Assembly: GCA_020627945.1 (NCBI GenBank) | Contig: JAHDFW010000001.1 | Coordinates: forward strand, 5,603 to 69,602 | Direction: 5' to 3' | Source of the DNA: Cytophagales bacterium | GTDB taxonomy: Bacteria; Bacteroidota; Bacteroidia; Cytophagales; JAHDFW01 | DNA length: 64,000 nucleotides | Part shown: piece by piece, positions 1 through 64,000 of the stretch | Numbering within the stretch: position 1 is the stretch's first letter | Layout: each line of letters opens with the position of its first letter | Position numbers and translations under genes: made by a program | Notes under the pieces: generated by a model | What the model saw: only the letters and a program-made list of their open reading frames with translations | Database searches by the model: none | Told to the model about the DNA's origin: nothing

Positions 1-1
1 A

Positions 2-2494
2 CTAGAGAGTCAAGAAAAAATTTCTTTTGCTTATCAAAATTTCACGCAGCTAAAAAAGAAAGTAACAAGCTCTTATTCGTCTCAACCTTTACGAAGAGTT
101 TTACAAGATCTTTTTGAAAAGCACGGGTTAAGTTTCAAAGTAATTGGCAGTAAAATAACGTTATATGAACCCCGTAATAGCAAAAATAAGATCACAATTT
201 CAGGAAGTATTTATGATGCATTAACTGGAGAAGCATTGATAGGGTGTGTTGTTTATGAGCCCGCTACTGGACATCAGATAACCTCCAACCAATTTGGATT
301 CTACAGCTTAACATTACCTGCTGGCACACACACCATAATTGTATCTTACCTGGGATACCAAAAATATGCATTCGAAGCCCATTCTAGCGGTAAAAAAAAT
401 GTAGCTCTCAACTCCTCTTCTGAGGAAATAAAAGAAGTCGTAGCCACGGCTAACCAAGGTAACGAAAACATCACTTCCAACGAAATGAGTTCTAACCAAA
501 TCGATGTGGCCAAAGTAAGTAGTATACCCGTATTACTGGGTGAAAAAGATGTAATGAAAATTGCTCAATTACTACCTGGGGTAAAATCCTCAGGTGAGGG
601 GAATTCTGGATTCTATGTAAGAGGAGGAGGTGTGGATCAAAACTTAATTCTATTAGACGATGCGCCTATTTACAACGCTTCACACCTGCTTGGTTTCTTC
701 TCAATAATCAATTCAGACGCCATTAATCACGTGAAATTATATAAAGGTGCTATTCCAGCTAAGTATGGAGGGAGATTATCTTCGGTAATGGATATCCGCA
801 TGAAGGATGGGAACGACCAAAAACCATCAGTAACTGGAGGAATCGGACTTATTGCATCAAAACTGACACTAGAAGCTCCTATTAAAAAAGGTAATGGATC
901 ATTACTTATTGCTGGAAGAAGAACATATGCAGATTTACTACTAAACCTTGCCTCTGAGGGAGCACTTCGCAATTCAGGATTAGCCTTTTATGATTTAAAT
1001 ATGAAGGCCAATTACAAACTAGGAGCTAATGATCGCATATTCCTTTCAGGATACATTGGGAGAGACAAATTAGGTTTTGCTGATATATTTAATTTCGACT
1101 GGGGAAACACTACTACTACCCTAAGGTGGAACCATATCCATAAAAATCAACTGTTCTCCAATACTTCACTCATATACAGCAATTATGACTATCAAATCGA
1201 TGCTGTTGACGAATTTACAGCTAACGAAAGTTCTTTATCTGTACGATCTGGAATAGGAGATTTTCATCTAAAAAGAGATTACGATTATTACCTTAACTCA
1301 AAAAACACGTTATCATTTGGTTTAGGAAGCATTTATCACATCTTTAAACCTGGTCAAGTTGAATTGATAAACACTGGAAAATCATTCAATGAGCATATCG
1401 ATAACAAACACGCCTTAGAGTCATCTCTTTACTTCTACCATTCTTACAATTGGTCCACAAAAACAACCCTAAACTATGGATTACGCTTCAATAATTTCAC
1501 CCAATTTGGACCAGGTGAAATATTTACTTATCACCCTGATGGTTCAATTGCTTCTTCCAATCAATATTCAAAATTCGAAAAAGTAATCAGTTACAATCAA
1601 CTGTCTCCTCGATTATTAATTAATCATAAGTTAAATGCCTCAGCTGCTATTAAAGCTTCATATGCTCGTACCAATCAATATTTACATTTGTTATCAGACC
1701 TAACCAGCAGCACTCCTATCGATGTCTGGCTTCCTAGCAGTAATAATATCAAACCACGCATAGCTGATCAATTCACAATTGGATATTTTAAAAACCTCCA
1801 TAATAATAACATTGAGTGTTCCACAGAAATATACTATCGTTCTAGCCAAAACGACGTCAATTATCGTTCTGATCATCAGGTAATCTTAAATCCTCTTGCT
1901 GAAAATCAATTGCTCTTTGGCGCTGGGAGGGCATATGGAGTAGAGTTTTTGGTAAAAAAAAGAAAGGGGTTACTAACTGGATGGATGGGATATTCCTTAT
2001 CTAAATCCGAACTGCAATTCGATCAAATTAACAACGGCAACTGGTTCAATGCTAAACAGGATAGAACACATGAATTCTCCTTGGTTAGTATGTTTACCCT
2101 ATCGAAACGTGCAAAATTATCTTCTTCGTGGGTTTACCATACGGGAAATGCGGTTACTATGCCAACCTCTAGATACACGATTGGAGGCATTCAAACCATC
2201 GGTTACACCGAACGAAATGGTGGACGTATGCCTGCTTACCATAGATTAGATATCGGGCTTTCATTAGATGGAAAAAACAACACTATCAAAGTAAATCCTC
2301 AAACTGGAAAAGATGAAATAGTTCCCAAAAAAGTACACTCCAATTGGACTTTTTCTATTTACAATATTTACGCGCGAAATAACGCTTATTCGATATACTT
2401 CAGGCCAAAAGCCAACAACTCACAATCCTTTGAAGCGGTTCAAACTAGCCTATTCAGTTTTGTGCCTTCTATTAACTATAATTTCAAGTTCTAA
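2..2494 (+). CDS. TonB-dependent outer-membrane receptor (5' end runs off the window)
   Basis: The reading frame is open from nt 2, so the TTG at 236 in the ORF track is internal. The upstream in-frame peptide ...KITISGSIYDALTGEALIGCVVYEP looks like a CarboxypepD_reg-like beta-sandwich. Plug-like motifs are present (VLLGEKDVMKIAQLLPGV, FYVRGGGVDQNLILLDDAPIYN). A long beta-barrel region ends in the aromatic terminus NYNFKF. Confidence 0.85.
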   Translation, partial: LESQEKISFAYQNFTQLKKKVTSSYSSQPLRRVLQDLFEKHGLSFKVIGSKITLYEPRNSKNKITISGSIYDALTGEALIGCVVYEPATGHQITSNQFGFYSLTLPAGTHTIIVSYLGYQKYAFEAHSSGKKNVALNSSSEEIKEVVATANQGNENITSNEMSSNQIDVAKVSSIPVLLGEKDVMKIAQLLPGVKSSGEGNSGFYVRGGGVDQNLILLDDAPIYNASHLLGFFSIINSDAINHVKLYKGAIPAKYGGRLSSVMDIRMKDGNDQKPSVTGGIGLIASKLTLEAPIKKGNGSLLIAGRRTYADLLLNLASEGALRNSGLAFYDLNMKANYKLGANDRIFLSGYIGRDKLGFADIFNFDWGNTTTTLRWNHIHKNQLFSNTSLIYSNYDYQIDAVDEFTANESSLSVRSGIGDFHLKRDYDYYLNSKNTLSFGLGSIYHIFKPGQVELINTGKSFNEHIDNKHALESSLYFYHSYNWSTKTTLNYGLRFNNFTQFGPGEIFTYHPDGSIASSNQYSKFEKVISYNQLSPRLLINHKLNASAAIKASYARTNQYLHLLSDLTSSTPIDVWLPSSNNIKPRIADQFTIGYFKNLHNNNIECSTEIYYRSSQNDVNYRSDHQVILNPLAENQLLFGAGRAYGVEFLVKKRKGLLTGWMGYSLSKSELQFDQINNGNWFNAKQDRTHEFSLVSMFTLSKRAKLSSSWVYHTGNAVTMPTSRYTIGGIQTIGYTERNGGRMPAYHRLDIGLSLDGKNNTIKVNPQTGKDEIVPKKVHSNWTFSIYNIYARNNAYSIYFRPKANNSQSFEAVQTSLFSFVPSINYNFKF

Positions 2495-2501
2495 ATACTG
2501 C

Positions 2502-3320
2502 GTGCATAAAACGAAATACATATCAAGAATCCTATTCACGTTGTGCCTATTGACGTTGATTTCAGCATGTGAACGTGCTGTTAACCTAAATTTAAAAAAT
2601 GAAGCTTCTCATGTAGTGGTAGAAGCAGAGTTACATCCCGCTGCAGGTGGAAATTACGTTCTTTTACACAGAACCACCAAAGTCCAGGAAGATGCTCAAC
2701 CTGAAGCGATAATGGGAGCTAAAGTTATTATTACCGATCAGAATGAAAATGCTTTTGAGCTAACAGAAATCGAAGCAGGCAAATACCAAAATATAAACAT
2801 AACTCCTCTATCTGGAGAAAAATATAAACTGCAGATTCAAATAAATGGAGAAAGCGAAATTACTGGAGAAACCCAGTTACCCACCGATTATGTGAAAATT
2901 GATTCTCTATCCTACGATTCTAGTTATGGTATTCTTCTAAATCCCGCAATAATTTGCCACCTAATAGACCCTCCTGGTACAACAAATTATTATCGGATTA
3001 GGTACGCGGTTAATGGAAATTTAATGGTTCCAACTTCAGCATATGATATTATAATGAGTTCAGATGAAACTTGGGAAACAGAAAACATGATTGCTATCGA
3101 ATATTTGGAAAATTTATCATCAGGCGATCTAGTCACAATATACCTTATGAATGTAGACTCCTCATATTTCAACTACTACTCCACGCTAACTTCAACAGAC
3201 CGAAACGTAGGAGGAATACTTGGTACTAATCCCGAAAACCCAACTGGTAATCTTGGTGAAAACGTATTTGGTTATTTCGGATCCTATTCACAAGACACTA
3301 TGAGTATTGTTATTCCTTGA
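2502..3320 (+). CDS. DUF4249-family lipoprotein (typical partner of CarboxypepD_reg-type TonB receptors)
   Basis: An in-frame GTG at 2502 lies just after the receptor stop. The lipobox LLTLISAC is present. The C-terminal GYFGSYS motif is typical of DUF4249. The ORF-track start at 2430 would overlap the upstream gene by 65 nt. Confidence 0.7.
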   Translation: MHKTKYISRILFTLCLLTLISACERAVNLNLKNEASHVVVEAELHPAAGGNYVLLHRTTKVQEDAQPEAIMGAKVIITDQNENAFELTEIEAGKYQNINITPLSGEKYKLQIQINGESEITGETQLPTDYVKIDSLSYDSSYGILLNPAIICHLIDPPGTTNYYRIRYAVNGNLMVPTSAYDIIMSSDETWETENMIAIEYLENLSSGDLVTIYLMNVDSSYFNYYSTLTSTDRNVGGILGTNPENPTGNLGENVFGYFGSYSQDTMSIVIP

Positions 3321-3339
3321 TATTAGAACATAACCTGAA

Positions 3340-5232
3340 ATGAAACAGTCATACATATTCACTTCCGTAGTCCTTATTTTTATTTTATGTTCCTATAAAA
3401 TGTTTGGACAAATCACAATAACAGACTCCATATCAAACCAACAGGTGATTCAAACATTACAAGGAGAAGGTGTGGTTATTACTAATCTGCAAATTACCAA
3501 CCCTTTGGATACAGGCAAACTCCCGTCATATGGACTTTTTAATGATCCCTTTGGAAGTTTAGGGATGAACAAAGGATTAATTATGACCAACGGTGCAGCA
3601 GTAAATGCCGTTGGGCCAAACGACGAATTCGGAAAAACTCAAGAGAATGACACAACCGAAGTGTTTGACCCTGACTTAAGAGGGCTTCTTACAGATACCA
3701 CAGTTGAACTTCGTGATATTTGCATAATTGAGTTTGATATTGTCATATCTTCCAACTTACTGATTTTCAACTACATTTTTGGCTCCGATGAGTACCCCGA
3801 GTTTCTTGATTACAATGATGTTTTCGGCTTTTTTATTTCTGGTCCTGGCATAACTGGAGTTAAAAATATTGCAACGGTTCCAGGGAGCACTATCCCAGTT
3901 TCTGTTTCTAACATTAATCACCTTACCAATTCCGAATATTACGTAAACAACGGTAATGGTAGCACTCCATCCGACAATATTGATATTCAATACGATGGAT
4001 ATACGACAACGCTTCAGGCAAAAGCGGATGTTATCCCATGTGAAACCTACCACATTAAACTTGCTATAGCAGATGCTGGATCAGACGATGATGATCAAAC
4101 ATACGATACTGGCGTTTTTCTAGAAGAAAATAGTTTTAGTTCAGGGGTAGCACCAGAGCTTGAAGTTCATTACGAGTTTAACAAGTTTGATCGCGCGATT
4201 GAAGAATGTAATGATGCCTATGTTGTTGTTTCAAGAAATAAACAAAACGTAGACCAGTCCAATAGAATTGTCTATTACTATCAAATTGATGGTAGTGCCG
4301 ATAATGGTGTTGATTACGTAACAATTACTGACAGCATAGTTCTTGAAGCAGGAGAGGAAAAAGATTCAATCCTAATTAGAGCATTGCAGGACAACGTGGA
4401 AGACGATAACGAAAATGTTATTCTAAATTTTTCTAGTGGATGTGATCAAATTCCAAATGAAGACGAAAAAATTATCGTGCCAATCCATGAGTACTACAAT
4501 CACCCCTTAAATGAAGCTTCCAAATGCGGTAACGCTACAGTTGTACTAAATTCAAATCCTAACGGATCGGATAGTATTTCATGGGTTTCCTCTGAATATT
4601 TAAGTTGCACAAATTGTCAGTCGCCAATAGCCAATAACCCTGTAGATACTTTTTTTTGGTTCTATGCAGTAGATAAACAATCGGGTTGCCACAGCTTTGA
4701 TTCAGTAGAGGTTAAAGTTTATGAAACCCTAGCCGATTTTGATTTTCACTACGAACAATGTTACACCACCGTTGACGTGTTTTTTGACGATCAGTCCAAA
4801 AATGCCGATAGTTTATTATGGAATTTTGGAGATGGTTCTTCGTCTAAACTAAAAGACCCCCATCACCAATACACCAGTGCTATTAACCAAACTGAATCTC
4901 AGTTTTTTGATGTTACACTTACAGTAATTAACAATGAATTTCAATGTAAGGACACAGTAGTTAAAACCATTGATATCGAGACTCCTTTAAAATTTCCTAA
5001 TATAATTACACCTAACAACGATTTCGTAAACGACGTCTTAGATATTGTAGGGATCAATGGTAATTGCTGGACTATTATGGTTTACAACCGATGGGGAAAA
5101 TTAGTTTATGAAGAAGAAAATTACGCCAACAATTATAGTCCATCTGACCTACCTGACGGCACTTATTTTTACCGGTTTTTAAACAACAATCAAGATTTTG
5201 AATATAAGGGATATCTGGAAGTATACAGATAA
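3340..5232 (+). CDS. Secreted multidomain protein: choice-of-anchor L domain, Calx-beta-like, PKD-like and T9SS type B (gliding-associated) C-terminal sorting domain
   Basis: It has a signal peptide. Choice-of-anchor-L signatures are present (FGSDEYPEF, FGFFISGPGI, YDGYTT, HIKLAIADAGSDDDDQTYDTGVFLEENSF). A Calx-beta-like stretch is seen (DGSADNGVDYVTITDSIVLEAGEEKDSILIRALQDNVEDDNENV). A PKD-like WNFGDGSS is present. The C-terminus PNIITPNNDFVNDVL...VYNRWGKLVYE...DGTYFY matches the type B sorting domain. Confidence 0.8.
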   Translation: MKQSYIFTSVVLIFILCSYKMFGQITITDSISNQQVIQTLQGEGVVITNLQITNPLDTGKLPSYGLFNDPFGSLGMNKGLIMTNGAAVNAVGPNDEFGKTQENDTTEVFDPDLRGLLTDTTVELRDICIIEFDIVISSNLLIFNYIFGSDEYPEFLDYNDVFGFFISGPGITGVKNIATVPGSTIPVSVSNINHLTNSEYYVNNGNGSTPSDNIDIQYDGYTTTLQAKADVIPCETYHIKLAIADAGSDDDDQTYDTGVFLEENSFSSGVAPELEVHYEFNKFDRAIEECNDAYVVVSRNKQNVDQSNRIVYYYQIDGSADNGVDYVTITDSIVLEAGEEKDSILIRALQDNVEDDNENVILNFSSGCDQIPNEDEKIIVPIHEYYNHPLNEASKCGNATVVLNSNPNGSDSISWVSSEYLSCTNCQSPIANNPVDTFFWFYAVDKQSGCHSFDSVEVKVYETLADFDFHYEQCYTTVDVFFDDQSKNADSLLWNFGDGSSSKLKDPHHQYTSAINQTESQFFDVTLTVINNEFQCKDTVVKTIDIETPLKFPNIITPNNDFVNDVLDIVGINGNCWTIMVYNRWGKLVYEEENYANNYSPSDLPDGTYFYRFLNNNQDFEYKGYLEVYR

Positions 5233-5250
5233 ACCAAAACAGATATTAAT

Positions 5251-6483
5251 ATGCATAGCACTATGAAAAAATCAATTTCGTTTACTGTCCTGCTTTTATG
5301 TACAATGGCCTCTATTTTCGCACAATCTGATGCCTACAAAATAAGATTCAATGAAATTTTCATTCATCACAAGGATGCGAAAAAAAACTGGATAGAGTTA
5401 AAGGCTTCTTCAAAAAAAGATGTTGCGACTGTAGACAGTTTATACCTTTCTACAGATAAAACTAATCCAACAATGTGGCCAGTTCATGTGAAATTTTCGG
5501 ACCATATTGCTATAAATAAGATTAAATACATCACGGTGACTGTAAAATCGGAAATGTTCCCTTTTCCACTTTCAAGTGTAGCCTATGTGCAAGAATTGCC
5601 ATTAAAAACCAGCAACATGCTCTATCTATATATTGCTTCTGGACCAGATTCATTAACCTGCCTAGACTCATTGAAAATAGGAATAGAACAAATCGAAAAA
5701 AATCAATCATTAGTACGCAATCCAAAACGAAGATCGGTTACTACACCTTCAAAAATCATTACTAAAGGAAGTAAAAACCTGACCTTTTCAAACTCCCAAC
5801 CGAAGAAATCATATGCGGTGTACTTCTCAAATGGGCTCGGTATGGCTACAATTAGGACTACGGATAGACCTTACAGTACTCCATTAAAATACTCATGGGG
5901 AATTGGAATAATGCGTGAACGCCAAACCTTATTGAAATACTTCAAACTCCAATACGGTATGAATTTAACTCGTTTAAACTATGGGATAAAATCACATAAA
6001 ATTGATACTCTCACTAAAACTGTCAACGGTGAGGAGCAAATAACCCGCAGAGAGAATACAACAAATGGTTGGAAAAAAAGCAGCCGAATCTCCCTCCCAT
6101 TTGCGTTAATTGGTCGTTTCAACAATAAACTTAGTTTTAAGGCAGGGTCAGCATTAAGCATTGTTGCCTCCAATCGCCAATATTATGTAAGTGATTTAAA
6201 CTATTATCAAGGCAATACAGGTGAACTTTATCTAACCAACCAAATAACTTACGACGAAAAAGGAATTGAACTTTCTTTACCAGGCCTTATGCTAGGGCTG
6301 GATTACCACATAAATGAAAAACACAGGTTGAGCGTGGATTATCTAAAGTACGGAACTGGTATTGATCTTTTTTCCGCAACAGGGAAAAGCAACACGAACT
6401 ACGGATTCTTTGTTACGTATGGATTTCACTTTGCAAAAAGTAAAAAACGAATACCTAAATATCAATTAATAAAGTTGAATTGA
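5251..6483 (+). CDS. Hypothetical secreted protein (lamin-tail-like N-terminal segment, beta-barrel-like C-terminal half)
   Basis: It has a signal peptide; MKKSISFTVLLLCTMASIFAQ from the alternative ATG at 5263. NEIFIHHKDAKKNWIELKA resembles an LTD motif. The C-terminal half has alternating hydrophobic strands ending in FFVTYGFHF. No confident family assignment. Confidence 0.5.
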   Translation: MHSTMKKSISFTVLLLCTMASIFAQSDAYKIRFNEIFIHHKDAKKNWIELKASSKKDVATVDSLYLSTDKTNPTMWPVHVKFSDHIAINKIKYITVTVKSEMFPFPLSSVAYVQELPLKTSNMLYLYIASGPDSLTCLDSLKIGIEQIEKNQSLVRNPKRRSVTTPSKIITKGSKNLTFSNSQPKKSYAVYFSNGLGMATIRTTDRPYSTPLKYSWGIGIMRERQTLLKYFKLQYGMNLTRLNYGIKSHKIDTLTKTVNGEEQITRRENTTNGWKKSSRISLPFALIGRFNNKLSFKAGSALSIVASNRQYYVSDLNYYQGNTGELYLTNQITYDEKGIELSLPGLMLGLDYHINEKHRLSVDYLKYGTGIDLFSATGKSNTNYGFFVTYGFHFAKSKKRIPKYQLIKLN

Positions 6484-6541
6484 TACTTACTAAATCAAGA
6501 ATCAATCTGCGTAATTCATTCTAGATAACCTCATTTACAAA

Positions 6542-6907
6542 TCAATCAAAATGTTTAATCTTGATCTTGATGCCTTTTGACTCTTCCAAAATTTCTACCA
6601 TTTCACGTACATCTTCATCGTCTCGATAGATTTTCCAAACAATATCCAAATTAGGATTCAGAACAACCAGAACATCTATCATATAAACAAACATCTTACT
6701 CGAAGGTGTATTATAGTAATCCACGAAAATTTTCAACTCAGTTTGAGTCGGATTTCCTTTAACATATTCTAAAAGCCATTCCAGTACTGGCTCATAAAAT
6801 TCACGAGCATTATCTGGAATTGATCTTCCCTCAATAAGAAGGTCTCCTTCAGGTGTGAATTTAACTTCAGGTGTTATCTCCGTCGGGGTAATATGTAAAA
6901 GCTTCAT
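6542..6907 (-). CDS. DUF1987 / SiaC-family protein
   Basis: It is 121 aa. The pattern ITPTEITPEVKFTPEGDLLIEGRSIPDNAREFYEPVLEWL...VDYYNTPSSKM matches the SiaC/DUF1987 pattern (TP.V.F...G.L.I.G.S.PEN...FY.P...W, then F.L.YFNTSS.K). Confidence 0.75.
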   Translation of the reverse strand: MKLLHITPTEITPEVKFTPEGDLLIEGRSIPDNAREFYEPVLEWLLEYVKGNPTQTELKIFVDYYNTPSSKMFVYMIDVLVVLNPNLDIVWKIYRDDEDVREMVEILEESKGIKIKIKHFD

Positions 6908-6932
6908 GTCTAATAAAGTTAAGTTTGCTCGG

Positions 6933-6940
6933 CAAAATTA
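6933..6940 (-). promoter_or_regulatory. Candidate Bacteroidota -7 promoter box (TAATTTTG on minus strand)
   Basis: The plus-strand text CAAAATTA is the reverse complement of TAnnTTTG. It lies 26 nt upstream of the ATG at 6907. Confidence 0.35.
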
Positions 6941-6992
6941 ATAAACTAACGTGAGTTATTTACTAACTTAGCTTAGACATCATTAGAATCTC

Positions 6993-7796
6993 ATGATTAT
7001 TTTAGTTTCGCTTATCATTGGAATAGTAATTACTAGCATCATTGTCATAGAAACTTCCCCAAAAGAAACGCCTAAGCAAAAAGAACAAGAACCCATTCTA
7101 GAATCAACAGGTTCCACTCAGGAAAATGAACCTCAACCTGACGATTTTTACAGGAACGCAGAATTTGTAAATAAACATTGCACGAGTTTGAAGGACTTCA
7201 TTATTAACGATGACTTTAACGAATATGATTTAAGAAAGCTGGCTGACCTAAATAAAATAGACTTGCAAATCAATGAAGGCTGGTACCCAATCACAATTGA
7301 ACTTATTCGTGATTTAGACAAACTTGGTTGGAACAAAGAGGTTTCCTGCATTAAGGAAAAATACGCTCGACTTGAATTCTACACAAAAGCTAAATTCGAA
7401 AGTGACATCTACAACCTAATCGAAGACTACGGTGAAAAATCTGAGAGCATTTGTGAGACATGTGGAGAGCCCGGAACGATCATAACTAATCATGGAGCAT
7501 GGATGTACGTGGCTTGTGAAAAACACTACACCATTAATAGAGGAACGATAATAGTTGAACAGGATGGTTTCAAATTTAATGGCAATTTTCACGCATGGGA
7601 CGAATTTAAAAATGCCAGTTTAGAAGAATCTCAATACTATAAGGGACAATTAATTCTAACCTTAGAATACAAAGTGCCTAAACAAGTTTCACCGGGCAGA
7701 ACAGATAATTCACTAATGGTTTTCAGCCATTCAATTGGTTTTGACAACTTAATAGATCATGCACAAAACAGGTTTAAAAACTTGCTTCCAAATTAA
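6993..7796 (+). CDS. Hypothetical membrane-anchored protein with a Cys/His cluster
   Basis: It has an N-terminal TM helix (IILVSLIIGIVITSIIVI), then a charged low-complexity linker, then a globular part with CETCGEPG...ACEKH. No recognised family. Confidence 0.5.
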   Translation: MIILVSLIIGIVITSIIVIETSPKETPKQKEQEPILESTGSTQENEPQPDDFYRNAEFVNKHCTSLKDFIINDDFNEYDLRKLADLNKIDLQINEGWYPITIELIRDLDKLGWNKEVSCIKEKYARLEFYTKAKFESDIYNLIEDYGEKSESICETCGEPGTIITNHGAWMYVACEKHYTINRGTIIVEQDGFKFNGNFHAWDEFKNASLEESQYYKGQLILTLEYKVPKQVSPGRTDNSLMVFSHSIGFDNLIDHAQNRFKNLLPN

Positions 7797-7903
7797 TAGT
7801 TTCACCATTTTCACACTTGTTGTTTAAAATATTTTAACCATATTTATGATTACTTAACTTAATAAACAAACAATCAAATAACACAACACTAACAAACAAC
7901 AAC

Positions 7904-9265
7904 ATGAAACTAAAATTTTTGAAGGTCTCAACCATTTTAATGGTCGGGATAACTGCGTGTTTTTATTCGTGCAATAACAACAGCAATCACGGGCATGATT
8001 CAGGTGGATCAGGTTCGAATGATACGGTAGTAGTATTCGCTACAAACAAAGAACTAGCTTATAGGAATTCGGTAAATAAAGCACCTCATGGTTATAACGG
8101 CCCTACTTATCAACTAAGTCATAATTATCCTACGGCAATGCCATCTTCTGATAAATTAGATGAATGTAAATGGCTAAAAGTAAATGTTGACTTCAAAGCT
8201 AGATCAGGTGATTCTGCCGGAGTTTGGACTAAAGGCTGGACCGAATATGCCAACCACGTCAAAGATTATGTAGTAAACGGCATCAACTTAGACGACACCA
8301 ACTATAGCTATACAACAGACTGGTATAACCTCCCTTGGCTAGCTGTGGACGACTATACTGGACGTGAATTTACGCATGGAGGGCGTTATAGTTTTTCGGT
8401 ACCTCTTACTCAAGTTGATCCACTAGGTAAAGATAGTTCTGATAATTGCTTACCTGTTTGGGGAATTGCAAGTTACAATTGCTTTGGCGGTTACGCTATT
8501 GGACAAATGTGGTCAAGTGATGGAGAAATTCAATTTCAGGCAGATCCTAAATCAAATCAAGTGATTGGAATGCCTTTTCCTGATGGCACAGTAATTCATA
8601 AAATAAACATGATAGGTCACTTAGGAGACGCCCCACCAAGTCACCTTAAAGGAGCTCCTACTTGGAAACTTAACGTTCATACACAAGATCCAAACTGTAA
8701 CACTTTTAGTGGAACCAATGCACGTTCGCTCCAAGATGTTCATTTGTTCGAAATGGATATTATGGTGAAAGATTCACGCGCACCTAATGGTTGGGTATTT
8801 ATTGCTTTGGTATACGATCAATCTCAAAAAGACAATCCAGTAATGTGGGATAAATATACCGTTATGGGAATTCAATATGGAATGGACTCCAAGTCCTACC
8901 CAGCAGTAACTCAAGCAGAAGGTCAACCTGTTTCTCAAACACTACTTAACTCAATCAGTCAAAACTGGACTGTGGGTTGTAATGGACGTTTAGCTACTTT
9001 CCAAGGAACTCCAAATCAAAACTGTATGGGTTGTCACCAAACGGCGTTCTTTCAAAAAGAAACTGGAGATAGAGCTTATCAGCTTTTGGATGGTGTTAAG
9101 TGCTCTGATGGGTCTACGGCAACTTTTCCTAAATATTTTACCGCATGGCAGTATGGTGGAGATTTTCCAGAACCTGAAATTGATAGTACTAAAACCTCGG
9201 TTGGACTAGACTATTCACTAAGAATGTTTGATGCCGTTAATAATTACTATAAGTACAAAAATTAA
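7904..9265 (+). CDS. Lipoprotein with a single CXXCH haem-c attachment motif (possible cytochrome P460-like C-terminal region)
   Basis: It has a lipoprotein signal (ITACFYSC). The CMGCH motif is encoded at 9023-9037. The preceding pattern PFPDGTVIHK...MDIMVKDSRAPNGWVFIALVYD...CMGCHQTAF is reminiscent of the P460 fold signature. Confidence 0.6.
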   Translation: MKLKFLKVSTILMVGITACFYSCNNNSNHGHDSGGSGSNDTVVVFATNKELAYRNSVNKAPHGYNGPTYQLSHNYPTAMPSSDKLDECKWLKVNVDFKARSGDSAGVWTKGWTEYANHVKDYVVNGINLDDTNYSYTTDWYNLPWLAVDDYTGREFTHGGRYSFSVPLTQVDPLGKDSSDNCLPVWGIASYNCFGGYAIGQMWSSDGEIQFQADPKSNQVIGMPFPDGTVIHKINMIGHLGDAPPSHLKGAPTWKLNVHTQDPNCNTFSGTNARSLQDVHLFEMDIMVKDSRAPNGWVFIALVYDQSQKDNPVMWDKYTVMGIQYGMDSKSYPAVTQAEGQPVSQTLLNSISQNWTVGCNGRLATFQGTPNQNCMGCHQTAFFQKETGDRAYQLLDGVKCSDGSTATFPKYFTAWQYGGDFPEPEIDSTKTSVGLDYSLRMFDAVNNYYKYKN

Positions 9266-9290
9266 AAATTATTAGACAACACCTGATTAA

Positions 9291-9323
9291 AAGGATTTCG
9301 ACTGATGTCGGAGTCCTTTTTTT
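9291..9323 (+). terminator. Rho-independent terminator
   Basis: A 12-bp stem pairs AAGGATTTCGAC with GTCGGAGTCCTT (two G-U pairs). The loop is TGAT. A T-run follows. Confidence 0.7.
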
Positions 9324-9341
9324 ATTTTGTATCTTCACAAT

Positions 9342-10823
9342 ATGAACACTAATACTTTCAATTCCATTATCCTTGCTTTCGGTTTGACAATATTCAATCT
9401 GGCAAGTGAAGCCCAAGAATACAAAAGAAACACCTTCGACTACGTAAATTTAGCCTCCGAAAATTTTCCAGAATGCAATGATGATACTTACGAAACCTTA
9501 GACAAGTCTTTACAAGCGATTCAACAAAATCAAAGCAAGTTTGCAGTTTCTAATTCAGAACAAGTTTATAACAGCAACAAAGATTGTTTCGCCGTTTACG
9601 ACGTTTATGGCTATTCTTTATTTAGAAATGGTAAATGGTTCGAAGGACTTCAGATCATCGAAGAGGGAATTAAAAAATTTGGAAGTGTTCCTGAGTTAAT
9701 CAAAAGAAAATCAGATATGAGCCTGGAAATGGCACAGCTGGGCATTGGCCAAAAAAATATAGATGGAAACTCTGTTTATAAAAGCAATTCTGTTGAGTAC
9801 GAAGAAGAACAATTTATACTTGAAAATTATAAATCCGCACTGATTGATTTAGAATACCTAGCGGAAAACTATAATCGCGCAGAGGAAGTGTTTTACATCG
9901 CCAAAATTCATCAGGTGCTTGGTCAGTATGATAAATCCAATGAATGGTTTAACAAGCTTACTCAAGATGAAAAATATAAATACGAAGCTATTTTTAACAT
10001 CGCAGACAATTATATTTCTCAGAACAAACTAAAAGAGGCTGAAACTGAACTTAATAAAGTTTTAAAAGACAATCCAAAATCAGGTGTCATCCTTGAGAAG
10101 TTAGCTGATATTTATAGAAAACAAGGCGAAAAGGATAAAGCGAATGAATTTGAAATGCAAGGGATTTATTACAACAACATTCCTTATTTTTCTGATATAG
10201 AATATTCTGCAGAAAGTTATAAACTACTGATTCTTTTTGGAACCGATGAAGCATCCGCCCAGGAAAAAATCGATAAACTAAATGAGGTTTACAAACAAAA
10301 AGACCCTGCCTACACCACAGATCTTTGTCTTACCATTTTACTATTACATGCTAATCATGGTAATGGTGTCGAAGGCCGTGCAACTGAAATTTTAGAGAGC
10401 ATTGGGAAACCTGCGGTTGAGAAGGTAAACTTGCTTTTTCAACAAGATGTTTCAACGTGTACCATTACGTATCTCGGAGATGTGATGGCATCGGCTAAGG
10501 AAGAAAGCTCTTGGGAACTAATGACTCAATACCTACCCTACATTGCCAATATGCCTATGACATTAATCCCACCAAATTTACCAGAAAAAATGATTAAGTT
10601 TGATGAGCAACGAGGTCTTATAGAAATCTTAAAAGTTGTGAAACCTCTTCTTGACCCATCATCCGAAGAAACTGATGATCCCATGGCCGAACTTGCAGGT
10701 TTTGGTCAATATGTGTACTACTCAGCATTAAAGGATATCAAAAAATCTAAAGTCAAGAAAGTTGCAAAAGAACTCAACTACACCGATAAAGAGTTAAATC
10801 TACTAGAAAAGAAGCTTGAATAA
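9342..10823 (+). CDS. Secreted TPR-repeat protein
   Basis: The ATG at 9342 gives a signal peptide, MNTNTFNSIILAFGLTIFNLASEAQ. TPR-like helical repeats are present (AEEVFYIAKIHQVLGQYDKSNEWFNKL, YEAIFNIADNYISQNKLKEAETELNKVLKDNPKS). The ORF-track start at 9327 lies inside the upstream terminator. Confidence 0.7.
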   Translation: MNTNTFNSIILAFGLTIFNLASEAQEYKRNTFDYVNLASENFPECNDDTYETLDKSLQAIQQNQSKFAVSNSEQVYNSNKDCFAVYDVYGYSLFRNGKWFEGLQIIEEGIKKFGSVPELIKRKSDMSLEMAQLGIGQKNIDGNSVYKSNSVEYEEEQFILENYKSALIDLEYLAENYNRAEEVFYIAKIHQVLGQYDKSNEWFNKLTQDEKYKYEAIFNIADNYISQNKLKEAETELNKVLKDNPKSGVILEKLADIYRKQGEKDKANEFEMQGIYYNNIPYFSDIEYSAESYKLLILFGTDEASAQEKIDKLNEVYKQKDPAYTTDLCLTILLLHANHGNGVEGRATEILESIGKPAVEKVNLLFQQDVSTCTITYLGDVMASAKEESSWELMTQYLPYIANMPMTLIPPNLPEKMIKFDEQRGLIEILKVVKPLLDPSSEETDDPMAELAGFGQYVYYSALKDIKKSKVKKVAKELNYTDKELNLLEKKLE

Positions 10824-10927
10824 GTTATCAAACCTATTTATTGTAAAAAACACAATATTCTTATTGAACCCATCCAATAAATATATTTTTTTTGTAATTT
10901 GTACACCGAAATTAAAAATCTTTAATC

Positions 10928-13381
10928 ATGAAAAAAATTTTTACGTTTATAACCATTTTGATGACCATGTTTGTTTCGAAAGGACAAAATGTGGTAGAAT
11001 TTAGTTATGATTTGCCTTGGGTTGGATATTCCAATGTATTCGATCATCCAAACGATGGAGGAGGTTATCTTTGGGGTAGTGCTTGGGCCGTAGAAGACTT
11101 GCAGAGCATTGTTGATTCTACAGGTAATAGCCTTACACTCTATCCAAACTTTAGTACTTATTCACAAAACCTTACAGATCCATATTGGGTTAACCAAGTG
11201 TCAGGGGAAGGTAACAAAGTGCTTGAAGCATCTACCTATGTTGAATTTGATTCAACATATAATAACATAGACTTACTCTGGATGGGTAACGTAGAAGAGT
11301 TTACGATTGACACCAGTAAATATAAAGTTAATGTGTTCATTAAAGCTTTGGATCCAAGTAACTTTTGGCAAGATGCTCTTCTTGGATCAAAGACGGTACC
11401 TCTTACAGGTACTGGAAATTTTTCATTAAGTGCTTTAGCTTCGGAGCTGCCTTCTGGTTTGGTTATACAAGTAGGGTTCAATGTTATTGGCCTTAACGCT
11501 GATTCGGCTCTTGCAGGTGTTCTTGGAAACGTAAAAATTGCACCTCCTTCCAATGTTATTGAATTTAACACTAGCGAAAATTGGATTGGATATATGAATG
11601 TATTTGAAGTTCCTTCAAATGGTGGAGCTTTTGCATTTGGAACTGCATGGGGAGTTCAAGATTTAAAATCTACTTTTGATACGGTGTATAACTGTGTAAA
11701 ACTGCAGCCAAACTTTAATACTTATGCCAATAATCCAACCGACCCTTATTGGGTAAATCAAACAACTTTGGAAGGTAATAAAGAAATGGAAGCATCTACC
11801 TATTTAGATTTAGACACTTCTTATAATGGACATGGGTTAGTTTTTGAAGGTTATGTACAGCATCTTACTATAGATACTACTCTTTATGATGTTAACTTTT
11901 TTATCAAAGCACTTGATCCGAGTAATTCTTGGCAAGATGCACTCGGTGGTTCCAAAATAATTCCAATCACCAGCACAGGTTATTTCTCTATTAGTGCAAC
12001 TGCAGCAGAAATGGCTCCAGGTCTTGTACTACAAGTTGGCTTCAATGTAATCGGGACCAATGCCAACCCAGCCGATGAAGCAATGCTTGGTTCAGTAGTC
12101 ATTGGTTCAGGCCCAGACACAGTAGCACCTGTTCCACTAGTAGCATCTCTTCCTGGTTTAATGGATATGTGTCCTATTACGCCAATCGCTCCTAAAGCAC
12201 TTGACAAAGGAGATACTATAGTTGCAACCACGATGACCTCTTTCCCAATTAGTGAACTAGGAACTACGGTTGTTACTTGGACGTACACTGATGGTGCTGG
12301 TAATACTAGCATGCAAAATCAAAATGTAACTATATCTGGAGTTACGAAAATGCTTACAGAAAGTGCTTGTGAAAGTTATATGTCTCCATCTGGTAAGACT
12401 TATACGATGTCCAATACTTACATTGACACCCTAATCGTAGATAATGACTGTGATACGATATATACTATTAATCTAACCATTAATAGTCCGTCGGACACCA
12501 TGCTTACAGAAACGGCGTGTGATAGTTTTTCATTTGCAGGTATAACTAGAACTTCTACGGGTATGTATTATGATACATTGATGAACCAAAATGGTTGTGA
12601 CAGTATTGTTACATTAGATTTAACAATCAATAACTCTGCTTCAACTATGCTAACCATTAGTGCTTGTAATAGCTACGATTTTGGTGGACAAACAATAACC
12701 ATGACGGGTATCTATTACGACACCTTAATGACTTCTACAAATTGCGATAGCATTGTAACGTTAGACTTAACAATCACTACGTTTGTTGAAACTAACTTAA
12801 CGGAAACTGCCTGTGACAGTTATGAATTTGGTGGAGAAACATTAACCATGACTGGCATCTACAGAGATACATTATCTACTGGTGGAGGATGTGACAGTAT
12901 AATTATTCTTGATCTTACTATTAATGGTGCGATGGCAGCAATCACGTTAAATGGTGAAACCCTTGTAGCAGACTCTGCTGAGTCATATGAGTGGTTAGAC
13001 TGTAACAACTCGTTTAATATAATAAGTGGTGAAACTGGGATGAGTTATTCTCCGACAACCTCTGGAAGCTACGCAGTCTTAGTTTATAACAATGGTTGTG
13101 CTGATACTTCTGCTTGTACTGAAGTAATGTTTGATGGAATTGAGGATTTCGAAAATAGTGTAAGAATTTACCCTAATCCAACAAATGGTACAATCAACAT
13201 TGATGTGAGTCAAGCAAATAATGCTACTATTCAGGTAATTAATGCGTTTGGTCAGCTTATTATGACTCAAGACAATGTTGCCACACAGCAACAACTAGAA
13301 ATCGAAGGACCTGCAGGAATATACTTCGTAAAGATCAATAGCGAAGATAAAACGGCAACCTTTAAAGTGACGAAGTACTAA
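10928..13381 (+). CDS. T9SS type A cargo, adhesin-like: 2 x ~190-aa unknown module, Ig/HYR-like domain, 4 x Cys repeats and C-terminal sorting domain
   Basis: It has a signal peptide. There is an internal duplication (residues ~20-210 and ~210-400 align). An HYR-like stretch VVTWTYTDGAGN is present. The C-terminus is YPNPTNGTINIDV...GIYFVKINSEDKTATFKVTKY. It is a paralogue of 38568-39872. Confidence 0.85.
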   Translation: MKKIFTFITILMTMFVSKGQNVVEFSYDLPWVGYSNVFDHPNDGGGYLWGSAWAVEDLQSIVDSTGNSLTLYPNFSTYSQNLTDPYWVNQVSGEGNKVLEASTYVEFDSTYNNIDLLWMGNVEEFTIDTSKYKVNVFIKALDPSNFWQDALLGSKTVPLTGTGNFSLSALASELPSGLVIQVGFNVIGLNADSALAGVLGNVKIAPPSNVIEFNTSENWIGYMNVFEVPSNGGAFAFGTAWGVQDLKSTFDTVYNCVKLQPNFNTYANNPTDPYWVNQTTLEGNKEMEASTYLDLDTSYNGHGLVFEGYVQHLTIDTTLYDVNFFIKALDPSNSWQDALGGSKIIPITSTGYFSISATAAEMAPGLVLQVGFNVIGTNANPADEAMLGSVVIGSGPDTVAPVPLVASLPGLMDMCPITPIAPKALDKGDTIVATTMTSFPISELGTTVVTWTYTDGAGNTSMQNQNVTISGVTKMLTESACESYMSPSGKTYTMSNTYIDTLIVDNDCDTIYTINLTINSPSDTMLTETACDSFSFAGITRTSTGMYYDTLMNQNGCDSIVTLDLTINNSASTMLTISACNSYDFGGQTITMTGIYYDTLMTSTNCDSIVTLDLTITTFVETNLTETACDSYEFGGETLTMTGIYRDTLSTGGGCDSIIILDLTINGAMAAITLNGETLVADSAESYEWLDCNNSFNIISGETGMSYSPTTSGSYAVLVYNNGCADTSACTEVMFDGIEDFENSVRIYPNPTNGTINIDVSQANNATIQVINAFGQLIMTQDNVATQQQLEIEGPAGIYFVKINSEDKTATFKVTKY
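12347..12937 (+). repeat. In-frame tandem coding repeat, 4 copies (150, 147, 147, 147 nt)
   Basis: The units start at 12347, 12497, 12644 and 12791. The consensus is TMLTETACDSYxFGGxTxTMTGIYYDTLxxxxGCDSIVTLDLTIN, with two conserved Cys per unit. Confidence 0.85.
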
Positions 13382-13410
13382 CAGCTTCAATAACATCATT
13401 TAATAGAGTA

Positions 13411-13446
13411 AAAACGGAGACTTTGAAAAAGGTGTCCGTTTTTTTC
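13411..13446 (+). terminator. Rho-independent terminator-like hairpin
   Basis: AAAACGGAGAC pairs with GTGTCCGTTTT with one mismatch. A T-run follows. It lies 30 nt after the stop at 13381. Confidence 0.6.
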
Positions 13447-13596
13447 TTTCTACCGTTAGAACAAAGTAAAGTTTATGATTGTATAGAAACCAAGGGAAAT
13501 ACAATCGATTAATTGACATCATAATTGGACAATTATATATTATTAAACTTTATATTAATTATATTTAATGCTTTCAAAACTTCCATCGGTCATTTT

Positions 13597-14130
13597 ATGA
13601 AAGGAATTATCCTAAAATCTTATCTTCAACATGTGGAAAACAGCTATGGTATTGAAGTACTTAATTTGGCAATAGATCGCTGCAAACTGGAAAGCGGAGG
13701 GTTGTACATAAACATGCTTACCTACAACGATGAAGAAATCAATTCTTTAATTACAGAAACTTCTTCAATAGTAAATAAATCTGCTAATCAGGTTGAACAA
13801 GAATTCGGAAACCACTTCTTTAACGACTTACTAAATGAATATGGTAGTTATTTCGAGAAATCCAATATGAAGGATTTTATCCACTATTTAAACAACTATA
13901 TACACCCCGAAATTGATTCGTCCATTGATGGAGCAATAACTCCCAAATTTAAACTGGATGAACGTAACGACTATTTTATTTTAACGTATACCAGTGAAAG
14001 AAAAATGTCCTATTTCGCTTTGGGATTACTTTTGGCTTGTAATAATTATTTTGATAATGAATACGAGATCAAATTGTCTGAGATTAGCGGAAAGAATACT
14101 TATTTTGAATTCCATGTATGTCATCAATAG
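13597..14130 (+). CDS. H-NOX (haem NO/O2-binding) sensor protein
   Basis: The protein starts MKGIILKSYLQHVENSYG at the ATG at 13597. A proximal-His context is present (LNNYIHPEI). The haem-propionate motif YxSxR is intact (LTYTSERKMSYFALGLL). The stop overlaps the downstream kinase start by 13 nt. Confidence 0.85.
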   Translation: MKGIILKSYLQHVENSYGIEVLNLAIDRCKLESGGLYINMLTYNDEEINSLITETSSIVNKSANQVEQEFGNHFFNDLLNEYGSYFEKSNMKDFIHYLNNYIHPEIDSSIDGAITPKFKLDERNDYFILTYTSERKMSYFALGLLLACNNYFDNEYEIKLSEISGKNTYFEFHVCHQ

Positions 14131-16478
14131 AGGAGGAATATAGAAAAGCATATCAGCGAGAAAAAAGATATAGAGAAGCTATAGAGCAAATCTTCCATAA
14201 AAAGATTGAAGAACTAACCGCTCAAAACACACAACTTCTTGGAGAAAACGAGCATTATAAGCAGCTTGAATCATTCGAAGCAAACTTTCCCGAAAATTTC
14301 GATTTGACATCGGAAAACCCTTATCCCATAATAAAACTTGACCTCAATCTTAATGTTGTTTATGCTAACACCTCTGGATATCAAATAATAATTGAATATA
14401 ACGGCAACCCGAATACATTCAATATTTTAACCCCAGACCAATTCAACTTCCTACGAAAAGAGCTTCATTTCAGTAAAAAATTACATCTAAAGAAAAGAAT
14501 CTTCGAGCTAAACATTAATCTTTCCAAGAATTCGGAAATTCTAATATTTGCTACGGATATTACCGAAAAAGCAGAAGTAGAATATAAACTAGCTGAGACT
14601 GAAAACACGTATAAAACACTTTTTAAAACCGCTAATGTAATTGTTTACAAAGTTAACTTAGAAGGGAATTTCACACTCATAAACAACAAAACTATTGAAA
14701 TCGTCGAGTATTCGGAATTGGAGTTGTTAAATATGAATTTCATCAATCTTGTTCATCCGGATTCCAGGCGAACTGTTCTTTTACATTATCTCAAGCTAAT
14801 TAGAAGTCGCACCAAATCAAGTTATTTGGAATTCAGATTACTTACCAAATCTGGAAAATCTATTTGGGTGGGGCAAAGTGTTACTCTAAAATTCATGGGC
14901 AATGAATTCACTGAAGCTATTGCCGTTGCTAGAGATATCACTGAGGTAAAAATCAATGAAATAGCATTAAAAAACAGTGAGGAAAAATATCGTAAGACAA
15001 TAGAAAATTTGCATTTCGGACTAATGGAAGTAGATACCAATGAGCATATCCAAAAAGTAAATAATGCTATGATCGATCTTACGGGGTATACCGAAGAAGA
15101 ACTTATAGGCAAGCAACCCTTCCAGTTCCTTCTAACTGATGAATCCAAAAGAGTAATGGAAGAACAAATTACTAACCGCTCTAAAGGAAATTCGAATGCT
15201 TACGAGGTTCAACTAAAACGTAAAGATGGAGCATTACGTTGGGCTATGATTTCGGGAACACCAATATATGATGAAAATAATATAATGATTGGTTCACTAG
15301 GTATCCATGTGGATATTACCGATCAAAAAGAGACGGTAAGCAATTTAAGAATCGCTGAAAACAAAGCTTTGGAATCTTTAAAATCGAAAGAAATTTTCCT
15401 TGCAAAAATGAGTCATGAACTGCGCACACCTTTGAACGCAATTCTTGGATTCTCCGAAATAATCCAAAACAATTATCCTGATAATGTAGAACTCAAAAAT
15501 CAAATTAACCCAGTTTATACTTCTGCTCAGCATTTGCTGAATTTAGTAAACGATTTATTAGACTTCACTAAGTTGAATCAAAGTAAGATCAAACTGGAAA
15601 AGATAGGATTTGATATTTGCAAACTCTCAAAAGAGGTAGAAAATCTATTCAAACAGCCAGCAAACCAGAAAAACATTCAGTTGATTTTCAATTTACCTGA
15701 GAATTCACCTTTCGTTTCTGGAGACCCTACAAGAATAAGACAGATCATCACCAACCTTGTTAGCAACTCTATTAAATTCACACAAGATGGCTATGTGAAA
15801 TTCCACTTAAGCTACGAATCCAAAGGCGATCAAGTTGTGACAAAAATTATGGTTGAAGACTCAGGAATTGGAATAAAACCAGAAAACTTAGAGCGAATTT
15901 TCAAAGAGTTTGAACAAGAAGACATTGGAACAACAAGAAATTTTGGTGGTACTGGGTTGGGTTTACCTATCGTAAAAGGTTTGGTAGATGCTATGAATGG
16001 TTCAATAAAAATACGAAGTGAGTTTGGCTCAGGAACTACGGTTGAGCTTATCATTCCACTACATAAAGCAACAACTCCAAGCGAGAAAACTGTAAGTGAA
16101 GAAATAAACGACCCAAATCAACTACATGGGCATAAAGTTTTAGTTGTAGACGATCACCCATTTAACTTAATGTTGGCGCAGAATATGTTAGAAGCGTTTA
16201 ACGCAGTGCCGACAGTCGTAAGCAGTGGAATTGAAGCAATAGATCGCATTGAAGAAAATTTCGACGTAGTTTTAATGGATATTGAAATGCCTGAAATGAA
16301 CGGGATTGAAACTACAGAAATTATTAAAAGAACTACTCCTAACCTTCCTGTAATTGCAGTTACCGCGGACCTAGTCGGAGGGCATGCTGCTAAAAAAGAT
16401 TTGTTTTCAGGGTTTCTAGCTAAACCTTATAGTGCTGTTGAATTGTACAACATAATAGCCAAAGTTACCCTACAGTAA
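14118..16478 (+). CDS. Hybrid sensor histidine kinase (coiled-coil, PAS repeats, HisKA, HATPase_c, C-terminal REC)
   Basis: H-box MSHELRTPLNAILGFSE. N-box ITNLVSNSIKFT. G-boxes DSGIGI and GGTGLGLPIVK. The receiver is KVLVVDDHPFN...VLMDIEMPEMNG...IAVTAD...LAKP. PAS-like segments are seen (ARDITE, GIHVDITDQK). Confidence 0.9.
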   Translation: MSSIEEEYRKAYQREKRYREAIEQIFHKKIEELTAQNTQLLGENEHYKQLESFEANFPENFDLTSENPYPIIKLDLNLNVVYANTSGYQIIIEYNGNPNTFNILTPDQFNFLRKELHFSKKLHLKKRIFELNINLSKNSEILIFATDITEKAEVEYKLAETENTYKTLFKTANVIVYKVNLEGNFTLINNKTIEIVEYSELELLNMNFINLVHPDSRRTVLLHYLKLIRSRTKSSYLEFRLLTKSGKSIWVGQSVTLKFMGNEFTEAIAVARDITEVKINEIALKNSEEKYRKTIENLHFGLMEVDTNEHIQKVNNAMIDLTGYTEEELIGKQPFQFLLTDESKRVMEEQITNRSKGNSNAYEVQLKRKDGALRWAMISGTPIYDENNIMIGSLGIHVDITDQKETVSNLRIAENKALESLKSKEIFLAKMSHELRTPLNAILGFSEIIQNNYPDNVELKNQINPVYTSAQHLLNLVNDLLDFTKLNQSKIKLEKIGFDICKLSKEVENLFKQPANQKNIQLIFNLPENSPFVSGDPTRIRQIITNLVSNSIKFTQDGYVKFHLSYESKGDQVVTKIMVEDSGIGIKPENLERIFKEFEQEDIGTTRNFGGTGLGLPIVKGLVDAMNGSIKIRSEFGSGTTVELIIPLHKATTPSEKTVSEEINDPNQLHGHKVLVVDDHPFNLMLAQNMLEAFNAVPTVVSSGIEAIDRIEENFDVVLMDIEMPEMNGIETTEIIKRTTPNLPVIAVTADLVGGHAAKKDLFSGFLAKPYSAVELYNIIAKVTLQ

Positions 16479-16623
16479 CCCCTTCTACAAGTTTCTAATT
16501 TGGACAAATTCTCTAAATGAGAATTAAAGATCCGACAAAAACAGTCCTAGTTATGTCTATTAACACATTTAGACATCTGACATGAAATTTGCACTATTAT
16601 TACTTAAAAATAGGATTAAAAAT

Positions 16624-17067
16624 ATGAGAACAGTAATAATAGATGATGACCCGTTTTTCGCAGAGGTATTGGCACAAAAGCTCCGTTCTTTTGGACTTAG
16701 CACTGTTAAAATAGTTTCTAATTTGGACGAGTTAAAAAGAGCAAAAACTAAACCTGAAGTTTTCTTTATTGACTATCATTTAAAACGAGGGAACTGTAAT
16801 AAGTTGATAAGGTATATTGAAAAACAACACTATTCATCCAGTATTATTGTAATGAGTGCCAATAGCAATGCACCTAAGCTACTTGAATCTAAGAATCGTT
16901 ATTATTTCTTTCCTAAATCGAAATTCAGATACCTCAAGTACCAGATATATGATATCAAAGAAAATATTCTGAGAAGACAAAAGGCACAAAACTACATAAA
17001 GGCCATCTATTTTTCCATCATAATAGCAGTAATCTACTTTTGCTTATATTGGTTAATAAATAGTTAA
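16624..17067 (+). CDS. Single-domain response-regulator receiver with C-terminal transmembrane anchor (REC-TM)
   Basis: The receiver residues are present: MRTVIIDDD, FFIDYHL (phospho-Asp), IVMSA and FFPKS. A basic or coiled segment and a terminal TM helix (AIYFSIIIAVIYFCLYWLI) follow. An alternative ATG lies at 16582. There is no output domain. Confidence 0.7.
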   Translation: MRTVIIDDDPFFAEVLAQKLRSFGLSTVKIVSNLDELKRAKTKPEVFFIDYHLKRGNCNKLIRYIEKQHYSSSIIVMSANSNAPKLLESKNRYYFFPKSKFRYLKYQIYDIKENILRRQKAQNYIKAIYFSIIIAVIYFCLYWLINS

Positions 17068-17076
17068 AGTGAGTTC

Positions 17077-17107
17077 GGGATAAGAATTTTATCTGAGTTC
17101 TTATCCC
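17077..17107. terminator. Hairpin between convergent genes (possible bidirectional terminator)
   Basis: A perfect 10-bp stem pairs GGGATAAGAA with TTCTTATCCC, with an 11-nt loop. It sits between the stop at 17067 (+) and the stop at 17164 (-). Confidence 0.55.
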
Positions 17108-17163
17108 TAACCCACGCTAGTTAACTAATTCCTGCAATTCTGGTTGACATACCAGTCTTATTC

Positions 17164-18366
17164 CTATTCTTCATAAAACATTTGAGAATGCTTTTGATGT
17201 GCTAACCCTAAGCTAATCAGCTTGCTATAACTAACCTCCGAAAGCTTACTCCAAACCGAAGTTTTTCTATACTGATAATCAAACATATAGATTAAACTTG
17301 CATATTTCTGGGCAATAACTTCCCAGGTATAACGTCTCATCGCAATTAATTTAAGCTGCTCTCCAAGGACTAACCGTTGCTTATAGGTGTATTGTTGAAG
17401 AAGGGATTTTAGATGAACGGCGTCCTTGAAGAAAACAGCTATATTTTCAGTGGTGGCTCTATTATATGAAACATCGTATGCAAAAATGGGCAACCCTAAA
17501 TACATGGCTTCTACTAGAGAAGGATTTGTACCTCCTGCACTATGTCCATGTATATATAATTGGCAATTACCTCTTAGTAAATCTAATTCACGCTGGTCAT
17601 AAATTGGATCTAATAAAACAATATTTTGGGAGTTGGAATAATCTAAGAAAAGTGCTTCTCCATACGGGCTTGCCGACCAATTACCGACAACTACAATCGG
17701 CATTTCAGAATGTTTATGAAATGCTTCTAATATCACGTGCACGTTATTTTCTGGCTCAATTCGACAAACCTTAAACGCATAAGGTCGTTTTAAAAAATCA
17801 TACTTTTCAAGATCTTCATTCGTAGGCTGAGTTGACATGACATGATCTGCCCCATATTCGATTAGGTGACTTAGGGTCTTATAATTAATAGCCGTATATT
17901 TTTTTATTGCGATGTTATCCGTAATGTCAGCATCGGAAAACTTAACGGCAAGAAACTCCGAAATTTTAAGGAACTTTTGAATAGGCTTGCTCCATTTCTG
18001 ACGTCTCCATTCCAAACCATCTATATTAATAATTATCTTCTTGGAAGTAAACAGCTTCACCAAGGGCAAGATAATACCCCCAGACACTCCTAATACCAGC
18101 AAAGTGTCCGCATAAAACAAAGCATGCAGGATAGAAAGAATATCATAGAGAATACTTGAAGCACCATTTGCATTTAATGGAAGATGAAACAAGCGTGCAC
18201 CCTTCCAGTACTTTTTTCTTTCTGCTTTAGGATAATATTTATTGCTGCAATAGACGTAAAGGTCGAATTCCAGACTTAACTGATTTACTAAGTGATGAAC
18301 CAATGTCTCAAAACCTCCATATCTTGCAGGTACACCTGCAGTTCCAATAATTGCTACTTTTCTCAT
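17164..18366 (-). CDS. Glycosyltransferase with DUF1972 N-terminal domain (GT4-like)
   Basis: The N-terminus MRKVAIIGTAGVPARYGGFETLVHHL is the DUF1972 signature. The C-terminal GT1/GT4 region contains GGTNPSLVEAMYLGLPIFAYD. Confidence 0.8.
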   Translation of the reverse strand: MRKVAIIGTAGVPARYGGFETLVHHLVNQLSLEFDLYVYCSNKYYPKAERKKYWKGARLFHLPLNANGASSILYDILSILHALFYADTLLVLGVSGGIILPLVKLFTSKKIIINIDGLEWRRQKWSKPIQKFLKISEFLAVKFSDADITDNIAIKKYTAINYKTLSHLIEYGADHVMSTQPTNEDLEKYDFLKRPYAFKVCRIEPENNVHVILEAFHKHSEMPIVVVGNWSASPYGEALFLDYSNSQNIVLLDPIYDQRELDLLRGNCQLYIHGHSAGGTNPSLVEAMYLGLPIFAYDVSYNRATTENIAVFFKDAVHLKSLLQQYTYKQRLVLGEQLKLIAMRRYTWEVIAQKYASLIYMFDYQYRKTSVWSKLSEVSYSKLISLGLAHQKHSQMFYEE

Positions 18367-18478
18367 ATCCCTTTATTATTACTTTAGGCCAATTTTATTC
18401 CAACAAGCATAACTACTGATTATCTGCACTTTACAAAAACAAATCTCTAAATCCATTCTCAAATCGAGACTCATTTAC

Positions 18479-19594
18479 TCAAATCTGCACTGAGCTTCGA
18501 TCAAATACAACACCTAAAATATTTTTACTAAAAGTGGAAAAGTCAAATTCTCCTGAACGCAACTTAGACATAGAAGAAAACCTTCTATACAAAGACTGAT
18601 TTACCATTAGGTTAAAAACTACCTTTTCCAGCTTACTTGAATTTCGACTATCCACACACTGACCAAACAAATTGTCTCCAACGAGTTCTTTAACACCTCC
18701 TACTGGCGGTACAACTACCGGAATTCCATAGCTCATAGCTTCCAAAACTGTCATTCCAAATGTCTCTACCCATTCATCTGGTTTTGATAAATTAAGCACC
18801 ACACTTGCCCGTTTATAAAACCGATGAACATCATTTTGAGCAGGGTAAATAAAAAGGTTCTCGGGAAGATCCTTCCCTGCAAAAAAGAAATCTAACTCAT
18901 TTCGGGATGCATTTAACACCAATTCAAATTTCATATATGGAAACGTAAAGGCTAGATTTACAAACTCATTGACCCCCTTATATCCTTTTAGCGAACACAA
19001 CATTAGCACATAAAAATCTCCTCTTCTAGTAGCTAAATGATTTCTACTTTTATTAAAAAACTCTGGGGAAAGACAGTTATATACTACTTTATTATTCACC
19101 TTTTTTAGCGCTTCATGTTGCAACGCATATTTGGAAACGTAAACTGCCGTGCTCGCACAATAGTTAGCCACTAACTTTAAAAACCATTTAAACATTAGAG
19201 GTCGTATTGATGTTTCATGAATATGATAAACCACCTTCTTATTCATAAACTTTCCAGCGAGCGCCGCTCCAAAAGGAAGCAGCGTATTCACATAAATAAT
19301 TACATCTTCATTTCGATATGAAAAGAGCTTAAAAAACAATTGAAACTGACTAATCAACAAGTTGATGAAAGTAACGAGCTTAAAACGCTCACTTCTTCGA
19401 TAATCAAAATAATTAAGATCAGCTTCTTTTATGTCAGATAAGAAACCTCCATGCCGACTCTTTGAGGTAAACACCTGGACTGGCACTTGCTTATCCAACA
19501 AACTTTTTATCACGTAGGAACCTACTTTAGGGCTACCACTATAATCATCTTTTAAATGTGCAAATAGAACTTTAGGAGTCGATATATTCATCAT
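18479..19594 (-). CDS. Glycosyltransferase family 4
   Basis: The EX7E-type motif region is ETFGMTVLEAMSYGIPVVVPPVGGVKELV. The fold length is GT-B-like. Confidence 0.8.
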   Translation of the reverse strand: MMNISTPKVLFAHLKDDYSGSPKVGSYVIKSLLDKQVPVQVFTSKSRHGGFLSDIKEADLNYFDYRRSERFKLVTFINLLISQFQLFFKLFSYRNEDVIIYVNTLLPFGAALAGKFMNKKVVYHIHETSIRPLMFKWFLKLVANYCASTAVYVSKYALQHEALKKVNNKVVYNCLSPEFFNKSRNHLATRRGDFYVLMLCSLKGYKGVNEFVNLAFTFPYMKFELVLNASRNELDFFFAGKDLPENLFIYPAQNDVHRFYKRASVVLNLSKPDEWVETFGMTVLEAMSYGIPVVVPPVGGVKELVGDNLFGQCVDSRNSSKLEKVVFNLMVNQSLYRRFSSMSKLRSGEFDFSTFSKNILGVVFDRSSVQI

Positions 19595-19615
19595 TTTTTG
19601 ATTTATGCTAAATGG

Positions 19616-20884
19616 TTAAACAATGGGTTGTGGAACTTCAGAACGGAAAAGAGATTGATAAACAGAAGACAACAATTCTCCTCTCACATTCCATTCAAAA
19701 TTTTGAGTAAACAAAGCTTTGGAAGATTTTGAGTAACGTTCAAGCTCCCATCGATTTCTGTATAAACAATTTAAAGAAGTCGAAAACTGATTTATACACC
19801 TATGATATTGACTATAGGGAACTTTTACTCCAACATCGCTGGTAACAAACTCTCCAGGGCCGTAATTGTCAAAACAAAGAATTGGAAGTCCTGCAGACAT
19901 GGCTTCGGCTACGACCATTCCTGCTCCTTCATGGGACGGAAATAAAAAAACATGTGAATTACTGTAAATTTGCTTAAGTTCTTCCCTTTTAACCCATGAT
20001 ATAATTGTAATCGCGTCCTCCAGCTGCATTTCCGAGATAAGTTTACGCAACTTAGGCTCTTCAGGACCTTTACCCACCAACGTTAGATGTGGCCGTTTAC
20101 TACTTCGGCCGTTTACCACACCGTTATAAAACTTAGCAAATGCCTTAATAGTAATATCAAAGCCCTTAAGCGGCACAAATCGCCCTACAGAAAGTACATG
20201 AAACTCAGCTTTCGTAGAAGTGGAAGTGGATGCTGCCATACTATCAGAAGCTACAGATGGCATCCGAATTTCCTTCTCGCCTATGTTATAGATCTTATCC
20301 TTTACAGAGGAATTCATCGTAAGAATGACATCTGAGTTCAATTTGGTAAGCCAAAGTAGCGGACTAATCTTCCATGCATAACACTTAACCATCCACTTAA
20401 GACGATCTTGTATGTACGTTTTCATTCCATAAATCGGAAGAACAAATGCTTTAGGAATTTTCGGATGATGACCTATCGGTCCCCAAACTTTAGGTTTTCG
20501 TAGCAACCAAAGAAATGAAGGAGTCCAATCATTATGAAAGTTTAGATTATGAACAATATCAAACCTAAGATTCGATGATTTAACTTTCGCAATTAAGAAA
20601 AGTTGCCAAAAAAAGTAATAAACTAATGCACCTCTCTCTCCTTTTTTCCAAAACCTCATCCAGTATGGCAAATCAAAATAAACAAAACTCATGGAAGCAT
20701 ATAGCGAACTAGGATGCTCCTTCATATATTTTTCAATATGCTCTCTATTATTTTTGCGGGTTAACAATATTACGTTTTGAAATCTAGCAATCTGTAAAGC
20801 AAAATTCCAACCCATACCATCTTCTGATCCTTTGAATGGATTCATGGCATATGCCGTAGCTAAAACCGTTATTTTATGATTCAT
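19616..20884 (-). CDS. Glycosyltransferase family 4
   Basis: The sequence contains PSHEGAGMVVAEAMSAGLPILCFDNYGPGEFV. The length is GT-B-like. Confidence 0.8.
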   Translation of the reverse strand: MNHKITVLATAYAMNPFKGSEDGMGWNFALQIARFQNVILLTRKNNREHIEKYMKEHPSSLYASMSFVYFDLPYWMRFWKKGERGALVYYFFWQLFLIAKVKSSNLRFDIVHNLNFHNDWTPSFLWLLRKPKVWGPIGHHPKIPKAFVLPIYGMKTYIQDRLKWMVKCYAWKISPLLWLTKLNSDVILTMNSSVKDKIYNIGEKEIRMPSVASDSMAASTSTSTKAEFHVLSVGRFVPLKGFDITIKAFAKFYNGVVNGRSSKRPHLTLVGKGPEEPKLRKLISEMQLEDAITIISWVKREELKQIYSNSHVFLFPSHEGAGMVVAEAMSAGLPILCFDNYGPGEFVTSDVGVKVPYSQYHRCINQFSTSLNCLYRNRWELERYSKSSKALFTQNFEWNVRGELLSSVYQSLFRSEVPQPIV

Positions 20885-20908
20885 TAAATTCTTATTATTG
20901 GTTAATAC

Positions 20909-21625
20909 TTATGCCGCGTTCGACACACTGGCAATCTGTGCACGGTCTTTTATTACCTTGGCTGGCACACCTGCTATCACTGAATAAGCAGGCATAGACT
21001 GAGTCACCACGGCTCCTGCTGCAATCACACAGCCTTCACCTATAGTTACTCCGTCCAAAATGGTAACTTTTGATCCTACCCAACAGTTTCCGCCTATCTT
21101 AATTCCTTTTCTTATGGTCCCCTGATATCTTATTGGTGTCTTTAGGTCACTGAATTGATGATTTTCGGGGTGACAACTGAAATATTGCCCCACAATACAA
21201 TCATTGCCAATTTCTAATCCTCCTGCTCCTCCTAAATAAGCATACTCACCTATACCTACATTGTCCCCAATCTTTATAAATTCTCCAATACTGTTGAATG
21301 ATGTAGAAACGATAAGCCTACAAAAAGCTCCAACACCAACATTATCTCCGATTATAATACCTTTTTTACCGAGCGCACTGAGATGAGTAAACTCCCCTAT
21401 TTTAACCATGTTCCCCATGGTGATTTTTGACTTATGAAATAGCCTAACTCCCCTTTCTAAAAAAATCAGATTGAATTGCTTATTGTAAATCATCATTCTA
21501 ATTCCTCGCAGTAAGCATCGGCTCTGATGCACGGTCAAATTAAAAATCATTGTGATGTCCACGGATGGATCAAATTCAAATTGAGGGTTTCTCAAGCGTA
21601 TTATTCTTTGAATAATTTTCTTCAT
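20909..21625 (-). CDS. Hexapeptide-repeat (LbH) O-acetyltransferase
   Basis: It has repeated [LIV]G-x4 hexapeptides (IGDNVGVGAF, IGDNVGIGEYA, IGNDCIVGQ, IGGNCWVGSKVTILDGVTIGEGCVIAAGAVV). Confidence 0.8.
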   Translation of the reverse strand: MKKIIQRIIRLRNPQFEFDPSVDITMIFNLTVHQSRCLLRGIRMMIYNKQFNLIFLERGVRLFHKSKITMGNMVKIGEFTHLSALGKKGIIIGDNVGVGAFCRLIVSTSFNSIGEFIKIGDNVGIGEYAYLGGAGGLEIGNDCIVGQYFSCHPENHQFSDLKTPIRYQGTIRKGIKIGGNCWVGSKVTILDGVTIGEGCVIAAGAVVTQSMPAYSVIAGVPAKVIKDRAQIASVSNAA

Positions 21626-21670
21626 TGTAATCTTGGTAATAAGGTTGTAGTTAAATTCTTAATGCATTAC

Positions 21671-24409
21671 TTATGCTGCTCTGGAAAACTCTTTCATTAT
21701 AAACTGAAGAGTACGATTCAACTCGATATTTTCCAATGCCACAAAACGTGATTTGCCATATTTTTTGTCAAATTCTCGGAACAAGCTGATGTACCTTTTA
21801 TTTAACTTATCAATAGTGTTTGCGTTCAACTCCTTCTTTCTTCGTTGAATTACAGATGCCGACGCATGTAGAAAAACATTTAATCTCGGCTTAAGAAGAA
21901 TCCTAAATAGTCCTTTGGGCAAAATTTGAGGTAGTACTATATTGGACCTCTTGGAATCGTTTATAAAATCATAGTAATAGCGATCATAAATCACGATATA
22001 CCCAAACATCACGTACTTAAAAAACACGTAGAACTGACCGAAAAAATAGTCGATAAAATAATATGAGAAACGAAATAATGAACCTACAATACTTTGATTA
22101 GTCCCCATTCTTGGCAACCGTTTAGCGGCAAGACTTTCAGCTCTCTCCTTCCCTTTTGTATACGAACTAAGGATGGGTATTAAAGAAGGTCTGTGACGAA
22201 GTACAACTACCTTACGGCGGTACTTTTGAGCCACTTTTACTTTAAGTTTATCAATAACGGTAGATTTGCCCGCACCATCTACTCCACTTACGGTAATAAT
22301 AAATCCAAGGTTGTGTCGAAATTCAATAGCCTTATCTATGACATGCAGAACAAAGTTCACTCCTCGTCTAAACAAATTATTGCGTTTATAAGTATTTATC
22401 CTCTTGGCAACTTTTGCATGCTTAAATTTAGAATAACGACAAAGGCTAGATATACATTCACTCGGCAGCAAATATCTACCCTGAATGTATTTTGCGATTC
22501 TAACTTTTTCGAAAAAATTAAGGCGTCCAAAATAGACTTGGTATTTGTGAGGAACCGAAGCCCCGTTTAGAAGATAAAACAGGAATATATACTCAAAATC
22601 CATTTTCACATCAGGAACCATAATTCCTGCTTTATTTGGTCTTGCTGCAATCAACAGCCTATAAGAATCAAGATAAGTTGTTGTCTTTCGCTTAAAACGG
22701 TGAATTAAGTCTACACTTAAAAAACTTCCATCTCGAAAAAACAACTCCACTTTGGTCATATAAGATAAGGCCTGAACAAAATGCTTTTCAACCGTCGATT
22801 TACTAGTGAGGTAAGCCACCATGGACTGTAAATCCTCCTTACAAACCAACACATCCAAATCAGATGACTCTTTAATGGCCTTAAGTTCGTACTCTGTAAA
22901 CTTAAGTACTGCATAACGTTTATTCTTAATCCGTTCTATAAACGATGAAATTGCTTCCTGACGATTGGATTTATCGGCTTTTATAGATAAAACATCAAGC
23001 AACGCTTCTTCCCAAACCTCGAAAAGCCAGTCTACTTGTGTATGCAGTTTTTCTTGTCTTAAATAAACATTGAGGTAATGACTTATGTTAATAGCTAGGT
23101 AAAGTGATAAATGTAATTGAACATCAATCCCATAAGAGACTATAACTTGGTGTACTTCAGGTAGTGACAATGCACGATTAAGATCATTCTTAATCTTTTT
23201 ATAAGAATCACGTTTAACCAAAATACCAGTCTGAAATACAAAATGAAAAAGATCATACAGCAAAGGCTTCGCTGGATCACCATTTTCCCAATCAACAACT
23301 GCCAATGCTTCTTTATCTATAAAACAATTCCAAGGAGTAAAGTCACCATGAGCAAAAGCCAAAGGAATACTTGCGGTTGTATCAATAGAATCTAAAACCT
23401 GATTTAGCAAAGCATCCAATCTCTTAAACTTTCCAATGACTTGATAATGCTTTCTTACGCTATTCTCAATCCCACACTTTACTAAAAATTTGGTCTCTTG
23501 AATATCTTCATATGATACTTCAATTTCATATAAATTGCGTAACGCTTTAATGTGATATTGACCGAACTCCATACTTCGCTTGGACTTTGGAGATCGTACA
23601 TTTGAGCTACACAATACACTTCTATGGTCCCAAGTAATATTCTTAGGAAGAATCAAATCTTTCAGGTCTTCCTGATTCAGCTCATCTAACATTTTTGCCT
23701 CTTGCTCCACTAACTCAAAAGATTTACCACGAAGTGGAATTTTAAGATAACTCATGGTATTTCGACCATCGTTGAGTTCCACTATTGCCTTACGATCTGG
23801 ATTAGGAGTCCCTAAAAACAAAGAATAAGAACTTGCGTGTAAAGACTTTATAAGCTTATCTAAAGACAGGTTCCCTTTATGATAAATAGTAAAAGTGCCA
23901 TCAGCTAAAAATGTTCTTAAGGGAGTTCTAAAGATATTCCTGAATACAAACTCTTTAATTTTGTCCTTCTTGGTTAACGAACTATAAAAATTCAAAAACG
24001 TAGCTCTTTTTAATGAGACTGGATATACCCATCTTAACGATCCGTCAGGATTGGTCAAATAACGAAAACTAGTAGATTGATAATTCTTCAGCCCCTTTCC
24101 TTTATTAGTTAGATCGATGATGTAATCTACTGAATCCTGTAAAGTTGAAGGTTCTCCACATTCAACTATTAAAGTAATTAACTCACCTTCATTGGCTACT
24201 TGAATTTCATTAACACAAGACAACCAAATCAAACGTATCTTTTCTCTACTAACGTTTTCATTTGAAGTCGAAAAAAACAGTTCCGATAAAAGTTGAAGAT
24301 CATTTTTTGGAATCATATTATTTAGCTTTGATATAAGTTTTATTCTACTCATACAAGAACCAAGAACATACCACATTGACAATTCGACTCTAAATGCACG
24401 TATAGACAC
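21671..24409 (-). CDS. Tri-domain protein: APH/choline-kinase-like phosphotransferase, NTP_transf_5-like nucleotidyltransferase and dTMP-kinase-like P-loop domain
   Basis: FAHGDFTPWNCFIDKEALAVVDWENGD (H354-D356 and DWE) is the kinase catalytic signature. SSDLDVLVCKEDL...LSVDLIHRF (D517-x-D519) is the nucleotidyltransferase-like signature. ITVSGVDGAGKST (around residues 706-716) plus DRYYYD is thymidylate-kinase-like. The start is uncertain: GTG at 24409, or ATG at 24376, 24352 or 24316. Confidence 0.7.
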   Translation of the reverse strand: MSIRAFRVELSMWYVLGSCMSRIKLISKLNNMIPKNDLQLLSELFFSTSNENVSREKIRLIWLSCVNEIQVANEGELITLIVECGEPSTLQDSVDYIIDLTNKGKGLKNYQSTSFRYLTNPDGSLRWVYPVSLKRATFLNFYSSLTKKDKIKEFVFRNIFRTPLRTFLADGTFTIYHKGNLSLDKLIKSLHASSYSLFLGTPNPDRKAIVELNDGRNTMSYLKIPLRGKSFELVEQEAKMLDELNQEDLKDLILPKNITWDHRSVLCSSNVRSPKSKRSMEFGQYHIKALRNLYEIEVSYEDIQETKFLVKCGIENSVRKHYQVIGKFKRLDALLNQVLDSIDTTASIPLAFAHGDFTPWNCFIDKEALAVVDWENGDPAKPLLYDLFHFVFQTGILVKRDSYKKIKNDLNRALSLPEVHQVIVSYGIDVQLHLSLYLAINISHYLNVYLRQEKLHTQVDWLFEVWEEALLDVLSIKADKSNRQEAISSFIERIKNKRYAVLKFTEYELKAIKESSDLDVLVCKEDLQSMVAYLTSKSTVEKHFVQALSYMTKVELFFRDGSFLSVDLIHRFKRKTTTYLDSYRLLIAARPNKAGIMVPDVKMDFEYIFLFYLLNGASVPHKYQVYFGRLNFFEKVRIAKYIQGRYLLPSECISSLCRYSKFKHAKVAKRINTYKRNNLFRRGVNFVLHVIDKAIEFRHNLGFIITVSGVDGAGKSTVIDKLKVKVAQKYRRKVVVLRHRPSLIPILSSYTKGKERAESLAAKRLPRMGTNQSIVGSLFRFSYYFIDYFFGQFYVFFKYVMFGYIVIYDRYYYDFINDSKRSNIVLPQILPKGLFRILLKPRLNVFLHASASVIQRRKKELNANTIDKLNKRYISLFREFDKKYGKSRFVALENIELNRTLQFIMKEFSRAA

Positions 24410-24459
24410 ATTTAGATATTAGTATGCTTTAAAATTTTCTCTATAAGAAACTAGGATTC

Positions 24460-25749
24460 TCAATTAGACACTCGAGCAATTTCTGGAAATCTACCCGAAA
24501 TCGTTAATTGAAGTTTTTGAGAAGATGTGAATACAGGGCTATATTTTATAGTATTCATCCATATAAGAATTTGATAAAAAAGGATCCCAAAATTAGTTTC
24601 ACCAAAAATTCCAAATTCAGTAAATGAATTAATTAAAATGGGGATGTAAATTCCTATAAAAGTCATTCTAACTATGCGATCATCAGACTTTAGATGCGCT
24701 CTTAGGGTAAAAATCATTTGAAAAACAACTATTGCTAAACCGATAAACCCGAGATTCATAAGCACCTGAATAAATGTATTATGTGTCATATGCCCCTCAT
24801 AGGTATGAACACTTTTAAATGCTCCAGTCCAGGAAATTCTCATAAACCCAAATCCGTACCAAGGAGATTTCTCTAATCCTTCGGTTAATAATGCTTTCCA
24901 AAAAGGCAAACGCCCTGTCATACTCAGCACCTCATCCAAGTCTCCTTGCTTTATAAAAATGAAACGAATTATCACTGGAATTGCTAATCCCATTCCAGCA
25001 TAAACCAAAAATTTCAAACTGGACTTACCTAGTTTATTGACAAACAGAAAAACAACTAAAAGCAACCCAATCATCGATGACCTGGAACCAGTCATTATTA
25101 ACGCATATAATATTACAGCGGCAAACAACAAGGTTCTCCATTTATATCTGGATTCGTTCCAGTACACCAATGCACATCCAATCCCCACAACTGCCAACAT
25201 ACCTAGCTCATTTGGGTTCATTAAGATTCCTCCCAATCTCGCAACCTCACCACCGTGAGTTAGACGAAAAAAAGTATCAGGATCAATGTACATACCAATG
25301 ACGAAAATCAGTAACACCCAAAATATCGAATAAAACAAACAGTGACTTATGGAGAGAGGAGTTTCAGCGTGATAAAAATTAAACCTTACAATGGTTTTTA
25401 TAAGGAAATATGCAAACACTAAGCTTTCAAGATCCATAACCAACTGCAACGTGGAATATCCTACGTCGGTAGACCAAAGCAAAGAAACAACTCCCATAAA
25501 TAAATAGGCGCCGTATAAAATTGGTGATAGCGTATTTTGATAGGAGAAATTCTTAAGTAAACCTTTGTTCCCCAAACTTTGATATACTAAAATCAACCAA
25601 CCCAATGTCCCCATTCGAAGAAGAATTTTTAGTACCCGCGTAATCAGAATATTCTCTGAAATAGTGAAAAAACCCACTATTTGCAATAAAAGTATCAGAG
25701 TGAGAAGTCGACCAAATTTGGATCTATTTATTGATGCTTTGCTCTTCAT
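24460..25749 (-). CDS. O-antigen polymerase/ligase family membrane protein (Wzy-like)
   Basis: It has about 10-12 TM helices. A Wzy_C-like loop is present (IMTGSRSSMIGLLLVVF). A large periplasmic loop follows. Confidence 0.75.
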   Translation of the reverse strand: MKSKASINRSKFGRLLTLILLLQIVGFFTISENILITRVLKILLRMGTLGWLILVYQSLGNKGLLKNFSYQNTLSPILYGAYLFMGVVSLLWSTDVGYSTLQLVMDLESLVFAYFLIKTIVRFNFYHAETPLSISHCLFYSIFWVLLIFVIGMYIDPDTFFRLTHGGEVARLGGILMNPNELGMLAVVGIGCALVYWNESRYKWRTLLFAAVILYALIMTGSRSSMIGLLLVVFLFVNKLGKSSLKFLVYAGMGLAIPVIIRFIFIKQGDLDEVLSMTGRLPFWKALLTEGLEKSPWYGFGFMRISWTGAFKSVHTYEGHMTHNTFIQVLMNLGFIGLAIVVFQMIFTLRAHLKSDDRIVRMTFIGIYIPILINSFTEFGIFGETNFGILFYQILIWMNTIKYSPVFTSSQKLQLTISGRFPEIARVSN

Positions 25750-25757
25750 GGATAGTT

Positions 25758-26870
25758 CTATTTCTCATAAACTTGGATTAGAGCTTCTGATATTTTATTC
25801 CAGTCAAACTGCTCAAAAACCATTTCAATGGCATTGGAACCCAAGGTATGGATGGTCTGATTTTCATGTAGTTGTTCAATCTTCAACATGGATTGGCAAA
25901 TGGTCTCTTCATTGTTTTCGATTAGAGGAATTCCCGCCTCATAGTCTCCAATATAATCTGCCATATTACTTGCTTTGCTTACAACACATGGAATTCCCAA
26001 ACTAGCCGCCTCCAATACGGCCCCCGGTAATCCTTCATTTCTGGATGGGTGATAAAACGCATCCATTTCACACAATAGATTATGTTTGTCCAAACCGAAT
26101 TGAGCACCATGAAAATGCACAAAGTTCTCCACACCCAAATCTGTAGCAAGCTTCATTAATTCTGTTAAATCTTTTCCATCTCCAATGATCGAAAGTCGAC
26201 CCGTACCATGATGCTTTTTCTTATACCTAGAGAACCCCTTCATTAAGAGATCAAGACCTTTTGTTTCAATATCTATTCTCCCACAAAACCCCATTATAAG
26301 TGAGCCATTCGTATATAAGTGACGGGTCGTAAAGTTCGAAATTTGCTGTCCATTGGGAATTAATACACTGTCTGTATTATAATTCAAGATCTTAAACGAA
26401 TCTACTTCACTTTGACCTATACAATGAATCGCTTTTGCCCTGTTAATAATAGATGACTCAACCACAGAAAGGTACAATCTCTTCAACCATTTATTCTTTT
26501 GAAGCGCTTTTGAATTATAAGCGCCATGTGGTGTGAAAAGAAATTCAATGCCCGCTTTAGTTAGCAATTCTGCCGCCACAAAAAATTCAGGTATAAATCC
26601 TCCATGAAGATGAAAAACAGCTCTTTCTTTAATCATAAGGATTTGTTTTTTTAATTCCTTATCGATCGTCCATTTCAACTTTGAGGACTGAAACAAAGAA
26701 GTAGCATAGTTTCTCTCAGGATAATTGTGAATCGGGTTTGGTGTAATTCCCCAGACTTGCACATCATAACCTAAACTGAACTGATGAGTAGCTAAGTTGT
26801 GCACTACTTTGTTTACCCCATTCATACGAAAAGGGTTTGCCTTACCTAAGATTAGATGGATAATTTTCAT
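25758..26870 (-). CDS. Glycosyltransferase family 4
   Basis: The sequence contains PSRNEGLPGAVLEAASLGIPCVVSKASNMADYI. The start overlaps the upstream gene stop by 4 nt. Confidence 0.85.
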   Translation of the reverse strand: MKIIHLILGKANPFRMNGVNKVVHNLATHQFSLGYDVQVWGITPNPIHNYPERNYATSLFQSSKLKWTIDKELKKQILMIKERAVFHLHGGFIPEFFVAAELLTKAGIEFLFTPHGAYNSKALQKNKWLKRLYLSVVESSIINRAKAIHCIGQSEVDSFKILNYNTDSVLIPNGQQISNFTTRHLYTNGSLIMGFCGRIDIETKGLDLLMKGFSRYKKKHHGTGRLSIIGDGKDLTELMKLATDLGVENFVHFHGAQFGLDKHNLLCEMDAFYHPSRNEGLPGAVLEAASLGIPCVVSKASNMADYIGDYEAGIPLIENNEETICQSMLKIEQLHENQTIHTLGSNAIEMVFEQFDWNKISEALIQVYEK

Positions 26871-28126
26871 AGATTTTTAACTTTATGATTAATAGAAAAG
26901 AAGAAGTAGCTCTGGAATATCAGCTGATTGGCAATTAGGCCAAGTACAACTCCAGATATTCCAAATTGGATCAATATGGGCTTAGCAAATAGAAGGCTAA
27001 AAACTGCACCCAAAATGTAGGCTATGAAGAGTGGTCTTGTATGCTCTAGGGTTCTTAATAAAAACCTCAAATTAATTCCTACATAAATAAGTACGTATAA
27101 AATTGAGTAACCAACAAATTGATTTCCATAACTCATTAATTCTTTAGAAAAGAAAAATCCTAAAAGCCATTCTCCGTAAAAAGTAAAGAAACACCCTATC
27201 AGAGCAGTCGCAATCGTACCCACCACAACAATTCTTAAAATAAATTTCTTTAACGCTTTCCAACCTGAATCAAAAAGAATCTTGCTTGCGCGAATTGGCG
27301 TATAATTTTCCGCTGCCAAGAAAAGTACATTCAAGACCCCTATTAAATTTTGAATCATTCTAATGGCACCAACAGCGACTGAGCCAAGTACTCCTCCTGC
27401 CACAATTATGAAAAAATTACCTGAGCACCATTGCAAAATAGAAGTCCCCAACAACCATTTTGAATATAACCAATGACGATAAGTTGCTTCTAGAAAAGAA
27501 GGCATATCTACCTTTAATCCAAACCATAATTTCCAGCGATATAAAACCCCTATCCCCTGAAGCCCAACTAGCATTAGAATCACTTGAAAAAGTTCTATTT
27601 TAGAATTAAGAATACCAATTAAACCCAAAGCCAAGAGTTGTCCTCCATATACAATCAAATCTAATTTGGCTGCTTCGAATGAATTACCAGATGCATAACT
27701 CAACTTACGTTGAAACTGTACAGTAAGAAATGTAAAAACAGCTAATTGTAATACAATACCAACTTTAATATCTAGAGTGCCAGGTAAATATTGGTTGCCA
27801 TACACCCAAATAAAAAGCCAAAGCAAAACTGACGTAACGAATACAAATGAGATATGCATTAAGCTCAATTGTTTGATATAATCATGCTTCTGCTTCAATT
27901 CCAGCTTTGGCATAAAGGTATACATTGGTGCTACAATTAAGCTTTCATGCAAACTCCCGAAAAACAATACAATCAGCCAAAGCAATGTAAAATCGCCATA
28001 CAACTCTAATCCCAACTGTTTTACTAAAAAAACTCCTAAAACAAAACTAGTCCCACTTACCAAAGCTTGATCGCCAAGCGTAATCAATTGAGGATATCTT
28101 CTAATATATCTGACTAATTTATACAT
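26867..28126 (-). CDS. Polysaccharide flippase (Wzx-like, MOP superfamily)
   Basis: It is a 419-aa polytopic membrane protein with about 12 TM helices. It begins ...LITLGDQALVSGTSFVLGVFLVKQLG, which is typical of Wzx. It sits inside the polysaccharide operon. Confidence 0.75.
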   Translation of the reverse strand: MYKLVRYIRRYPQLITLGDQALVSGTSFVLGVFLVKQLGLELYGDFTLLWLIVLFFGSLHESLIVAPMYTFMPKLELKQKHDYIKQLSLMHISFVFVTSVLLWLFIWVYGNQYLPGTLDIKVGIVLQLAVFTFLTVQFQRKLSYASGNSFEAAKLDLIVYGGQLLALGLIGILNSKIELFQVILMLVGLQGIGVLYRWKLWFGLKVDMPSFLEATYRHWLYSKWLLGTSILQWCSGNFFIIVAGGVLGSVAVGAIRMIQNLIGVLNVLFLAAENYTPIRASKILFDSGWKALKKFILRIVVVGTIATALIGCFFTFYGEWLLGFFFSKELMSYGNQFVGYSILYVLIYVGINLRFLLRTLEHTRPLFIAYILGAVFSLLFAKPILIQFGISGVVLGLIANQLIFQSYFFFSINHKVKNL

Positions 28127-30398
28127 GATTGAACCTTACTAATTTGGTTAAGCCGTTTATAAGTTTTTTTAACCTGGAATTATTGATATTATATAACCCA
28201 CTTAGGTTAGTACTTTTACTTGTACCATTGAGAACGAGTTTGATATTCGTTATCTTAAACTCTTGAGCAATATAATCTGGATAGGATAAGTATTTGGAAG
28301 GTGTGAAATTCGATCGCACCAAATAAAAACTATGGTCACAGGACTTCATAACCTGCAATACTTCTGGGTTAGACAGCAACATTGGAAGATCAATAATTAC
28401 CAGATCAAAGTTTTGTTTTAGTTCATATAACAAGTGACTCAGTTTTTCCACAAACAAAGAATCTATTTCTGTTCTCCCAGTTAATTGTAATTCATACAGG
28501 CCTGTGCTTTCATTTTTACGTAGTTGTTTCTGCCAATCAAATGTTGAATAACGTATGTCAAAATTTTGGTCTTCTAAATTGCCTTTGATTAAAGGATCAA
28601 CACTCAGAAATAATACAGTCCATCCTGTCCGTAGAAACGATTGACAAAGACCATTTGAAAAATACGTTTTACCTTCTTTTTCCATTCCAGAGGTTATAGC
28701 GATGCTTTGATTTTTCTGAATTCCATTCAACTTACAGAGTGTATTAAACTGATCGAATTGTCTCTGCTTCACTTGGTTATTTTTAGCCCAAGGAAGAACT
28801 CCAAGTACATGTTGTTGCGTATATTTCTCGAGTTCATTACGAGTATCAACCTTGGCCATCAACATAGATTTCAAGAAGACTATACTTACCCCCAGCAGCA
28901 ATCCAATAAAACCGGCCACAATCAACAACAATGATTTTTTAGGAGAAGCTGGGGTAGATGGAATTGTGGCCTGTTGAATTATCCTGTGAAATGCAATATT
29001 AGATGCTTCGGAAATTGCCGCTTCAGTACGTTTCTCGGCCAGAAAATTGAACATCTTTTGGTTTAGCTGAAATTCCCTTTCCAAAATCACCATCTGCTTT
29101 TCTTTCGTAGGTAATCCCTCAAAGGTCTTTTGAGCAAGAACAATCGTCTCTTCAATTTCACCTCGTTTGATACGTAGACTATTTCTGGTATTATGAATAC
29201 TTTCACGTATGTAGTCGGTCAGATCTTTTATTTTTTCATCAATCAATTTAACTTGCTTCTCCTCCTTGGTATACTTCAAAAGCAAGTCTTTCTTTTCGGC
29301 TTGATACATTTTGATCTTCTTAATCAATTCGGTTGAAAGTAAATCATTGAATGCTTCAAAATTTGGAGCTAACTGAAGAAACTCTTTATCCTCATCATCA
29401 ACATACTTAACTAATGAATCTAAGGAGGCCAGATTCATATCTAAGTTGGCTAATTGAATTTTTAGTTGTGCAATCTTGCGGAGTTCTGTTTCAGTTTCTT
29501 GCCGGGTATTAATGATATTATTCTTAAGACGGTAATCCTCTATTTTCCCTTCAGATTCGCGAAGCTTCTTAGAAACTTGCTCCAGTTGCCCATCAATAAA
29601 GTCCACCGTACGACCAGCAGCATTGCTCCTTGTATTGATGTAATCCTCAATATAAATTTTGGTTAAAGTATTTAGTAAATCGGCAGTCTTTTCTGGCACT
29701 TCAGATTTATATGAAACACGAATTACAGGCACATCTTTTTCTACAGCAACTACATCCAATCGACTCGCAACACGCTCCTTAAGGTCTTGAGGATCATTAA
29801 AAATTGTAAGGTATTGATCCTCCAACTGAAAGTTTGGTACGGCGGCAATAATAGAATCAGCTTTAACGACACTAAACTTCCAATTATTAACCACATAATC
29901 TTCCCCAAAAACTCCACTAAAAGCCGCATTATGAAACGTGAAAGGAAATAAAATTGTATAATTCTCATCACTCAGCACATCTATTCGAATCTCCTTATTA
30001 ATCAAAGAACTTGGGATGTTTTCGCTCTTAAATTCAAACGGTTTATTATGATACAACTCTTGAGTTCGAATAACACCAACTCTATAATATGAAGTACCAA
30101 AATCTAATTCTTCTAAAGCTTTTCCAATTAGCAATGATGATTTTAGAAGTTCAACTTCGCCAGCAATCTTATTCACATTAGAAAAGAGATCAAAATCCTT
30201 ATACAAGGTAGCGCTAGATGGTCCCTGACCCAGGTCATCTAGCTTAATTTTAACTGTACTTTCGAATTGCAATGGAGTGTATCTTATTACTCGCAAAGCA
30301 ATTAGTACAGCTATTAAAACACTGGCTAATACTACCAACCACCCACCCCGACGAAATGGTTTAATAATACGCGATATATCCTGCTTTTCTTCTAACAT
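28119..30398 (-). CDS. Polysaccharide co-polymerase / chain-length determinant with degenerate BY-kinase-like C-terminal domain (Wzc/GumC-like)
   Basis: It has an N-terminal TM, then a Wzz-like coiled-coil periplasmic region, then a second TM (LLLIVAGFIGLLLGVSIVFL). The C-terminal P-loop is ITSGMEKEGKT and the Walker B-like motif is LVIIDLPML. There is no C-terminal Tyr cluster. Confidence 0.8.
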   Translation of the reverse strand: MLEEKQDISRIIKPFRRGGWLVVLASVLIAVLIALRVIRYTPLQFESTVKIKLDDLGQGPSSATLYKDFDLFSNVNKIAGEVELLKSSLLIGKALEELDFGTSYYRVGVIRTQELYHNKPFEFKSENIPSSLINKEIRIDVLSDENYTILFPFTFHNAAFSGVFGEDYVVNNWKFSVVKADSIIAAVPNFQLEDQYLTIFNDPQDLKERVASRLDVVAVEKDVPVIRVSYKSEVPEKTADLLNTLTKIYIEDYINTRSNAAGRTVDFIDGQLEQVSKKLRESEGKIEDYRLKNNIINTRQETETELRKIAQLKIQLANLDMNLASLDSLVKYVDDEDKEFLQLAPNFEAFNDLLSTELIKKIKMYQAEKKDLLLKYTKEEKQVKLIDEKIKDLTDYIRESIHNTRNSLRIKRGEIEETIVLAQKTFEGLPTKEKQMVILEREFQLNQKMFNFLAEKRTEAAISEASNIAFHRIIQQATIPSTPASPKKSLLLIVAGFIGLLLGVSIVFLKSMLMAKVDTRNELEKYTQQHVLGVLPWAKNNQVKQRQFDQFNTLCKLNGIQKNQSIAITSGMEKEGKTYFSNGLCQSFLRTGWTVLFLSVDPLIKGNLEDQNFDIRYSTFDWQKQLRKNESTGLYELQLTGRTEIDSLFVEKLSHLLYELKQNFDLVIIDLPMLLSNPEVLQVMKSCDHSFYLVRSNFTPSKYLSYPDYIAQEFKITNIKLVLNGTSKSTNLSGLYNINNSRLKKLINGLTKLVRFNHV

Positions 30399-30403
30399 TC
30401 GGT

Positions 30404-31147
30404 TTATCTATTAATAAGTGAAACAAGAATTGCTATAGCCGTGGCTACACTTGTAAATGGAATAAGAGTCGGTGCTTTTTTATCTATTACTTTTCCTCCT
30501 CTACATGGTATATAAATAACATCATTTGGGTATATCAAAATAGGGGCTCCGCTTTGAATTTTGGTTAAATCAAACGTCATCAAACTATCTCCGCGCCTAA
30601 TAGTGGCTTTCTTCTTATTTGCATAAAATGTAAGTCCTCCACTTTTAGAAAGGGCTTCCATCAAAGTGTTTTTTTCTTTTTCAAGAAGTAGGGTGCCAGG
30701 GTTATTTACCTCGCCTAAAACAGACACTTCCTTGTTCAAAACCTTCACCACAATAATGGGCTCTACTAAGTATTTTGAATAATACCTGGTTAATGTATCT
30801 GCTGCCTCGCGTTCAGTTAGGTGTTCAATCGAAACTCTACCTATCTTTGGGAGCATAATTTGTCCTTTTGAATCCACCATCACCCATTTTCCATATACCT
30901 CATTCGAATTATAAATCCCAAAAAGGGATCCTATGCTCATTTCGTCATTCCCCCAGATACTTACGCTAACCTTGTCATCAACTGAAATTTTATAATTACA
31001 GAATGATGAATCACTTTGCAAAACACTAACGGGAGAATAGTTGCGATTTGCTTCAAATAGGTTTTGAGTTCGACAAGAAAAAAGGCTAAAGGCCAATAAT
31101 AAGATTATCAAACGTAAACTATAGGTCGTTAATTTATCTCGCATCAT
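30404..31147 (-). CDS. Polysaccharide export outer-membrane protein (Wza-like: Poly_export + SLBB)
   Basis: It has a lipoprotein-like signal (LLAFSLFSC). The pattern YKISVDDKVSVSIWGNDE...GQIMLPKIGRVSIEHLTEREA...VSVLGEVNNPG is typical of Poly_export/SLBB domains. Confidence 0.8.
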   Translation of the reverse strand: MMRDKLTTYSLRLIILLLAFSLFSCRTQNLFEANRNYSPVSVLQSDSSFCNYKISVDDKVSVSIWGNDEMSIGSLFGIYNSNEVYGKWVMVDSKGQIMLPKIGRVSIEHLTEREAADTLTRYYSKYLVEPIIVVKVLNKEVSVLGEVNNPGTLLLEKEKNTLMEALSKSGGLTFYANKKKATIRRGDSLMTFDLTKIQSGAPILIYPNDVIYIPCRGGKVIDKKAPTLIPFTSVATAIAILVSLINR

Positions 31148-31150
31148 GAC

Positions 31151-31639
31151 TTACGCAAAAACAATAAGACCCAACAAAACTCCGACTATGCTAAAAAACA
31201 CTATTGCTATCAATAGAGCATTACGATTACGATTACGAAGTTTGCGCTTTAGTAAGTTATTGATTCTATTCATTCGTGAAATCTTATCCGCAATAACCTG
31301 AAGGCCTGCCTCACTCTTCTCTATATAATCGAAAGCACCAAATTTTAAGCTCTTTACAGCAACATCCATCTTTCTCTGCCCTGAAACAAGTAGCACATGA
31401 ATATTTGGATTAAATGCTTTTATTTTTTTCAAGACATCAAGCCCGTTTATTTCCCCATCTAAAAAATAATCCAGTACAATAATATCCGGCATTTTAAATA
31501 GAGCATTAATGCATTCAGCTCCAGTGGTAAATAGTTCAACTCTTTTGTGACCATTATAGAAGAGTTCGTTTTTAATATACTCCTGATAATTTAGGTCGTC
31601 TTCTACAATATAAATTAATGGTGAATTAGCTGTTTTCAT
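31151..31639 (-). CDS. Single-domain receiver with C-terminal transmembrane anchor (REC-TM), first gene of the polysaccharide operon
   Basis: The receiver residues are present: LIYIVEDD, IIVLDYFLDGEINGLDVL (phospho-Asp), VLLVSGQ and DYIEKS. A basic stretch KRKLRNRNRN and a terminal TM helix (ALLIAIVFFSIVGVLLGLIVFA) follow. Its stop lies 3 nt before the wza-like start. Confidence 0.8.
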   Translation of the reverse strand: MKTANSPLIYIVEDDLNYQEYIKNELFYNGHKRVELFTTGAECINALFKMPDIIVLDYFLDGEINGLDVLKKIKAFNPNIHVLLVSGQRKMDVAVKSLKFGAFDYIEKSEAGLQVIADKISRMNRINNLLKRKLRNRNRNALLIAIVFFSIVGVLLGLIVFA

Positions 31640-31648
31640 ATATCATAC

Positions 31649-31708
31649 TTAATGGTTACAGCATCTAATTCAATAAACACACCTAAACCATTAAATACTG
31701 ATTATCAA
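31649..31708 (-). promoter_or_regulatory. Leader/operator-like region of the polysaccharide operon (inverted repeat plus motifs shared with 32652-32699)
   Basis: A 9-bp inverted repeat, TTAATGGTT (31649-31657) and AACCATTAA (31686-31694), ends 9 nt before the ATG. The 10-mers accattaaat (31687-31696) and tgattatcaa (31699-31708) recur upstream of the REC-Hpt genes. Confidence 0.3.
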
Positions 31709-31788
31709 TTCATTACACATCTCAACAACAAAACTTATGTCCAGAAAAGAAACTGTTTTCTCGATTTGAGAAAACAAGGGTGATTGGT

Positions 31789-31841
31789 AATTAAATAAAA
31801 ACTCCAAAGACTCGAAGTGTAAACCTTGTCGTCTTTGGAGT
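31789..31841 (-). terminator. Rho-independent terminator after the Hpt gene
   Basis: A perfect 11-bp stem pairs ACTCCAAAGAC with GTCTTTGGAGT, with a 19-nt loop. On the minus strand it is followed by TTTTATTTAA. Confidence 0.65.
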
Positions 31842-31890
31842 TAATCCTTTTATTAAGTTAACGTGAGTTCGGATTAAGCTATAGTTACAG

Positions 31891-32235
31891 CTATTTAAAT
31901 TTTAGCAATATATCATCAAAAACCGCAATATAAGATTGTTCAATATTTCTTAGCAGGTGATCCATTCCAGCGTCCGATTCATTTTTGCATAAAGCCTGAA
32001 CTTGTGTAAGACTCTTGATCACCTCTTCCATCTGCAATACTTCCGTGGACGGTTTCAACCTGTGTATAGCAGAATGGATCGTATTATAATCTCGTTGTTC
32101 AAATGCTGCTCGAATCTTGTCTATACTTTTGGAAGATTCGGTTACAAACATAAAGGCCATGCGTTTCACAAAGTCACTATTACCTCGCGACATTTCTTCA
32201 AGATTCTCTAAGCTATAAGTTTCTGAGTTATTCAT
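31891..32235 (-). CDS. Histidine phosphotransfer (Hpt) domain protein
   Basis: It is a 114-aa helical protein with the Hpt-like motif HSAIHRLKPSTEVLQMEEV (H-x-x-K). Its start overlaps the upstream REC stop by ATGA. Confidence 0.75.
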   Translation of the reverse strand: MNNSETYSLENLEEMSRGNSDFVKRMAFMFVTESSKSIDKIRAAFEQRDYNTIHSAIHRLKPSTEVLQMEEVIKSLTQVQALCKNESDAGMDHLLRNIEQSYIAVFDDILLKFK

Positions 32236-32633
32236 GCAGCATTTGATGATTGTTGGATTCGTTTAATTGTAGCGATGATCTTATCACTGATCCAGTTAAT
32301 ATTATCTGACTTTAGAAAATAATCTAGACCTCTAAATTTACGATAATCATCTAAAATGCCAATGCGATGATTATCTGAACAAAGTATTACTGGAATATCG
32401 AAAGTTTCTTCAAAAAGACTCACCGCCTCGTGACCATTCAAAATATATTGGTCTCTTCCATTCCATTTAAAATCAAGAATTATTAAGTCTGGGGTTACTT
32501 CCATTTTATGCAATAATTCTAATGAGTGTGAGAATTGAGTCAAATGAATGTCGTGCGGTAATAATGTTTTTTCTAATTGTGACATCAACGAATTGTCTTG
32601 GTCAACGATGTAAATGTTACTGATCTTTTTCAT
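32232..32633 (-). CDS. Stand-alone response-regulator receiver domain protein
   Basis: The receiver residues are present: NIYIVDQD, LIILDFKW (phospho-Asp position), VILCSD and DYFLKS. There is no output domain. Confidence 0.75.
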   Translation of the reverse strand: MKKISNIYIVDQDNSLMSQLEKTLLPHDIHLTQFSHSLELLHKMEVTPDLIILDFKWNGRDQYILNGHEAVSLFEETFDIPVILCSDNHRIGILDDYRKFRGLDYFLKSDNINWISDKIIATIKRIQQSSNAA

Positions 32634-32651
32634 GGCTATAATATTTTATTT

Positions 32652-32699
32652 ACCATTAAATCCAAAATCCAACCAAACAAACTAAGTGTTGATTATCAA
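32652..32699 (-). promoter_or_regulatory. Upstream region of REC-Hpt genes carrying the two 10-mers shared with 31687-31708
   Basis: accattaaat lies at 32652-32661 and tgattatcaa at 32690-32699. The second sits within the perfect palindrome GTTGAT-T-ATCAAC at 32688-32700. Confidence 0.3.
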
Positions 32700-32764
32700 C
32701 TATTTACAATCAAACACCTTTAACAATCATTCTAATAATTGGAATGATTTCTCATATAGAGAAT

Positions 32765-34123
32765 TTAAACCTCTCCCCTCTTAATCATTTTATACAACGT
32801 GGATTTACCTATATCTAGTTTTTCAGCAACTAGTGCCACATCATTATCATACTTTTCTAAATAATGCTGAATTATGCGGTTTGTAAACTCTTTTAAGGTT
32901 ACGTCTTCGCTCATAAAATCACGGATACTACCTGTAGAATTAAAAGTGATGTCAGAAGCCTGTATTTCTTGCTCATCTGATAATACTATTGCCAACTCAA
33001 TCAACGATTTCAGTTCTCGAACATTACCAGGATATGCGTGAGTAAGCAATTTCTGTTTTGCTTCTTCGGATAGGCTTTTAACTTTCTTCTTGTTCTCCTT
33101 GCAAAAACTGTCGATAAAGAATTTTGCCAGAATCAGAATATCTTCCTTACGCTCTCGAAGAGGTGGCATTTTTACAGGTAAGCCCAATAATCTAAAATAC
33201 AAATCTTCTCTAAAGTTTCCATTCCGAACTTCCTCGGCCAAATCTTTATGAGTTGCAACAATTAAGCGCACATCAATTTCTTTGGTTTTATTACTTCCTA
33301 CTGGTGTTACCTCGCGTTCTTGTAAAACTCTTAATAATTTTGCCTGCATGGTAGGGTCCATATCGGCAATCTCGTCTAAAAATAAAGTTCCCTTGTGCGC
33401 TTCTTCGAACTTACCTATTCTCTTAGCAACAGCGCCAGTGAATGCCCCTTTTTCATGACCAAAAAGTTCGCTCTCAACTAAATCTTTTGGTATTGCAGAC
33501 ATATTCACTGCCACTAAGGATTTTTTCTTTCGAGGTGAATTATAATGAATGCATTTAGCGACTAATTCTTTACCCGTGCCCGTTTCGCCAGTAACCGACA
33601 CAGTAATATTATTATCACAGGCCTTATTCATCAGTTTAAATACTGACTTAATCGCCGCACTATTCCCCTTTATAGCATCTTCAAAATCATACTTCTGAAC
33701 AAGTTGTTCTTTCAAATTCTCAACTTGCTCTTTTAACTCCTCATGTTCTCTAATATTTAGTATAGACTTCCATAATCGATCTTTGGTATCATGGTCCTTT
33801 ACTAAATAGTCCTTTACCATATCCTCTTTTAGAAAATCGATGGCAATTTTCACATCATTCTGACCAGAGATAAGAATAATTGGTAATGCTGGATTGGTTT
33901 TTTGCAACTTTTTGAGCAAGTCACCACCATTCATATCAGGAAGTTCATAGTCCAAACAAACAACATCTGGTCGTCGATGCAAGTTGTCTAAGCAGTCTTT
34001 AGCAGTTGTAAATTTTTCAATTACATAATCGGGGTTTAAGGAAAGATGATACTCTAGGATATCTGCGAACCAAACATCATCTTCTACCAAAAATATTAGA
34101 AAGGAATTAGATTTTACCGGCAT
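32765..34123 (-). CDS. Sigma-54-dependent transcriptional activator (REC, AAA+ and Fis-type HTH; NtrC family)
   Basis: The REC domain has FLVEDD and VCLDYELPDMNG. Walker A is GETGTGKELVAKCIH. ESELFGHEKGAFTGA carries an intact GAFTGA loop. The sequence also contains LFLDEIADM and RVLQEREV. The C-terminal HTH is LDIGKSTLYKMIKR. Confidence 0.92.
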   Translation of the reverse strand: MPVKSNSFLIFLVEDDVWFADILEYHLSLNPDYVIEKFTTAKDCLDNLHRRPDVVCLDYELPDMNGGDLLKKLQKTNPALPIILISGQNDVKIAIDFLKEDMVKDYLVKDHDTKDRLWKSILNIREHEELKEQVENLKEQLVQKYDFEDAIKGNSAAIKSVFKLMNKACDNNITVSVTGETGTGKELVAKCIHYNSPRKKKSLVAVNMSAIPKDLVESELFGHEKGAFTGAVAKRIGKFEEAHKGTLFLDEIADMDPTMQAKLLRVLQEREVTPVGSNKTKEIDVRLIVATHKDLAEEVRNGNFREDLYFRLLGLPVKMPPLRERKEDILILAKFFIDSFCKENKKKVKSLSEEAKQKLLTHAYPGNVRELKSLIELAIVLSDEQEIQASDITFNSTGSIRDFMSEDVTLKEFTNRIIQHYLEKYDNDVALVAEKLDIGKSTLYKMIKRGEV

Positions 34124-34278
34124 TAATTATTCTCAATTTGTATCAATATACGAAACACAAATAAAGAAGTTATGTATAAAATGAAATTTGTTGTTTCAAA
34201 CACCTAATAAGTGATTGTTTTTAAATTGATAGTATTTAATATTTATACGTAAGCATCCAAACTGTATGGCATAATTAT

Positions 34279-34312
34279 AAAAAAACGAATACCTCTTCGA
34301 AGTATTCGTTTT
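34279..34312 (-). terminator. Rho-independent terminator after the vWA anti-sigma gene
   Basis: The stem pairs AACGAATAC with GTATTCGTT (34284-34292 and 34302-34310). On the minus strand it is followed by TTTTTTTAT. Confidence 0.65.
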
Positions 34313-34366
34313 GTAAATTACACTGATTTTTAAAGTTGCCTCAACCGAGCTATCCTTGTATTCGAA

Positions 34367-36529
34367 TTACTCCTTCCCACTAATCAATTTTGCTTTCTCC
34401 ACCATTCTGATATACTCGGAGCGATACCCATTTTTATCTTCGCCTTTTGCTTTGTTTGCTAATTCTAAGGCATGTGAATAAGATGACTCTCCTTTATACT
34501 TTGAATCTCTTAGCAGCATTCCAAATTCAGCAACTGAAGTCGCCATAGTGTAATTTAAAGAAGGACTCGATTTAGGGTTGTTTTTTACAACCGCCTGAAT
34601 CAATTTGCTCTTGTCTTCCTTTGGTGGTTTATATCGGAATTTTACCGTAAGAACCTCATTAGAATAAGTTGTGTCATATGTTGGGGTTGGAACGGTATAT
34701 TTTAATTCACTTTGATTTAATGAACCCTCTGTTCCAGTCGGTACCAATTCATACAAAGCAGTAATTGTATGCCCACTTCCTAACTCTCCTGCATCTTTGG
34801 TATCGTCATCGAAATCCTCACGAGCAAGTAAACGGTTTTCATACCCAATTAATCTGTAGCTACTTACTACCAGCGGGTTGAATTCTAATTGAAGCTTCAC
34901 ATCTTTGGCAATGGTTTGTAAAGTCCCTCCCATTTCCGTTACTAGTACTTTCTTTGCTTCAAGTACATTATCAATATAATTGTAGTTTCCGTTTCCGTTA
35001 TCAGCAATTTGCTCCATGGTCCCATCCTGAATATTTCCTGTACCAAATCCCAAAACCGACAAAAAGATTCCAGACTTACGTTTCTCCTCAATTAGTTCGA
35101 TCAGTTCATCTTGATCTGACATACCAACATTAAAATCTCCGTCTGTTGCAAGAATTATACGGTTATTTCCTTTTTTAGAAAAATTCTCTAAAGCTGTTTT
35201 ATAAGCCAATTCAATTCCTTCTCCACCCGCAGTTGAACCTCCTGCTTCCAAACGGTCTAAAGCTTCCATAATTTTTGGCTTATCATTACCAGCCGTAGGC
35301 TCAAGTACCAGACCTGCAGCGCCTGCATAAACTACAATCGAAACTCGATCTTCTTCTCTTAGCTCATTGGTAAGCATTCTAAATCCTTTTTTCAACAGAT
35401 CTAATTTATCTCCGGAACTCATAGACCCAGACACATCAATAAGGAATACTAGATTATTCTTTGGAAGTTGAGCTTTTTCGATGCTTTTTCCTTTAAGACT
35501 TATTTGTACTAACTTATGTTTCTTGTTCCATGGACAATCACCTAATTCAGTTGTTATCGAAAAGGGAATATCATCTTTAGGTTCTGGTAAATCATATTGA
35601 AAATAGTTGATTAGCTCTTCGATCCGAACTGCATCTTTTGGTGGCATTGATCCATCATTTATATGGCGACGCACATTGGTATAAGAGGCTCCATCTACAT
35701 CAATGGAAAAAGTAGAAACAGGTTCACTAAGCACTACTTTGAAATCATTTTCTTTGATTGAATTGTAATCTTCTCCTTTCAAATTTTCATCATATTCAAA
35801 TAAAACATCTGCACCTTTATTGGATTTTCTGACTTTTTCATCCATAGCGAAGTAAGACTCATTTTCCACAATAGCTAAGCCTATGCCTTGAGATGATACG
35901 GACCAAGTTCCTGCTTTTGCTCCGTCTACAGTACCTTGTAAATCATATGAACCGTTAGATGAATACCCATATAATGTTTTATCAGCCATGCCTACCGTTG
36001 TTTCAAATTCATATCGTGAATCTAATGTGTAAGCAACAGTTACCGAATCCATAATAAAATTCGGACTTGAATCCACTAGAGCTATATAAGTCTCCGCTTC
36101 TGCGAGTTGGTCCTCCTTGGAATCAATTTTAGTTTCGGTAGTTAGATCAGACTCTCGCTCTGACTCTTGAACCATCGTAATCTTTTCGACCTTAGTAATT
36201 TCTTGGTTGTTAGGCTCGATGGGTTCCACATATCGAAGTTTACTAAATTGTTCAGGGTTTTCAATTATCTCCAGACTTTCCGAGGCATATTGGGAGTCAG
36301 AGCCTTTATTTATTATTTTATTGCTACTGGTCATTGGCATGTAATTAGGCAATAACACCAGTACTCCAGCTATAATCACTAAAGAAGCTGCGGCCGACCA
36401 ATAAACCCATAATCGGCGGCTCTTTTTCTTATTCAAAGCTGCCTCTATATTTGACCAATTCTCTGGATTTGGTACTTCCAATTCCATTTGGTCGCGGTTG
36501 TCTTTTATATATTGTTCTAAATTTTTCAT
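34367..36529 (-). CDS. Membrane anti-sigma-like protein with extracytoplasmic vWA domain (YfbK-like: vWF_A N-terminal, VWA and DUF3520)
   Basis: It has a short cytoplasmic N-terminus and one TM (LWVYWSAAASLVIIAGVLVLL). The sequence VSTFSIDVDGASYTNVRRHINDGSMPPKDAVRIEELINYFQY is present. The VWA MIDAS motif is VFLIDVSGSMSSGDKL. The DUF3520-like tail is SYRLIGYENR. It lies directly downstream of an ECF sigma gene. Confidence 0.8.
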   Translation of the reverse strand: MKNLEQYIKDNRDQMELEVPNPENWSNIEAALNKKKSRRLWVYWSAAASLVIIAGVLVLLPNYMPMTSSNKIINKGSDSQYASESLEIIENPEQFSKLRYVEPIEPNNQEITKVEKITMVQESERESDLTTETKIDSKEDQLAEAETYIALVDSSPNFIMDSVTVAYTLDSRYEFETTVGMADKTLYGYSSNGSYDLQGTVDGAKAGTWSVSSQGIGLAIVENESYFAMDEKVRKSNKGADVLFEYDENLKGEDYNSIKENDFKVVLSEPVSTFSIDVDGASYTNVRRHINDGSMPPKDAVRIEELINYFQYDLPEPKDDIPFSITTELGDCPWNKKHKLVQISLKGKSIEKAQLPKNNLVFLIDVSGSMSSGDKLDLLKKGFRMLTNELREEDRVSIVVYAGAAGLVLEPTAGNDKPKIMEALDRLEAGGSTAGGEGIELAYKTALENFSKKGNNRIILATDGDFNVGMSDQDELIELIEEKRKSGIFLSVLGFGTGNIQDGTMEQIADNGNGNYNYIDNVLEAKKVLVTEMGGTLQTIAKDVKLQLEFNPLVVSSYRLIGYENRLLAREDFDDDTKDAGELGSGHTITALYELVPTGTEGSLNQSELKYTVPTPTYDTTYSNEVLTVKFRYKPPKEDKSKLIQAVVKNNPKSSPSLNYTMATSVAEFGMLLRDSKYKGESSYSHALELANKAKGEDKNGYRSEYIRMVEKAKLISGKE

Positions 36530-36542
36530 TGTTATCTGTAAG

Positions 36543-37076
36543 CTATGCTACCATTGATTTGGATAAAGAAATACGCAACAGCTGTTTTGCTCTTGCCAAT
36601 TGAGATTTAGACGTCGACTCAGAAATTTTCAATTCTTCTGATATATCTGAGTGATTATAGTCTTCCATTACCTTAAGAATAAACACCATTCGGCACCCAT
36701 CTGGCAATTGCTTAATGCAATCATTAATTACAGCAAAATCAACATTAAGTTGTTCCTCATGATCATTAGAAACTTCTTCAACAGGGTGATCATCAATATT
36801 CTCCCAGGAAACCCTGCTATTTTTCTTAATCTCGTTGACACATTTGTTAATTACAATCCGTTTTATCCATGCAGCAAAGGAGCCTCCTTTAAATTGATCT
36901 ATTTTGCTAAACACGGCAATAAACGCCTCTTGTAATATATCGTTTGCTTTTTCCTGATCTGCCAACATCCTCGAGCAAATGTTGTACATCGCTTTAGAAT
37001 ACCGAAGGTAGAGCTCTTTTTGAGCCTTCGGGTCATTCTTTTTGCACTGTTTGATCAGTAGTTCTTCCAATTGCAC
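36543..37076 (-). CDS. ECF-type RNA polymerase sigma factor (sigma-70 family)
   Basis: Region 2 is DILQEAFIAVFSKIDQFKGGSFAAWIKRIVINKCVNEI. Region 4 is MEDYNHSDISEELKISESTSKSQLARAKQLL. Confidence 0.9.
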   Translation of the reverse strand: MQLEELLIKQCKKNDPKAQKELYLRYSKAMYNICSRMLADQEKANDILQEAFIAVFSKIDQFKGGSFAAWIKRIVINKCVNEIKKNSRVSWENIDDHPVEEVSNDHEEQLNVDFAVINDCIKQLPDGCRMVFILKVMEDYNHSDISEELKISESTSKSQLARAKQLLRISLSKSMVA

Positions 37077-37224
37077 AATCGTATTTCTTTATCGGTTTTA
37101 CATTCTTTACATTAAAAACAACCGACTTACTAAAACGTTGGAATTTTTATTGAATTATTTTTTTTCAATCTCAATTTCTATCTACAGAATATTATTTTGA
37201 AAAAAAATGTAACTATTTCCAAAC

Positions 37225-37785
37225 TTGTTTACTAATATACTAAATGCCCATACAAAGAGTGTATTTAATCTTAGCACATTGAAGAACGAAGAATATTTTA
37301 ACCAACTGGTAAAAGAAAATTTAGATCGCCTGAATCGAATCAGCAGATTCTATATTTCAAACCAAGAAGATCGAAAGGATTTGTTTCAAGAAATCCTTAC
37401 CAACATCTGGAAGAGTCTTGATAACTTCAAAGACAAATCTAGTATTGAAACTTATATATATAGAGTAGCTGTAAATACAGCTCTTAATTTCCGTGGTAAA
37501 GTGCAACGAGAATTTAACGTTTCTCTCGATCCCGCCAATATTCACCTGTCCTCGTTTCAAGAAGATTTGGGTAAGCTCGAAAAGCAAAAGACCGAGGAAC
37601 AATTACAATGGCTAGAAAACCAACTCAACCTATTGTCTATAATCGATCGAACATTAATATCATTAATGTTGGAAGGAATGAGTTCTAAACAAATCGCTGA
37701 TATAATCGGCATTACAGAACCAAACGTAAAAACCAAAATTCATCGTGTAAAGCAAAAGCTAAAAGAGAACAGCCAAAAACTTTAG
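37225..37785 (+). CDS. ECF-type RNA polymerase sigma factor (sigma-70 family)
   Basis: Region 2 is DLFQEILTNIWKSLDNFKDKSSIETYIYRVAVNTALN. Region 4 is LEGMSSKQIADIIGITEPNVKTKIHRVKQKL. The start is uncertain: TTG at 37225, and a later in-frame TTG is possible. Confidence 0.85.
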   Translation: MFTNILNAHTKSVFNLSTLKNEEYFNQLVKENLDRLNRISRFYISNQEDRKDLFQEILTNIWKSLDNFKDKSSIETYIYRVAVNTALNFRGKVQREFNVSLDPANIHLSSFQEDLGKLEKQKTEEQLQWLENQLNLLSIIDRTLISLMLEGMSSKQIADIIGITEPNVKTKIHRVKQKLKENSQKL

Positions 37786-37811
37786 TCAACCACCTTAAAT
37801 GCAAAACGAAA

Positions 37812-38378
37812 ATGAACAATTCAGAAAATAAAATCGATCAAGTAATTCAGCAAGTACTTGATACAGATAAACATTCTAAAAAAATATACAACACTACTAA
37901 GTCAATTTACTACATAGCCATCTCAATTATGGCGTTTAAAATTATTGCCTTTGCCTTGCTTGGGCGGACCGACAGTCTAATTCAAGATTCAATTACATTA
38001 ATCTGTTTGATTGGTATTCTATGGACCTTAAATCGAATTAGAAACTGGTACACTAAGGTAGATTATTCTGCTCCAGTTTTTGAAGTTCTAAATTCGGCAT
38101 TTGAACGTTATAATTTGAAATCTTGGAAAGCGTATTTTCCTGCTACATACAGACTAGAGTGTTCAATACTATATATTTTATGTATCGGTGTATTAATATC
38201 CGTCCCTAAATCACTAACCCATGGGTTTCTAGTGAATTATTCCGCTTTAATAATTGGCATTTATTCTGGCCTTACAATTCTATTAATTCTAGGAATCTAT
38301 ATTTACCTATGGAAATCCAAATACAAATCTCTTTGTAACAATTTAACCGAATTACTAAAAGATCTTGAGTCCTCTTAA
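37812..38378 (+). CDS. Hypothetical polytopic membrane protein (possible cognate anti-sigma/partner of the upstream ECF sigma)
   Basis: It has about four predicted TM helices. It starts 26 nt after the sigma gene stop. No recognisable family. Confidence 0.5.
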   Translation: MNNSENKIDQVIQQVLDTDKHSKKIYNTTKSIYYIAISIMAFKIIAFALLGRTDSLIQDSITLICLIGILWTLNRIRNWYTKVDYSAPVFEVLNSAFERYNLKSWKAYFPATYRLECSILYILCIGVLISVPKSLTHGFLVNYSALIIGIYSGLTILLILGIYIYLWKSKYKSLCNNLTELLKDLESS

Positions 38379-38495
38379 AGGTTGTTTGAACAAACAATTA
38401 TCCAACCATTGACAAAGTATTTACGTCCTTAGAACAATAAGAGTCTAGATTTAGGACATATTTAAGCGTAACATTAAAAATAAAAAGTATTGATT

Positions 38496-38503
38496 TACTT
38501 TTG
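38496..38503 (+). promoter_or_regulatory. Candidate Bacteroidota -7 promoter box TACTTTTG
   Basis: It is an exact match to TAnnTTTG, 65 nt upstream of the ATG at 38568. Confidence 0.35.
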
Positions 38504-38567
38504 GTACTTTTAACAAAAAGCTATAACTTGTCTCTTGAATCTGTTAATAAACTTAAATAAAGTATAT

Positions 38568-39872
38568 ATGAAAAAATTATTTACCTTGATTACCGTGGCT
38601 GCAACAGCAATAACGATGCAGGCGCAAAACGTTGTAGACGTTACCTCCGCAAGTCCAGGTGACTGGAAAGGTTATATGAATGTATTCGATAACCCGAATG
38701 CTGGAGGAGCATTTCTATGGGGGAGTGCTTGGGGAGTTGCAGATATAAAGTCTGAAATTGATTCCATAAATGGAACGGTAGTACTATATCCTAATTTCAA
38801 CAATTATGATAGTACCAATGCTTATTGGACAGATACCGTAACTTTTGAAGGAAACAAACGTTGTGAAGCGTCGACTTACGTGGAGAGCGATTCTCTTTTC
38901 AACAACCAAGATTTAACGTTTGAAGGAAATATCTCCAGTTTCACTATTGATACTTCTAAATACGAAGTAAATCTATTTGTTAAAGCTTTAGATCCAAATA
39001 ATGGTTGGTCAGATGCTCTTGGCGGAGCTTATATTCAACCGGTGACAGGAACTGGAGAATTTTCTATTATGGTAGCTGGTTCTTCATTAGACACTGGTCT
39101 TGTAGTACAGTATGGGTTTAACGTGATTGGATTAAATGCGGATCCTGCTTTGGAATCACAACTAGGAAATGTGGTTGTTGGCATCGTTGTAGATTCTACC
39201 GCTCCAGTACCTGTAGAGGCGAGCTTAATGGCTGTTTCTGATCCTTGTTCAGTAGATACTTTAATGGCTCCAATGGCTGTTTCAAATGCCGGTGATACAA
39301 TAATGGGAACTACTATGAGCACTTTCCCTATTACGGCTACAGAGGTTGTAACTTGGACTTACACGGATTCTATTGGGAATAGTTTCGAACAAAACCAAAG
39401 TGTAGAAATTACTGGTTTAGTATCTACTTTCACAATTAGTGAATTAACCATTACTGCAGATGATTCTACTGTGTCTTACCAATGGATTGACTGTTCTGAT
39501 AATTCTCCAATCTCAGGAGAAACTAATCAAAGTTTCACTGGTACGGCAGGAAATAGCTATGCTGTAATCGTTTCAAGTGGAAACTGTTCTGATACTTCTT
39601 CTTGTGTTACGTTGGCAGCAGGTATTGCAAACAACTTAAACGATCAAATTTCTGTTTACCCTAACCCAACAAATGGTATGGTTAACATTGATTTTGGACA
39701 AATTAACAACGCGTCTGTAGAAGTGTTTAATGCATTTGGGCAAGTGATCATGAGCAGAGATGAAGTTTCTACTAACTTCCAATTTGAGTTAAACGAACGT
39801 GCTGGAATCTACTTCGTGAAGGTAAGAGCTACGGATGGTAGAGTTGGAAACTTTAAAGTTGTAAAACAATAA
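38568..39872 (+). CDS. T9SS type A cargo, adhesin-like paralogue of 10928-13381 (one unknown ~190-aa module, Ig/HYR-like domain and sorting domain)
   Basis: The ATG at 38568 gives the signal peptide MKKLFTLITVAATAITMQAQ. The module aligns with both copies in the larger paralogue (YMNVFDNPNAGGAFLWGSAWGV..., FVKALDPNNGWSDALGG, QYGFNVIGLNADPA). VVTWTYTDSIGN is present. The C-terminus is YPNPTNGMVNIDF...GIYFVKVRATDGRVGNFKVVKQ. Confidence 0.85.
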   Translation: MKKLFTLITVAATAITMQAQNVVDVTSASPGDWKGYMNVFDNPNAGGAFLWGSAWGVADIKSEIDSINGTVVLYPNFNNYDSTNAYWTDTVTFEGNKRCEASTYVESDSLFNNQDLTFEGNISSFTIDTSKYEVNLFVKALDPNNGWSDALGGAYIQPVTGTGEFSIMVAGSSLDTGLVVQYGFNVIGLNADPALESQLGNVVVGIVVDSTAPVPVEASLMAVSDPCSVDTLMAPMAVSNAGDTIMGTTMSTFPITATEVVTWTYTDSIGNSFEQNQSVEITGLVSTFTISELTITADDSTVSYQWIDCSDNSPISGETNQSFTGTAGNSYAVIVSSGNCSDTSSCVTLAAGIANNLNDQISVYPNPTNGMVNIDFGQINNASVEVFNAFGQVIMSRDEVSTNFQFELNERAGIYFVKVRATDGRVGNFKVVKQ

Positions 39873-39907
39873 AATTAACCTTAAGGGTTAAATAACTTAA
39901 ATACAAT

Positions 39908-39946
39908 AAAGTGAAAGTGGGCTCCTTTGGAGTTCACTTTTTTTTT
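39908..39946 (+). terminator. Rho-independent terminator
   Basis: AAAGTGAA pairs with TTCACTTT, with an inner CTCC/GGAG helix. A run of 9 T follows. Confidence 0.65.
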
Positions 39947-40228
39947 ACCCTTCATTGATGCATTTCCAAACGGAACCTCCTCGTATATTTTTTACTTTAC
40001 TTATCTTTTTGCAAAATCTTGCAGCAGAATTGTTAACCTGAGACAATGGTAATTTAATTTCTATTTACTCGTAAATGCAATAGAATCTCTACAACCTAAT
40101 GCCCAAACTCTACATGAATTTCAAAAGCGTTTTAAAATACTTAAAAACCAAGTGGGAGATCGCCGTTTTTAGGAATTCAACTAAACGATCTTAACCCACG
40201 TAGCCTCCATAAATCACCGCCTTTTAAA

Positions 40229-41050
40229 CTAGTCTTTTGAACGATAATAATTATTTTGATGAAAATCGCGAGAAGCCTGGTTGGTACCTTGGATGTCACC
40301 ATTAATCACGATTGTTCCTGAGTTACTTTGAATATTTATGGATCCTGCAAAATCGGAAGCAGGAGCATTCAACGAAACATGAGCTCGATTAGTAAGTACG
40401 ATCAATAACAAAATAAATTTGCGTGCACTGATGCCATTTTTCACTTTGGCTTCTTCATGTTCATTAACAAAAATTACGTTTTGTTGCTTTAGCTGCTCTA
40501 CATACACATGTTCTAAATCAACCAACGGTTCTGAAACCACATGAACAACGATGGCATTTTCTTTTACTAGTAAAGCCGTAAACCCATACTTCTCACTTTT
40601 TCTCTGCTCATTGAACATCTGAAGTTTAATAGGTTCAAACTTTATATTTTCAGTATACAACGACCAGAGTTTGACTATTTCAGATGATTTATCGTAATGT
40701 ACAATTACCTCTTCAACCTCATCCATAGAATCTCTCAACTGAAGTACTTCATAAAGTTCTTCTCGAAAATCATCATACGAAACGTATCCTAAATATTTTA
40801 GTATTAAGTCTATCCTGTTTGGATTCAAACCTATCGTAGATTTATTCTCCTTAACAGAATTAGCTAAATCACGATATCTATTATACAGATATTCTTTAGT
40901 AATTTCTGGATCGTTTAAGGGATCTGATTTTTCAAAAACCTTCTGGGCCAATACCTCGTAATCTCTAGATTCTGCTCGCTTTTTTACACCACCTTTTGCT
41001 TTGAACAGTTCAAACAAATAGTAAGTTTCGAATGTACTGTAGTCTGCCAT
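40229..41050 (-). CDS. Hypothetical cytoplasmic protein downstream of the LytTR regulator
   Basis: The most likely start is the ATG at 41050 (MADYSTFETYY...); the ORF-track start at 41074 is TTG. It has no signal peptide and no recognised motifs. Confidence 0.5.
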   Translation of the reverse strand: MADYSTFETYYLFELFKAKGGVKKRAESRDYEVLAQKVFEKSDPLNDPEITKEYLYNRYRDLANSVKENKSTIGLNPNRIDLILKYLGYVSYDDFREELYEVLQLRDSMDEVEEVIVHYDKSSEIVKLWSLYTENIKFEPIKLQMFNEQRKSEKYGFTALLVKENAIVVHVVSEPLVDLEHVYVEQLKQQNVIFVNEHEEAKVKNGISARKFILLLIVLTNRAHVSLNAPASDFAGSINIQSNSGTIVINGDIQGTNQASRDFHQNNYYRSKD

Positions 41051-41162
41051 AGTACCCCACGTTTTTCCATCCAAAGAAAACCGTTAATTGGTACTTTTCA
41101 TTGACGAATTTCTGAACGAAGGAAATTGCAGGCTGAACAGGCAAAATTATTACTTGAAAATC

Positions 41163-41885
41163 CTAGAAGGTATTCAACTTCGATAAAAACTCTTCTCTAT
41201 AGTGTTTACCAATAGGCAACTTTTGACCAGCAATAAAAACTTGATTATCCTGAATCTTATCCACCCACATCAAATTAACAGCAGTTGACTTATGAATTCT
41301 CACCAAATATTCACAATCAAGCTTACTCAGCAATAATCCCATTGACATGGATTTGTGAATCGGAATTGGATTATTTTTCATGTGTATTTTGCAATAAGAA
41401 CCGTCTGCGTCCAACCACAAGATATGTTCTAATCGAGCTCCAATAAGTTTGGAATCATCTTTAAAAAAAATAGGTTGAGCATTGGTACCCATCAGTTGAA
41501 CTTCTTTGTTGCTATGCAATACAGCAAGTTCTATGGTACTTTTTAAATCATTGAGTTGAAGAGGTTTACTGAGATAACCAAAAGGCTTAGTCTTATACGC
41601 CTGCTGTTTTATTACGTCATGTCTCAAACCAGTAACAAATATTACAGGAATATTATGACGGTGCTGAATTTCTTCAGCTAAGTCTATTCCATTTTCCTTA
41701 TCATTTAGGTCAATATCCATGAGTAACACGTCTGGCTTAACATCTTGAAGTAAAGCTTTCAATTCATTTCCATTTTTAGCTAGACCAGCAACACTAAAGC
41801 CTATCTTTTCAACTTTAATTTGTATATCTTTAGCTACAAGAGCATTATCCTCTACTATAGCAACTTTTAAAAGTTCCATTTTCAT
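41163..41885 (-). CDS. LytTR-family two-component response regulator
   Basis: The REC domain has VAIVEDN, VLLMDIDLNDKENG, IFVTG and LSKP. The C-terminal LytTR-like region is ILWLDADGSYCKIHMKNN...YLVRIHKSTAVNLMWVDKI. Confidence 0.9.
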   Translation of the reverse strand: MKMELLKVAIVEDNALVAKDIQIKVEKIGFSVAGLAKNGNELKALLQDVKPDVLLMDIDLNDKENGIDLAEEIQHRHNIPVIFVTGLRHDVIKQQAYKTKPFGYLSKPLQLNDLKSTIELAVLHSNKEVQLMGTNAQPIFFKDDSKLIGARLEHILWLDADGSYCKIHMKNNPIPIHKSMSMGLLLSKLDCEYLVRIHKSTAVNLMWVDKIQDNQVFIAGQKLPIGKHYREEFLSKLNTF

Positions 41886-41915
41886 CCTATTTTAGTCAGC
41901 TCAATAATTAAAAAA

Positions 41916-43766
41916 ATGAGAATTAATCTTTACACCTTAATATTATTAAACAGTATTTTTATAGTTGTACCTGCCTATTCTCAAGCAACTACCAACAACA
42001 TAAGTAGTGCAGAATTTACTAAAAGTCAAGCGGATAAACAATTAAGGAATGCAAATTTAGATTCCGCCGTTTATTATTACAAGCATGCAATCAAGGCGAT
42101 TAGCCCAAATGACGATCCTTATTTACTGGCAAAAATTCATAATAACATGGGGATTGCGTACACAAAAAAAAGAGAGATTGTTGCTGGAATTGATGAATTT
42201 GAAACAGCCTTGGAAATTTATTCTGAATTAGGAAATGACACTCTTTTGGCTCAAGCATACCTTAATCTTGCTGTGATGTACAAAAAAAGTTCAGCTAACG
42301 ACCAAGCGATGGATTATTTATTGAAATGTATTCAGCTCTCTCAACAGTTAGGACTTCAGAAAGAATTAGGTGCATCGTATAATTCACTAGGTAATATCTA
42401 TTTAGATCTAGGAAACAAATCGCAAGCGCTTAATTACATTAAAAAAGGGTTAGAGCAACGAAAACAAATTGGTCACGACTTTGGAATTGCCGGTAGCTTA
42501 AATAGCCTTTCAATCTACCACGAAGCAACAGGCAATATAGATTCAGCACTTTATTTTGCACATGAAGCCTTAATAATCAAGGAAAGTATTAGTAAGCCAC
42601 TTTACACCTCTTCAACCTATACTCAAATTGGAACATTACATACAAAACTCCGGCAGTTCGACAGTGCAAGGACATATATAAATCATTCAATATTTATTAG
42701 GCAACAACATGGGTCTAAACCTGGTCTTGCAGTCAACTACACCGTACTTGCTAATATTTTTTCTAAGCAGGAACAACTAGACTCCGCAAAATTCTACTTA
42801 AGTCAAGCCTTGGAATTGTTAAACCAAGAAAAAGATTTACAGGAAACACAAGACGTATTTGAATTGCTTTACCTTGTATATGAGGGTCAAGGAAAATACC
42901 AAAAAGCATTCGACGTCCTCAAACAATTGGACCGGGTAAAACAACTCTTATACTCAGAACAGGTTGAGAAACGCACTGTGGACATGGAGGTGAAATATCG
43001 AGTTTCACAAAAAGAGCAAAGAATTAAGCTGCAAAAGGCTGAAATCAAGGTGTTAAACAACCAAATTCTGATCGTTATTTTAATCACAATAATGGTTATC
43101 TTAACTCTAGGAGCATTATTCTATTTCTATAAGCAAGTTCGCGCACAAAGGGACAAAATTGAATCACAACGCAGAAAATTAGATATCCAACATAAGGAAT
43201 TTCAGCACCGAACTAAAAATAATTTTGCAATGCTTTCAGGAATATTTCAAACCATGAAAGAGCAATCTTCCAATAATAATCCAGCAGTAGTAATAGATCA
43301 AATCGATCAAAAATTGCAAGCACTCAATTTAATCAATAACAATTTGGACCAATGGGCAACTCTGAACAATAATCATTTCTTTATGAACTTGTATTTAGAA
43401 GAGTTAACGTACAATACAATGTTGTTTCACTCCATTCAACATCATCAAATTAAATTGGACTTACTTCTTGAGGAAACAGTTTGTTCTTATGATCAAATGA
43501 TGCTATTAGGTCTGGTATTCAATGAAGTTGTAACTAATGCTTTCAAATATGCTTTCCCAAACACAGCACATCCAGCTTTAAAAATTGTTTTGAATCAATC
43601 TGATAACGCGACCAACCTAACGGTAACCGACAATGGTCCTGGGTTTAACTCAAATAAAATAACTGGAAGTGGAAAAGTTCTTATTGGTCATTTAGTGGAT
43701 CAATTGAATGGCGTTTTCTCTTATGAAAATACAAGTACAGGGGTCCAGTTCACATTGCGTTTTTAG
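41916..43766 (+). CDS. Sensor histidine kinase with periplasmic/extracytoplasmic TPR repeats, one TM and a HisKA_2-type kinase core
   Basis: It has a signal peptide and many TPR units (AKIHNNMGIAYTKK, AQAYLNLAVMYKK, GASYNSLGNIYLDLGN). The TM helix is ILIVILITIMVILTLGALFYF. The H-box is EFQHRTKNNFAMLSGIF. The N-box is FNEVVTNAFKYAF. The G-box is VTDNGPGF. Confidence 0.85.
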   Translation: MRINLYTLILLNSIFIVVPAYSQATTNNISSAEFTKSQADKQLRNANLDSAVYYYKHAIKAISPNDDPYLLAKIHNNMGIAYTKKREIVAGIDEFETALEIYSELGNDTLLAQAYLNLAVMYKKSSANDQAMDYLLKCIQLSQQLGLQKELGASYNSLGNIYLDLGNKSQALNYIKKGLEQRKQIGHDFGIAGSLNSLSIYHEATGNIDSALYFAHEALIIKESISKPLYTSSTYTQIGTLHTKLRQFDSARTYINHSIFIRQQHGSKPGLAVNYTVLANIFSKQEQLDSAKFYLSQALELLNQEKDLQETQDVFELLYLVYEGQGKYQKAFDVLKQLDRVKQLLYSEQVEKRTVDMEVKYRVSQKEQRIKLQKAEIKVLNNQILIVILITIMVILTLGALFYFYKQVRAQRDKIESQRRKLDIQHKEFQHRTKNNFAMLSGIFQTMKEQSSNNNPAVVIDQIDQKLQALNLINNNLDQWATLNNNHFFMNLYLEELTYNTMLFHSIQHHQIKLDLLLEETVCSYDQMMLLGLVFNEVVTNAFKYAFPNTAHPALKIVLNQSDNATNLTVTDNGPGFNSNKITGSGKVLIGHLVDQLNGVFSYENTSTGVQFTLRF

Positions 43767-43769
43767 TTA

Positions 43770-43819
43770 ATAAACCACCTTGCAATATCATCCTGTAGAA
43801 TCTTAACAAGGTGGTTTAT
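43770..43819. terminator. Hairpin between convergent genes (possible bidirectional terminator)
   Basis: A perfect 13-bp inverted repeat, ATAAACCACCTTG and CAAGGTGGTTTAT, has a 24-nt loop. Confidence 0.55.
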
Positions 43820-43840
43820 ACTGTTAAACAAAGGTGTACA

Positions 43841-44248
43841 TTAGAGTAAAATTGATACTTCTAAGTCCTGATCTGCATTGAAGGTTTCTGTACGGAAACT
43901 GCCATTATTCTCTGTACCAACTTCCATATGATATTGACCTCTCGGAACATCAAACACAAACTTACCTTCTTCATCCACCTTAACCGTCTCAATAATAGAG
44001 GTTCCGTTGAATAAATTAACGTTTTCTGCTGCAACGGGATTATGGTCCGAGACCACTTGTTTTCCGTTAATCTGAATAATTTGTTCATCATCGTCATTAA
44101 CACCAGGGATTTTCCCGTTTGACTGTGATGTTTTAATTGATAATTCAGCCTTATTTAAAGCCGAAATTGGTTCAGGATTTTTCCCTTGAAAGTCGCAGGA
44201 AGCCATAATTAATAAGCCCAACGCTCCCCATAAAAAATGTTTTTTCAT
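43841..44248 (-). CDS. Small lipoprotein with carboxypeptidase-regulatory-like beta-sandwich
   Basis: It has a lipobox (LLIMASC). The pattern NVNLFNGTSIIETVKVDEEGKFVFDVPRGQYHMEV is typical of CarboxypepD_reg-like folds. Confidence 0.6.
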   Translation of the reverse strand: MKKHFLWGALGLLIMASCDFQGKNPEPISALNKAELSIKTSQSNGKIPGVNDDDEQIIQINGKQVVSDHNPVAAENVNLFNGTSIIETVKVDEEGKFVFDVPRGQYHMEVGTENNGSFRTETFNADQDLEVSILL

Positions 44249-44299
44249 TTTTAAAAAATTTTAAATGATCTTGAAACCGGGCGAAAATCAGGAATAGGT

Positions 44300-44476
44300 A
44301 TCCCATAGGAGTTCTACTCCAATTTCCGACTACACCGGTATGATTTGGGAAGGCATCAGAGCTACGGAAGAACAAGAACTCGCCTTCCAAAAAGGTGTCT
44401 AACGTTAGCTCTGCAGCTTAGAGTCGTACAATTTTTATTTCGTACAACTCTAATACTGCTCGCAAGATGGAGCAGG
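44300..44476. ncRNA. Candidate structured RNA or regulatory leader (unclassified, strand unresolved)
   Basis: The region is intergenic and by eye clearly more GC-rich than its neighbours. Stacked helices are visible: GGAGT/ACTCC (44308-44320); CAGAGCTA/TAGCTCTG (44357-44364 with 44406-44413); GGAAG/CTTCC (44366-44370 with 44384-44388); GAGTCGTAC/GTACAACTC (44421-44450); and CTGCTC/GAGCAG (44456-44475). An alternative pairing, GGAAGG at 44348-44353 with CCTTCC at 44383-44388, is also possible. Confidence 0.3.
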
Positions 44477-44549
44477 AAATTTGGAACTATTCAATGTGAT
44501 TTTTTAGTTTTTATATAATTTCACATTGGACCTAAATCAATTCCCAAAT

Positions 44550-45536
44550 ATGACTATTGAGAACTTCAAACTTTACAGCGGGGTACATTGCGAAACAACT
44601 GCAATAGGTGGACTTTTAGGACAAATCGATGTTGAGTTATCCGAACCACTTATGTTTGGACTTGGTGAAGGTTTAGGTTTTATTTTTTGGAAAATGAAGG
44701 GCATGGAATTCCCTTTTATAGGTGGGAGGGTTAAACCTGATCTGATAATGGAAAACCTTTGCAAAAACTTAGGGCTAAATCTAGAAATCAAAGAGACTAG
44801 TTCAACAAAAAAGGCATGGCAAAATGTTACTTCTAAACTACAGGCTGGTAAAGCTGTTGGATTAAAATTGGACTGCTTTTATTTAGACTATTTCACTAAT
44901 AAAATTCATTTTGCAGGCCATTATGCCACCATATATGGCTATGATAGCGAGCGTGCTTTCCTTAATGACACCTCTCAACAAGGTAAGGCTTGCATTACTA
45001 GTCTTAAGAATCTAGAATTGGCAAGAAATGCTAAAGGACCTATGTCGTCTAAAAACAAATCTTTCACAATATCTAGACAAGATGAGATGACCCCACTTGA
45101 CCAAGCAATACGCAAGGCTATGCACCTAAATGCAACTGACTTCCTTAACCCGCCTATTACAAACTTTGGTTATAAAGGGATCTTAAAAACAAGCGCTCAA
45201 ATAAGGACTTGGTTTGAGACCAGCAACAATCGTGCAGAGGAGTTCGGAACCTGTGCTATGCTTATGGAAAGAGCTGGTACCGGAGGAGCATTATTCCGCA
45301 ATTTATTCAGGGACTATTTATTGGAAGGTGGAGAAATTCTAAAGTCTAAAGAAATAGTTGCTCTGGGCCATGAATATGCAAAAATTGCAACCAAATGGAC
45401 TCAGGTAAGTGAATTACTTGAAAAAGCAGGAAATACTGAAAACAAACAGCACATTGATCGGGCCTCCGAAATTCTAATAGAAATTTCTGAACAAGAAAAA
45501 CAAGCAATGGAAAAATTATATTCTGCTACTTTATAA
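44550..45536 (+). CDS. BtrH_N-like (papain/C39-like fold) plus DUF4872 protein
   Basis: The protein starts at the ATG at 44550. The N-terminus FKLYSGVHCETTAIGGLLGQ...SEPLMFGLGEGLGFIFW matches the BtrH N-terminal domain pattern (HCET...FGLG.GL.F). Confidence 0.7.
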   Translation: MTIENFKLYSGVHCETTAIGGLLGQIDVELSEPLMFGLGEGLGFIFWKMKGMEFPFIGGRVKPDLIMENLCKNLGLNLEIKETSSTKKAWQNVTSKLQAGKAVGLKLDCFYLDYFTNKIHFAGHYATIYGYDSERAFLNDTSQQGKACITSLKNLELARNAKGPMSSKNKSFTISRQDEMTPLDQAIRKAMHLNATDFLNPPITNFGYKGILKTSAQIRTWFETSNNRAEEFGTCAMLMERAGTGGALFRNLFRDYLLEGGEILKSKEIVALGHEYAKIATKWTQVSELLEKAGNTENKQHIDRASEILIEISEQEKQAMEKLYSATL

Positions 45537-45543
45537 GGTAACC

Positions 45544-46875
45544 TTACTTATTCAAACTCTCTAATGCAGTATTGATAGCTTCCATTTGCCCTTCTGATTT
45601 CACAACCTCTTTTGCCTTGGTCAAAATCTTTTTTGCCTTTCCTTTTTTACCCATTTGAACATAGGTAATACCCAGGTTGGTTAACGTAATATCATCTTCT
45701 GGATCAACTTGAAGCGCTTTTTCAAAAGATATTTTAGCTTTATCAAATTGAGCTAAATGCAAATAGGCTGCTCCCGTATTAGAATGGAGTTTCATTTGAT
45801 TCTCAGGATCTTTCTCCTGATCCATTTTTGCTACTTTTTCATAGATCCATACAGCCATTTGTGGACTTTCGGATTGCAGGGCTATATTTCCTAATTCAAA
45901 AGCATAATCAAATTCACCCCTATTCATTAAACTATCACAAACAGTTTCCACCATAGAACCATTTTCTATCATTACTCCTGTAACACCTTTCAAATAATAG
46001 TACTGATACCATGCCTCTGGTTCAGGATCAAATTGATCTAAAATTCTGATTGCCTCACCGTAACTGTTATAGTTCATTAATTGCTCTACTAAACCTAAGA
46101 GACTAGTCTGGTTATTTTTAAGTTTTTCCAGCGTAGACTTAAGAAATTCAGCATTTTTAAATCCTGGAGCTTCATACATAACATCTCCATATTGCACCAC
46201 TTGAGATTCACAGGCCAACCCAATGAAATTCATGTATGTAGAAACGGTATTCTTAGGACATTTTCTCATGCAGGTAACTAATAATTCTAAGGCTTCTTTT
46301 TGCTGTCCTTTCTGATCAAGACAATAAGCAAGATTATTGTAGGGTTCTGGATAGGTAGAATCACTTTTTATAGACTCTTGAGACAGTTTAATAGCCTTAT
46401 CGTAATTCCGATTATTCACCTCAATTAACGACAAGTAATTATTCGCCACTGAATTAGAAGGGTCTAATTTCAATGTTTGATTAAAATAATGCTCTGGAGA
46501 ACGTAAGTTCAGATCTTTAAGATTGTATTGTATGACTCCATACAAATTATTTACATATGGGTTAGTCTCATCATATTTTTTCTGAAGCAATAACTCCAAT
46601 TCGAAAAGCTCCTTTCCTCTAAACTGAAAATACACCTCACGCATTCTATAATACATCTCGTATTCATAAGCCAAATGATTTGAAACAGCCGCGAGATATA
46701 AGTAATCAGGGACATACTCAGCAACACTAGCACCTAATTCACCCGCTGATTTAAAATCGTTTTGCGAAACAGCAGCCCAAAATTTCCCTTCCGCAGCTAA
46801 GGTATCATATTGGGCGTAAAGCGGCACTTGCACAAGAACCAACAACGTAAATAGTATTTTTTTCATAGAGCTCAA
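45544..46875 (-). CDS. Secreted TPR-repeat protein
   Basis: It has a signal peptide (KKILFTLLVLVQVPLYAQ). Multiple TPR units are present (PEPYNNLAYCLDQKGQQKEALELL, HSNTGAAYLHLAQFDKAKISFEKALQVDPED, LTNLGITYVQMGKKGKAKKIL). Confidence 0.75.
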   Translation of the reverse strand: MSSMKKILFTLLVLVQVPLYAQYDTLAAEGKFWAAVSQNDFKSAGELGASVAEYVPDYLYLAAVSNHLAYEYEMYYRMREVYFQFRGKELFELELLLQKKYDETNPYVNNLYGVIQYNLKDLNLRSPEHYFNQTLKLDPSNSVANNYLSLIEVNNRNYDKAIKLSQESIKSDSTYPEPYNNLAYCLDQKGQQKEALELLVTCMRKCPKNTVSTYMNFIGLACESQVVQYGDVMYEAPGFKNAEFLKSTLEKLKNNQTSLLGLVEQLMNYNSYGEAIRILDQFDPEPEAWYQYYYLKGVTGVMIENGSMVETVCDSLMNRGEFDYAFELGNIALQSESPQMAVWIYEKVAKMDQEKDPENQMKLHSNTGAAYLHLAQFDKAKISFEKALQVDPEDDITLTNLGITYVQMGKKGKAKKILTKAKEVVKSEGQMEAINTALESLNK

Positions 46876-47022
46876 ACCTCATTATTTTTCACTGGATAAA
46901 CAAATATAGATTCTCAAATAGTACTCTACTATAAAGTTCTCACAAAATTAAGTAGGGTATTACTGCTAGTTAGTGTTTTCATATATACAAACACTATAAT
47001 ATTAACCTCTTAACGTTAAAAC

Positions 47023-47349
47023 ATGAATTTAGCACCGACAAACATTACTAACTCTAATCTAACTACTACCGTTGGTAATGATATCCGACCAAAAAAGTAT
47101 AGAAACAGTATTGCACCCAATGAAATTCTTCAATCTGTAAGCGTACACGCCTCAGAGCAATATATTTCTATACTTAGTCGGAATATTCTTCCTACTTACA
47201 TCTTATCAGACAGCTCTGGTCGAATAATAATTGCTAAAACGGACAATATAGTTAGTCTAAAAGGGTTAACTAACCATCACTACATACTCAAAATTTACTT
47301 AAAACAACAGCTCAGAAGTATAGTCAACTTAAGCATCTGTCACTATTAG
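47023..47349 (+). CDS. Doubtful small ORF whose C-terminal half resembles a degenerate T9SS type A sorting domain (possible gene remnant)
   Basis: YILSDSSGRIIIAKTDNIVSLKGLTNHHYILKIY follows the pattern i.d..Gr.v......i.l.gL..G.Y.l.i. It has no signal peptide and no upstream passenger domain. A hairpin plus T8 follows at about 47397-47438. Confidence 0.3.
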   Translation: MNLAPTNITNSNLTTTVGNDIRPKKYRNSIAPNEILQSVSVHASEQYISILSRNILPTYILSDSSGRIIIAKTDNIVSLKGLTNHHYILKIYLKQQLRSIVNLSICHY

Positions 47350-47453
47350 GTAATGTTCAATCCTTTTAGTAGGGTTAAATTAAATTCAAACAAAAAGGTC
47401 TGCTCCTTCTTTATAGAAAGGGTCGGACTTTTTTTTATCTGCTAACATTCCAC

Positions 47454-47461
47454 TAATTTTG
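47454..47461 (+). promoter_or_regulatory. Candidate Bacteroidota -7 promoter box TAATTTTG
   Basis: It is an exact TAnnTTTG match, 25 nt upstream of the ATG at 47487. Confidence 0.4.
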
Positions 47462-47486
47462 AATCATCAAAACATTTAGCTTCCCT

Positions 47487-50090
47487 ATGAGAACTTTATT
47501 CATTTGCTTGATTCTGGTCAGTTCAAATCTTCTGGCAAACATTAATAATACTAATCCTGCTCACATAACCCCCTCTTTGCTTCAGCACATGAAAGATCAC
47601 CCAAAAGATCTTCATAGAATTCGAGTAGAGTTTAAGGATAATGTGGATTGCTACGGACTTAATCAGTCGTTTAAGGACAATAAGACTCCTATTTCTGAAC
47701 GTAAGAAAACTGTGATTCGAATGTTAATGCAGCAAGCCAATAAAAGTCAGGCATCCCTACTTGAACTTATAAACGCTTACAAAGATGAAGATGTTAGAGA
47801 AGTTCAATCCTTTTGGGTTACGAACATTGTGGTAATGGAAGCATCAACTTCTTTAATAAATCAAATTAGAAAACTTCCAGAAGTGAACCTAATCGATGCT
47901 GAGTATAACAGAATCCAAATGCATGATCCCATTATTCCATCCACAGAGCGTAATAATAAAACCGCTAACCCTAATGGAATCGAACCTGGCTTAGCCGCAA
48001 TTAACGCTCCTAAACTTTGGGCTATGGGTTATACTGGAAAAGGCACTTTAGTTTATAATTATGATACTGGGGTTTGGCCAACACACCCAGCATATTCTGA
48101 TCGTTTTCTTGCACATAGACTACCACTTTCTCAAAGCTGGATTGGATTTTTTAGCGACGTCCCTAATGGTACTATAAGTGATCATGGAACGCACACTTTA
48201 GGTACAATTGCTGGGTTAGACAGAGCAACTTCTGATACTATTGGCGTAGCGTTCAACGCTTATTGGATTGCCAATGATTATGTAACTTCAACAGTAGAGG
48301 AGTTACCTCCATTGACTAACATGATCGAAGCTTTTGAATGGGCCTTAAACCCAGATGGGGACACGTCAACGGTTCATGATATCCCAGATGTAATTAACAA
48401 TAGTTGGCGATGGCTCGATGATCCAGATACGGTACACTGCGGAGGTTTTGTGGTAAACTTGATGAATGCGATTGAAGCAGCTGGAATTGCAAATATTTTT
48501 TCAGGAGGAAATTCAGGACCCGACAACACTACGGTTAATTCACCTCAACGCATCAATACAAGTGAGGTTAATACTTTTAGCGTAGGAAGTATCAATGGTA
48601 ATGTAGCTTTCCCTCACCCAATTAGTACATTTTCAACTTTAGGACCAACACAATGCGCGGGAACGGGGTCTTTAGCAATACATCCAGAAGTTGTTGCTCC
48701 AGGTCAAAATGTAAGATCTGCTTGGGGAACGGATGAATACAATAGCATTTCAGGAACAAGTATGGCTGCTCCTCACGTTTCTGGTGCTGTTTTACTTCTC
48801 AAGGAAGCATTTCCAGACTTATCGGGTGAAGATTTGTTATGGGCACTTTACAACACCGCCATTGATTTAGGAGATACTGGTGAAGACAATACTTTTGGTA
48901 AAGGAATCATTGACGTGTATGCTGCTTATCAAGAACTTGCTATGTCACATACTCCAAGAGATCCTAATCAAATAAAATATGATCTGGCCATTTCGGAAAT
49001 CACATCCCCTGTGGAATCTGTAGTCAACTGTGATACTGAACATCCAATATCGCTATATATCAAAAACCATGGTGATACAACGGTTACTTCGGCAACTGTA
49101 TATTATTACTTCAAAGACGAAGCAGTAAATTCATTTAACTGGAGCGGCACGTTAAACAGCGGAGACTCTGTTTTGGTAAATCTTCCTGCTATCACTACAA
49201 CCAAACTTGGTGAATTGGAATTAATAACTCAAGTTTCGTCATCCAACAATGAACAGGAGTACGACATTTACAACAATTATCGCCTAATCCATATCAACAG
49301 AATTCCAGAATTTGATATTCCTTTTTCAGAAGATTTTGAGAATGGGTTTGCAAATCATGGATGGGCCTTGGACAACCCAGATAATTCAATCACATGGGAT
49401 ACGGCAACTACCGAAGGTTTAGAAGGTACAATTTCTGCTGCTCTTAAACATTACAGGTACGATCCAGCAGAATTACAACGTGATGGTCTAATAACACCTC
49501 AATTGATTCTTCCAGCCGATGCTAATGTCACATTGGAATTCGATATTTCCTACCAAATGGTCCATGTATCACTTGCTGAAAGGCTTATTGTTTCTATTTC
49601 TTCCGACTGTGGAAATACATATTCAGAAATATTTAACGAAAGCGAAGGGATCAATACTCACGATACGATTAAAGCGGATTTCGTGCCTTGGCACAATGGA
49701 CAATGGGAAACTAAAAGTTTAGACATCTCGGATTTCGCTGGAAACACCATTGTAGTGAAATTTGAAACTGAAAATAAAAGCGGAAACAACTTGTATTTAG
49801 ATAACGTCCTAATTTATAACGGGGATCGCCCATTGGGAATTAATTCAAACCAGAAGAGCAAATTTCAAGTTTACCCTAACCCAACCGAAAATATCTTTAC
49901 TATAAAATTTGAAAGTTTCAATGCCTCGACGTCCGTTCAACTTTTGGATTTATCTGGAAGATTGGTTAGAAAGGTTAACATTTCTTCTACAGCAGAGGAC
50001 ATAGATATTACTGATCTAAATTCAGGAATCTATCTTATTGAAGTACGTCAGGGCGACTGGATCGAAAGACGTAAGATTGTTAAAAAATAA
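47487..50090 (+). CDS. S8 family serine peptidase (subtilase) with T9SS type A C-terminal sorting domain
   Basis: The catalytic triad contexts are YDTGVWPTHP (Asp), DHGTHTLGTIAG (His) and GTSMAAPHVSGAVLLLKE (Ser). The N-terminal propeptide is I9-like. The C-terminus is FQVYPNPTENIFTIKF...SGIYLIEVRQGDWIERRKIVKK. Confidence 0.92.
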   Translation: MRTLFICLILVSSNLLANINNTNPAHITPSLLQHMKDHPKDLHRIRVEFKDNVDCYGLNQSFKDNKTPISERKKTVIRMLMQQANKSQASLLELINAYKDEDVREVQSFWVTNIVVMEASTSLINQIRKLPEVNLIDAEYNRIQMHDPIIPSTERNNKTANPNGIEPGLAAINAPKLWAMGYTGKGTLVYNYDTGVWPTHPAYSDRFLAHRLPLSQSWIGFFSDVPNGTISDHGTHTLGTIAGLDRATSDTIGVAFNAYWIANDYVTSTVEELPPLTNMIEAFEWALNPDGDTSTVHDIPDVINNSWRWLDDPDTVHCGGFVVNLMNAIEAAGIANIFSGGNSGPDNTTVNSPQRINTSEVNTFSVGSINGNVAFPHPISTFSTLGPTQCAGTGSLAIHPEVVAPGQNVRSAWGTDEYNSISGTSMAAPHVSGAVLLLKEAFPDLSGEDLLWALYNTAIDLGDTGEDNTFGKGIIDVYAAYQELAMSHTPRDPNQIKYDLAISEITSPVESVVNCDTEHPISLYIKNHGDTTVTSATVYYYFKDEAVNSFNWSGTLNSGDSVLVNLPAITTTKLGELELITQVSSSNNEQEYDIYNNYRLIHINRIPEFDIPFSEDFENGFANHGWALDNPDNSITWDTATTEGLEGTISAALKHYRYDPAELQRDGLITPQLILPADANVTLEFDISYQMVHVSLAERLIVSISSDCGNTYSEIFNESEGINTHDTIKADFVPWHNGQWETKSLDISDFAGNTIVVKFETENKSGNNLYLDNVLIYNGDRPLGINSNQKSKFQVYPNPTENIFTIKFESFNASTSVQLLDLSGRLVRKVNISSTAEDIDITDLNSGIYLIEVRQGDWIERRKIVKK

Positions 50091-50097
50091 GAAAAGA

Positions 50098-50466
50098 TTA
50101 TTCTCCTGTGAGTCGATCTAGGTTTCGACGATCTCTTTTGGTTGGTCTTCCTTTGATTCCAAGAACTTTGTTTTGCCGATTGAGCAATCGGATTTGTTCT
50201 AATTGTTCCAGAGTATCTGCTTCCGTTAAATCTTCAAGATAATCAGGTACTAACTTGGCTCCTACTCTGGATTTTGGGATACCTTTGACTCTATAATTGA
50301 GCCAAACAGGAACCATTTTGATTGAAATCTCATCCCCAACCTTTACATTTTTACCGGGTTTAGAGACTTCTCCATTCAAGAGAACTTTTTCACCAGAACA
50401 ATCTTTAGAAGCGATAGATCTAGTTTTCTTTAACCTTACACTCCATATGTATTTATCTAGTCTCAC
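50098..50466 (-). CDS. RNA-binding S4 domain protein (Hsp15/HslR-like)
   Basis: MRLDKYIWSVRLKKTRSIASKDCSGEKVLLNGEVSKPGKNVKVGDEISI is a canonical S4 domain. The size (122 aa) is typical of Hsp15. Confidence 0.85.
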   Translation of the reverse strand: MRLDKYIWSVRLKKTRSIASKDCSGEKVLLNGEVSKPGKNVKVGDEISIKMVPVWLNYRVKGIPKSRVGAKLVPDYLEDLTEADTLEQLEQIRLLNRQNKVLGIKGRPTKRDRRNLDRLTGE

Positions 50467-50473
50467 GATGAGA

Positions 50474-51358
50474 TTATATTTGCTCTACTGTGTAACCAGC
50501 TTTTTCTAATAAATTTAATAGACCATCTTCTCCAAACAAGTGAGCAGCCCCAACCATAATAAATTCCATCGGATCATCTTCTAAATACTCCTTGATCATT
50601 GGCATCCAGTTTTCATTACGCTTCTTCAGCAATACATTATATTGTCCTGGATCATCCTCTTTCATTTGAGTAATGATATCTTCAAAGACCTTACTGTCTC
50701 CAGTTTTCCAAGCAGCGGTCATTTCACTAAAATCTGAAGTAGGCTTTTTCATTTCTTTAAGTGAATATTTAACATACTTATTTGGATCATCCATACCCAT
50801 ATTTGCGAGCATATTTAATTGAAATTCTGGTGTTTCAAAATACTCTATTGGTTTAGGATTTTCTTTATCCTCTTTTACCATGTTTTGAAAATATGGGTCA
50901 ACTCCCGATTCGGAAACTCCACTTTTTTGCAATTCCATAACGGAAAAAGTTGTCATTAACATACCCGGTTTCATTTGATCAAGTGCTAACATCGGGAGTC
51001 CATTAGCCTTGGCCAACTTCTTAACCTTCTTGTAATTTTTCTTATTAAGTTCAGTCTTCAAAGTTCTACCATCGGCATACATCATCTCAGACATCATACT
51101 TTGAATTACTTGTGGGTCCTGAACAGCGGTTACATCTGCTTCAAAAACGAGTTTATCACACTTTTCATAGAGTTCTTCATATTTGCCTGGAAGAGGGAAA
51201 TCAGAAGCCTTTAAAATATGTACGGTCCCTCCTAAGTACGAGGTGCGACCATCCTTACTAATTTTCCAAATTGACGTTTTTTGTCCTGATACAAATAAAG
51301 TCTGGGCAATCAAAACAACCATTACCCCTGTTAGCTTCAATACCTTTGATAAACTCAT
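50474..51358 (-). CDS. TraB/GumN family protein
   Basis: It has a signal peptide. The motifs YLGGTVHILKASDFPLP and FIMVGAAHLFGEDGLLNLLEKAGYTVEQ are present. Confidence 0.85.
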   Translation of the reverse strand: MSLSKVLKLTGVMVVLIAQTLFVSGQKTSIWKISKDGRTSYLGGTVHILKASDFPLPGKYEELYEKCDKLVFEADVTAVQDPQVIQSMMSEMMYADGRTLKTELNKKNYKKVKKLAKANGLPMLALDQMKPGMLMTTFSVMELQKSGVSESGVDPYFQNMVKEDKENPKPIEYFETPEFQLNMLANMGMDDPNKYVKYSLKEMKKPTSDFSEMTAAWKTGDSKVFEDIITQMKEDDPGQYNVLLKKRNENWMPMIKEYLEDDPMEFIMVGAAHLFGEDGLLNLLEKAGYTVEQI

Positions 51359-51492
51359 ATTGCTATCTTTATTAATTAAAAAATGAACTTGTCAGCTTCT
51401 TCTACAAATCTAAAGGATATTTAATACATTCGTGGAACTAATTATTCAATAGTTCAGTTTTAAAACCATTAATCACCTTAATATAATCGATA

Positions 51493-52086
51493 ATGTTACA
51501 ACGAATATTTCTTTTAAGTCTGACAATTACCATAACCAGTATGATTGCTAAAAGCCAGGTAGCAAGTGAAGTTTGCGCACTTAATATTGGTACGGAATGT
51601 CCTTCTGCGAAAGTTCAACAAGTGGATGGAACGGTGATAGACCTGAAAGAGTATTGTGCAGATCAACCTACGGTTTTGGTTTTTTATCGTGGAGGCTGGT
51701 GTCCATATTGTACCGACCATTTAGCGGCTCTAAATAGTGTCGAAAATGAAATTAAGGAAATGGGATATAATGTTGTAGCAATAAGTCCCGACGATGTTAA
51801 AACGTATCCTGAGTTTCTGAAAAAAGAAAAATTGAATTACACATTGATCTCTGATTATCAAGATGAGGCTATGAAAGCCTTTGGAGTAGCATTTCACCCT
51901 TCTGAAAAGCGTATTGGGATTTATTCCCGTGTAATGAAAAAACCGGAAGAGAACTTACTTGTTCCCGTTCCGGCTATATTCGTAATCAAGGATGGTGTTA
52001 TCCTTTATCGTTATGTTAATCCTAACTACTCCGTAAGAATTTCGAACGACATGCTTATTGCTGCGTTAAAATCCTTAAAGAAATAG
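51493..52086 (+). CDS. Peroxiredoxin-like / AhpC-TSA family thiol-disulfide oxidoreductase
   Basis: The sequence VLVFYRGGWCPYCTDHLAAL has a CxxC in a thioredoxin-fold context. It has a signal peptide. Confidence 0.8.
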   Translation: MLQRIFLLSLTITITSMIAKSQVASEVCALNIGTECPSAKVQQVDGTVIDLKEYCADQPTVLVFYRGGWCPYCTDHLAALNSVENEIKEMGYNVVAISPDDVKTYPEFLKKEKLNYTLISDYQDEAMKAFGVAFHPSEKRIGIYSRVMKKPEENLLVPVPAIFVIKDGVILYRYVNPNYSVRISNDMLIAALKSLKK

Positions 52087-52092
52087 TAACAG

Positions 52093-52578
52093 CTACTTAA
52101 CTTTAGCAGCTAAAGCATAAAGGTTTTTGCTTGCGGATAATCCACGTGAAGTTATTAGCGTTTTATTTACTTCATAGGCTAGACGGCCCTCTTTTGATAC
52201 TAAATTTATATCGCCATTGGCCGTGCTCTGATCGTCAGTTACAAATAGAGTTTTACCTTTTGCAAAATCCCCTAATTCACTAGACAAATCCGAGTTTTTT
52301 CCAACAAAAACCATATTACAACTAGTCGCTTCGCTTTTATTCGTAAGTTTTACAACCTTGATATTAATGTTACTTCCACCAAAACTTGCAATGGTATTAA
52401 GTACATTAAAAATTTGGTCATTTTTATAAACACCAATCTTTGTAGGACCGTCAGACTTCCACTCAACAAGTTCGGATAACTTATATAATAAGGTACCCTT
52501 AACGTTGTCGTTTTGAGCAAACGATGTTACTACAAAACCCATGCACAACAGTCCGGTTAATATTGATTTTAATTTCAT
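52093..52578 (-). CDS. YfiR-family (DUF4154) periplasmic protein
   Basis: It has a signal peptide. The pattern VKGTLLYKLSELVEWKSDG...CNMVFVGKNS...KTLFVTDDQSTANGDINLVSKEGRLAYEVNKTLITSRGLSASKNLYALAAKV follows the YfiR/DUF4154 consensus layout. Confidence 0.7.
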   Translation of the reverse strand: MKLKSILTGLLCMGFVVTSFAQNDNVKGTLLYKLSELVEWKSDGPTKIGVYKNDQIFNVLNTIASFGGSNINIKVVKLTNKSEATSCNMVFVGKNSDLSSELGDFAKGKTLFVTDDQSTANGDINLVSKEGRLAYEVNKTLITSRGLSASKNLYALAAKVK

Positions 52579-52651
52579 CTTAAATTATTTTTTTACCCAA
52601 ATTAATATGATCTAAAATCATGCCAATTCGAATTGGTTATAAAACGGAATA

Positions 52652-53785
52652 TTACATTCCAAGAGCGAGCTGAAAGCTCAATACATTGTCTGCAGGATTA
52701 GTTCCTTTGCTGTTTACAATCTCATAACCAACTTTAAACGACATTGTGTTAGAGAAGTTATAGTTTGCACCAATGTAAATTCTAGCTCGGTCATCATCAA
52801 GGTTTCCAGAATCAAGATTGATAAAATCATAACGTAAAACTGGCTCAATACGATCAGTTACTAGGTAAGAAAACAAAATTGTAGCTCCATTTCTGTTAAT
52901 AGTAGTATCTCCAGCTTGCATATTAGCCATGTTGTACTCTCCCCAGATACTCATACGCTCTGTATTATATACTGCGTCAAATGCACCAATGAACAGATTT
53001 TGTTGTCCGTCTGCAGTGTACTTTCCATTATAAACACCAGCTCCAAACTCTAATCCTGAAATAGCGGCACCAAGACGTCCACCAACGGCTTTATCTCTAG
53101 CGTTTTTATCTTGCATATTCCCTCTCAATCCACGAATTCCAGAACCTTCATTTCCTTCCAGTCCGTTTACAACAAATGCAGAATAGAACACATCTAGTTC
53201 TTCACTTGCCGCAACTTTACCACGAGCCTGAATACCTACTTCACCCCATGCTGAAGGAGTAATCTCACGGTTAATATAAGGTCTTGAAATTGCCTTGTTA
53301 ATATATTCAGGATACAAGTACTCGTTAAACGTATTAATTGGTGTTAAGAATTTACCAGTACGGATTACAAATGCGTCATTAAACTTGTAATCAAGCTGTG
53401 CATAACGTGCGTCAATATCTTTTCCACCATGCTCATATTCCAACTGAATTTCAGCTACAACATTGCTTCCGATGTTTGAACCTAAAAGAACGTTGTAATA
53501 GTGATTATCGAAAGAACTAGGCTTACCATCTTTCTGATAGTGAAAAAATTCGTTGGTTGTATATCCGTGAATTACACTCTCAGATTGGTTCTCACTCAAA
53601 CGATATCCAAATCCACCTACATCTCCTCTTCCTACGCTTTTAAGATCCAACATGGATTCTAGGTCCATTTGCAACAAATCTTTAAGCTCATTCTCATCTT
53701 GTGCTTGAGCAGACACACAAAACGCTGCTGGAATTAGCGCAGTAATAAGCGCTCGTTTCCCTAAATTGTATAAGTTACGTTTCAT
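52652..53785 (-). CDS. Putative outer-membrane beta-barrel porin
   Basis: It has a signal peptide (ALIPAAFCVSAQAQ). Alternating amphipathic strands with Gly/Tyr/Asn-rich turns run throughout. The family was not resolved by eye. Confidence 0.6.
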   Translation of the reverse strand: MKRNLYNLGKRALITALIPAAFCVSAQAQDENELKDLLQMDLESMLDLKSVGRGDVGGFGYRLSENQSESVIHGYTTNEFFHYQKDGKPSSFDNHYYNVLLGSNIGSNVVAEIQLEYEHGGKDIDARYAQLDYKFNDAFVIRTGKFLTPINTFNEYLYPEYINKAISRPYINREITPSAWGEVGIQARGKVAASEELDVFYSAFVVNGLEGNEGSGIRGLRGNMQDKNARDKAVGGRLGAAISGLEFGAGVYNGKYTADGQQNLFIGAFDAVYNTERMSIWGEYNMANMQAGDTTINRNGATILFSYLVTDRIEPVLRYDFINLDSGNLDDDRARIYIGANYNFSNTMSFKVGYEIVNSKGTNPADNVLSFQLALGM

Positions 53786-53868
53786 AATTATTTATGGTTG
53801 TTTATATTTTATTACATGTTCGTATGAGATTGACTCTCGCCAATCTTCCAAATCCTATTTGAACGATT

Positions 53869-55743
53869 CTATTCCGTCCTAAAGAAGTCTACTGCTTTTT
53901 TGAGTTGGTCCACCTGACCATTTAAATCCTCTGCAAAATGTTCGATTTTACCTGATAGTGAGGCATTTTGTTGTACCACCTTGTTCAACTCCTGAATGGA
54001 ACCATTAATTTGGTTTGCTCCATTTTGTTGTTCTCCACTAGAAATAGCAATATCATTAACAAGTGAAGCTGTTTTAACTATTTCGGGAACAATTTCTGAA
54101 AGAAGTCGTTCTGATTTCTGCGCTAATTGTAAACTTCCTGCAGAAGCTTCATCAATTGCTGTAGCAGCCTCTCGGCTCCGTTCAGAGAGTCTACGAATTT
54201 CTGCTGCAACAACCGCAAACCCTTTTCCATGTTCCCCTGCACGTGCTGCCTCAACAGCAGCGTTTAATGCCAATAAATTTGTCTGACGTGCAATGTCTCC
54301 AATGATCGAAATCTTTTCTGTAATAGTGCGTATTGAATCTAATGAATTAGAAACGAACTCGCTATTTTCACTAAGTGTATTAGATGCAGTTTTTGCTATT
54401 TTTCCTGTTTCAATAGCGTTTTGTGCATTTTGGTCAATATTAGCCATCATCTCTTCCATCGAAGCAGATAATTGCTCGGCCGAACTAGCTTGAGATGTAG
54501 CTCCCGTAGCTACTAGATTAGACGAGCTCTTAAGTTCATTACTTGAATTCCAAACGCCATTAGAGGCCTGCTGGACACTTACAATGGTGTTTTTAAGTTT
54601 GGCAGACATTTGATTCATAGCACCTAGCACTGAATCTTCTTCTGCCTTTGCATTCATATTGAAGGTAAGGTTACCTTGTGAAATTTCCCTTGCCATAGTC
54701 AACACTTCTATCGGCTCTCCCCCCATTTGACGTAATATTCTACGTGCAATCCAAATACCTAAAAATAACGAAATTACAAAAGTAACCAAGGTAATAATTG
54801 TACTCCATATGAACGAATAAAGAGCTTCGCTCATTAGGTTAGATGCTTTATCTTGAATAGCCTCCAAAATAGATTCATCAACTTCCTTCAACTGCTCAAT
54901 TTTATTATTCATTATTTCATTAGCCGTTGCAGCCGAAATTCCATAACCACCAACAAGTGCCGTATCCAACAATTTTGTCCTCATATCTACCACTTGCGCC
55001 TCATAATCAGAATTCAGTATTTCATCGAGCATTGCAGCATGTGCATCGTCACTATATTCTCTAAAAATCTTTTGATATATTGCCTGTTCGCTAATTCTAA
55101 AAAGATAATCATCGTAAGCTGCTCCAGTAAGGTTATTAGAAATACAGCCACTCAGCATTCCATACTGTTCCAAACTAACAGCTTCTTTACTTCGTAAGAA
55201 ATTAACATAGGAAATCACTAGAGCCGTTACTTCAGCATCGGTACTAAGTTTTGACGAATAACCGATTAGATCTAGCATCTCCAATTGCAAATCAGAATAA
55301 AATGCCACTGCTTGCTCTTTAGAATAAGCAAACCCTTGAATTTGCTCACGAGTCTCTTTCAAAAAGCTTTGATCTGATCTAAATTTCGTAAGAAGTTGAT
55401 TGAATTCATCACCATAAACCTCATGGTCAATGGAGTTAATATATTGAATAGCTAAACTGTCTAAAGAATCTACTTGAATCTGTTGTGAAGCAAGTTGGTC
55501 TCCAAATAACATCCCACCCGAAGAAATAAATAGGTTGGTGGTAGCCCTTTCCTGTTGTAAACTGTGCGATATCGCACTTACTTTACTTGAAATATTCATC
55601 AAATCATCCAATTTTGTCATCGAACGATACTTCTGAACGTTATCAGTAATGTTTAAAATAGAATACACCAATGTACACAACATCGGCAGCAAAAGTATCA
55701 GCAATAACTGCTGATTTAACTTAAGTTTATCAAGTATATTCAT
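53869..55743 (-). CDS. Methyl-accepting chemotaxis-type receptor with periplasmic NIT (nitrate/nitrite-sensing-type) domain and HAMP
   Basis: The order is TM1, then a NIT-like segment ([23 protein letters not shown]), then TM2 ([22 protein letters not shown]), then HAMP. The MCP hairpin tip is [43 protein letters not shown]. Confidence 0.88.
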
Positions 55744-55944
55744 AGCTGTTCTCTACGTACAAATACAACCGCTTCTCACACTGTTGTATCAAGCACCAAA
55801 CTAAACTTAGAGAAAATAACTGTAGAATCTAATGAAGCAAACTTATATTTCGATGAAATTTAAACTTTAATCGTTTAAACAAATTATTACAATAGTAATC
55901 TACATTAGGTATACTAACGTTTACAAATTGTATAACATCAAAGG

Positions 55945-56493
55945 CTAGTACCTAAGTCCAGCAAATTTCTTTATTTCGGCGAAATCTAAATGATCATCAA
56001 GATGCTTACCATAATGAGCTTTCTCCACGTTAAAATCTTCGTCTATTAGAAAGTCTGCAGCGATGGTATATTTGGAGGCATCGTTATCTTCTGGGAGATT
56101 TAATTCTGCAGTTTCTTTCCTAACCTTACTAAAACTTGAATACAATATAGTACTAGCTACTTTCAGAAAAGATGATTCTACACCGTATTGTGTGTACACC
56201 TTCTTTTCAGGGTCTCCAATCAATGGCCATGGACTTATTCCTTGATGAAACGCACTTTTTGCTAGTTTATCGGAAGAACTTTCAAACATAAAAACAATTT
56301 GTAACCCTGATTTCTTAAGCCTGAGGTTGTTCGCCATAAGTTTATGGACTCTCCTATTACAAAACGGACAATTTACATTTCTATAAAAACTAAGTAAAAT
56401 CTTACTTCCCTTGATATCCGAAAGCTTAAAATCATTACCATAAATATCCTTCATGGTAAAATCTATTGCAGATTGTCCTTTTGTTAATTTCAT
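55945..56493 (-). CDS. Redoxin / AhpC-TSA-like thioredoxin-fold protein
   Basis: The sequence ILLSFYRNVNCPFCNRRVHKL has a CxxC motif in a peroxiredoxin-like context. Confidence 0.75.
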   Translation of the reverse strand: MKLTKGQSAIDFTMKDIYGNDFKLSDIKGSKILLSFYRNVNCPFCNRRVHKLMANNLRLKKSGLQIVFMFESSSDKLAKSAFHQGISPWPLIGDPEKKVYTQYGVESSFLKVASTILYSSFSKVRKETAELNLPEDNDASKYTIAADFLIDEDFNVEKAHYGKHLDDHLDFAEIKKFAGLRY

Positions 56494-56599
56494 AATGACT
56501 TGAAGTTTAGTTAATAAAAACTAGCAGGACTTAAACAGTAGCTTACTACCTACAAGTTCAATTAAAATGAAATAACATCACAAAACAGCTTTTTAACTT

Positions 56600-57505
56600 C
56601 TAGTTTAACCCCATTTTAGAGCTAAAAAACCTCTTGATTACTGGATATAACAAGACTGTAACTAATATAATTGCACCTCCAATATAGAATTGAGTGCTCA
56701 TTGTTTCATCTTCAGGAAAAAATAGGAACGCCAATAAAATTCCATATACGGGTTCCAAATTGATCGTTAGATTTACGGTAAAGGCCGAAATTCTCTTCAT
56801 AATCTCCACTGAAGCTGAATAAGCATAAACCGTACATACTAGAGCAAGGATAAGCAACCAAAGCCAATCATAACCTTGCAACGTGAAATTCACAGCTTCC
56901 TCGGGAAATGCCCAAAATTTAAATACTGGCAATACCAGAAAGGTACCTATAAATGCACCAATCATTTCAAACAAAGTAATGGTGTTTTCATGTACCTTAT
57001 TATGGTTTACTAGGTTATAATTAAGAACGGAAAAAAGTGCTGAAAAAAATGCAGATGCTATTGCCATAAACAAACCAAGTGCAACATTAAAATCAGACGA
57101 AAAGATAACATACAATCCGCCTATAACCGCTAATCCAAAAAATACATCCACGAAACTAAACTTCTTCTCCGTTAGAATAGGCTCTAAAAAGGAAGTCCAT
57201 AATGTAGTTGTTGACATGCCGACCAAACAAATGGATACATTTGACACCTTGGCTGCTCCAAAAAACAAAATCCAGTGTACCGCAACAATAATCCCGATTC
57301 CAATCAATTTGATCAGGGTGGAACGAGATGCTATGATAGACTGCTTATTACTAATAAACATCACACCTCCTAAAACTATAGCAGTAATAGCGGTACGATA
57401 AGTTACTGTCTCTACAGCAGGGATACTAATTAACTTCCCAAGAATAGCTGTAAAGCCAAATATTAATACGAGAAAGTGAAGTTTAAGAAGATCTTTAATT
57501 TGCAT
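56600..57505 (-). CDS. EamA/DMT-family transporter
   Basis: It has about ten TM helices arranged as two EamA-like halves. It is 301 aa. Confidence 0.85.
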   Translation of the reverse strand: MQIKDLLKLHFLVLIFGFTAILGKLISIPAVETVTYRTAITAIVLGGVMFISNKQSIIASRSTLIKLIGIGIIVAVHWILFFGAAKVSNVSICLVGMSTTTLWTSFLEPILTEKKFSFVDVFFGLAVIGGLYVIFSSDFNVALGLFMAIASAFFSALFSVLNYNLVNHNKVHENTITLFEMIGAFIGTFLVLPVFKFWAFPEEAVNFTLQGYDWLWLLILALVCTVYAYSASVEIMKRISAFTVNLTINLEPVYGILLAFLFFPEDETMSTQFYIGGAIILVTVLLYPVIKRFFSSKMGLN

Positions 57506-58584
57506 CAGCGCGGAACATATTTATAAAGGAAGATTCCTATGAAAACATAGACAATGGTTGGAAATGCTGCAGCCAGAGCAGGATGCATATCTCCTACTTG
57601 AGCCAAATTCCGACTCATTATCACAAATATTATGTACAAAAAAGCGAGTAAAAATCCCATCACAATTTGAAAGCCTACTCCTTGCCTTGCTTTACGTGCG
57701 GACATTATAGCTCCTATCAGCGACAATACTATAATCGCAAATGGATACATAAGTCGCTCATATTTTTCAATTTGATATGTTTCCACATCATCTGCTCCCC
57801 GATCAATTCTTTCGTTTATATAATCCTCTAATTCGGGCAATGTCAGTGTCTCTGCTAAACGATAGGTACTCTCAAAATCCTTGGGGAATAGATTTAAAAT
57901 AGTATCTAACCCACGACGTTTGTCATACGTTTCTTCATCTCCATCAAAAGTTCTTACATGGTATCGATCGATAACCCACTTAGAGCTATCCTCATTCCAC
58001 TTAATTTTGTTAGCGTTTAACTTCCACACCAATTCATTTTCTTCGAAATGCTCGAGAGAGAATTTATATCCAGTTCGAATATCATTATTGTAGCTCTCCA
58101 TATAAATATAATCTCCAGGACCTATTTTCATATGAAAGTCTCGATCTCTAAACCTAAATGGGTTCTTCAAATACTGAATTTCGAATGCTACTCTAGTTTT
58201 ATTAGCCTTTGGAACAATGTATGCAATTAATAGTAAAGTAATGGACGACAGCAGAATCGCTCCTATTAAATAGGGTACTAGAAGTCGTTTAAAACTAATC
58301 CCGCCCGCCAACATGGCAATAATCTCGGTATGAGAAGCTAGTCTGGATGTTACAAAGACCACTGCAATAAACACAGTAATTGGACTCAATAAATTGGCAT
58401 AATAGGGTATCAAATTGAGATAATAGTCAAATAAAATCTCGGACATCGAAACATTATTCTTGATTAAATCTTCACTATTCTCAGTAAAATCGACCACACA
58501 AATGATAGCCATCAGGATTATTACAACAAAGAAATAAGTCTTGAGGAACTTTTTAATAATATACCAATCCAGAATCTTTAGCAC
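57505..58584 (-). CDS. LptF/LptG-family (YjgP/YjgQ) permease
   Basis: The N-terminus MLKILDWYIIKKFLKTYFFVVI is typical of this family. It has six TM helices with a central periplasmic beta-jellyroll region. Confidence 0.85.
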   Translation of the reverse strand: MLKILDWYIIKKFLKTYFFVVIILMAIICVVDFTENSEDLIKNNVSMSEILFDYYLNLIPYYANLLSPITVFIAVVFVTSRLASHTEIIAMLAGGISFKRLLVPYLIGAILLSSITLLLIAYIVPKANKTRVAFEIQYLKNPFRFRDRDFHMKIGPGDYIYMESYNNDIRTGYKFSLEHFEENELVWKLNANKIKWNEDSSKWVIDRYHVRTFDGDEETYDKRRGLDTILNLFPKDFESTYRLAETLTLPELEDYINERIDRGADDVETYQIEKYERLMYPFAIIVLSLIGAIMSARKARQGVGFQIVMGFLLAFLYIIFVIMSRNLAQVGDMHPALAAAFPTIVYVFIGIFLYKYVPR

Positions 58585-58604
58585 TGCTTTCTAAATTAAT
58601 TTAA

Positions 58605-59735
58605 CTAAAGTCTCGTTTTTACTTTTTGCACCATTTTAGTTTTCCACTCAGCAAAATCACCCTCAAGGATATGTTTTCTAGCTTCACCTACTAACCAAAG
58701 ATAAAAACTTAAGTTATGAATACTTGCTATTTGTGAAGCTAACCTCTCCTTACTAACCATAAGGTGCCTTAAATAAGCTTTGGAGTAGAAACCACTAATC
58801 TCCGAGTTTATTGTAGAATCTATTGGGGAAAAATCTTTCTTCCACTTTTCATTTTTAATATTCAGGATTCCCTCGGCTGTAAAAAGCATCCCATTTCTAG
58901 CATTACGGGTAGGCATTACACAATCAAACATATCAACGCCAAGAGCAATGCATTCCAAAATGTTTTCTGGAGTACCAACACCCATAAGGTATCTTGGTTT
59001 ATCTTTTGGAAGGATATTGCAAACCAAATCGGTCATCTCATACATATCCTCATGTGGTTCACCTACCGATAAACCTCCAATTGCGTTTCCTTCGCGCTCA
59101 AATGAGGCAATAGTTTCAGCAGATTGGACTCTTAAATCTTTATAAACACTTCCTTGAACAATAGGAAATAAGGTTTGAGCATACCCATAATGTGGATCAG
59201 TCGTATCAAATCGATCGCAGCATCTTTTTAACCATCTATGAGTCATTTCCATGGACCTTTTTGCATAATCATAATCGCATGGATAAGGGGTACATTCATC
59301 AAAAGCCATGATAATATCAGCTCCTATCTTACGCTGAATATCCATCACCCCTTCTGGAGTAAAGTAATGTTTCGAACCATCGATATGAGATTTGAACGTT
59401 ACTCCTTCTTCCTTTATTTTTCTGGTTCCAGAAAGAGAGTACACTTGATAACCCCCACTATCAGTTAGGATTGGTTTATCCCATCCATTGAATTTATGCA
59501 GACCACCTGCTTGTTCCAAAATTTCTAACCCTGGACGCAAATACAAGTGATACGTATTACCCAATATTATCTGCGCTTTTATATCGTTGGTAAGCTCTCT
59601 TTGATGCACAGCTTTAACCGTACCGGCCGTACCAACGGGCATAAATATTGGCGTTAAAATTTCACCATGATCCGTTGTTACTTTCCCAGCTCTAGCCTTG
59701 CTTTTTGGATCTTCTGTATGCAGCTCAAATTTCAT
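58605..59735 (-). CDS. tgt: tRNA-guanosine(34) transglycosylase
   Basis: It shows the diagnostic Tgt motifs: MKFELHTEDPKSKARAGKVTTDHGEILTPIFMPVGTAGTVK, LGNTYHL, TDSGGYQV, LFPIVQGS, GLSVGEP and MGVGTP, plus the Zn site CVMPTRNARNG. The ATG at 59735 is preferred over the TTG at 59744. Confidence 0.95.
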   Translation of the reverse strand: MKFELHTEDPKSKARAGKVTTDHGEILTPIFMPVGTAGTVKAVHQRELTNDIKAQIILGNTYHLYLRPGLEILEQAGGLHKFNGWDKPILTDSGGYQVYSLSGTRKIKEEGVTFKSHIDGSKHYFTPEGVMDIQRKIGADIIMAFDECTPYPCDYDYAKRSMEMTHRWLKRCCDRFDTTDPHYGYAQTLFPIVQGSVYKDLRVQSAETIASFEREGNAIGGLSVGEPHEDMYEMTDLVCNILPKDKPRYLMGVGTPENILECIALGVDMFDCVMPTRNARNGMLFTAEGILNIKNEKWKKDFSPIDSTINSEISGFYSKAYLRHLMVSKERLASQIASIHNLSFYLWLVGEARKHILEGDFAEWKTKMVQKVKTRL

Positions 59736-59741
59736 AGTGCG

Positions 59742-59749
59742 CAAAAGTA
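59742..59749 (-). promoter_or_regulatory. Candidate -7 promoter box (TACTTTTG on minus strand) almost abutting the tgt start
   Basis: The plus-strand text CAAAAGTA is the reverse complement of TAnnTTTG. It lies only 6 nt upstream of the ATG at 59735. That spacing would imply a leaderless or near-leaderless mRNA, or it could be a chance match. Confidence 0.25.
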
Positions 59750-59854
59750 CGGAATTTTAAGTGAAGTACTTTAATGTTTATGGAGCACAATACGCGGAAG
59801 TAAAATAATTAATGAAGTAACTCGTTAGGTAAGCACTTATTCGAATTGTTGTTT

Positions 59855-60748
59855 ATGAATCGCTCAAAATCATCCTTAATATGCTTCTTATTCTTCGGAA
59901 GTCTTTACTCTTCCTATGGACAATCATCCGAAATCGTTAAATATTGGACTTCTAGCATAGTACAGGAAACCAGCCCGTATCCTACCCTTGATTCAAGACA
60001 AGAATATGAAACAGTATTGCCTGAATACGCGTTTTTGTTCAATCAAAATCCAACTAATCCATTTAGTAATGTACATTACTATCCGACCAATTTCTCTAAT
60101 AGACTCCAAGCCAGAATAAATCTAGGCAGGATTTGGGAAAAACCAGTTGCAACAAAAGTCTTTAAGGCGAAACAAACACAATTTACCGTTGGCGTGGTTG
60201 AAAACCCTAGGTTCGTACATATTTCTTGTAATTCATGTGTGGTTACCTATCCCGAACACAATATGAATATCGATTCCACCAGTCAAGTTTGGCAAACCAT
60301 TTCTGTTAGAAGAAGGGGTATTGCCTTAGGGTTAGACAAAACTTATTCCACTAATAAAAATCGTAGATTTAGTGGTTTTATTGGATTAGGTCTTCACACT
60401 GGCTTTTTCATTAATAATACGGCTAAATATAATCTTACTACTTGGGCAGGAACATCCAACTTCTTTTATGGCAATAACTGGCAACGCTTTCAACGAACCA
60501 CATATGTCGCTAACTCCTATTATGCGCATCTAATGATTCCTATTGGAGTAAATTGGCTGCTCTCCAAAAAGAGTACAAGCTGGTTTAACAGAACCAGCAT
60601 CACTCTTACAAAGCATGGTGGAATTGGATTTGAAAAAATCCCTGGAATTCCTTTAAAAACGTTCACTCAAGACTATTTAAGGTTTCAAATTAACTACAGA
60701 ATAGGCAAATCGAGTGTTAAAGCAGACGCACCCACCTACATCATATAA
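59855..60748 (+). CDS. Hypothetical secreted protein (beta-barrel-like)
   Basis: The ATG at 59855 gives the signal peptide MNRSKSSLICFLFFGSLYSSYGQ. The composition is Gly/aromatic-rich with alternating strands. No family recognised. Confidence 0.5.
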   Translation: MNRSKSSLICFLFFGSLYSSYGQSSEIVKYWTSSIVQETSPYPTLDSRQEYETVLPEYAFLFNQNPTNPFSNVHYYPTNFSNRLQARINLGRIWEKPVATKVFKAKQTQFTVGVVENPRFVHISCNSCVVTYPEHNMNIDSTSQVWQTISVRRRGIALGLDKTYSTNKNRRFSGFIGLGLHTGFFINNTAKYNLTTWAGTSNFFYGNNWQRFQRTTYVANSYYAHLMIPIGVNWLLSKKSTSWFNRTSITLTKHGGIGFEKIPGIPLKTFTQDYLRFQINYRIGKSSVKADAPTYII

Positions 60749-60790
60749 ATAAAAATCATTATTTTTGTCTTATAACGAACGACAACTATA

Positions 60791-61531
60791 ATGAAAAATC
60801 TATTTCAATTCTTGCTTTTTGGTACCTTGATAGGAGCGATGTATTCTTGTCAACAACCACTATATATTCCGAATACGCACAATACTCCTGTGCTAACCAA
60901 ACAGGGCGATCTAGATATCAACTTCACAACTGGAAGCAATGGATGGGATTTACAAGCTGCTGGTGCAGTTACCAATGAGATAGGTGTAATGCTAAACACC
61001 AGTGTTGCTGATCGAACTAATGATAGCTCAAGAAATTACAATAAGCATTCTTTCATAGAATTAGGAGTTGGATACACGGCTTTACTTAATAAAAAAACAT
61101 ACGAGGAAGGGCAAAAACAGTATATTTTCTCAGTGTTTGGAGGAGCTGGATTTGGAAGTGCTTCTGGATTATACGAAATCAATGGAATAACCAACGTCAA
61201 CAATGGAAAGTACTTTAGACCTTTTATTCAACCAGCTGTTGGAATGGCCGGTGATCATTTTGACATGTTCTTTTCAATGAGAGCTTGCAGAGCACAATTC
61301 TCTGAAATCGTAGTTAACGGCTTTCCTGTAGAATTCACGAACTCAAACCGAGACAATAATACATACCTAGAACCTGTCTTAACCATGCGAATGGGTGGAC
61401 CTTTGGTTAAATTCGTTTGGCAAATGGGTGCTTCAGTTGGCCATTATCCTCCTGGAACAGCAGCCTTTAGAAATAGACCCGTAATATTTATTATTGGATT
61501 AAACTTCAATAAAAACTTTGCAGGCCAGTAG
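60791..61531 (+). CDS. Hypothetical lipoprotein / outer-membrane beta-barrel-like protein
   Basis: It has a lipobox (LIGAMYSC). Gly-rich alternating strands are present (FGGAGFGSASGLYE, IIGLNFNKNF). Confidence 0.5.
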   Translation: MKNLFQFLLFGTLIGAMYSCQQPLYIPNTHNTPVLTKQGDLDINFTTGSNGWDLQAAGAVTNEIGVMLNTSVADRTNDSSRNYNKHSFIELGVGYTALLNKKTYEEGQKQYIFSVFGGAGFGSASGLYEINGITNVNNGKYFRPFIQPAVGMAGDHFDMFFSMRACRAQFSEIVVNGFPVEFTNSNRDNNTYLEPVLTMRMGGPLVKFVWQMGASVGHYPPGTAAFRNRPVIFIIGLNFNKNFAGQ

Positions 61532-61534
61532 TGC

Positions 61535-62293
61535 TTAGGGGTTTGTGACTTTGGTAACTACGAACATCCCATTTGCATAATTATTAGCTAGCGAAACCAT
61601 ATAAGGTCCTTCAGTAGCAACGGTTCTTTTTGCCACGATATCGATATCATCTGCGCCCGTAAAAAGTTCGGCAACCTCTCCTTTAATATGAACTGTTGAA
61701 GTTGCTCCTTCGGTAATAATTAATTCTGTATTCGAAATGTCATGTGAAGTAGTCCTGAAGGCTTCATTTCCACCTACATGATAAGAAATGGACATGGTAG
61801 TATCTCCCTGAACCAAAACACCATCAAATCTGTAGAAGATATAATTTCCCCAACCTGCCCAAAAAAGTCCATTATTGGTTGCTAAATCTCCCTTTTGAGC
61901 GCTAGAGTTATTGTCTTCTTGTGGTACTCCTATTGCAAACTCAATTTGGTCATAATCCCCAACTGGAATATCTTCAATCGTGAAATTATGGGTAGAAGCA
62001 TCACTTTGGTCTATCAGATGATAAGAATCCGTTTCGGTAAATACCAATGCTCCGTCTTTATAAAACTTAAAGTTAGATAACATCATCTTCAAACTTCCAA
62101 TCTCAAAAGTATCTCCCAATGCTGTAGTTCCTTGAGTTGCTCCAAGGTCTAACATCTGACCGTTCAGTTGATTTTCAATTTGGAACGTAACTATTCCATT
62201 ATTCGGCTGAGGATCCTTACCACCACAACCAATTATAAAAACACTTATTGCCAGTATTAATAAACCATTAAAAACCTTGCTAAACATATTCAT
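61535..62293 (-). CDS. MbnP-family protein (putative copper-binding periplasmic lipoprotein)
   Basis: It has a lipobox (FIIGCGG). The sequence FEIGSLKMMLSNFKFYKDG...HLIDQS...GLFWAGWGNYIFYRFDG resembles the MbnP family pattern. It sits immediately downstream of a di-haem peroxidase-like gene, as in MbnH-MbnP pairs. Confidence 0.65.
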   Translation of the reverse strand: MNMFSKVFNGLLILAISVFIIGCGGKDPQPNNGIVTFQIENQLNGQMLDLGATQGTTALGDTFEIGSLKMMLSNFKFYKDGALVFTETDSYHLIDQSDASTHNFTIEDIPVGDYDQIEFAIGVPQEDNNSSAQKGDLATNNGLFWAGWGNYIFYRFDGVLVQGDTTMSISYHVGGNEAFRTTSHDISNTELIITEGATSTVHIKGEVAELFTGADDIDIVAKRTVATEGPYMVSLANNYANGMFVVTKVTNP

Positions 62294-62299
62294 AAATTA

Positions 62300-63391
62300 T
62301 TAAAAAGGATCTGCAAAATCTGGGTTATTCAGATAAGTTGAATCCGTTAGGGTTTTGAGAAAGGCTACAATCGCATTCTTCTCTTTATTTGATAACAAAA
62401 GTGACTGTCCATCCGGTTCATTTGTCCCTCCTTGGATTAATGGATCCACATTTTCATGAGCAAAAATTCCTGTCTGATTGTAATGGTCTAAGACCTCTTC
62501 TAGAGTTTCAAACCTACCATCGTGCATATAAGGTCCAGTAACCGCGATGTTTCTTAAGGACACCACTTTAAATTTACCACGATCCGAAGCCATACCAGTT
62601 AATAATTCTACTCCTTTATCTTCTCCTATGATTGAATCTACCCCGTTATTAATAAGGTCATTATTAGTGAAATTGAACCCTAAGTGACAATCAGCACAGT
62701 TACCTCCTCGAATTTGTCCTGGTTCTGGATGAGTAGCAAACAGTTCATATCCTAGTTTTTCTTCGTCAGTAAATTCCACCTCGTTTCTTAAATACTGGTC
62801 GAAGCGAGAGTTCGAAGAAATTAAAGTTCTTTCAAACTGTGCTATGGCCATGCCTATTAATTCAGGTGTAATTGTATCTATCTCAAAAGCAGCTTTAAAC
62901 TTTTCAGGATAGATTTCCGAATCCATAAGTTCATTCACCAATTCATCCATGGATTGATTTAACTCTATTGGATCCTGGATCGGTTCTAATGCTTGTTCCT
63001 CTAACGTTTTCGTACGGCCATCCCAGAAAAAGTGTTTGTCCCAAGCAAGATTCACTAAAGACATGGAACTACGCGTTCCATTAACACCATCAATCCCAAC
63101 ACTTGTCTTTTTACCATCTGCAAATCCAAGTGCTTGATTATGACAACTTGCACAAGACATCGTATTATCACCTGAAAGAATCGGATCATAGAAGAGCATT
63201 CTTCCCAATTCAATTCCCTGAACCGTCAATGGATTGTCATCAAAAGGAGCAATTGCCCCAAAATTAGGAATCGACGGTTCATTTAATGTTACCTCTATTG
63301 GCTTTTGATCAATTGGAACCACAGGTACATCAACTGTACATGCCATTCCTAATATCACCAAGAACAAGGATAAAATATATACCTTTCTCAT
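62300..63391 (-). CDS. Di-haem cytochrome c peroxidase family protein (MbnH/MauG-like)
   Basis: The ATG at 63391 gives a lipoprotein-type signal (LVILGMAC). There are two CXXCH motifs (SCASCHNQALGFADG and NCADCHLG). A PYMHDG motif is present. Confidence 0.85.
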   Translation of the reverse strand: MRKVYILSLFLVILGMACTVDVPVVPIDQKPIEVTLNEPSIPNFGAIAPFDDNPLTVQGIELGRMLFYDPILSGDNTMSCASCHNQALGFADGKKTSVGIDGVNGTRSSMSLVNLAWDKHFFWDGRTKTLEEQALEPIQDPIELNQSMDELVNELMDSEIYPEKFKAAFEIDTITPELIGMAIAQFERTLISSNSRFDQYLRNEVEFTDEEKLGYELFATHPEPGQIRGGNCADCHLGFNFTNNDLINNGVDSIIGEDKGVELLTGMASDRGKFKVVSLRNIAVTGPYMHDGRFETLEEVLDHYNQTGIFAHENVDPLIQGGTNEPDGQSLLLSNKEKNAIVAFLKTLTDSTYLNNPDFADPF

Positions 63392-63558
63392 AACTAGAAC
63401 AATACAACGATCAAATACGTTAACAATTGTAAAACAAATTACGCATAAAAAACGTTGCCTACACTTATATAAGTGCACAAATTATCATATTTTAGCTAAA
63501 AATCAGACGGGTTTAAAATTATTACTAAGCAAATCATTGCTAAATTAATTTTTTCTAT

Positions 63559-63566
63559 TACTTTTG
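63559..63566 (+). promoter_or_regulatory. Candidate Bacteroidota -7 promoter box TACTTTTG
   Basis: It is an exact TAnnTTTG match, 32 nt upstream of the rpsT ATG. Confidence 0.4.
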
Positions 63567-63597
63567 CAGTCCGTTTGAAAAATTTAGAAAACAGAAA

Positions 63598-63849
63598 ATG
63601 GCAAATCATAAGTCAGCATTAAAGAGAGTAAGAAGCGACGCTAAGAAAAGATTGAGAAATCGCTACCAACTTACAACAACTCGTACGTTCATTAAGAAAC
63701 TTCGTTCTACAAGTGATAAGAATGAAGCACAGGAGTTGTTCAAGACAGTAACAGGTATGATTGATAAGTTAGCTAAGAGAGGAATTATCCACAAGAACAA
63801 AGCTGCTAACAACAAATCTAAATTAGCTGCTCACGTAGCATCTCTATAA
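63598..63849 (+). CDS. rpsT: 30S ribosomal protein S20
   Basis: The sequence MANHKSALKRVRSDAKKRLRNRYQ...KAANNKSKLAAHVASL is present. It is 83 aa and highly basic. Confidence 0.95.
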   Translation: MANHKSALKRVRSDAKKRLRNRYQLTTTRTFIKKLRSTSDKNEAQELFKTVTGMIDKLAKRGIIHKNKAANNKSKLAAHVASL

Positions 63850-63907
63850 TTTTACTCCAATAGAGTAGAGTTTTCGACTGCAAGGTCGAATCAATTATAT
63901 AAAACAC

Positions 63908-63940
63908 AGCCGTTCCGATGAAAATCGGGATGGCTTTTTT
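63908..63940 (+). terminator. Rho-independent terminator-like hairpin after rpsT
   Basis: AGCCGTTCCGAT pairs with ATCGGGATGGCT (two mismatches), with a GAA loop. TTTTTT follows. Confidence 0.55.
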
Positions 63941-64000
63941 AGTTTGTGGTCAGTGCTATTATCATTACTATCGCATTTCTTCATAGTTAGCATTAAAAAA

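Follow-up and report, generated by a model that had tools for sequence, protein, structure and literature searches.

A probable multi-step phosphorelay linking an H-NOX sensor to a Wzy-type polysaccharide operon in a rearranged Bacteroidota gene cluster

We analysed a 64-kb stretch of DNA (the window) from a Cytophagales bacterium that encodes an H-NOX sensor, a hybrid histidine kinase, an Hpt-REC-bEBP module (bEBP, sigma-54 enhancer-binding response regulator) and a Wzy-type polysaccharide export operon. Together these genes probably form a multi-step phosphorelay that is a rearranged copy of a conserved Bacteroidota cluster. Since many other Bacteroidota genomes keep the same genes together, we regard the locus as a genuine, though rearranged, example of a conserved cluster that has so far gone undescribed. 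Domains and catalytic residues, conserved linkage, homology of the Hpt to kinase C-termini and cis-elements with their geometry were computed here. The gene and domain calls of the first-pass annotation agree with our Pfam results, and its ORF coordinates and strands all match. Its proposal that one phosphorelay joins the three parts also holds up, since relatives keep the genes contiguous or adjacent and the free-standing Hpt is homologous to the C-termini of H-NOX-linked kinases. Its emphasis on novelty was overstated: Vibrio fischeri has a characterised pathway in which H-NOX acts via a hybrid kinase and an Hpt on the regulator of an EPS locus (PMC12369376, PMC8738867).

About 19 further loci, most of them in Bacteroidota, have an ortholog of this bEBP next to hnoX and a hybrid kinase gene. 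Among 80 H-NOX loci on genome contigs, there are 15 in which hnoX and the kinase gene are immediately preceded by a bEBP gene whose product is 47–59% identical to that of the window. A co-directional run into REC-TM, wza, wzc, wzx-like, GT4 and wzy genes follows in 10 of those 15 loci, with Wza, Wzc, wzx-like, GT4_a and Wzy collinear with the window (26–54% identity). Locus L088 has the same co-directional arrangement, and the arrangement is convergent in L087, L092 and L008. Of the 15 loci that extend far enough to be assessed, 14 have adjacent polysaccharide genes, mostly as the same REC-TM/wza/wzc/wzx-like/GT4/wzy set. The co-occurrence of hnoX-kinase, Hpt-REC-bEBP and wza/wzc genes that had been put forward as a check on the proposal is thus found in relatives, in three contiguous or adjacent arrangements.

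The hnoX gene (13597..14130, + strand) encodes a haem sensor of the ‘MKGII’ class (Pfam HNOB, E 6e-32). This slot in the cluster is filled by either of two H-NOX subfamilies sharing just 25% identity: MKGII and MYGIV, the latter paired with an HNOBA kinase. The gas sensed is most probably NO. The same relay could instead carry another signal, with H-NOX reporting O2, CO, haem redox state or thiol oxidation, but we consider this improbable. A review describes V. cholerae H-NOX as a haem-free Cys/Zn redox sensor and reports H-NOX groups with no proximal His (PMC8738867); the two PAS domains of the kinase may also bring further inputs. However, the window protein has the proximal H103, P116 and the YxSxR haem-propionate motif (Y131-S133-R135), which along with F140 are invariant in the sequence alignment. 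A distal Tyr stabilises O2 in Caldanaerobacter H-NOX; by alignment numbering, the Phe at position 140 occupies the site of the Tyr in O2-binding H-NOX proteins. The best structural relative is the H-NOX of Kordia algicida, a Bacteroidota member with a solved structure (closest PDB match 6BDE/6BDD, E 8e-18).

The kinase gene (14118..16478, + strand) overlaps hnoX by 13 nt (ATGTCATCAATAG). Its product is a cytoplasmic hybrid histidine kinase with a coiled coil, two PAS domains, HisKA (H433), HATPase_c and REC (D721), in which we found no transmembrane segment and no Hpt domain. The best matches to this kinase are H-NOX-linked kinases of the core loci (32–39% identity). Directly after it lies REC-TM_A (16624..17067, + strand; longer ORF from 16582), a single receiver (Pfam REC, 34 bits; D64, numbering from 16582) with a C-terminal transmembrane helix at 141–159. 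This gene was absent from the earlier reading, which counted four REC domains where the system has five. The promoter geometry described below suggests that REC-TM_A likely starts at ATG 16624 (MRTVIIDDD) rather than at 16582.

The free-standing Hpt (31891..32235, − strand; H58 in HRLKPS; Pfam Hpt 28.3 bits, cut-off 24.6) is the sole Hpt of the window, as first annotated: across all ORFs of at least 100 aa in the 64 kb we found no second Hpt and, again in agreement with the first reading, no GGDEF, EAL or HD-GYP domain. In relatives the Hpt is usually fused as the C-terminal domain of the kinase. The window Hpt is homologous to this fused, post-REC Hpt of H-NOX-linked kinases, with matches in eight core loci and in L087, L088, L093 and L094; the Pfam Hpt domain was verified in L020.

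The Hpt gene overlaps, by ATGA, a gene for a stand-alone divergent receiver (32232..32633, − strand). This protein scores weakly as REC (25.3 bits, cut-off 30.2), and D11/D13, D54, S86 and K108 are present. It is the ortholog of a 129–155-aa REC found after the bEBP in L087, L093, L094 and L095 (E 1e-10 to 1e-13). The bEBP itself (32765..34123, − strand) comprises REC (D58), Sigma54_activat/AAA+ and a Fis-type HTH_8, with Walker A at 179–186, GAFTGA at 226–231 and the recognition helix GKSTLYKM. It is 67–69% identical to the bEBPs of L087, L088, L093, L094 and L095. Phospho-acceptor residues are intact throughout the relay proteins.

Hpt, stand-alone REC and bEBP share the − strand with the polysaccharide operon. 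The two units are parted by a strong intrinsic-terminator-like hairpin with a U-tract after the Hpt gene (31793..31840, − strand; hairpin 31802–31840, −19.3 kcal/mol, z −4.35), which none of 200 shuffles matches in folding. On the other side, a terminator-like hairpin upstream of the bEBP (34282..34312, − strand; 14 pairs and a T-tract) sets the bEBP apart from ECF-sigma and VWA genes.

Comparison with relatives suggests how this layout arose. An ancestral bEBP>REC>hnoX>kinase-REC-Hpt unit (compare L087 and L095) likely lost its sensor and kinase part, leaving REC plus Hpt. L093 (bEBP>REC>REC-Hpt), which keeps REC-Hpt, looks like an intermediate; L094 reads bEBP>REC>Hpt-protein>...>REC>EPS. 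A second-class hnoX-kinase block lacking an Hpt sits at the operon tail. Where other genomes have the bEBP and glycosyltransferases nearest to those of the window, the window pair is not the closest relative of their hnoX-kinase pair, and its H-NOX and kinase are of a different class.

This difference in class could also mean that the blocks are adjacent but not wired together, with the bEBP-REC-Hpt module and polysaccharide operon fed by an unlinked hybrid kinase and the hnoX-kinase pair serving only REC-TM_A or unlinked partners. Next to the closest homologues of the bEBP there can also be a non-H-NOX PAS kinase (Pontibacter, L089) or, as far as the sequence in view extends, no sensor at all (L091, L093, L094); the sensor is therefore exchangeable, and other kinases could feed the window Hpt. 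Several observations nevertheless make separate wiring unlikely. First, the hybrid kinase lacks an Hpt, and the 64 kb hold only the one described above. Second, the gap between the kinase and REC-TM_A contains the palindrome variant of the bEBP side and the same promoter geometry. Finally, either H-NOX class is linked to the bEBP and polysaccharide module in the roughly 19 loci, and the best kinase matches come from such clusters.

The polysaccharide genes (18479..31147, − strand) encode, from low to high coordinate, two GT4 glycosyltransferases, a hexapeptide acetyltransferase, a 912-aa protein (APH-like and P-loop), a Wzy_C polymerase, a further GT4, a ‘wzx-like’ protein, a Wzc-like PCP (Wzz, GNVR and P-loop, without a Tyr-rich tail) and Wza, with intergenic gaps of −8 to 50 nt. 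Domain searches bear out the earlier wza, wzc-like, GT4, Wzy_C, acetyltransferase and DUF1972 glycosyltransferase calls. For the ‘wzx-like’ product (26867–28126) we found no family match, only the features of a polytopic membrane protein. REC-TM_B (31151..31639, − strand), a receiver (D57) with a C-terminal transmembrane helix at 142–160, occupies the conserved first position ahead of wza and is 35–46% identical to the immediate pre-wza gene in relatives. The last gene of the cluster encodes a DUF1972/GT4 glycosyltransferase (17164..18366, − strand) that is 63.5% identical to the product of the same-position gene in L087. It is preceded by a 112-nt gap with its own promoter-like element.

A 15-bp palindrome, TTCTC-N5-GAGAA, occurs in exactly three exact copies in the 64 kb (0.21 expected), all three in intergenic gaps of signalling genes. 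In relatives, such palindromes lie 69–71 nt (88–90 nt if doubled) upstream of a −24/−12-type promoter. The −24 sequence TGGCAY recurs at these fixed offsets, 36–45 nt before a start codon, in 12 relatives and at three window sites. Intergenic palindromes number 22 in 262 kb of core loci versus 2 in 1.10 Mb of other H-NOX loci. Only around half the sites retain the −12 ‘GC’ (the readings are GC, GT and GA), and a scan of the window with the strict sigma-54 consensus gave no enrichment (32 matches, 33.7 expected).

The first exact copy, TTCTCTAAATGAGAA (16509..16523), is a proposed bEBP site (UAS) 30 nt past the kinase stop codon, the same position as a TTCCC-N5-GGGAA element in relatives. A sigma-54-like −24/−12 element, TGACATGAAATTTGCA (16578..16593, + strand), lies 69 nt from the start of the palindrome, and ATG 16624 follows 43 nt later; the geometry is identical to that in relatives (offset 69–71 nt). 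Between the bEBP and stand-alone REC genes are tandem palindromes, TTCTCTATATGAGAA (exact) and TTCCAATTATTAGAA (imperfect; together 32730..32763). The weak sigma-54-like element TGGTTGGATTTTGGAT (32660..32675, − strand), which has GA at −12 instead of GC, is placed 88 nt downstream of the palindrome, and the ATG follows 42 nt later; L020 and L038 show matching geometry and likewise carry doubled palindromes. The remaining exact copy, TTCTCGATTTGAGAA (31758..31772), is centred 126 nt upstream of REC-TM_B; in this gap upstream of the main operon (31640–31890) we found no convincing −24/−12 element. The same palindrome was also flagged as terminator-like, as part of an extended stem (31753–31777). 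In the gap before the DUF1972 gene, a one-mismatch palindrome, GTCTCGATTTGAGAA (18456..18470, − strand), is followed 68 nt later by the sigma-54-like element TGGAATAAAATTGGCC (18387..18402, − strand), 36 nt before ATG 18366. The homologous gap of L087 contains an exact copy, TTCTCCAATAGAGAA.

The central base of the palindrome and a single position of the bEBP recognition helix (K or R) vary together: the helix reads YKM in the three CTC-site loci and YRM in the 16 CCC-site loci. This co-variation is supported by a single evolutionary event.

From these features we infer the ligand, the sign of regulation, the phosphotransfer routes, bEBP binding to the palindrome and a role for the REC-TM proteins. 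H-NOX would bind a diatomic gas, most probably NO, and modulate the autokinase activity of the kinase encoded by the overlapping gene. To our knowledge, ligand binding inhibits the kinase in every characterised H-NOX/kinase pair, and by analogy ligand-bound H-NOX would inhibit the kinase here. Phosphoryl groups would pass from H433 to D721 of the kinase, then to H58 of the free-standing Hpt, and on to the terminal receivers: the sigma-54 activator (D58), the membrane-anchored REC-TM_A and REC-TM_B, and the soluble divergent receiver. The phosphorylated activator, bound to TTCTC-N5-GAGAA, would open −24/−12 promoters about 70–90 nt downstream, in front of REC-Hpt (feedback), REC-TM_A and the last glycosyltransferase gene and, less clearly, REC-TM_B-wza-wzc and the remaining operon.

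The cluster in the window and its relatives resembles the NO-to-biofilm circuit of V. fischeri. In that species HnoX is an inhibitor of HahK, and HahK in turn signals, by way of either the SypF Hpt or LuxU, to SypG, the regulator that drives the syp polysaccharide locus; in V. parahaemolyticus and V. harveyi, H-NOX/HqsK signals through LuxU (PMC12369376, PMC8738867).

The REC-TM proteins probably work at the membrane, where they might serve as phosphate sinks or modulate the Wza/Wzc machine directly. A mainly post-translational output, with REC-TM gating Wza/Wzc export or polymerisation and the bEBP controlling small regulatory genes and one glycosyltransferase rather than the main operon, would accord with the lack of a good −24/−12 element upstream of REC-TM_B, the terminator after Hpt, the invariable position of REC-TM immediately before wza and the existence of a second, post-transcriptional response regulator, SypE, in V. 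fischeri (PMC12369376). We think this quite doubtful, as relatives have the palindrome and a −24/−12 promoter directly before an X/REC-TM/wza... unit with gene gaps of only 10–36 nt, and the window keeps its palindrome at the expected distance from the REC-TM_B start.

The hnoX gene (13597-14130) encodes a 177-residue protein whose residues 2-159 match the HNOB domain (Pfam accession PF07700; E 6e-32, 111 bits against a cut-off of 25.5). The proximal haem-ligating histidine (H103), P116 and the propionate-binding YxSxR motif (Y131/S133/R135) show no variation when the protein is aligned with its closest homologues. O2-binding H-NOX proteins have a tyrosine at position 140, as in Caldanaerobacter H-NOX (Y140). 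The window protein has a phenylalanine at the aligned position, as does Kordia algicida H-NOX, and no distal-pocket tyrosine. Read against the established Caldanaerobacter knowledge, F140 predicts an NO-selective subtype. The top PDB match is full length (6BDE/6BDD, E 8e-18), and 6BDD is the H-NOX of the flavobacterium Kordia algicida. The nearest homologue outside the genome (P0002, 39% identity) was found on short contigs only, where hnoX and a kinase adjoin polA.

The hnoX ORF overlaps by 13 nt the gene for a PAS-PAS-HisKA-HATPase-REC hybrid kinase (14118-16478). Its phosphorelay residues are intact (H433, N box at 546, G1 at 581, G2 at 611, receiver D721), and the kinase is predicted to be soluble, as no transmembrane segment was predicted in it. 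The gene overlap, solubility, intact boxes and receiver aspartate are features of H-NOX-associated hybrid kinases of the HnoK/HahK/HqsK type, to which this protein thus likely belongs. None of the signalling proteins of the window system has an above-cut-off NCBIfam equivalog.

A free Hpt protein (31891-32235; 28.3 bits against a Pfam cut-off of 24.6) carries its phospho-acceptor H58 in the sequence HRLKPS, where a proline replaces the usual glycine of the HxxKG-like motif. The Hpt gene shares an ATGA overlap with that of a stand-alone REC (32232-32633), which scores 25.3 bits in Pfam, under the 30.2 cut-off, and has D54, S86 and K108. Beside them lies a sigma-54 enhancer-binding response regulator (bEBP; 32765-34123) with REC, Sigma54_activat (230 bits) and HTH_8 domains, the last at 20.8 bits and just below its cut-off of 22. 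Its D58, Walker A (179-186), GAFTGA (226-231) and Walker B (D250-E251) motifs, together with the C-terminal HTH, suggest an activator of the NtrC family. Two further receivers each have a C-terminal transmembrane helix: REC-TM_B (31151-31639; D57), which precedes wza, and REC-TM_A (ORF 16582-17067; D64), which directly follows the kinase.

The ORF list reproduced all ORF coordinates of the first-pass annotation, Pfam confirmed its domain calls, and both gene overlaps that it reported are real. Its receivers are likewise present, but it missed a fifth, REC-TM_A. It had described a single Hpt and no c-di-GMP enzymes, and this was upheld over all window ORFs of at least 100 aa, none of which contains a GGDEF, EAL or HD-GYP domain or a second Hpt. 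A REC-LytTR response regulator, divergent from a TPR-HisKA_2-HATPase kinase at 41163-43766, contributes a sixth receiver to the window; this pair is probably a separate two-component system.

The minus-strand genes that run down to 17164 encode Wza, a Wzc-like PCP, a polytopic protein, GT4, Wzy_C, a 912-aa protein, a hexapeptide acetyltransferase, two further GT4 proteins and a DUF1972 glycosyltransferase. With Wza (Poly_export and SLBB), PCP/Wzc and a Wzy polymerase, this is probably a Wzx/Wzy-type cluster. The genes of the proposed uninterrupted operon from 31639 to 17164 are all there, but a 112-nt gap sets off the last of them, the DUF1972 glycosyltransferase gene. The Wzc-like protein has Wzz, GNVR and the P-loop GMEKEGKT, without a C-terminal tyrosine cluster. 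The ‘wzx-like’ protein (26867-28126) has about 10-12 hydrophobic segments and keeps its position in relatives; no Pfam or NCBIfam family matches it, MOP/Polysacc_synt flippases included, so that it is only a candidate Wzx. We found no priming phosphoglycosyl transferase (Bac_transf or Glycos_transf_4) in 17164-31639, and one is present in two related loci (L087 and L094). Recognisable features of the 912-aa protein (21671-24409, minus strand) are limited to a short APH-like segment at residues 330-390 and a P-loop at about 704-741. Neither a PDB sequence relative nor an NCBIfam family was found for it; locus L090 encodes a counterpart of 886 aa at the same operon position. The Hpt, REC and bEBP genes lie on the strand of the operon; the 251 nt between them and the operon contain a strong terminator-like hairpin (-19.3 kcal/mol, z -4.35).

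Scanning an H-NOX alignment against 185,579 species genomes, we identified 80 loci with at most 37% identity to the window H-NOX; ORFs were called in these loci and searched with the window proteins. A kinase follows hnoX in 73 of them. In 15 ‘core’ loci, a bEBP gene is directly upstream of and co-directional with hnoX. The core loci include Crocinitomix algicola, C. catalasitica and Flavobacteriales, Crocinitomicaceae, Salibacteraceae and Chitinophagaceae MAGs. Their bEBPs are 47-59% identical to the window bEBP, against 38% or less for every other bEBP in the 80-locus set. Ten core loci run on co-directionally through a small ORF (family X), REC(-TM), Wza, Wzc, wzx-like, GT4 and Wzy genes, which is the window gene order (identities to the window: Wza 35-54%, Wzc 32-37%, wzx-like 26-35%, GT4 39-46%, Wzy 36-44%). 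Three others are broken by contig ends, one (L008) has a convergent glycosyltransferase operon and one (L062) was not classed. Core-locus kinases have a C-terminal extension past the receiver that is matched by the window Hpt (27-43% identity, eight loci), and Pfam confirmed the Hpt in one such extension (L020). The fused Hpt of H-NOX-linked kinases is thus homologous to the free Hpt that is the only one in the window. Like the window, the core clusters lack c-di-GMP domains.

Homologues with 60-72% identity to the window bEBP were also found. The complete genome of ‘bacterium SCSIO 12741’ (L088, bEBP 67%) has the order bEBP, HNOB, HNOBA-kinase-Hpt, REC, Wza, Wzc, a 412-aa protein, GT4 and Wzy. 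Loci L087 (bEBP 67%) and L095 (68%) both read bEBP, REC (130 aa), HNOB, kinase-Hpt. Convergent with these genes in L087 is an operon that corresponds to the window operon tail, with REC (161 aa), a priming GT, a DUF1972-GT (63.5% identical to the window protein), two GT4 proteins (49% and 54%) and an acetyltransferase (71%). L092 has REC, Wza, Wzc, a 411-aa protein, GT4 and Wzy convergent with bEBP, HNOB and kinase-Hpt. Other loci have related modules: L093 (bEBP 69%) encodes bEBP, REC (131 aa) and a 256-aa REC-Hpt protein, with the sensor absent; L094 (68%) encodes bEBP, REC and an Hpt-containing protein, followed further on by REC and another Wzy/Wzx EPS operon; L091 runs from bEBP and REC-TM through Wza to Wzy; and in a Pontibacter locus (L089, 61%) bEBP is followed by a PAS-kinase-Hpt, with Wza and Wzc encoded at a distance of 6 kb. 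Of the 15 informative loci that combine H-NOX and bEBP, 14 have polysaccharide genes next to them, in co-directional, convergent or, as in the window, split arrangements, so the proposed linkage holds in related genomes.

The H-NOX proteins of L087, L088, L092 and L095 fall into the MYGIV class, are paired with an HNOBA kinase and are only ~25% identical to the window protein, which is of the MKGII class. Two H-NOX subfamilies thus occupy one slot of the module. As the sensor is exchangeable among relatives, other kinases may also feed the window Hpt.

Two H-NOX loci of Bacteriovoracaceae MAGs (L019 and L037) and a third locus (L052) have hnoX and a 424-435-aa kinase at or near an opposite-strand sigma-54 response regulator, so H-NOX/bEBP adjacency recurs outside Bacteroidota and Vibrio. 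A MAG labelled Arenicella sp. (Gammaproteobacteria; L027, 3217-15040) has the complete cluster of the Bacteroidota type, including a bEBP with 52% identity to the window protein. It also has additional receivers, three palindromes and a degraded second kinase, of which REC (188 aa) and Hpt (83 aa) are left, overlapping by 4 nt. This cluster reflects either a mis-binned contig or horizontal transfer.

Family X proteins (about 125-135 aa, e.g. L020:12983-13366) share an FW motif, (I/V)(I/V)(V/I)DFYF and LSP. X is the first ORF after the kinase in L008, L009, L011, L013, L014, L020, L029, L030, L038, L041 and L044, always the first gene behind a sigma-54-like promoter and before REC-TM. The family has no Pfam match and no detectable similarity to window proteins. 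The stand-alone REC of the window is not an X homologue, as it was not significantly matched (E 0.11) by an HMM built from 11 X proteins. Nor is it what is left of a kinase receiver, since it matches receivers of the REC-TM and bEBP types best, rather than those of kinases. Its true orthologues are the 129-155-aa REC genes behind bEBP in L087, L093, L094 and L095.

In the relatives, the gap after the kinase gene contains a palindrome, TTCCC-N5-GGGAA. Allowing one mismatch, 22 intergenic copies occur in the 15 core loci (262 kb), versus two in the other 65 H-NOX loci (1.10 Mb), and at least six loci have copies upstream of bEBP. The window has the variant TTCTC-N5-GAGAA, with three exact copies versus 0.21 expected in 64 kb. 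These are located in the kinase/REC-TM_A gap (16509-16523), the Hpt/REC-TM_B gap (31758-31772) and the bEBP/REC gap (32749-32763); a copy with one mismatch (18456-18470) precedes the DUF1972 glycosyltransferase gene.

A -24/-12-type element (TGGCAY-N5-nnG[C/T/A]) begins 69-71 nt past the palindrome in relatives, or 88-90 nt past a doubled one, and in 12 loci 37-45 nt separate its end from the following start codon. Of the four window palindromes, three have -24/-12-like elements of this geometry behind them: TGGAATAAAATTGGCC (18387-18402), TGACATGAAATTTGCA (16578-16593) and the weaker match TGGTTGGATTTTGGAT (32660-32675). The element at 16578-16593 places the REC-TM_A start at ATG 16624. The -12 position is loosely conserved (GC, GT or GA), and one window site has GA at -24. 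No convincing -24/-12 promoter lies behind the palindrome in the REC-TM_B gap, which precedes the main operon. A search of the window for the strict sigma-54 consensus (TGGCAC-N5-TTGC, up to two mismatches) gave 32 matches versus 33.7 expected, with only 16578 in the key gaps; these candidate promoters are therefore recognisable only through comparison with relatives. No window ORF of at least 100 aa has a Sigma54 factor domain.

Intergenic palindromes might simply be terminators, and the copy at 31753-31777 does have a terminator-like look. We rejected this as a general explanation because most copies lack a U-tract, their sequence is kept across genomes beyond what pairing demands, copies occur upstream of bEBP genes and the spacing to the -24 element is fixed. 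The preferred reading, that the palindromes are bEBP operators, is consistent with variation in the bEBP recognition helix. The CTC variant is also found in L087, where one copy occupies the gap that corresponds to the one in front of the window DUF1972 glycosyltransferase gene, and in L088. The helix reads GKSTLYKM in the three CTC-class loci versus GKST[I/L/V]YRM in 16 of 16 CCC-class loci. This co-variation, a single event, is what would be expected were the bEBP the palindrome binder, and lysine with TTCTC versus arginine with TTCCC is a candidate specificity code between operator and recognition helix.

Directly upstream of the bEBP gene, past a terminator at 34282-34312, the stretch 34367-37785 encodes a vWF_A/VWA/YfbK_C protein of 720 aa and two ECF sigma factors, the second of them divergent and at 37225-37785. 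The corresponding position in the closest relatives is held by an FG-GAP/UnbV_ASPIC protein of about 2,180 aa.

Gene order suggests a composite origin of the window system. Removing HNOB and the kinase through its receiver from the L087/L095 order leaves the window order bEBP, REC, Hpt, and L093 keeps a REC-Hpt. We infer that the window bEBP-REC-Hpt genes arose by such a deletion. The window Hpt scores 57-58 bits against Hpt domains of the MYGIV-class lineage and at most 52 bits against those of MKG-class kinases. The tail block of the window (hnoX, kinase, operator and promoter, REC-TM_A), with its MKG-class sensor, resembles the 5' part of a Crocinitomix-type cluster.

Signalling through these components may proceed as follows. 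Ligand-bound H-NOX would modulate the kinase, for which the precedent is inhibition. Phosphoryl groups would pass from H433 to D721, then to H58 of the Hpt, from which they would reach four terminal receivers, those of the bEBP, the soluble REC and the two REC-TM proteins. Phosphorylated bEBP would bind the palindrome and activate sigma-54 promoters of REC-Hpt (a feedback), REC-TM_A, the last glycosyltransferase gene and probably the main operon. At the membrane, the REC-TM proteins may serve as phosphate sinks or modulate Wza/Wzc. It is conceivable, if rather doubtful, that many marine and aquatic Bacteroidota carry a self-contained NO-to-slime cassette, in which either H-NOX class gates polysaccharide export via one Hpt, both transcriptionally (sigma-54 activator and 15-bp operator) and directly (REC-TM docking on Wza/Wzc). 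If so, both H-NOX signalling and capsule control would gain a new class of output in the REC-TM receivers.

The first-pass annotation was not aware of an H-NOX circuit wired to a capsule/EPS operon, but such a circuit does have a precedent. In Vibrio fischeri, NO-bound HnoX inhibits the hybrid kinase HahK, whose D506 is required, and HahK signals through the Hpt of SypF or LuxU to SypG and SypE, and from these to the syp polysaccharide locus (PMC12369376; review PMC8738867); SypE acts post-transcriptionally (PMC12369376). In Vibrio harveyi and Vibrio parahaemolyticus, H-NOX regulates the kinase/phosphatase HqsK, which acts through LuxU on LuxO, and NO-bound H-NOX inhibits LuxU phosphorylation (PMC8738867; PMC12369376). 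The logical design is thus already known, and the window cluster appears to follow this H-NOX-to-EPS logic with genes that are not orthologous to Syp.

As in the window, V. fischeri hnoX is followed in its operon by the gene of a hybrid kinase dependent on an external Hpt. The V. fischeri Hpt feeds a direct DNA-binding regulator of the polysaccharide locus, here a synthesis and export locus, and a second, post-transcriptional response regulator, a design like that proposed for the window. Unlike V. fischeri, the window belongs to another phylum, its bEBP is 37-38% identical to Vibrio SypG-like proteins (versus 50-72% to Bacteroidota relatives), its structural genes are not syp orthologues (Wza has 247 aa, SypC 700) and it has no STAS SypA or SypE-type protein. 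By these differences, the window system is an analogue of Syp rather than a member. The window also differs in that sensor, relay, regulator and operon are physically clustered, with a defined palindrome, and in that its accessory receivers are membrane-anchored single domains. Five Halioticoli-clade species, Vibrio superstes, V. breoganii, V. halioticoli, V. inusitatus and V. comitans (L049, L063, L065, L068 and L069; ~10001-19600 in each), have hnoX and a 571-aa hybrid kinase directly upstream of a syp-like cluster (STAS, OmpA-like, 704-aa Wza-like, BY-kinase-like, a 146-aa ORF, LuxO/SypG-like bEBP and GT4). This physical H-NOX/polysaccharide linkage parallels the genetic link in V. fischeri.

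In the H-NOX-HqsK-LuxU circuit a hybrid kinase phosphorylates a free-standing Hpt protein, as is proposed for the window, but the output is quorum-sensing small RNAs with no linked polysaccharide operon, and LuxU is common to other kinases. Shewanella and Vibrio cholerae HnoX-HnoK pairs also combine H-NOX with an adjacent histidine kinase and have a biofilm-related phenotype; their outputs are c-di-GMP-based (PMC8738867), whereas the apparent outputs of the window are a bEBP and output-less receivers. The neighbourhood analysis in that review does not mention a cluster of the window type (PMC8738867), and our full-text literature search found no description of an H-NOX/sigma-54/exopolysaccharide cluster in Bacteroidota. 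K. algicida H-NOX, from Flavobacteriia, has the same proximal histidine, YxSxR and phenylalanine at 140, but was characterised by structure as an isolated sensor (6BDD/6BDE); the same search found no description of its downstream circuit. PEP-CTERM/XrtA EPS loci with PrsK-PrsR likewise place a sigma-54 response regulator beside a Wza/chain-length-determinant EPS locus, but have no H-NOX input, and their exosortase and PEP-CTERM proteins were not seen in the window. Matches to NCBIfam TIGR02915 (window bEBP, 340 bits versus a cut-off of 503) and TIGR03007 (Wzc-like protein, 115 versus 279) are sub-threshold.

NO-controlled biofilm switching is well studied in Proteobacteria, and Bacteroidota dominate particle and algal-surface communities. 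Our literature search found no work on such switching in Bacteroidota. Two observations favour selection for polysaccharide production under gas control: two H-NOX subfamilies have been recruited to one bEBP/polysaccharide module, and the linkage of this module persists whether its genes are co-directional, convergent or split. With sensor, kinase, Hpt, activator, operator, promoters and target operon together, the cluster offers a compact, testable circuit that some cultured strains carry (Crocinitomix catalasitica ATCC 23190, C. algicola and ‘bacterium SCSIO 12741’).

The window has a GC content of about 35% and contains T9SS cargo genes, which places it in Bacteroidota. A homologue of SiaC-family regulatory phosphoproteins is encoded at 6542-6907 (minus strand; E 4e-24), and no SiaA, SiaB or SiaD partner was recognised in the neighbouring ORFs. 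A protein with NIT (nitrate/nitrite-sensing) and MCP-signalling domains (53869-55743, minus strand) is a possible further nitrogen-oxide sensor; its neighbours are a 377-aa protein of no assigned family (52652-53785, minus strand), a YfiR/HmsC-like protein (52093-52578, minus strand) and two flanking AhpC/TSA peroxiredoxins. At 61535-63478 (minus strand), an MbnP-like protein adjoins a di-haem cytochrome c peroxidase/MauG-family protein.

Follow-up and report, generated by a model that had tools for sequence, protein, structure and literature searches.

The window, by which is meant the whole 64,000-nucleotide stretch of Cytophagales DNA analysed here, carries a Wza/Wzc-type EPS operon, the genes of a putative phosphorelay with a haem gas sensor and two small receiver proteins, REC-TM1 and REC-TM2. 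The genes and features under discussion are as follows.

13525-14130, plus strand: H-NOX (HNOB) haem gas sensor; the gene overlaps the start of the histidine kinase gene
14118-16478, plus strand: soluble hybrid histidine kinase with PAS, HisKA, HATPase_c and REC domains, without Hpt and without a TM helix
16624-17067, plus strand: REC-TM1, a 147-aa tail-anchored receiver, last gene after H-NOX and the hybrid histidine kinase; TM helix at aa 127-145 (nt 17002-17058)
17069-17115, no strand assigned: inverted repeat (18-nt arms) in the gap where REC-TM1 and the last EPS gene converge
17164-20884, minus strand: three GT1 glycosyltransferases of the EPS operon
20909-21625, minus strand: hexapeptide acyltransferase of the EPS operon
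21671-24409, minus strand: 912-aa APH/P-loop-like protein of the EPS operon
24460-25749, minus strand: Wzy_C polymerase of the EPS operon
25758-26870, minus strand: GT4 of the EPS operon
26867-28126, minus strand: flippase-like protein of the EPS operon with 11 TM helices
28119-30398, minus strand: Wzc-like co-polymerase containing Wzz, GNVR and a divergent P-loop domain as well as two TM helices
30404-31147, minus strand: Wza-like export lipoprotein of 247 aa with Poly_export and SLBB, lipobox LFSC and a C-terminal hydrophobic helix
31151-31639, minus strand: REC-TM2, a 162-aa tail-anchored receiver, cistron 1 of the EPS operon; REC at about aa 9-110, basic linker helix at aa 110-141, TM helix at aa 142-160 (nt 31160-31216)
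31754-31842, minus strand: pair of perfect inverted repeats lying between the Hpt and REC-TM2 genes
31891-32235, minus strand: stand-alone Hpt (PF01627, 28.3 bits)
32232-32633, minus strand: REC133, a third single-domain receiver, unanchored (25.3 bits, under the Pfam cut-off)
32765-34123, minus strand: NtrC-like sigma-54 EBP response regulator

The part of the EPS operon downstream of wzc spans 17164-28126 on the minus strand, and no phosphoglycosyl transferase (PGT) domain was detected with Pfam or NCBIfam in any ORF of 17164-31147. The initial annotation had placed REC-TM2 as the first cistron of this operon, 3 nt from wza, and the flanking DNA bears this out. The stop codon of REC-TM2 (TAA) is followed by GTC and then by the ATG of the wza-like gene, while upstream lie two hairpins, one with 12-nt arms followed by a T-run and the other with 9-nt arms followed by a T-rich run, which are terminator-like and would keep Hpt and the EPS operon on different transcripts. 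The genes that follow REC-TM2 are closely packed. The stop of REC133 overlaps the start of Hpt, and the repeat at 17069-17115 is likely to be a bidirectional terminator. Apart from REC-TM1 and REC-TM2, all signalling proteins of the window are soluble by hydropathy. Neither consensus nor TGGC-N7-TnG motif searches found a sigma-54 element upstream of REC-TM2; across the window the sigma-54 consensus gave 23 matches vs 23.2 expected. The sequence TGACATGAAATTTGCA (16578-16593), 31 nt ahead of the REC-TM1 start, was rejected as a sigma-54 promoter as it contains GA and not GG and is not above chance.

Receiver fold and membrane anchor

PF00072 is the sole Pfam match in both REC-TM2 (63.1 bits) and REC-TM1 (34.0 bits, over profile positions 2-86 of 111 only), against a cut-off of 30.2. 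With the ATG at 16582 as its start REC-TM1 would be 161 aa long, but the start at 16624 is favoured because the homologs P0108 and P0109 begin with MRT/MKT-VIIDDD. Structure prediction, which the initial annotation had proposed as a check, gives both proteins a (βα)5 fold of five β-strands alternating with helices, in which α5 continues to the C-terminus as one unbroken helix comprising residues 110-161 of REC-TM2 (AF2 pLDDT 94.9) and residues 98-146 of REC-TM1 (pLDDT 90.6). The best Foldseek matches of REC-TM2 are the receivers of NtrX, NtrC1 and PhoB, with TM-scores of 0.84-0.90 on the target.

The residues D14, D57, S86 and K108 of REC-TM2 are invariant among 33 aligned family members, and so are Q88 and the stretch G101-A102-x-D104-Y105. 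REC-TM1 shows complete or almost complete conservation of D8/D9, D50 and S78 across 11 relatives, and its Lys is K98 or K100, after β5, a position assigned from AF2 topology only because the Pfam match ends at profile position 86 of 111. The usual Lys-Pro is missing in both proteins. The acidic pocket, phospho-Asp, Ser/Thr and Lys that had been reported for both are hence present, with the Lys of REC-TM1 taken from the model.

The TM helices were called from KD19 hydropathy and not from a dedicated topology predictor, with peaks of 3.14 in REC-TM2 (aa 142-160) and 2.36 in REC-TM1 (aa 127-145). The 15 residues preceding the helix include six Lys/Arg in REC-TM2 and five in REC-TM1, and two residues follow it; the basic stretch and the short end fit an N-in, tail-anchored topology. 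The hydrophobic tail is more than chance, because it is retained in homologs at 38-55% identity despite drift of the tail sequence itself, and the C-terminal helix is predicted to insert into the membrane. The initial description of both proteins as complete receivers with one C-terminal TM helix and no effector domain is therefore upheld by the Pfam, AF2 and hydropathy results. It is scarcely credible that the tails are hydrophobic by chance or that the ORFs are truncated annotations of longer known regulators, as might be supposed from automated pipelines that call some homologs NtrC-, OmpR- or FixJ-family regulators. Proteins of this kind, 141-167 aa long, are found on more than 100 independent contigs with the stop codon directly before wza, the tails are conserved in kind and AF2 is confident over the whole chain; truncation is refuted by these comparative data.

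A receiver family linked to wza and wzc

By sequence comparison, REC-TM2 is a member of an undescribed Bacteroidota family that is encoded upstream of wza and wzc. The family signature comprises SGQ after β4, GAFDYxxK at β5, a length of 140-170 aa and a C-terminal membrane-targeting end, all of which are found in REC-TM2, and it scores 176 bits on a family HMM from which the window sequence had been left out. The best genome matches to REC-TM2 are merely 42-46% identical. No curated model for the type was found in Pfam or NCBIfam, and no description of the family was found in the literature on membrane-anchored or C-terminal-TM response regulators and on Flavobacterium wza/wzc with NtrC or sigma-54, in agreement with the initial remark that a C-terminally anchored receiver is not a commonly described class.

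A database search for such receivers beside wza and wzc, also suggested by the initial annotation, was made from both sides. The Wza subfamily of these loci is of the GIYNSNEVYGKW type, with the REC gene directly upstream, and in the Wza-anchored search 54 of 59 metagenomic loci (92%) have a small REC that either immediately precedes wza-wzc or is joined to Wza; in 53 it lies a few to about 70 nt upstream or overlaps, in one it is fused and in five it is missing. The REC-side search found about 25 genome loci with REC-Wza-Wzc, usually with NtrC before them, sometimes with H-NOX, and with a hybrid histidine kinase. The same arrangement is present in all four TM-type relatives examined. The common gene order is NtrC-like EBP, H-NOX, hybrid histidine kinase, REC, Wza, Wzc. 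Parts of the window recur elsewhere: HNOB-HK-REC-Wza in loci L091, L095, L098, L099, L100 and L086, the Hpt-gap-REC-TM-Wza order in L151, and the order flippase-like, GT4, Wzy in L085, L086 and L088. The constant neighbours of the receiver are Wza and Wzc, and the genes further downstream vary. Such exporters are carried by Flavobacterium, Chryseobacterium, Hymenobacter, Chitinophagaceae, Saprospiraceae and marine relatives, with Flavobacterium hungaricum, F. bernardetii and Chryseobacterium taihuense among the tractable carriers. REC and Wza/Wzc are linked far more strongly than could be told from the one sequence available to the initial annotation.

The TM helix is not the defining trait of the family but one of three interchangeable membrane-targeting endings. 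A genuine TM helix is present at 16 loci. The commonest form, at 37 loci, is a short amphipathic tail of the pattern P/G-ΦΦxKΦΦSxΦ, exemplified by PGLIKRLLSIF and NPTFIQKIFGVF, which comprises about 11 residues after a helix breaker at the extreme C-terminus and has a mean hydrophobic moment of 0.51 vs 0.30 for the protein body. The third ending, seen in four assemblies (L013, L019, L032 and L162), joins the receiver in frame to the signal peptide of the Wza lipoprotein. Membrane targeting itself thus appears to be the conserved property, reached in three ways, although the amphipathic tails could instead be protein-binding peptides. The tail anchor noted initially holds for REC-TM1 and REC-TM2, but not as a feature that defines the family.

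REC-TM1 represents, as far as sequence can tell, a rare and divergent clade separate from the REC-TM2 family but alike in architecture. An exhaustive HMMER search of 1.84 billion representatives returned two close relatives, and the sole close homolog with DNA sits on a 970-nt contig. Recent paralogy of REC-TM1 and REC-TM2 is ruled out by their 22% identity (E 0.16) and by the score of REC-TM1 on the REC-TM2-family HMM, 40.6 bits. The two proteins do share one unusual architecture, as first noted, but they do not share recent ancestry or a clade. More distant REC-TM proteins are encoded directly after a hybrid histidine kinase and Hpt with EPS genes absent nearby, which indicates that the REC-TM architecture is wider than EPS control. 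On the H-NOX/HK operon, REC-TM1 would be a second tail-anchored receiver, specific to its lineage, and would probably be phosphorylated by the same relay.

A proposed output at the membrane

Most of what is understood about on/off control of the Wzx/Wzy-dependent machine comes from Proteobacteria and their Wzc Tyr-phosphorylation cycle. The window Wzc has the Wzz/GNVR periplasmic domain between two TM helices, and its match to solved Wzc structures (E 2e-20) lies in the periplasmic and TM parts, the kinase-domain stretch giving 1.9 bits against solved Wzc. The kinase domain keeps Walker A (GMEKEGKT at 571) and DLVIIDLP and scores 28 bits against TIGR01007 (cut-off 108). The Wzc-like protein had been said to lack the usual Tyr tail, and indeed it has no Tyr cluster, with one Tyr among its last 30 residues; the full BY-kinase set of Walker A/A'/B and C-terminal Tyr cluster is not present. 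In the partner Wzc family as a whole, the Tyr cluster is found in 4/40 and Walker A in 13/40 members (lost in 27/40). Labilibaculum (L026) and a few metagenomic loci have a canonical Walker A and Tyr cluster with REC present all the same, so the receiver is not simply a replacement for the BY-kinase switch.

It is proposed, with a probability of roughly 45%, that REC-TM2 is a dedicated, membrane-targeted terminal receiver of the relay that acts post-translationally on the Wza/Wzc machine. H-NOX would sense a diatomic gas and modulate the soluble hybrid histidine kinase, from which phosphate would pass via the kinase's own REC domain and the stand-alone Hpt, the likely donor, to two paralogous receivers, the NtrC-like EBP with a transcriptional output and REC-TM2 with an output at the membrane. 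Co-produced with the export-polymerisation machine, REC-TM2 would act at the cytoplasmic face of the inner membrane in an N-in orientation, with about 30 helical residues below the bilayer on the continuous α5-TM helix. Phosphorylation would alter its α4-β5-α5 face, which includes the invariant Y105 and K108, and the likeliest target would be the cytoplasmic kinase-like domain, about aa 530-759, of the Wzc-like co-polymerase, from which the Tyr-cluster switch is gone in nearly all family members. The REC-Wza fusions speak for co-expression and not for contact by the REC domain, because Wza is periplasmic. Points for this mechanism are the architecture and fold of the receiver, its near-obligate synteny, the three kinds of membrane ending, the solubility of all other signalling proteins in the window, the degeneracy of Wzc, the paralogy of REC-TM2 to the NtrC-like receiver, the sigma-54-type element that precedes the small REC in 18/24 relatives and, by analogy, the precedent of EpsW~P for post-translational EPS control. 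The loci with REC and an intact Wzc (L026), the REC-TM proteins without EPS genes, the 5/59 loci without REC, the missing sigma-54 element before the window REC-TM2 and the possible protein-binding role of the tails count against it.

The receiver of REC-TM2 is 39% identical to that of the neighbouring NtrC-like regulator (E 1e-20), which scores 115 bits on the REC-TM2-family HMM, the other window receivers scoring 34-41 bits, and this putative paralogy suggests a common phosphodonor. It is equally a point for the main rival, itself rather unlikely, in which REC-TM2 has no target and drains phosphate from Hpt, thereby damping or time-limiting activation by the NtrC-like regulator. REC-TM1 and REC133 would then be further sinks and REC-TM2 the first gene of an operon switched by the activator; consistent with this are the three output-less receivers around one Hpt in the window, the distant REC-TM proteins that directly follow a kinase and Hpt away from EPS genes, and a sigma-54-type -24/-12 element (TGGC-N7-TnG) found upstream of the small REC in 18/24 relatives vs 0.07 expected per region. 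However, a soluble kinase and Hpt leave no obvious need for a membrane anchor, and targeting is kept in three forms. The gene moreover abuts wza in 92% of loci and is not placed anywhere in the regulon, and the aromatic switch Y105 and the α4-β5 motif GAFDY are invariant, as expected of an output-carrying surface.

If REC-TM2 does have a target, this need not be Wzc. In Myxococcus EpsW~P stimulates the PGT EpsZ (PMC12802240), and flippase-like and Wzy genes accompany REC-Wza-Wzc in TM-type loci, so that the phosphorylated receiver might bind the initiating PGT, the Wzx flippase or the Wzy polymerase. This is improbable, as the window operon has no recognisable PGT, the neighbours conserved throughout are Wza and Wzc with variable genes downstream, and EpsW itself is soluble with a CheA-type kinase as donor. 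It is more doubtful still that the tethered receiver is a scaffold that recruits soluble Hpt or hybrid kinase to the export machine, with phosphorylation secondary. In favour of a scaffold, the remaining relay parts are all soluble and the receiver is carried on a long rigid helix, but the phospho-acceptor and switch residues are invariant and no membrane component is known that would need the kinase.

A stronger form of the preferred mechanism, in which the receiver acts on Wza/Wzc, is speculative and held to be about as unlikely as the sink. In it, a His-Asp phosphorelay would have replaced Wzc Tyr autophosphorylation in much of the Bacteroidota, and the Wza/pseudokinase-Wzc machine would contain the receiver as a stoichiometric regulatory subunit. 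The phosphorylation state of the receiver would be relayed via the α4-β5-α5 face and, in the TM-type, also along the α5-TM helix, so that the H-NOX gas signal would gate Wzc assembly and hence polymerisation and export, a form of 'inside-out' signalling by a tail-anchored response regulator.

Overall, slime export is probably under the direct control of a sensor relay at the membrane. Among the Bacteroidota exporters, a large group no longer has the Tyr switch and instead almost always begins with the gene of a small membrane-targeted receiver. If direct control is true, the EpsW principle holds in a further phylum and for a further target, a function is found for 'orphan' receivers now mislabelled as DNA-binding by annotation pipelines, and H-NOX gas sensing is tied to matrix export without c-di-GMP. 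The TM helix, the amphipathic tail and the Wza fusion form a natural variant series for asking whether membrane proximity matters.

Comparison with known systems

Receivers of the CheY, DivK, CpdR and SdrG types are soluble, diffuse to their targets and give their output through protein-protein contact. They share with the REC-TM proteins the (βα)5 fold, the conserved Asp/Ser/Lys and the aromatic switch residues, but in the family described here α5 continues into a TM helix or the protein ends in an amphipathic tail. C-terminal amphipathic membrane-targeting sequences are found in MinD and FtsA. Like these, the tails of most family members comprise about 11 residues at the extreme C-terminus after a helix breaker, with a hydrophobic moment similar to that of the E. 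coli MinD sequence; they differ in that they sit on a receiver and not on an ATPase, that their membrane binding is predicted and that the clade of the window has a full TM helix.

The Wzc BY-kinase/Wzb cycle operates in group 1 capsules (E. coli and Klebsiella Wzc, 7NHR and 9R62). The window Wzc shares with these proteins the Wzz/GNVR periplasmic part, the two TM helices, a P-loop-type domain and a Wza-type exporter partner, but lacks the Tyr cluster, as do 36/40 of its family, and has a His-Asp receiver in the regulatory position. On the sensory side, H-NOX/HnoK and HahK phosphorelays govern biofilm in Shewanella, Vibrio and Pseudoalteromonas (PMC8738867). As is proposed for the window, H-NOX is co-transcribed with a histidine kinase, Hpt serves several receivers and the output concerns matrix or biofilm. 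Their outputs are c-di-GMP enzymes or quorum-sensing regulators, whereas the outputs proposed for the Bacteroidota window run through a sigma-54 activator and, on the Wza/Wzc operon, a membrane-tethered receiver. A receiver joined to a membrane anchor is also seen in archaeal response regulators with the membrane-anchored output domain MetOD3 (PMC5847659); unlike the REC-TM proteins, these have very few members, from one or two methanogen genera, and are unrelated in sequence and context.

The closest precedent for REC-TM2, by analogy, is EpsW-EpsZ of Myxococcus xanthus, in which the single-domain regulator EpsW, when phosphorylated, activates EPS synthesis post-translationally by binding the membrane enzyme EpsZ (PMC12802240). 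Both EpsW and REC-TM2 are stand-alone receivers in an EPS locus without a DNA-binding output, and for both the phosphorylated form is proposed to contact a membrane component of the Wzx/Wzy pathway. REC-TM2 is nevertheless not of the EpsW type, as it has a C-terminal TM helix, its neighbour kinase is a HisKA-type hybrid with a separate Hpt and its operon offers no partner PGT. EpsW is a soluble protein that receives its phosphate from the CheA-like DifE and acts on a large monotopic PGT, whereas the REC-TM2 family has its own membrane-targeting end, is accompanied by a module of H-NOX, hybrid histidine kinase, Hpt and NtrC, and abuts wza-wzc.

Two tail-anchored receivers and their relatives

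The initial annotation had singled out two output-less receivers, each with one C-terminal transmembrane (TM) helix, and this description holds for both.

16624-17067 (+), REC-TM1, 147 aa
31151-31639 (-), REC-TM2, 162 aa, first gene of the exopolysaccharide (EPS) operon

PF00072 is the sole Pfam match of either protein (34.0 bits for REC-TM1 and 63.1 bits for REC-TM2, cut-off 30.2) and NCBIfam holds no specific model for them. The catalytic receiver residues are found and conserved in both, the Lys of REC-TM1 being placed from the AlphaFold2 model alone. REC-TM1 has an alternative start (ATG at 16582, giving 161 aa), but the start at 16624 is favoured because the two closest homologues begin MRT/MKT-VIIDDD. 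The hydrophobic C-terminal 19-mers (aa 127-145, KD 2.36 in REC-TM1; aa 142-160, KD 3.14 in REC-TM2) are preceded by five or six Lys/Arg and followed by just two residues, a charge and hydropathy pattern predictive of an N-in, tail-anchored protein. AlphaFold2 modelling, which the initial annotation had proposed, yields a (βα)5 receiver whose helix 5 runs unbroken to the C-terminus in REC-TM1 (residues 98-146, pLDDT 90.6) and in REC-TM2 (residues 110-161, pLDDT 94.9), and the Foldseek neighbours of REC-TM2 are NtrX-, NtrC1- and PhoB-type receivers. The shared architecture does not extend to close kinship, as an identity of 22% (E 0.16) rules out close paralogy.

REC-TM1 is divergent and rare: among 1.84 billion representatives, searched exhaustively, two close relatives turned up (identities of 49% and 38%), each made of a REC domain and a C-terminal TM helix, along with several weaker matches of 144-160 aa built the same way. 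REC-TM1 occupies the place after the hybrid histidine kinase (HK) where relatives carry the wza-linked REC; orthology with the latter was ruled out by sequence, using the REC-TM2 family HMM. Because still more distant REC-TM proteins come after a hybrid HK and an Hpt without EPS genes, or lie next to two REC-HKs, tail-anchored receivers are a wider, unstudied Bacteroidota theme. At L087:4880-7528 and L090:4113-6537 three genes, for a hybrid HK, an Hpt and a REC-TM (175-178 aa), stand together as a unit with no EPS genes near; in L090 the unit adjoins SpoIIE/PP2C, DUF6272 and SiaC genes.

The receiver as first gene of the wza-wzc locus

The sequence confirms that REC-TM2 stops (TAA) 3 nt, GTC, before the ATG of a wza-like gene, which encodes a 247-aa Poly_export/SLBB lipoprotein. 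A database search found about 85 Bacteroidota homologues of REC-TM2 (130-180 aa), some 55 of them with a terminal TM helix. Species-representative genomes were then scanned and analysed with an ORF and phmmer synteny script. The recurring locus reads, on one strand, NtrC-like activator, H-NOX in some cases, a hybrid HK (about 1000 aa), small REC, Wza and Wzc; its carriers are Flavobacterium, Chryseobacterium, Hymenobacter, Neolewinella, Saprospiraceae, Chitinophagaceae and Labilibaculum; the small REC stops 2-90 nt before wza or overlaps it. All four TM-type relatives inspected singly have a window-like REC-TM, Wza, Wzc and flippase-like series followed by GT4 and/or Wzy. The nearest metagenomic loci read H-NOX, HK, REC-TM, Wza, Wzc, and one near locus shows HK-REC, Hpt, a gap, REC-TM and Wza as in the window. 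The reciprocal test started from the Wza subfamily with signature GIYNSNEVYGKW in metagenomes and took loci with 500 nt or more of upstream sequence (n=59). A small REC lies immediately upstream of Wza in 53 loci, is fused to it in one and is missing from five, which places a receiver, upstream or fused, at 92% of loci. The search for such receivers beside wza/wzc that had been advised thus uncovers a recurring locus, and the GIYNSNEVYGKW-type Wza exporter almost always begins with the receiver gene.

The single TM helix, present in both window proteins, is not the hallmark of the family: among the 54 REC-bearing loci of the reciprocal test, 37 have a short tail, 16 a TM helix and one a fusion. 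The short tail takes the form P/G-ΦΦxKΦΦSxΦ (PGLIKRLLSIF, NPTFIQKIFGVF, GFRKFFSIFF) and has a mean helical hydrophobic moment of 0.51, versus 0.30 in the remainder of the protein, which resembles that of the E. coli MinD membrane-targeting sequence. In-frame REC-Wza fusions of 394-422 aa occur at:

L013:9995-11179
L019:498-1706
L032:2538-3728
L162:3479-4747

Here the amphipathic motif passes directly into the signal peptide and lipobox of the Wza lipoprotein; signal peptidase II cleavage would give a REC-TM product and mature Wza. The L019 and L032 sequences differ substantially and therefore an assembly error is unlikely. What the three endings have in common is that each is predicted to bring the receiver to the inner membrane next to Wza/Wzc. 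A decayed locus from several samples (L001:8001-8711, also L002 and L003) retains REC in fusion with the Wza signal peptide and an N-terminal Wza fragment, and after it a GT4 remnant of 79 aa; the remaining EPS operon is missing and the upstream NtrC-like and HNOBA-hybrid HK genes are intact.

Signalling genes and promoter elements around the operon

13525-14130 (+), H-NOX, overlapping the hybrid HK gene
14118-16478 (+), soluble hybrid kinase PAS-HisKA-HATPase-REC
32232-32633 (-), REC133, 133-aa receiver with no anchor, Pfam 25.3 bits (below cut-off)

The REC-TM1 gene starts 146 nt after the hybrid HK. The EPS operon converges on it from the other side, with an inverted repeat (arms of 18 nt) lying between their ends. 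The opposite flank reads NtrC-like activator, REC133, stand-alone Hpt, two terminator-like hairpins and REC-TM2-wza-wzc. REC133 is a third single-domain receiver, with its DxD, Asp and Lys correctly placed, and its stop codon overlaps the Hpt start codon. Marine metagenomic relatives (L091, L095, L098-L100) have the same H-NOX/hybrid kinase pair ahead of REC-wza-wzc, which points to gas control of EPS production in Bacteroidota. The gene upstream of H-NOX (10928-13381, +) encodes an 817-aa protein that carries a C-terminal T9SS sorting domain, in keeping with a Bacteroidota origin (GC 35.8%). The NtrC-like gene is closely preceded by genes for an ECF sigma factor and a VWA/YfbK-family protein (34367-37076, -).

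REC-TM2 and the window NtrC-like protein share 39% identity (E 1e-20) over their receivers. The receiver of the NtrC-like protein scores 115 bits with a REC-TM2 family HMM made without the window sequence, compared with 34-41 bits for the other three window receivers; judged by this similarity, the two probably share one phosphodonor. Such paralogy, like the operon position of REC-TM2, also fits the main rival explanation, in which REC-TM2 would be a phosphate sink that feeds back negatively on the NtrC-like activator; this explanation leaves the strict keeping of membrane targeting and of the wza-adjacent position unexplained.

A conserved sigma-54-type element, TGGC-N7-TnG, precedes the small REC by 40-70 nt in 18/24 relatives versus 0.07 expected; it was not found in the window. 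In ten loci (L020, L022-L024, L028-L030, L033, L034, L014) it has the form TTGGCTTaACTtTAGC or TTGGCATCAAATTGG, and together with a palindrome, TTTCCAnATTTTGGAAA, it falls within the stretch 40-130 nt ahead of the small REC. The palindrome precedes the element in Flavobacterium loci and may be the binding site of the NtrC-like activator. In the window, TGACATGAAATTTGCA (16578-16593, +), 31 nt before the REC-TM1 start, resembles a sigma-54 -24/-12 element with GA replacing the critical GG, and is not above chance expectation.

The export machine as proposed partner and comparison with known systems

Solved Wzc structures match the 759-aa window Wzc over its periplasmic and TM parts (E 2e-20) and barely at all over the kinase domain, which retains Walker A (GMEKEGKT) and DLVIIDLP; the score against TIGR01007 is 28 bits (cut-off 108). 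The absence of the usual Tyr tail, already remarked upon, is upheld by a single Tyr in the last 30 residues and extends to the family, as only 4/40 Wzc (L004-L037, L091-L170) have a Tyr cluster. With GK[ST] Walker A in 13/40 of the same set, most Wzc of the family look like pseudokinases. Walker A retention goes with TM-type (8/10) rather than amphipathic-type (5/29) or fused (0/1) receivers. In the EPS operon, a 912-aa protein (21671-24409, -) has weak matches only, to a kinase fold of the aminoglycoside-phosphotransferase type and to a P-loop segment like that of dTMP or APS kinases, and may act in polysaccharide phosphorylation or sulfation.

The best-supported reading is a branched relay with one arm acting on the export machine. 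The signal would pass from H-NOX to the hybrid HK and Hpt, and from there both to the NtrC-like activator, and so to transcription, and to the membrane-targeted receiver, which would act post-translationally. Since Wzc has a sizeable cytoplasmic domain and Wza is a periplasmic lipoprotein, these being the universally conserved neighbours, we infer that the target would be the Wzc kinase-like domain. The nearest precedent is found in Myxococcus, where EpsW~P activates the PGT EpsZ (PMC12802240). The receiver might instead act as EpsW does, on a PGT, flippase or polymerase, although no PGT was found in the window EPS operon.

A C-terminal anchor on a single-domain receiver is, as first supposed, not a commonly described class: the literature and family databases yielded no describing paper or curated family for the Bacteroidota wza-linked receivers, and the archaeal census of Galperin lists MetOD3, an uncommon output domain with a membrane anchor (PMC5847659). 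Neither Bacteroidota nor Wzc nor a membrane anchor comes up in the EpsW-EpsZ paper (PMC12802240). What appears to be new here, and is well backed by the comparative data, is a single-domain receiver that brings its own membrane targeting, pairs with a new partner and would govern the EPS machine.

Follow-up and report, generated by a model that had tools for sequence, protein, structure and literature searches.

The window analysed here, a 64,000-nucleotide stretch of a Cytophagales contig, carries within an EPS operon a single gene whose product joins a choline-kinase/APH-type kinase, a Pol-beta-fold nucleotidyltransferase (NTase) and a thymidylate-kinase-like (TMPK-like) P-loop kinase. The three activities were found to be passed on together, whether fused, split in two or permuted. 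Based on the gene family and its genomic context, it is highly probable that the three are active enzymes which act together in the EPS pathway and are partnered with one glycosyltransferase, GT4_b. The trio, as the protein is called below, is thus pointing to a phosphate- or nucleotide-based step in polysaccharide synthesis.

The gene and its three domains

The maximal ORF spans positions 21671..24409 on the minus strand (-), where all features given below also lie. It is uninterrupted and encodes 912 aa from a GTG, the stop codon being included in the span. The N-termini of the homologues align at an ATG at 24314-24316, which is ORF residue 32 (MIPKND...), and the database copy of the protein, P0001, is 881 aa long and 100% identical to the window protein. 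These alignments suggest that the ATG is probably the true start, so that the probable gene covers 21671-24316 and the real protein has 881 rather than 912 aa. Residues marked P0001 are counted from the ATG and ORF residues from the GTG. Database annotations of trio proteins read only 'hypothetical' or, misleadingly, 'thymidylate kinase'.

The full-length protein was modelled by AF2 as a compact structure (pLDDT 92.9, pTM 0.79), and its Foldseek matches were APH(2''), LicA, choline/ethanolamine kinase-family proteins, MTR kinase and thymidylate kinases. The variable N-terminal segment (24092..24316, P0001 residues 1-75) was modelled at lower confidence (pLDDT 61-76) and is missing or different in many homologues of alignment A1. 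It is followed by a conserved N-terminal sub-domain (23837..24091, P0001 residues 76-160; NPDGSLRW, FLxFYN), which always accompanies the kinase, split and permuted relatives included. The hhalign match of the relative P0092 (probability 99.8) starts at profile position 101 of alignment A4, i.e. at P0001 residue 107 within this sub-domain. No hydrophobic segment or membrane-association element was found in the trio protein, which is therefore predicted to be soluble and cytoplasmic.

The first-pass annotation had read three enzyme-like modules in this ORF and had named missing catalytic residues and unrelated, non-enzymatic folds as grounds for abandoning that reading. The motifs that it quoted (HGDFTPWN, DWE, DLD, VDLIH, the P-loop and DRY) were all found in place, and kinase, Pol-beta NTase and TMPK-like folds were recovered. 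The catalytic residues of all three modules are present and invariant in an alignment of 120 sequences, whose members are 29-39% identical to the window protein, and each module keeps them in every homologue. All three domains are hence predicted to be catalytically competent.

The kinase domain (22979..23836) was assigned by Pfam, Foldseek and its invariant catalytic residues. The Pfam APH profile (PF01636) matched the window protein at 26.0 bits against a cut-off of 23.2 (E 9e-6), but only over positions 146-209 of the 239 in the profile, and was also matched by 19 of 42 homologues. K192, E206, D325, N330, D342 and E344 (P0001) are invariant in the 120 sequences, and H323 is conserved in at least 90%. 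K192 (ORF K223, 23741-23743) and E206 (ORF E237, 23699-23701) were assigned to strand 3 and helix C, respectively, from the AF2 secondary structure. The catalytic motifs HGDFTPWN (ORF residues 354-361) and DWE (373-375) are encoded at 23327-23350 and 23285-23293, and the latter, with the metal-binding Asp (DxE/DFG equivalent), is part of a D-W-E ... F-D-L-F-H-F motif like that of choline kinases. The Foldseek matches of the domain were APH(2''), LicA and choline/ethanolamine kinase (E 2e-6 to 5e-6, target TM-score 0.48-0.64), with the APH(2'') enzymes as the best ones. LicA (structures 4R7B and 4R77, target TM-score 0.61-0.64) shares the fold and both the HxDxxxxN and the D-W-E...F-D-L-x-H-F motifs, but its sequence identity to the trio kinase is only 11-14%, and the Choline_kinase HMM (PF01633) had no match in the window protein, matching weakly in the relatives P0089 (E 6.5e-4) and P0091 (E 1.6e-3). 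The claim of an APH-type phosphotransferase was upheld by the Pfam score, the bilobal fold and the retained HxDxxxxN motif, and the module is assigned, on sequence and model, to the LicA/choline-kinase/APH type.

In the middle domain (22313..22978), where a helical bundle follows the NTase core, there was no Pfam or NCBIfam match. Its own profile matched only 503 of 1.84 billion proteins, and the best 150 of these 503 all belong to the trio family. The AF2 model of the domain (pLDDT 96.4) matched JHP933 (4OK0) best (E 2e-5, query TM-score 0.50), followed by Trf4, TUT7, TM1012, FKRP and ANT(6); poly(A) polymerase and CCA-adding enzymes were also among the Foldseek matches, whose probabilities were 0.9-1.0. 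The relative P0091 passed Pfam NTP_transf_2 with 23.4 bits against a cut-off of 21. D486, D488 and D536 (P0001) are invariant in the 120 sequences and lie on model strands 487-491 and 532-538. In ORF numbering they are D517xD519 (DLD, residues 517-519, 22853-22861) and D567 of VDLIH (22709-22711). The hG[GS] motif ahead of the DxD is absent and a conserved L-K stands instead, its K472 (P0001) being invariant in alignment A3 and conserved in at least 90% of alignment A4; members of the DUF1814/NTP_transf_5 type presumably carry the same replacement. According to the model, the module has an alpha-beta-alpha-beta-alpha-beta core and belongs to the Pol-beta NTase superfamily. The earlier description as an NTP_transf_5-like nucleotidyltransferase was thus right as to the fold superfamily, given the DxD pair and the third Asp, whereas the label itself has to be dropped: NTP_transf_5 (PF14907) had no match at E<=1 in the window protein, nor at E<=0.1 in the 42 homologues. 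The core, the helical bundle and the three Asp are common to JHP933 and the DUF1814/AbiEii/MenT-type minimal Pol-beta NTases, but no sequence-profile match links the trio NTase to them. Proteins of that type are toxins nucleotidylating tRNA (PMC7450476), whereas the trio NTase is fused to kinases within a polysaccharide operon.

The TMPK-like domain (21674..22312) was recognised by its domain profile, Foldseek and invariant motifs, in agreement with the dTMP-kinase-like P-loop domain of the first-pass annotation. Its profile matched PDB 3HJN (T. maritima TMPK) at E 4e-8, with the P-loop, DRY and lid aligned, and the thymidylate kinase matches of the trio model had target TM-scores of 0.71-0.78. 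The P-loop GVDGAGKST (ORF residues 709-717), DRY (809-811) and the lid RKKE are encoded at 22259-22285, 21977-21985 and 21830-21841, respectively, and RHRP is a further key motif. G678, D680, G681, G683, K684, D778, R779, R826, K827 and E829 (P0001) are invariant in the 120 sequences. Tmk and its relatives (APS kinase, dephospho-CoA kinase, zeta toxin, CPT) share the NMP-kinase fold (target TM-score up to 0.78), the P-loop GxDGxGKS/T, DRY and the lid RK. However, the window protein scored below the cut-offs of Thymidylate_kin (PF02223; 20.3 bits against 27) and of TIGR00041 (19.1 against 83.25); all 42 family members matched the former, with 3.3e-10 as the best E. Furthermore, the segment from strand 2 to DRY that binds dTMP (profile positions about 43-100) did not align to any TMPK, and a family-specific insert (RHRP...LPRxG...) takes its place. 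Since the acceptor-binding segment does not align, the domain is unlikely to be a dTMP kinase, and it is not a housekeeping tmk.

Inheritance of the trio with an EPS operon

The conserved EPS operon (17164..31639) is of the Wzx/Wzy type and contains, in transcription order, genes for a response regulator, Poly_export, a Wzz/GNVR (Wzc-like) protein, a 419-aa polytopic (Wzx-like) membrane protein, GT4_a, Wzy_C, the trio, a hexapeptide acetyltransferase, GT4_b, GT4_c and a DUF1972 glycosyltransferase. The trio ORF had been placed between a wzy-like polymerase gene and an O-acetyltransferase gene, and these were confirmed immediately upstream (24460-25749, a Wzy_C-family polymerase or ligase-like membrane protein) and downstream (20909..21625, a hexapeptide-repeat O-acetyltransferase). 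GT4_b (19616..20884) resembles an ordinary EX7E retaining GT4.

A census of the fusion and its surroundings, as the earlier note had advised, found the trio in at least 495 species-representative genomes, mostly of Bacteroidota; the orders concerned are Chitinophagales, Cytophagales, Sphingobacteriales, Flavobacteriales, Balneolales and, in part, Bacteroidales. The gene lay in the same EPS operon at 80 of 80 related genomic loci. GT4_b was at most two genes downstream in 75 of the 80; a separate tally gave 75 loci with more than 2.5 kb of downstream sequence, which is not the same count. Wzy_C was the upstream neighbour at 53 of the 73 loci with room for it and adjoined the trio in 46 of 57 WzyC-anchored metagenome loci. 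The acetyltransferase was the downstream neighbour at 59 of 80 loci and is missing in a Flavobacteriales subset.

The full architecture was present in 185 of 229 retrieved relatives, and the fusion is therefore genuine. A natural split version consists of a 452-aa gene for the N-domain and kinase overlapping a 435-aa gene for the NTase and TMPK-like domains. A sister family, which counts at least 245 clusters and comes from Thermodesulfobacteriota, Tectomicrobia, Binataceae, Acidobacteriota and a gammaproteobacterium, retains all motifs in the permuted order NTase, TMPK-like domain, kinase; in a Bryobacteraceae version the NTase is a separate upstream gene. These split, permuted and separate-NTase forms support a coupling of the modules. 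Fused, split and permuted forms all adjoin an orthologous GT4 and a Wzy_C gene: in four other phyla, the GT4 beside the permuted relatives matched GT4_b best and over its full length (E 1e-64 to 1e-66, 29-30% identity), while the sister clusters otherwise differ from the Bacteroidota operon. A link to the EPS pathway is supported by the constant operon, the co-inherited GT4_b and the tailoring enzymes beside the trio, namely the acetyltransferase here and Methyltransf_23 in the sister clusters.

The Myxococcus xanthus EPS Wzx/Wzy pathway, with the GT4 EpsH, the Wzy MXAN_7442 and the sigma54 activator EpsI/Nla24 (PMC7484181), offers a partial parallel. Both systems have GT4 and Wzy genes side by side, together with a sigma54 response regulator and a histidine kinase (PMC7484181), and EpsH was the best NCBIfam match of GT4_b, although GT4_b scored far below the EpsH cut-off. 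No kinase/NTase/TMPK protein is listed for the M. xanthus eps locus (Table S1, PMC7484181).

A proposed donor-forming route and its alternatives

The function that we infer for the trio is a sequence of phosphorylation, nucleotidylation and renewed phosphorylation. The choline-kinase/APH-type domain would use ATP to place a phosphate on a hydroxyl of a small head group or free sugar. The Pol-beta NTase would then attach a nucleoside monophosphate, giving an NDP-linked or NMP-linked intermediate, and the TMPK-like kinase would put a further phosphate on a phosphomonoester or, like APS kinase, dephospho-CoA kinase and Cj1415, on the ribose of the nucleotide. The product, a nucleotide-linked phospho-donor or an unusual NDP-sugar, would be used at the GT4_b step, either as the unusual donor of GT4_b or in decorating the sugar installed by it, after which Wzx would flip and Wzy polymerise the unit. 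This specific order is put forward tentatively, at somewhat less than an even chance.

LicA/LicC and the synthesis of PAPS and CoA, in which a kinase or NTase is followed by a P-loop 3'-kinase, are precedents for such a route. The LicA/LicC/LicD system shares the logic: a head group destined for a glycan is first phosphorylated by a kinase and then activated by nucleotidyl transfer. However, LicC has the NTP_transferase fold, the trio operon is without LicD, and the trio adds the TMPK-like kinase and the conserved N-terminal sub-domain. In Campylobacter jejuni, Cj1415-Cj1418 make CDP-phosphoramidate 3'-phosphate for capsule decoration; the kinase Cj1418, the cytidylyltransferase Cj1416, Cj1417 and the 3'-kinase Cj1415 yield a PAPS-like donor in this MeOPN pathway (PMC11800397). 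Like the trio, it lies in a capsule/EPS locus, uses a kinase, a nucleotidyltransferase and a second P-loop kinase in that order, and has methyltransferases alongside, as in the sister clusters. Its enzymes are separate and of different folds, with no homology shown, so the likeness is one of logic only, and its dedicated transferases Cj1421/Cj1422 have no counterpart in the trio operon.

The self-contained phosphorylating and nucleotidylating module for the polymer that the first-pass annotation suggested was borne out in part: joint action towards the polymer is strongly backed by the genomic context, whereas a Pol-beta NTase is not of the class that makes CDP/NDP donors. Such NTases normally nucleotidylate hydroxyls of RNA, proteins or antibiotics. 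To our knowledge, none makes NDP-sugars or CDP-alcohols, for which a different fold, that of LicC and RmlA, is used, and the donor-forming step is therefore without direct precedent. Donor synthesis is also disfavoured by the ordinary appearance of GT4_b, by the acceptor segment of the P-loop domain, which aligns to nothing known, and by the gene content: no LicC-type cytidylyltransferase or LicD-type phosphotransferase was found when all genes of the operon were scanned with Pfam and NCBIfam, the operon contains no obvious phospho-head-group transferase (LicD, Stealth or TagF type), and the Bacteroidota operon has no gene to supply a special head group.

The aminoglycoside-modifying relatives of the kinase and NTase, which act on sugar rings, fit direct modification of the glycan equally well. 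In this main rival, the kinase domain(s) and NTase would work at the cytoplasmic face and modify hydroxyls of the repeat unit while it is linked to undecaprenyl diphosphate, with the sugar that GT4_b adds as the most likely target. They would install a phosphate, a diphosphate or a nucleotidyl/phosphodiester group, in the manner of WaaP, WaaY and KdkA (LPS core), WbdD (polymannan) or APH/ANT (aminoglycoside sugars). The best structural matches of the kinase, APH(2''), phosphorylate sugar hydroxyls of pseudo-oligosaccharides, and ANT(6) and FKRP were among the NTase matches. The operon has no separate transferase gene for a phospho-substituent, which favours direct tailoring, as do the tailoring acetyl- or methyltransferases next door and the co-inheritance with GT4_b, Wzy_C and the Wzx-like protein, three proteins for which the structure of the repeat unit is what is recognised. 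The grouping of GT4, kinase and Wzy_C further resembles waaG, waaP and waaL. However, no WaaP/Kdo-kinase-type structure was among the top 50 Foldseek matches of the full-length model, the protein carries no element for membrane association, a nucleotidylated polysaccharide is without precedent, and three nucleotide-using active sites exceed the need of a single phosphate decoration. Direct tailoring was considered rather unlikely.

It is doubtful that the trio performs a salvage-type sugar-nucleotide synthesis for GT4_b, in which an anomeric sugar kinase and a sugar-1-phosphate nucleotidylyltransferase would act in turn and the TMPK-like domain would phosphorylate the released nucleotide anew. 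The APH fold includes anomeric sugar kinases (NahK, AmgK and maltokinase), and maltokinase and glucosamine kinase were among the structural matches of the trio kinase. GT4_b, as a conventional EX7E GT4, requires an NDP-sugar, the Bacteroidota operon has no genes for sugar-nucleotide synthesis, and the trio is tightly paired with GT4_b across phyla. Nevertheless, the known sugar-1-phosphate nucleotidylyltransferases use another fold than the trio NTase, glycosyltransferase reactions release NDP rather than NMP, so that an NMP-kinase step is not obviously required, and NTP_transferase and epimerase genes of their own are present in the sister clusters besides the trio.

A regulatory enzyme, whose kinase and NTase would switch EPS synthesis by phosphorylating or nucleotidylating a machinery protein, is very unlikely. 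The candidate target would be the Wzc-like co-polymerase, which is without a C-terminal Tyr cluster and is accompanied by no Wzb phosphatase gene; the EPS operon is heavily regulated, some APH-fold and Pol-beta enzymes modify proteins, and LxmK and a RIO kinase were among the structural matches. However, the top matches of the kinase were almost all small-molecule kinases, the trio stays with GT4_b and Wzy_C rather than with the Wzc-like gene in split clusters, and three catalytic domains would be uneconomical for one switch. Finally, a frameshifted, mis-assembled or decaying fusion, a possibility that the earlier note had raised, has a negligible chance: although the halves are separate genes in some genomes, it is refuted by the relatives with the full architecture, the at least 495 species genomes encoding it, the invariant residues and the compact, confident AF2 model.

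Significance for EPS biosynthesis

Because three conserved ATP/NTP-using sites are co-inherited with one glycosyltransferase, polymerase and flippase, the trio would perform an obligatory chemical step in making the polymer. It was further proposed, as a less probable idea, that the trio makes or installs an undescribed polysaccharide chemistry. This would be either a PAPS/CoA-like, 3'-phospho-NDP-linked donor made in turn by the kinase, the Pol-beta NTase and the P-loop 3'-kinase, or a lipid-linked repeat unit bearing a nucleotidylated or pyrophosphorylated sugar, which Wzx and Wzy would then recognise. If this is true, EPS with a phosphate- or nucleotide-derived signature residue would form a widespread class that spans phyla. 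Identifying the trio step would correct a widespread mis-annotation, give a Pol-beta NTase its first function in glycan synthesis and show which signature residue characterises a biofilm polysaccharide that is very common in the environment.

The gene and its three modules

The gene at 21671-24409 (-), referred to here as the trio gene, was found to be one unbroken ORF of 912 codons starting from GTG and encoding a choline-kinase/APH-type kinase, a Pol-beta-fold nucleotidyltransferase (NTase) and a TMPK-like P-loop kinase. Its database copy, P0001, was 100% identical to the window protein and 881 aa long, its residue numbers being lower by 31 than those of the ORF. Because P0001 had this length and the N-termini of the homologues aligned at the ATG 24314-24316 (MIPKNDLQ...), the real gene was, by sequence comparison, most likely 21671-24316. 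The motifs reported in the first-pass annotation were located where it had placed them: HGDFTPWN at ORF residues 354-361, DWE at 373-375, DLD at 517-519, VDLIH with D567, the P-loop GVDGAGKST at 709-717 and DRY at 809-811. Its description of the flanking genes was also right: upstream lies a gene for a Wzy_C-family membrane protein (24460-25749, -), and the gene on the downstream side (20909-21625, -) encodes a hexapeptide acetyltransferase. An antisense ORF of 125 aa inside the trio gene (22193-22570, +) had no support and was most likely spurious.

The Pfam APH profile matched the window protein just above its cut-off (26.0 against 23.2 bits) and covered the catalytic-loop region alone; it matched 19 of 42 homologues, and the window protein gave no match to the Choline_kinase profile. 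The full-length structure predicted from 120 sequences (pLDDT 92.9, pTM 0.79) was found by Foldseek to resemble APH(2'') enzymes and proteins of the choline/ethanolamine-kinase family. Its structural matches included pneumococcal LicA (target TM-score 0.61-0.64), MTR kinase, macrolide phosphotransferase, maltokinase and glucosamine kinase. A conserved N-terminal sub-domain (residues 76-160; NPDGSLRW...FLxFYN) accompanied the kinase every time.

The middle third had no Pfam match in the window protein or in the 42 homologues, and HMMER comparison of the middle domain with Pfam, NCBIfam, PADLOC and PDB sequences gave no meaningful match; therefore, structures were predicted, and the identity of the domain was resolved by this means only. 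When the model built from the 42-sequence alignment (pLDDT 96.4, pTM 0.91) was compared with the PDB by Foldseek, Pol-beta-fold nucleotidyltransferases were retrieved exclusively. The best match was H. pylori JHP933 (4OK0; E 2e-5, TM 0.50), a DUF1814/AbiEii-type NTase, followed by Trf4, TUT7, FAM46, TM1012, FKRP, poly(A) polymerases, ANT(6) and CCA-adding enzymes. The carboxylates D486, D488 and D536 (P0001 numbering) were invariant and lay on adjacent strands of the model. The fold and the three aspartates bore out the DxD nucleotidyltransferase core recognized earlier; the NTP_transf_5 label given to it was supported by no profile search, and the domain could not be placed in that family. 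When the middle-domain profile was searched exhaustively, no bridge to a named NTase family emerged, the best 150 of 503 matches all belonging to the trio protein's own family. A LicD/FKRP-like phosphotransferase is no more than a possible alternative: FKRP was just a mid-rank fold match with a query TM-score of 0.37, and the L-K/SDLD motif is presumably more like that of DUF1814-type NTases than that of LicD. A defence-system reading was discarded, PADLOC having returned P-loop noise alone.

For the C-terminal domain, the Pfam Thymidylate_kin profile scored 20.3 bits with the window protein, under its cut-off of 27, and matched all 42 homologues. The domain resembled thymidylate kinases in Foldseek (target TM-score 0.71-0.78, 19-21% identity), and a profile built from it alone retrieved the T. 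maritima TMPK with an E-value of 4e-8. It aligned with TMPK at the P-loop, at DRY and in the lid (RKxEL); no alignment was obtained for the segment from strand 2 to DRY, which binds dTMP in TMPK. A dTMP kinase identity was not supported, as just the P-loop, DRY and lid aligned and the comparisons with profile cut-offs and the acceptor site were negative. Nor was there support for an APS kinase, whose matches were confined to the P-loop, or for PPK2, whose structures were absent from the structural matches.

The conservation of active sites was assessed in 120 family members with 29-39% identity to the window protein. Invariant residues were K192, E206, D325, N330, D342 and E344 in the kinase (P0001 numbering), the three aspartates in the NTase, and G678, D680, G681, G683, K684, R707-H-R-P710, D778-R779 and R826-K827-x-E829 in the P-loop kinase. 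Since the active-site residues of all three modules, whose presence on alignment had been in question, were invariant at such a distance, the modules look catalytically competent. No hydrophobic segment was found in the window protein, and the trio protein is therefore predicted to be cytoplasmic.

Distribution and fusion states

A word-indexed search returned 92 clusters, every one annotated as "hypothetical" or "thymidylate kinase", and a middle-domain profile search of 1.84 billion proteins yielded 503 representatives (302 at E<1e-30). The first-pass annotation had proposed a census of the fusion and its genomic context. When a single genome of each GTDB species was scanned, a relative was detected in at least 495 genomes, nearly all from Bacteroidota (Chitinophagales, Cytophagales, Sphingobacteriales, Flavobacteriales and Ancylomarina) and Balneolales. 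The full three-module architecture was present in 185 of 229 retrieved relatives; hence the fusion was genuine, and a mis-assembly or a frameshift, raised as a concern earlier, was excluded by this wide conservation. About 21 of the 229 were natural two-domain NTase and P-loop proteins of ~430 aa with a Met start at the domain boundary. At locus L004, the gene upstream of such a two-domain gene overlapped it by 17 bases and encoded the missing half, an N-domain and kinase protein 30% identical to P0001 residues 82-435.

Three weak matches of the first search proved to be a sister family with permuted modules. In the distant relatives P0090 and P0091 the order was NTase, TMPK-like, N-domain and kinase, and P0091 was assigned to Pfam NTP_transf_2. 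At least 245 clusters of the permuted type were found, with hosts among Tectomicrobia/Entotheonellia, Thermodesulfobacteriota, Binataceae, other 'Deltaproteobacteria' and the gammaproteobacterium Inmirania thermothiophila, and all catalytic motifs were kept. In a Bryobacteraceae MAG the NTase had a gene of its own, upstream of one that encoded the TMPK-like domain fused to the kinase (P0092). Three ATP/NTP-using domains, all predicted to be competent, were thus inherited together, whichever of the three states of fusion they were in.

The EPS operon and its surroundings

The trio gene occupied one and the same operon in 80 of 80 related loci, as it did in three complete genomes. The genes of its 5' part encoded a response regulator, Poly_export, a Wzz/GNVR (Wzc-like) protein, a 419-aa polytopic membrane protein and the glycosyltransferase GT4_a; those of its 3' part encoded Wzy_C, the trio, in some cases a hexapeptide acetyltransferase, GT4_b (19616-20884, -), in some cases GT4_c, and a DUF1972 glycosyltransferase. 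Of the 80 loci, 59 had the acetyltransferase and 20 had GT4_b as the downstream neighbour of the trio. In 75 of them GT4_b was at most two genes away on the downstream side, a tally separate from the 75 loci whose downstream sequence exceeded 2.5 kb. Wzy_C was the upstream neighbour in 53 of the 73 loci with room, and the trio adjoined Wzy_C in 46 of 57 Wzy_C-anchored metagenome loci with room. Nothing of the trio block followed Wzy_C in the remaining 11 (in two of which, L086 and L098, inspection of the ORFs showed that the operon stopped there); split clusters exist, also in complete genomes, in agreement with this pattern, so these loci need not come from genomes that lack the trio.

The permuted trio lay in a Wzx/Wzy-type cluster in all four contexts inspected, each otherwise different from the window operon and carrying its own sugar-nucleotide genes, WecG and Bac_transf. 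It adjoined a GT4 and Wzy_C in each, often with Methyltransf_23 in between. This GT4 was the full-length best match to the window GT4_b (29-30% identity, E 1e-64 to 1e-66), and the Wzy_C and Wzx-like proteins were only distantly similar to those of the window. The trio is tied to one GT4, the polymerase and the probable flippase of the EPS pathway. GT4_b itself resembled an ordinary EX7E retaining GT4; among named proteins, EpsH of Myxococcus was closest to it. The Myxococcus eps locus combines EpsH-Wzy with a sigma54 activator, and no trio homologue is listed in it (PMC7484181).

Wzy_C was 40-56% identical between orders of Bacteroidota (loci L001-L084), which implies, at the level of sequence, one ancient, conserved repeat unit. 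Such conservation of the protein encoded at 24460-25749 (-) was unusual for a Wzy-type polymerase. The 419-aa membrane protein (26867-28126, -) had ~10-12 hydrophobic segments, was conserved in the cluster and belonged to no Pfam or NCBIfam family; it showed weak similarity (23%) to its counterpart in the sister clusters and was probably a very divergent Wzx-type flippase. The Wzz/GNVR co-polymerase (28119-30398, -) had a C-terminal P-loop-like domain (SGMEKEGKT) and lacked a C-terminal tyrosine cluster. Nor did the operon encode a Wzb-type phosphatase, and the co-polymerase may represent a Wzc variant that is not phosphorylated. The Poly_export protein, at 247 aa, was far shorter than classical Wza. 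No priming phosphoglycosyl transferase of the Bac_transf/WecA type was found in the window operon (17164-31639, -); in the related genome L001 a Glycos_transf_4 gene followed the DUF1972 glycosyltransferase.

The operon was flanked on one side by genes for an H-NOX (HNOB) haem-NO sensor (13525-14130, +), an overlapping PAS hybrid histidine kinase (14118-16478, +) and a receiver protein (16582-17067, +), and upstream by a second receiver protein (32232-32633, -) and a sigma54-type response regulator (32765-34123, -). Near the operon there was frequently a PAS hybrid kinase as well as a sigma54 response regulator, their genes flanking the EPS cluster in many related loci, and H-NOX was also present in L040. 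This arrangement, which recalls HnoX-HahK/syp in Vibrio and EpsI/Nla24 in Myxococcus eps, suggests NO/redox control of EPS. No site matching the sigma54 promoter pattern TGGCAC-N5-TTGC was found upstream of the operon, and promoter and terminator scans stayed at background level. Elsewhere in the window (10928-13381, +; 38535-39872, +; 34367-36529, -), two proteins with type IX secretion C-terminal sorting domains and a vWA/YfbK protein with ECF sigma factors next to it were consistent with a Bacteroidota genome and unrelated to the trio.

Proposed role of the trio protein

Each domain comes from a known superfamily, and by analogy the trio would be a kinase/NTase tailoring or donor-synthesis module. 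No description of the three-way combination, the N-terminal sub-domain or the fixed GT4/Wzy partnership was found in the literature; searches on the fusion, NTP_transf_5, H-NOX/sigma54 EPS in Bacteroidota, the EPS structures of Hymenobacter, Pedobacter and Chitinophaga and a plant Bacteroidota fitness study yielded nothing on the trio protein.

We infer that the domains act in sequence on one substrate, and an activation line was tentatively favoured. The choline-kinase/APH-type domain would phosphorylate a hydroxyl of a small head group or a free sugar, the NTase would attach a nucleotide to the product, and the TMPK-like kinase would put a further phosphate on the ribose 3'-OH or on a phosphomonoester, the final product being consumed at the GT4_b step. 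Such logic has precedents in LicA/LicC and in PAPS and CoA synthesis, and the ribose 3'-OH is phosphorylated by APS kinase, dephospho-CoA kinase and Cj1415. The closest precedent is the MeOPN pathway of the C. jejuni capsule, where Cj1415-Cj1418 lead to CDP-phosphoramidate 3'-phosphate (PMC11800397). The absence from the operon of a LicD-, Stealth- or TagF-like transferase counts against an activation line, and the absence of a head-group supply gene weakens it. In addition, Pol-beta NTases are not a class known to make NDP-linked donors.

The main rival, in which the trio would modify the lipid-linked repeat unit directly in the manner of WaaP, KdkA and WbdD, was considered possible and somewhat more doubtful. 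It would agree with the kinase and NTase relatives, which include aminoglycoside-modifying enzymes working on sugar rings, and with the flanking genes, which encode tailoring acetyl- or methyltransferases. In the non-Bacteroidota loci L165-L168, Methyltransf_23 adjoined the trio/GT4/Wzy_C block and the cluster contained WecG and two epimerase/dehydratase genes; the pairing of kinase and methyltransferase there recalls WbdD and MeOPN chemistry. A sugar-1-kinase/NDP-sugar salvage line serving GT4_b was judged unlikely, and a protein-modifying regulator very improbable. Whether the trio activates a donor or tailors the repeat unit, it matters as a module that is very widespread and cleanly testable.
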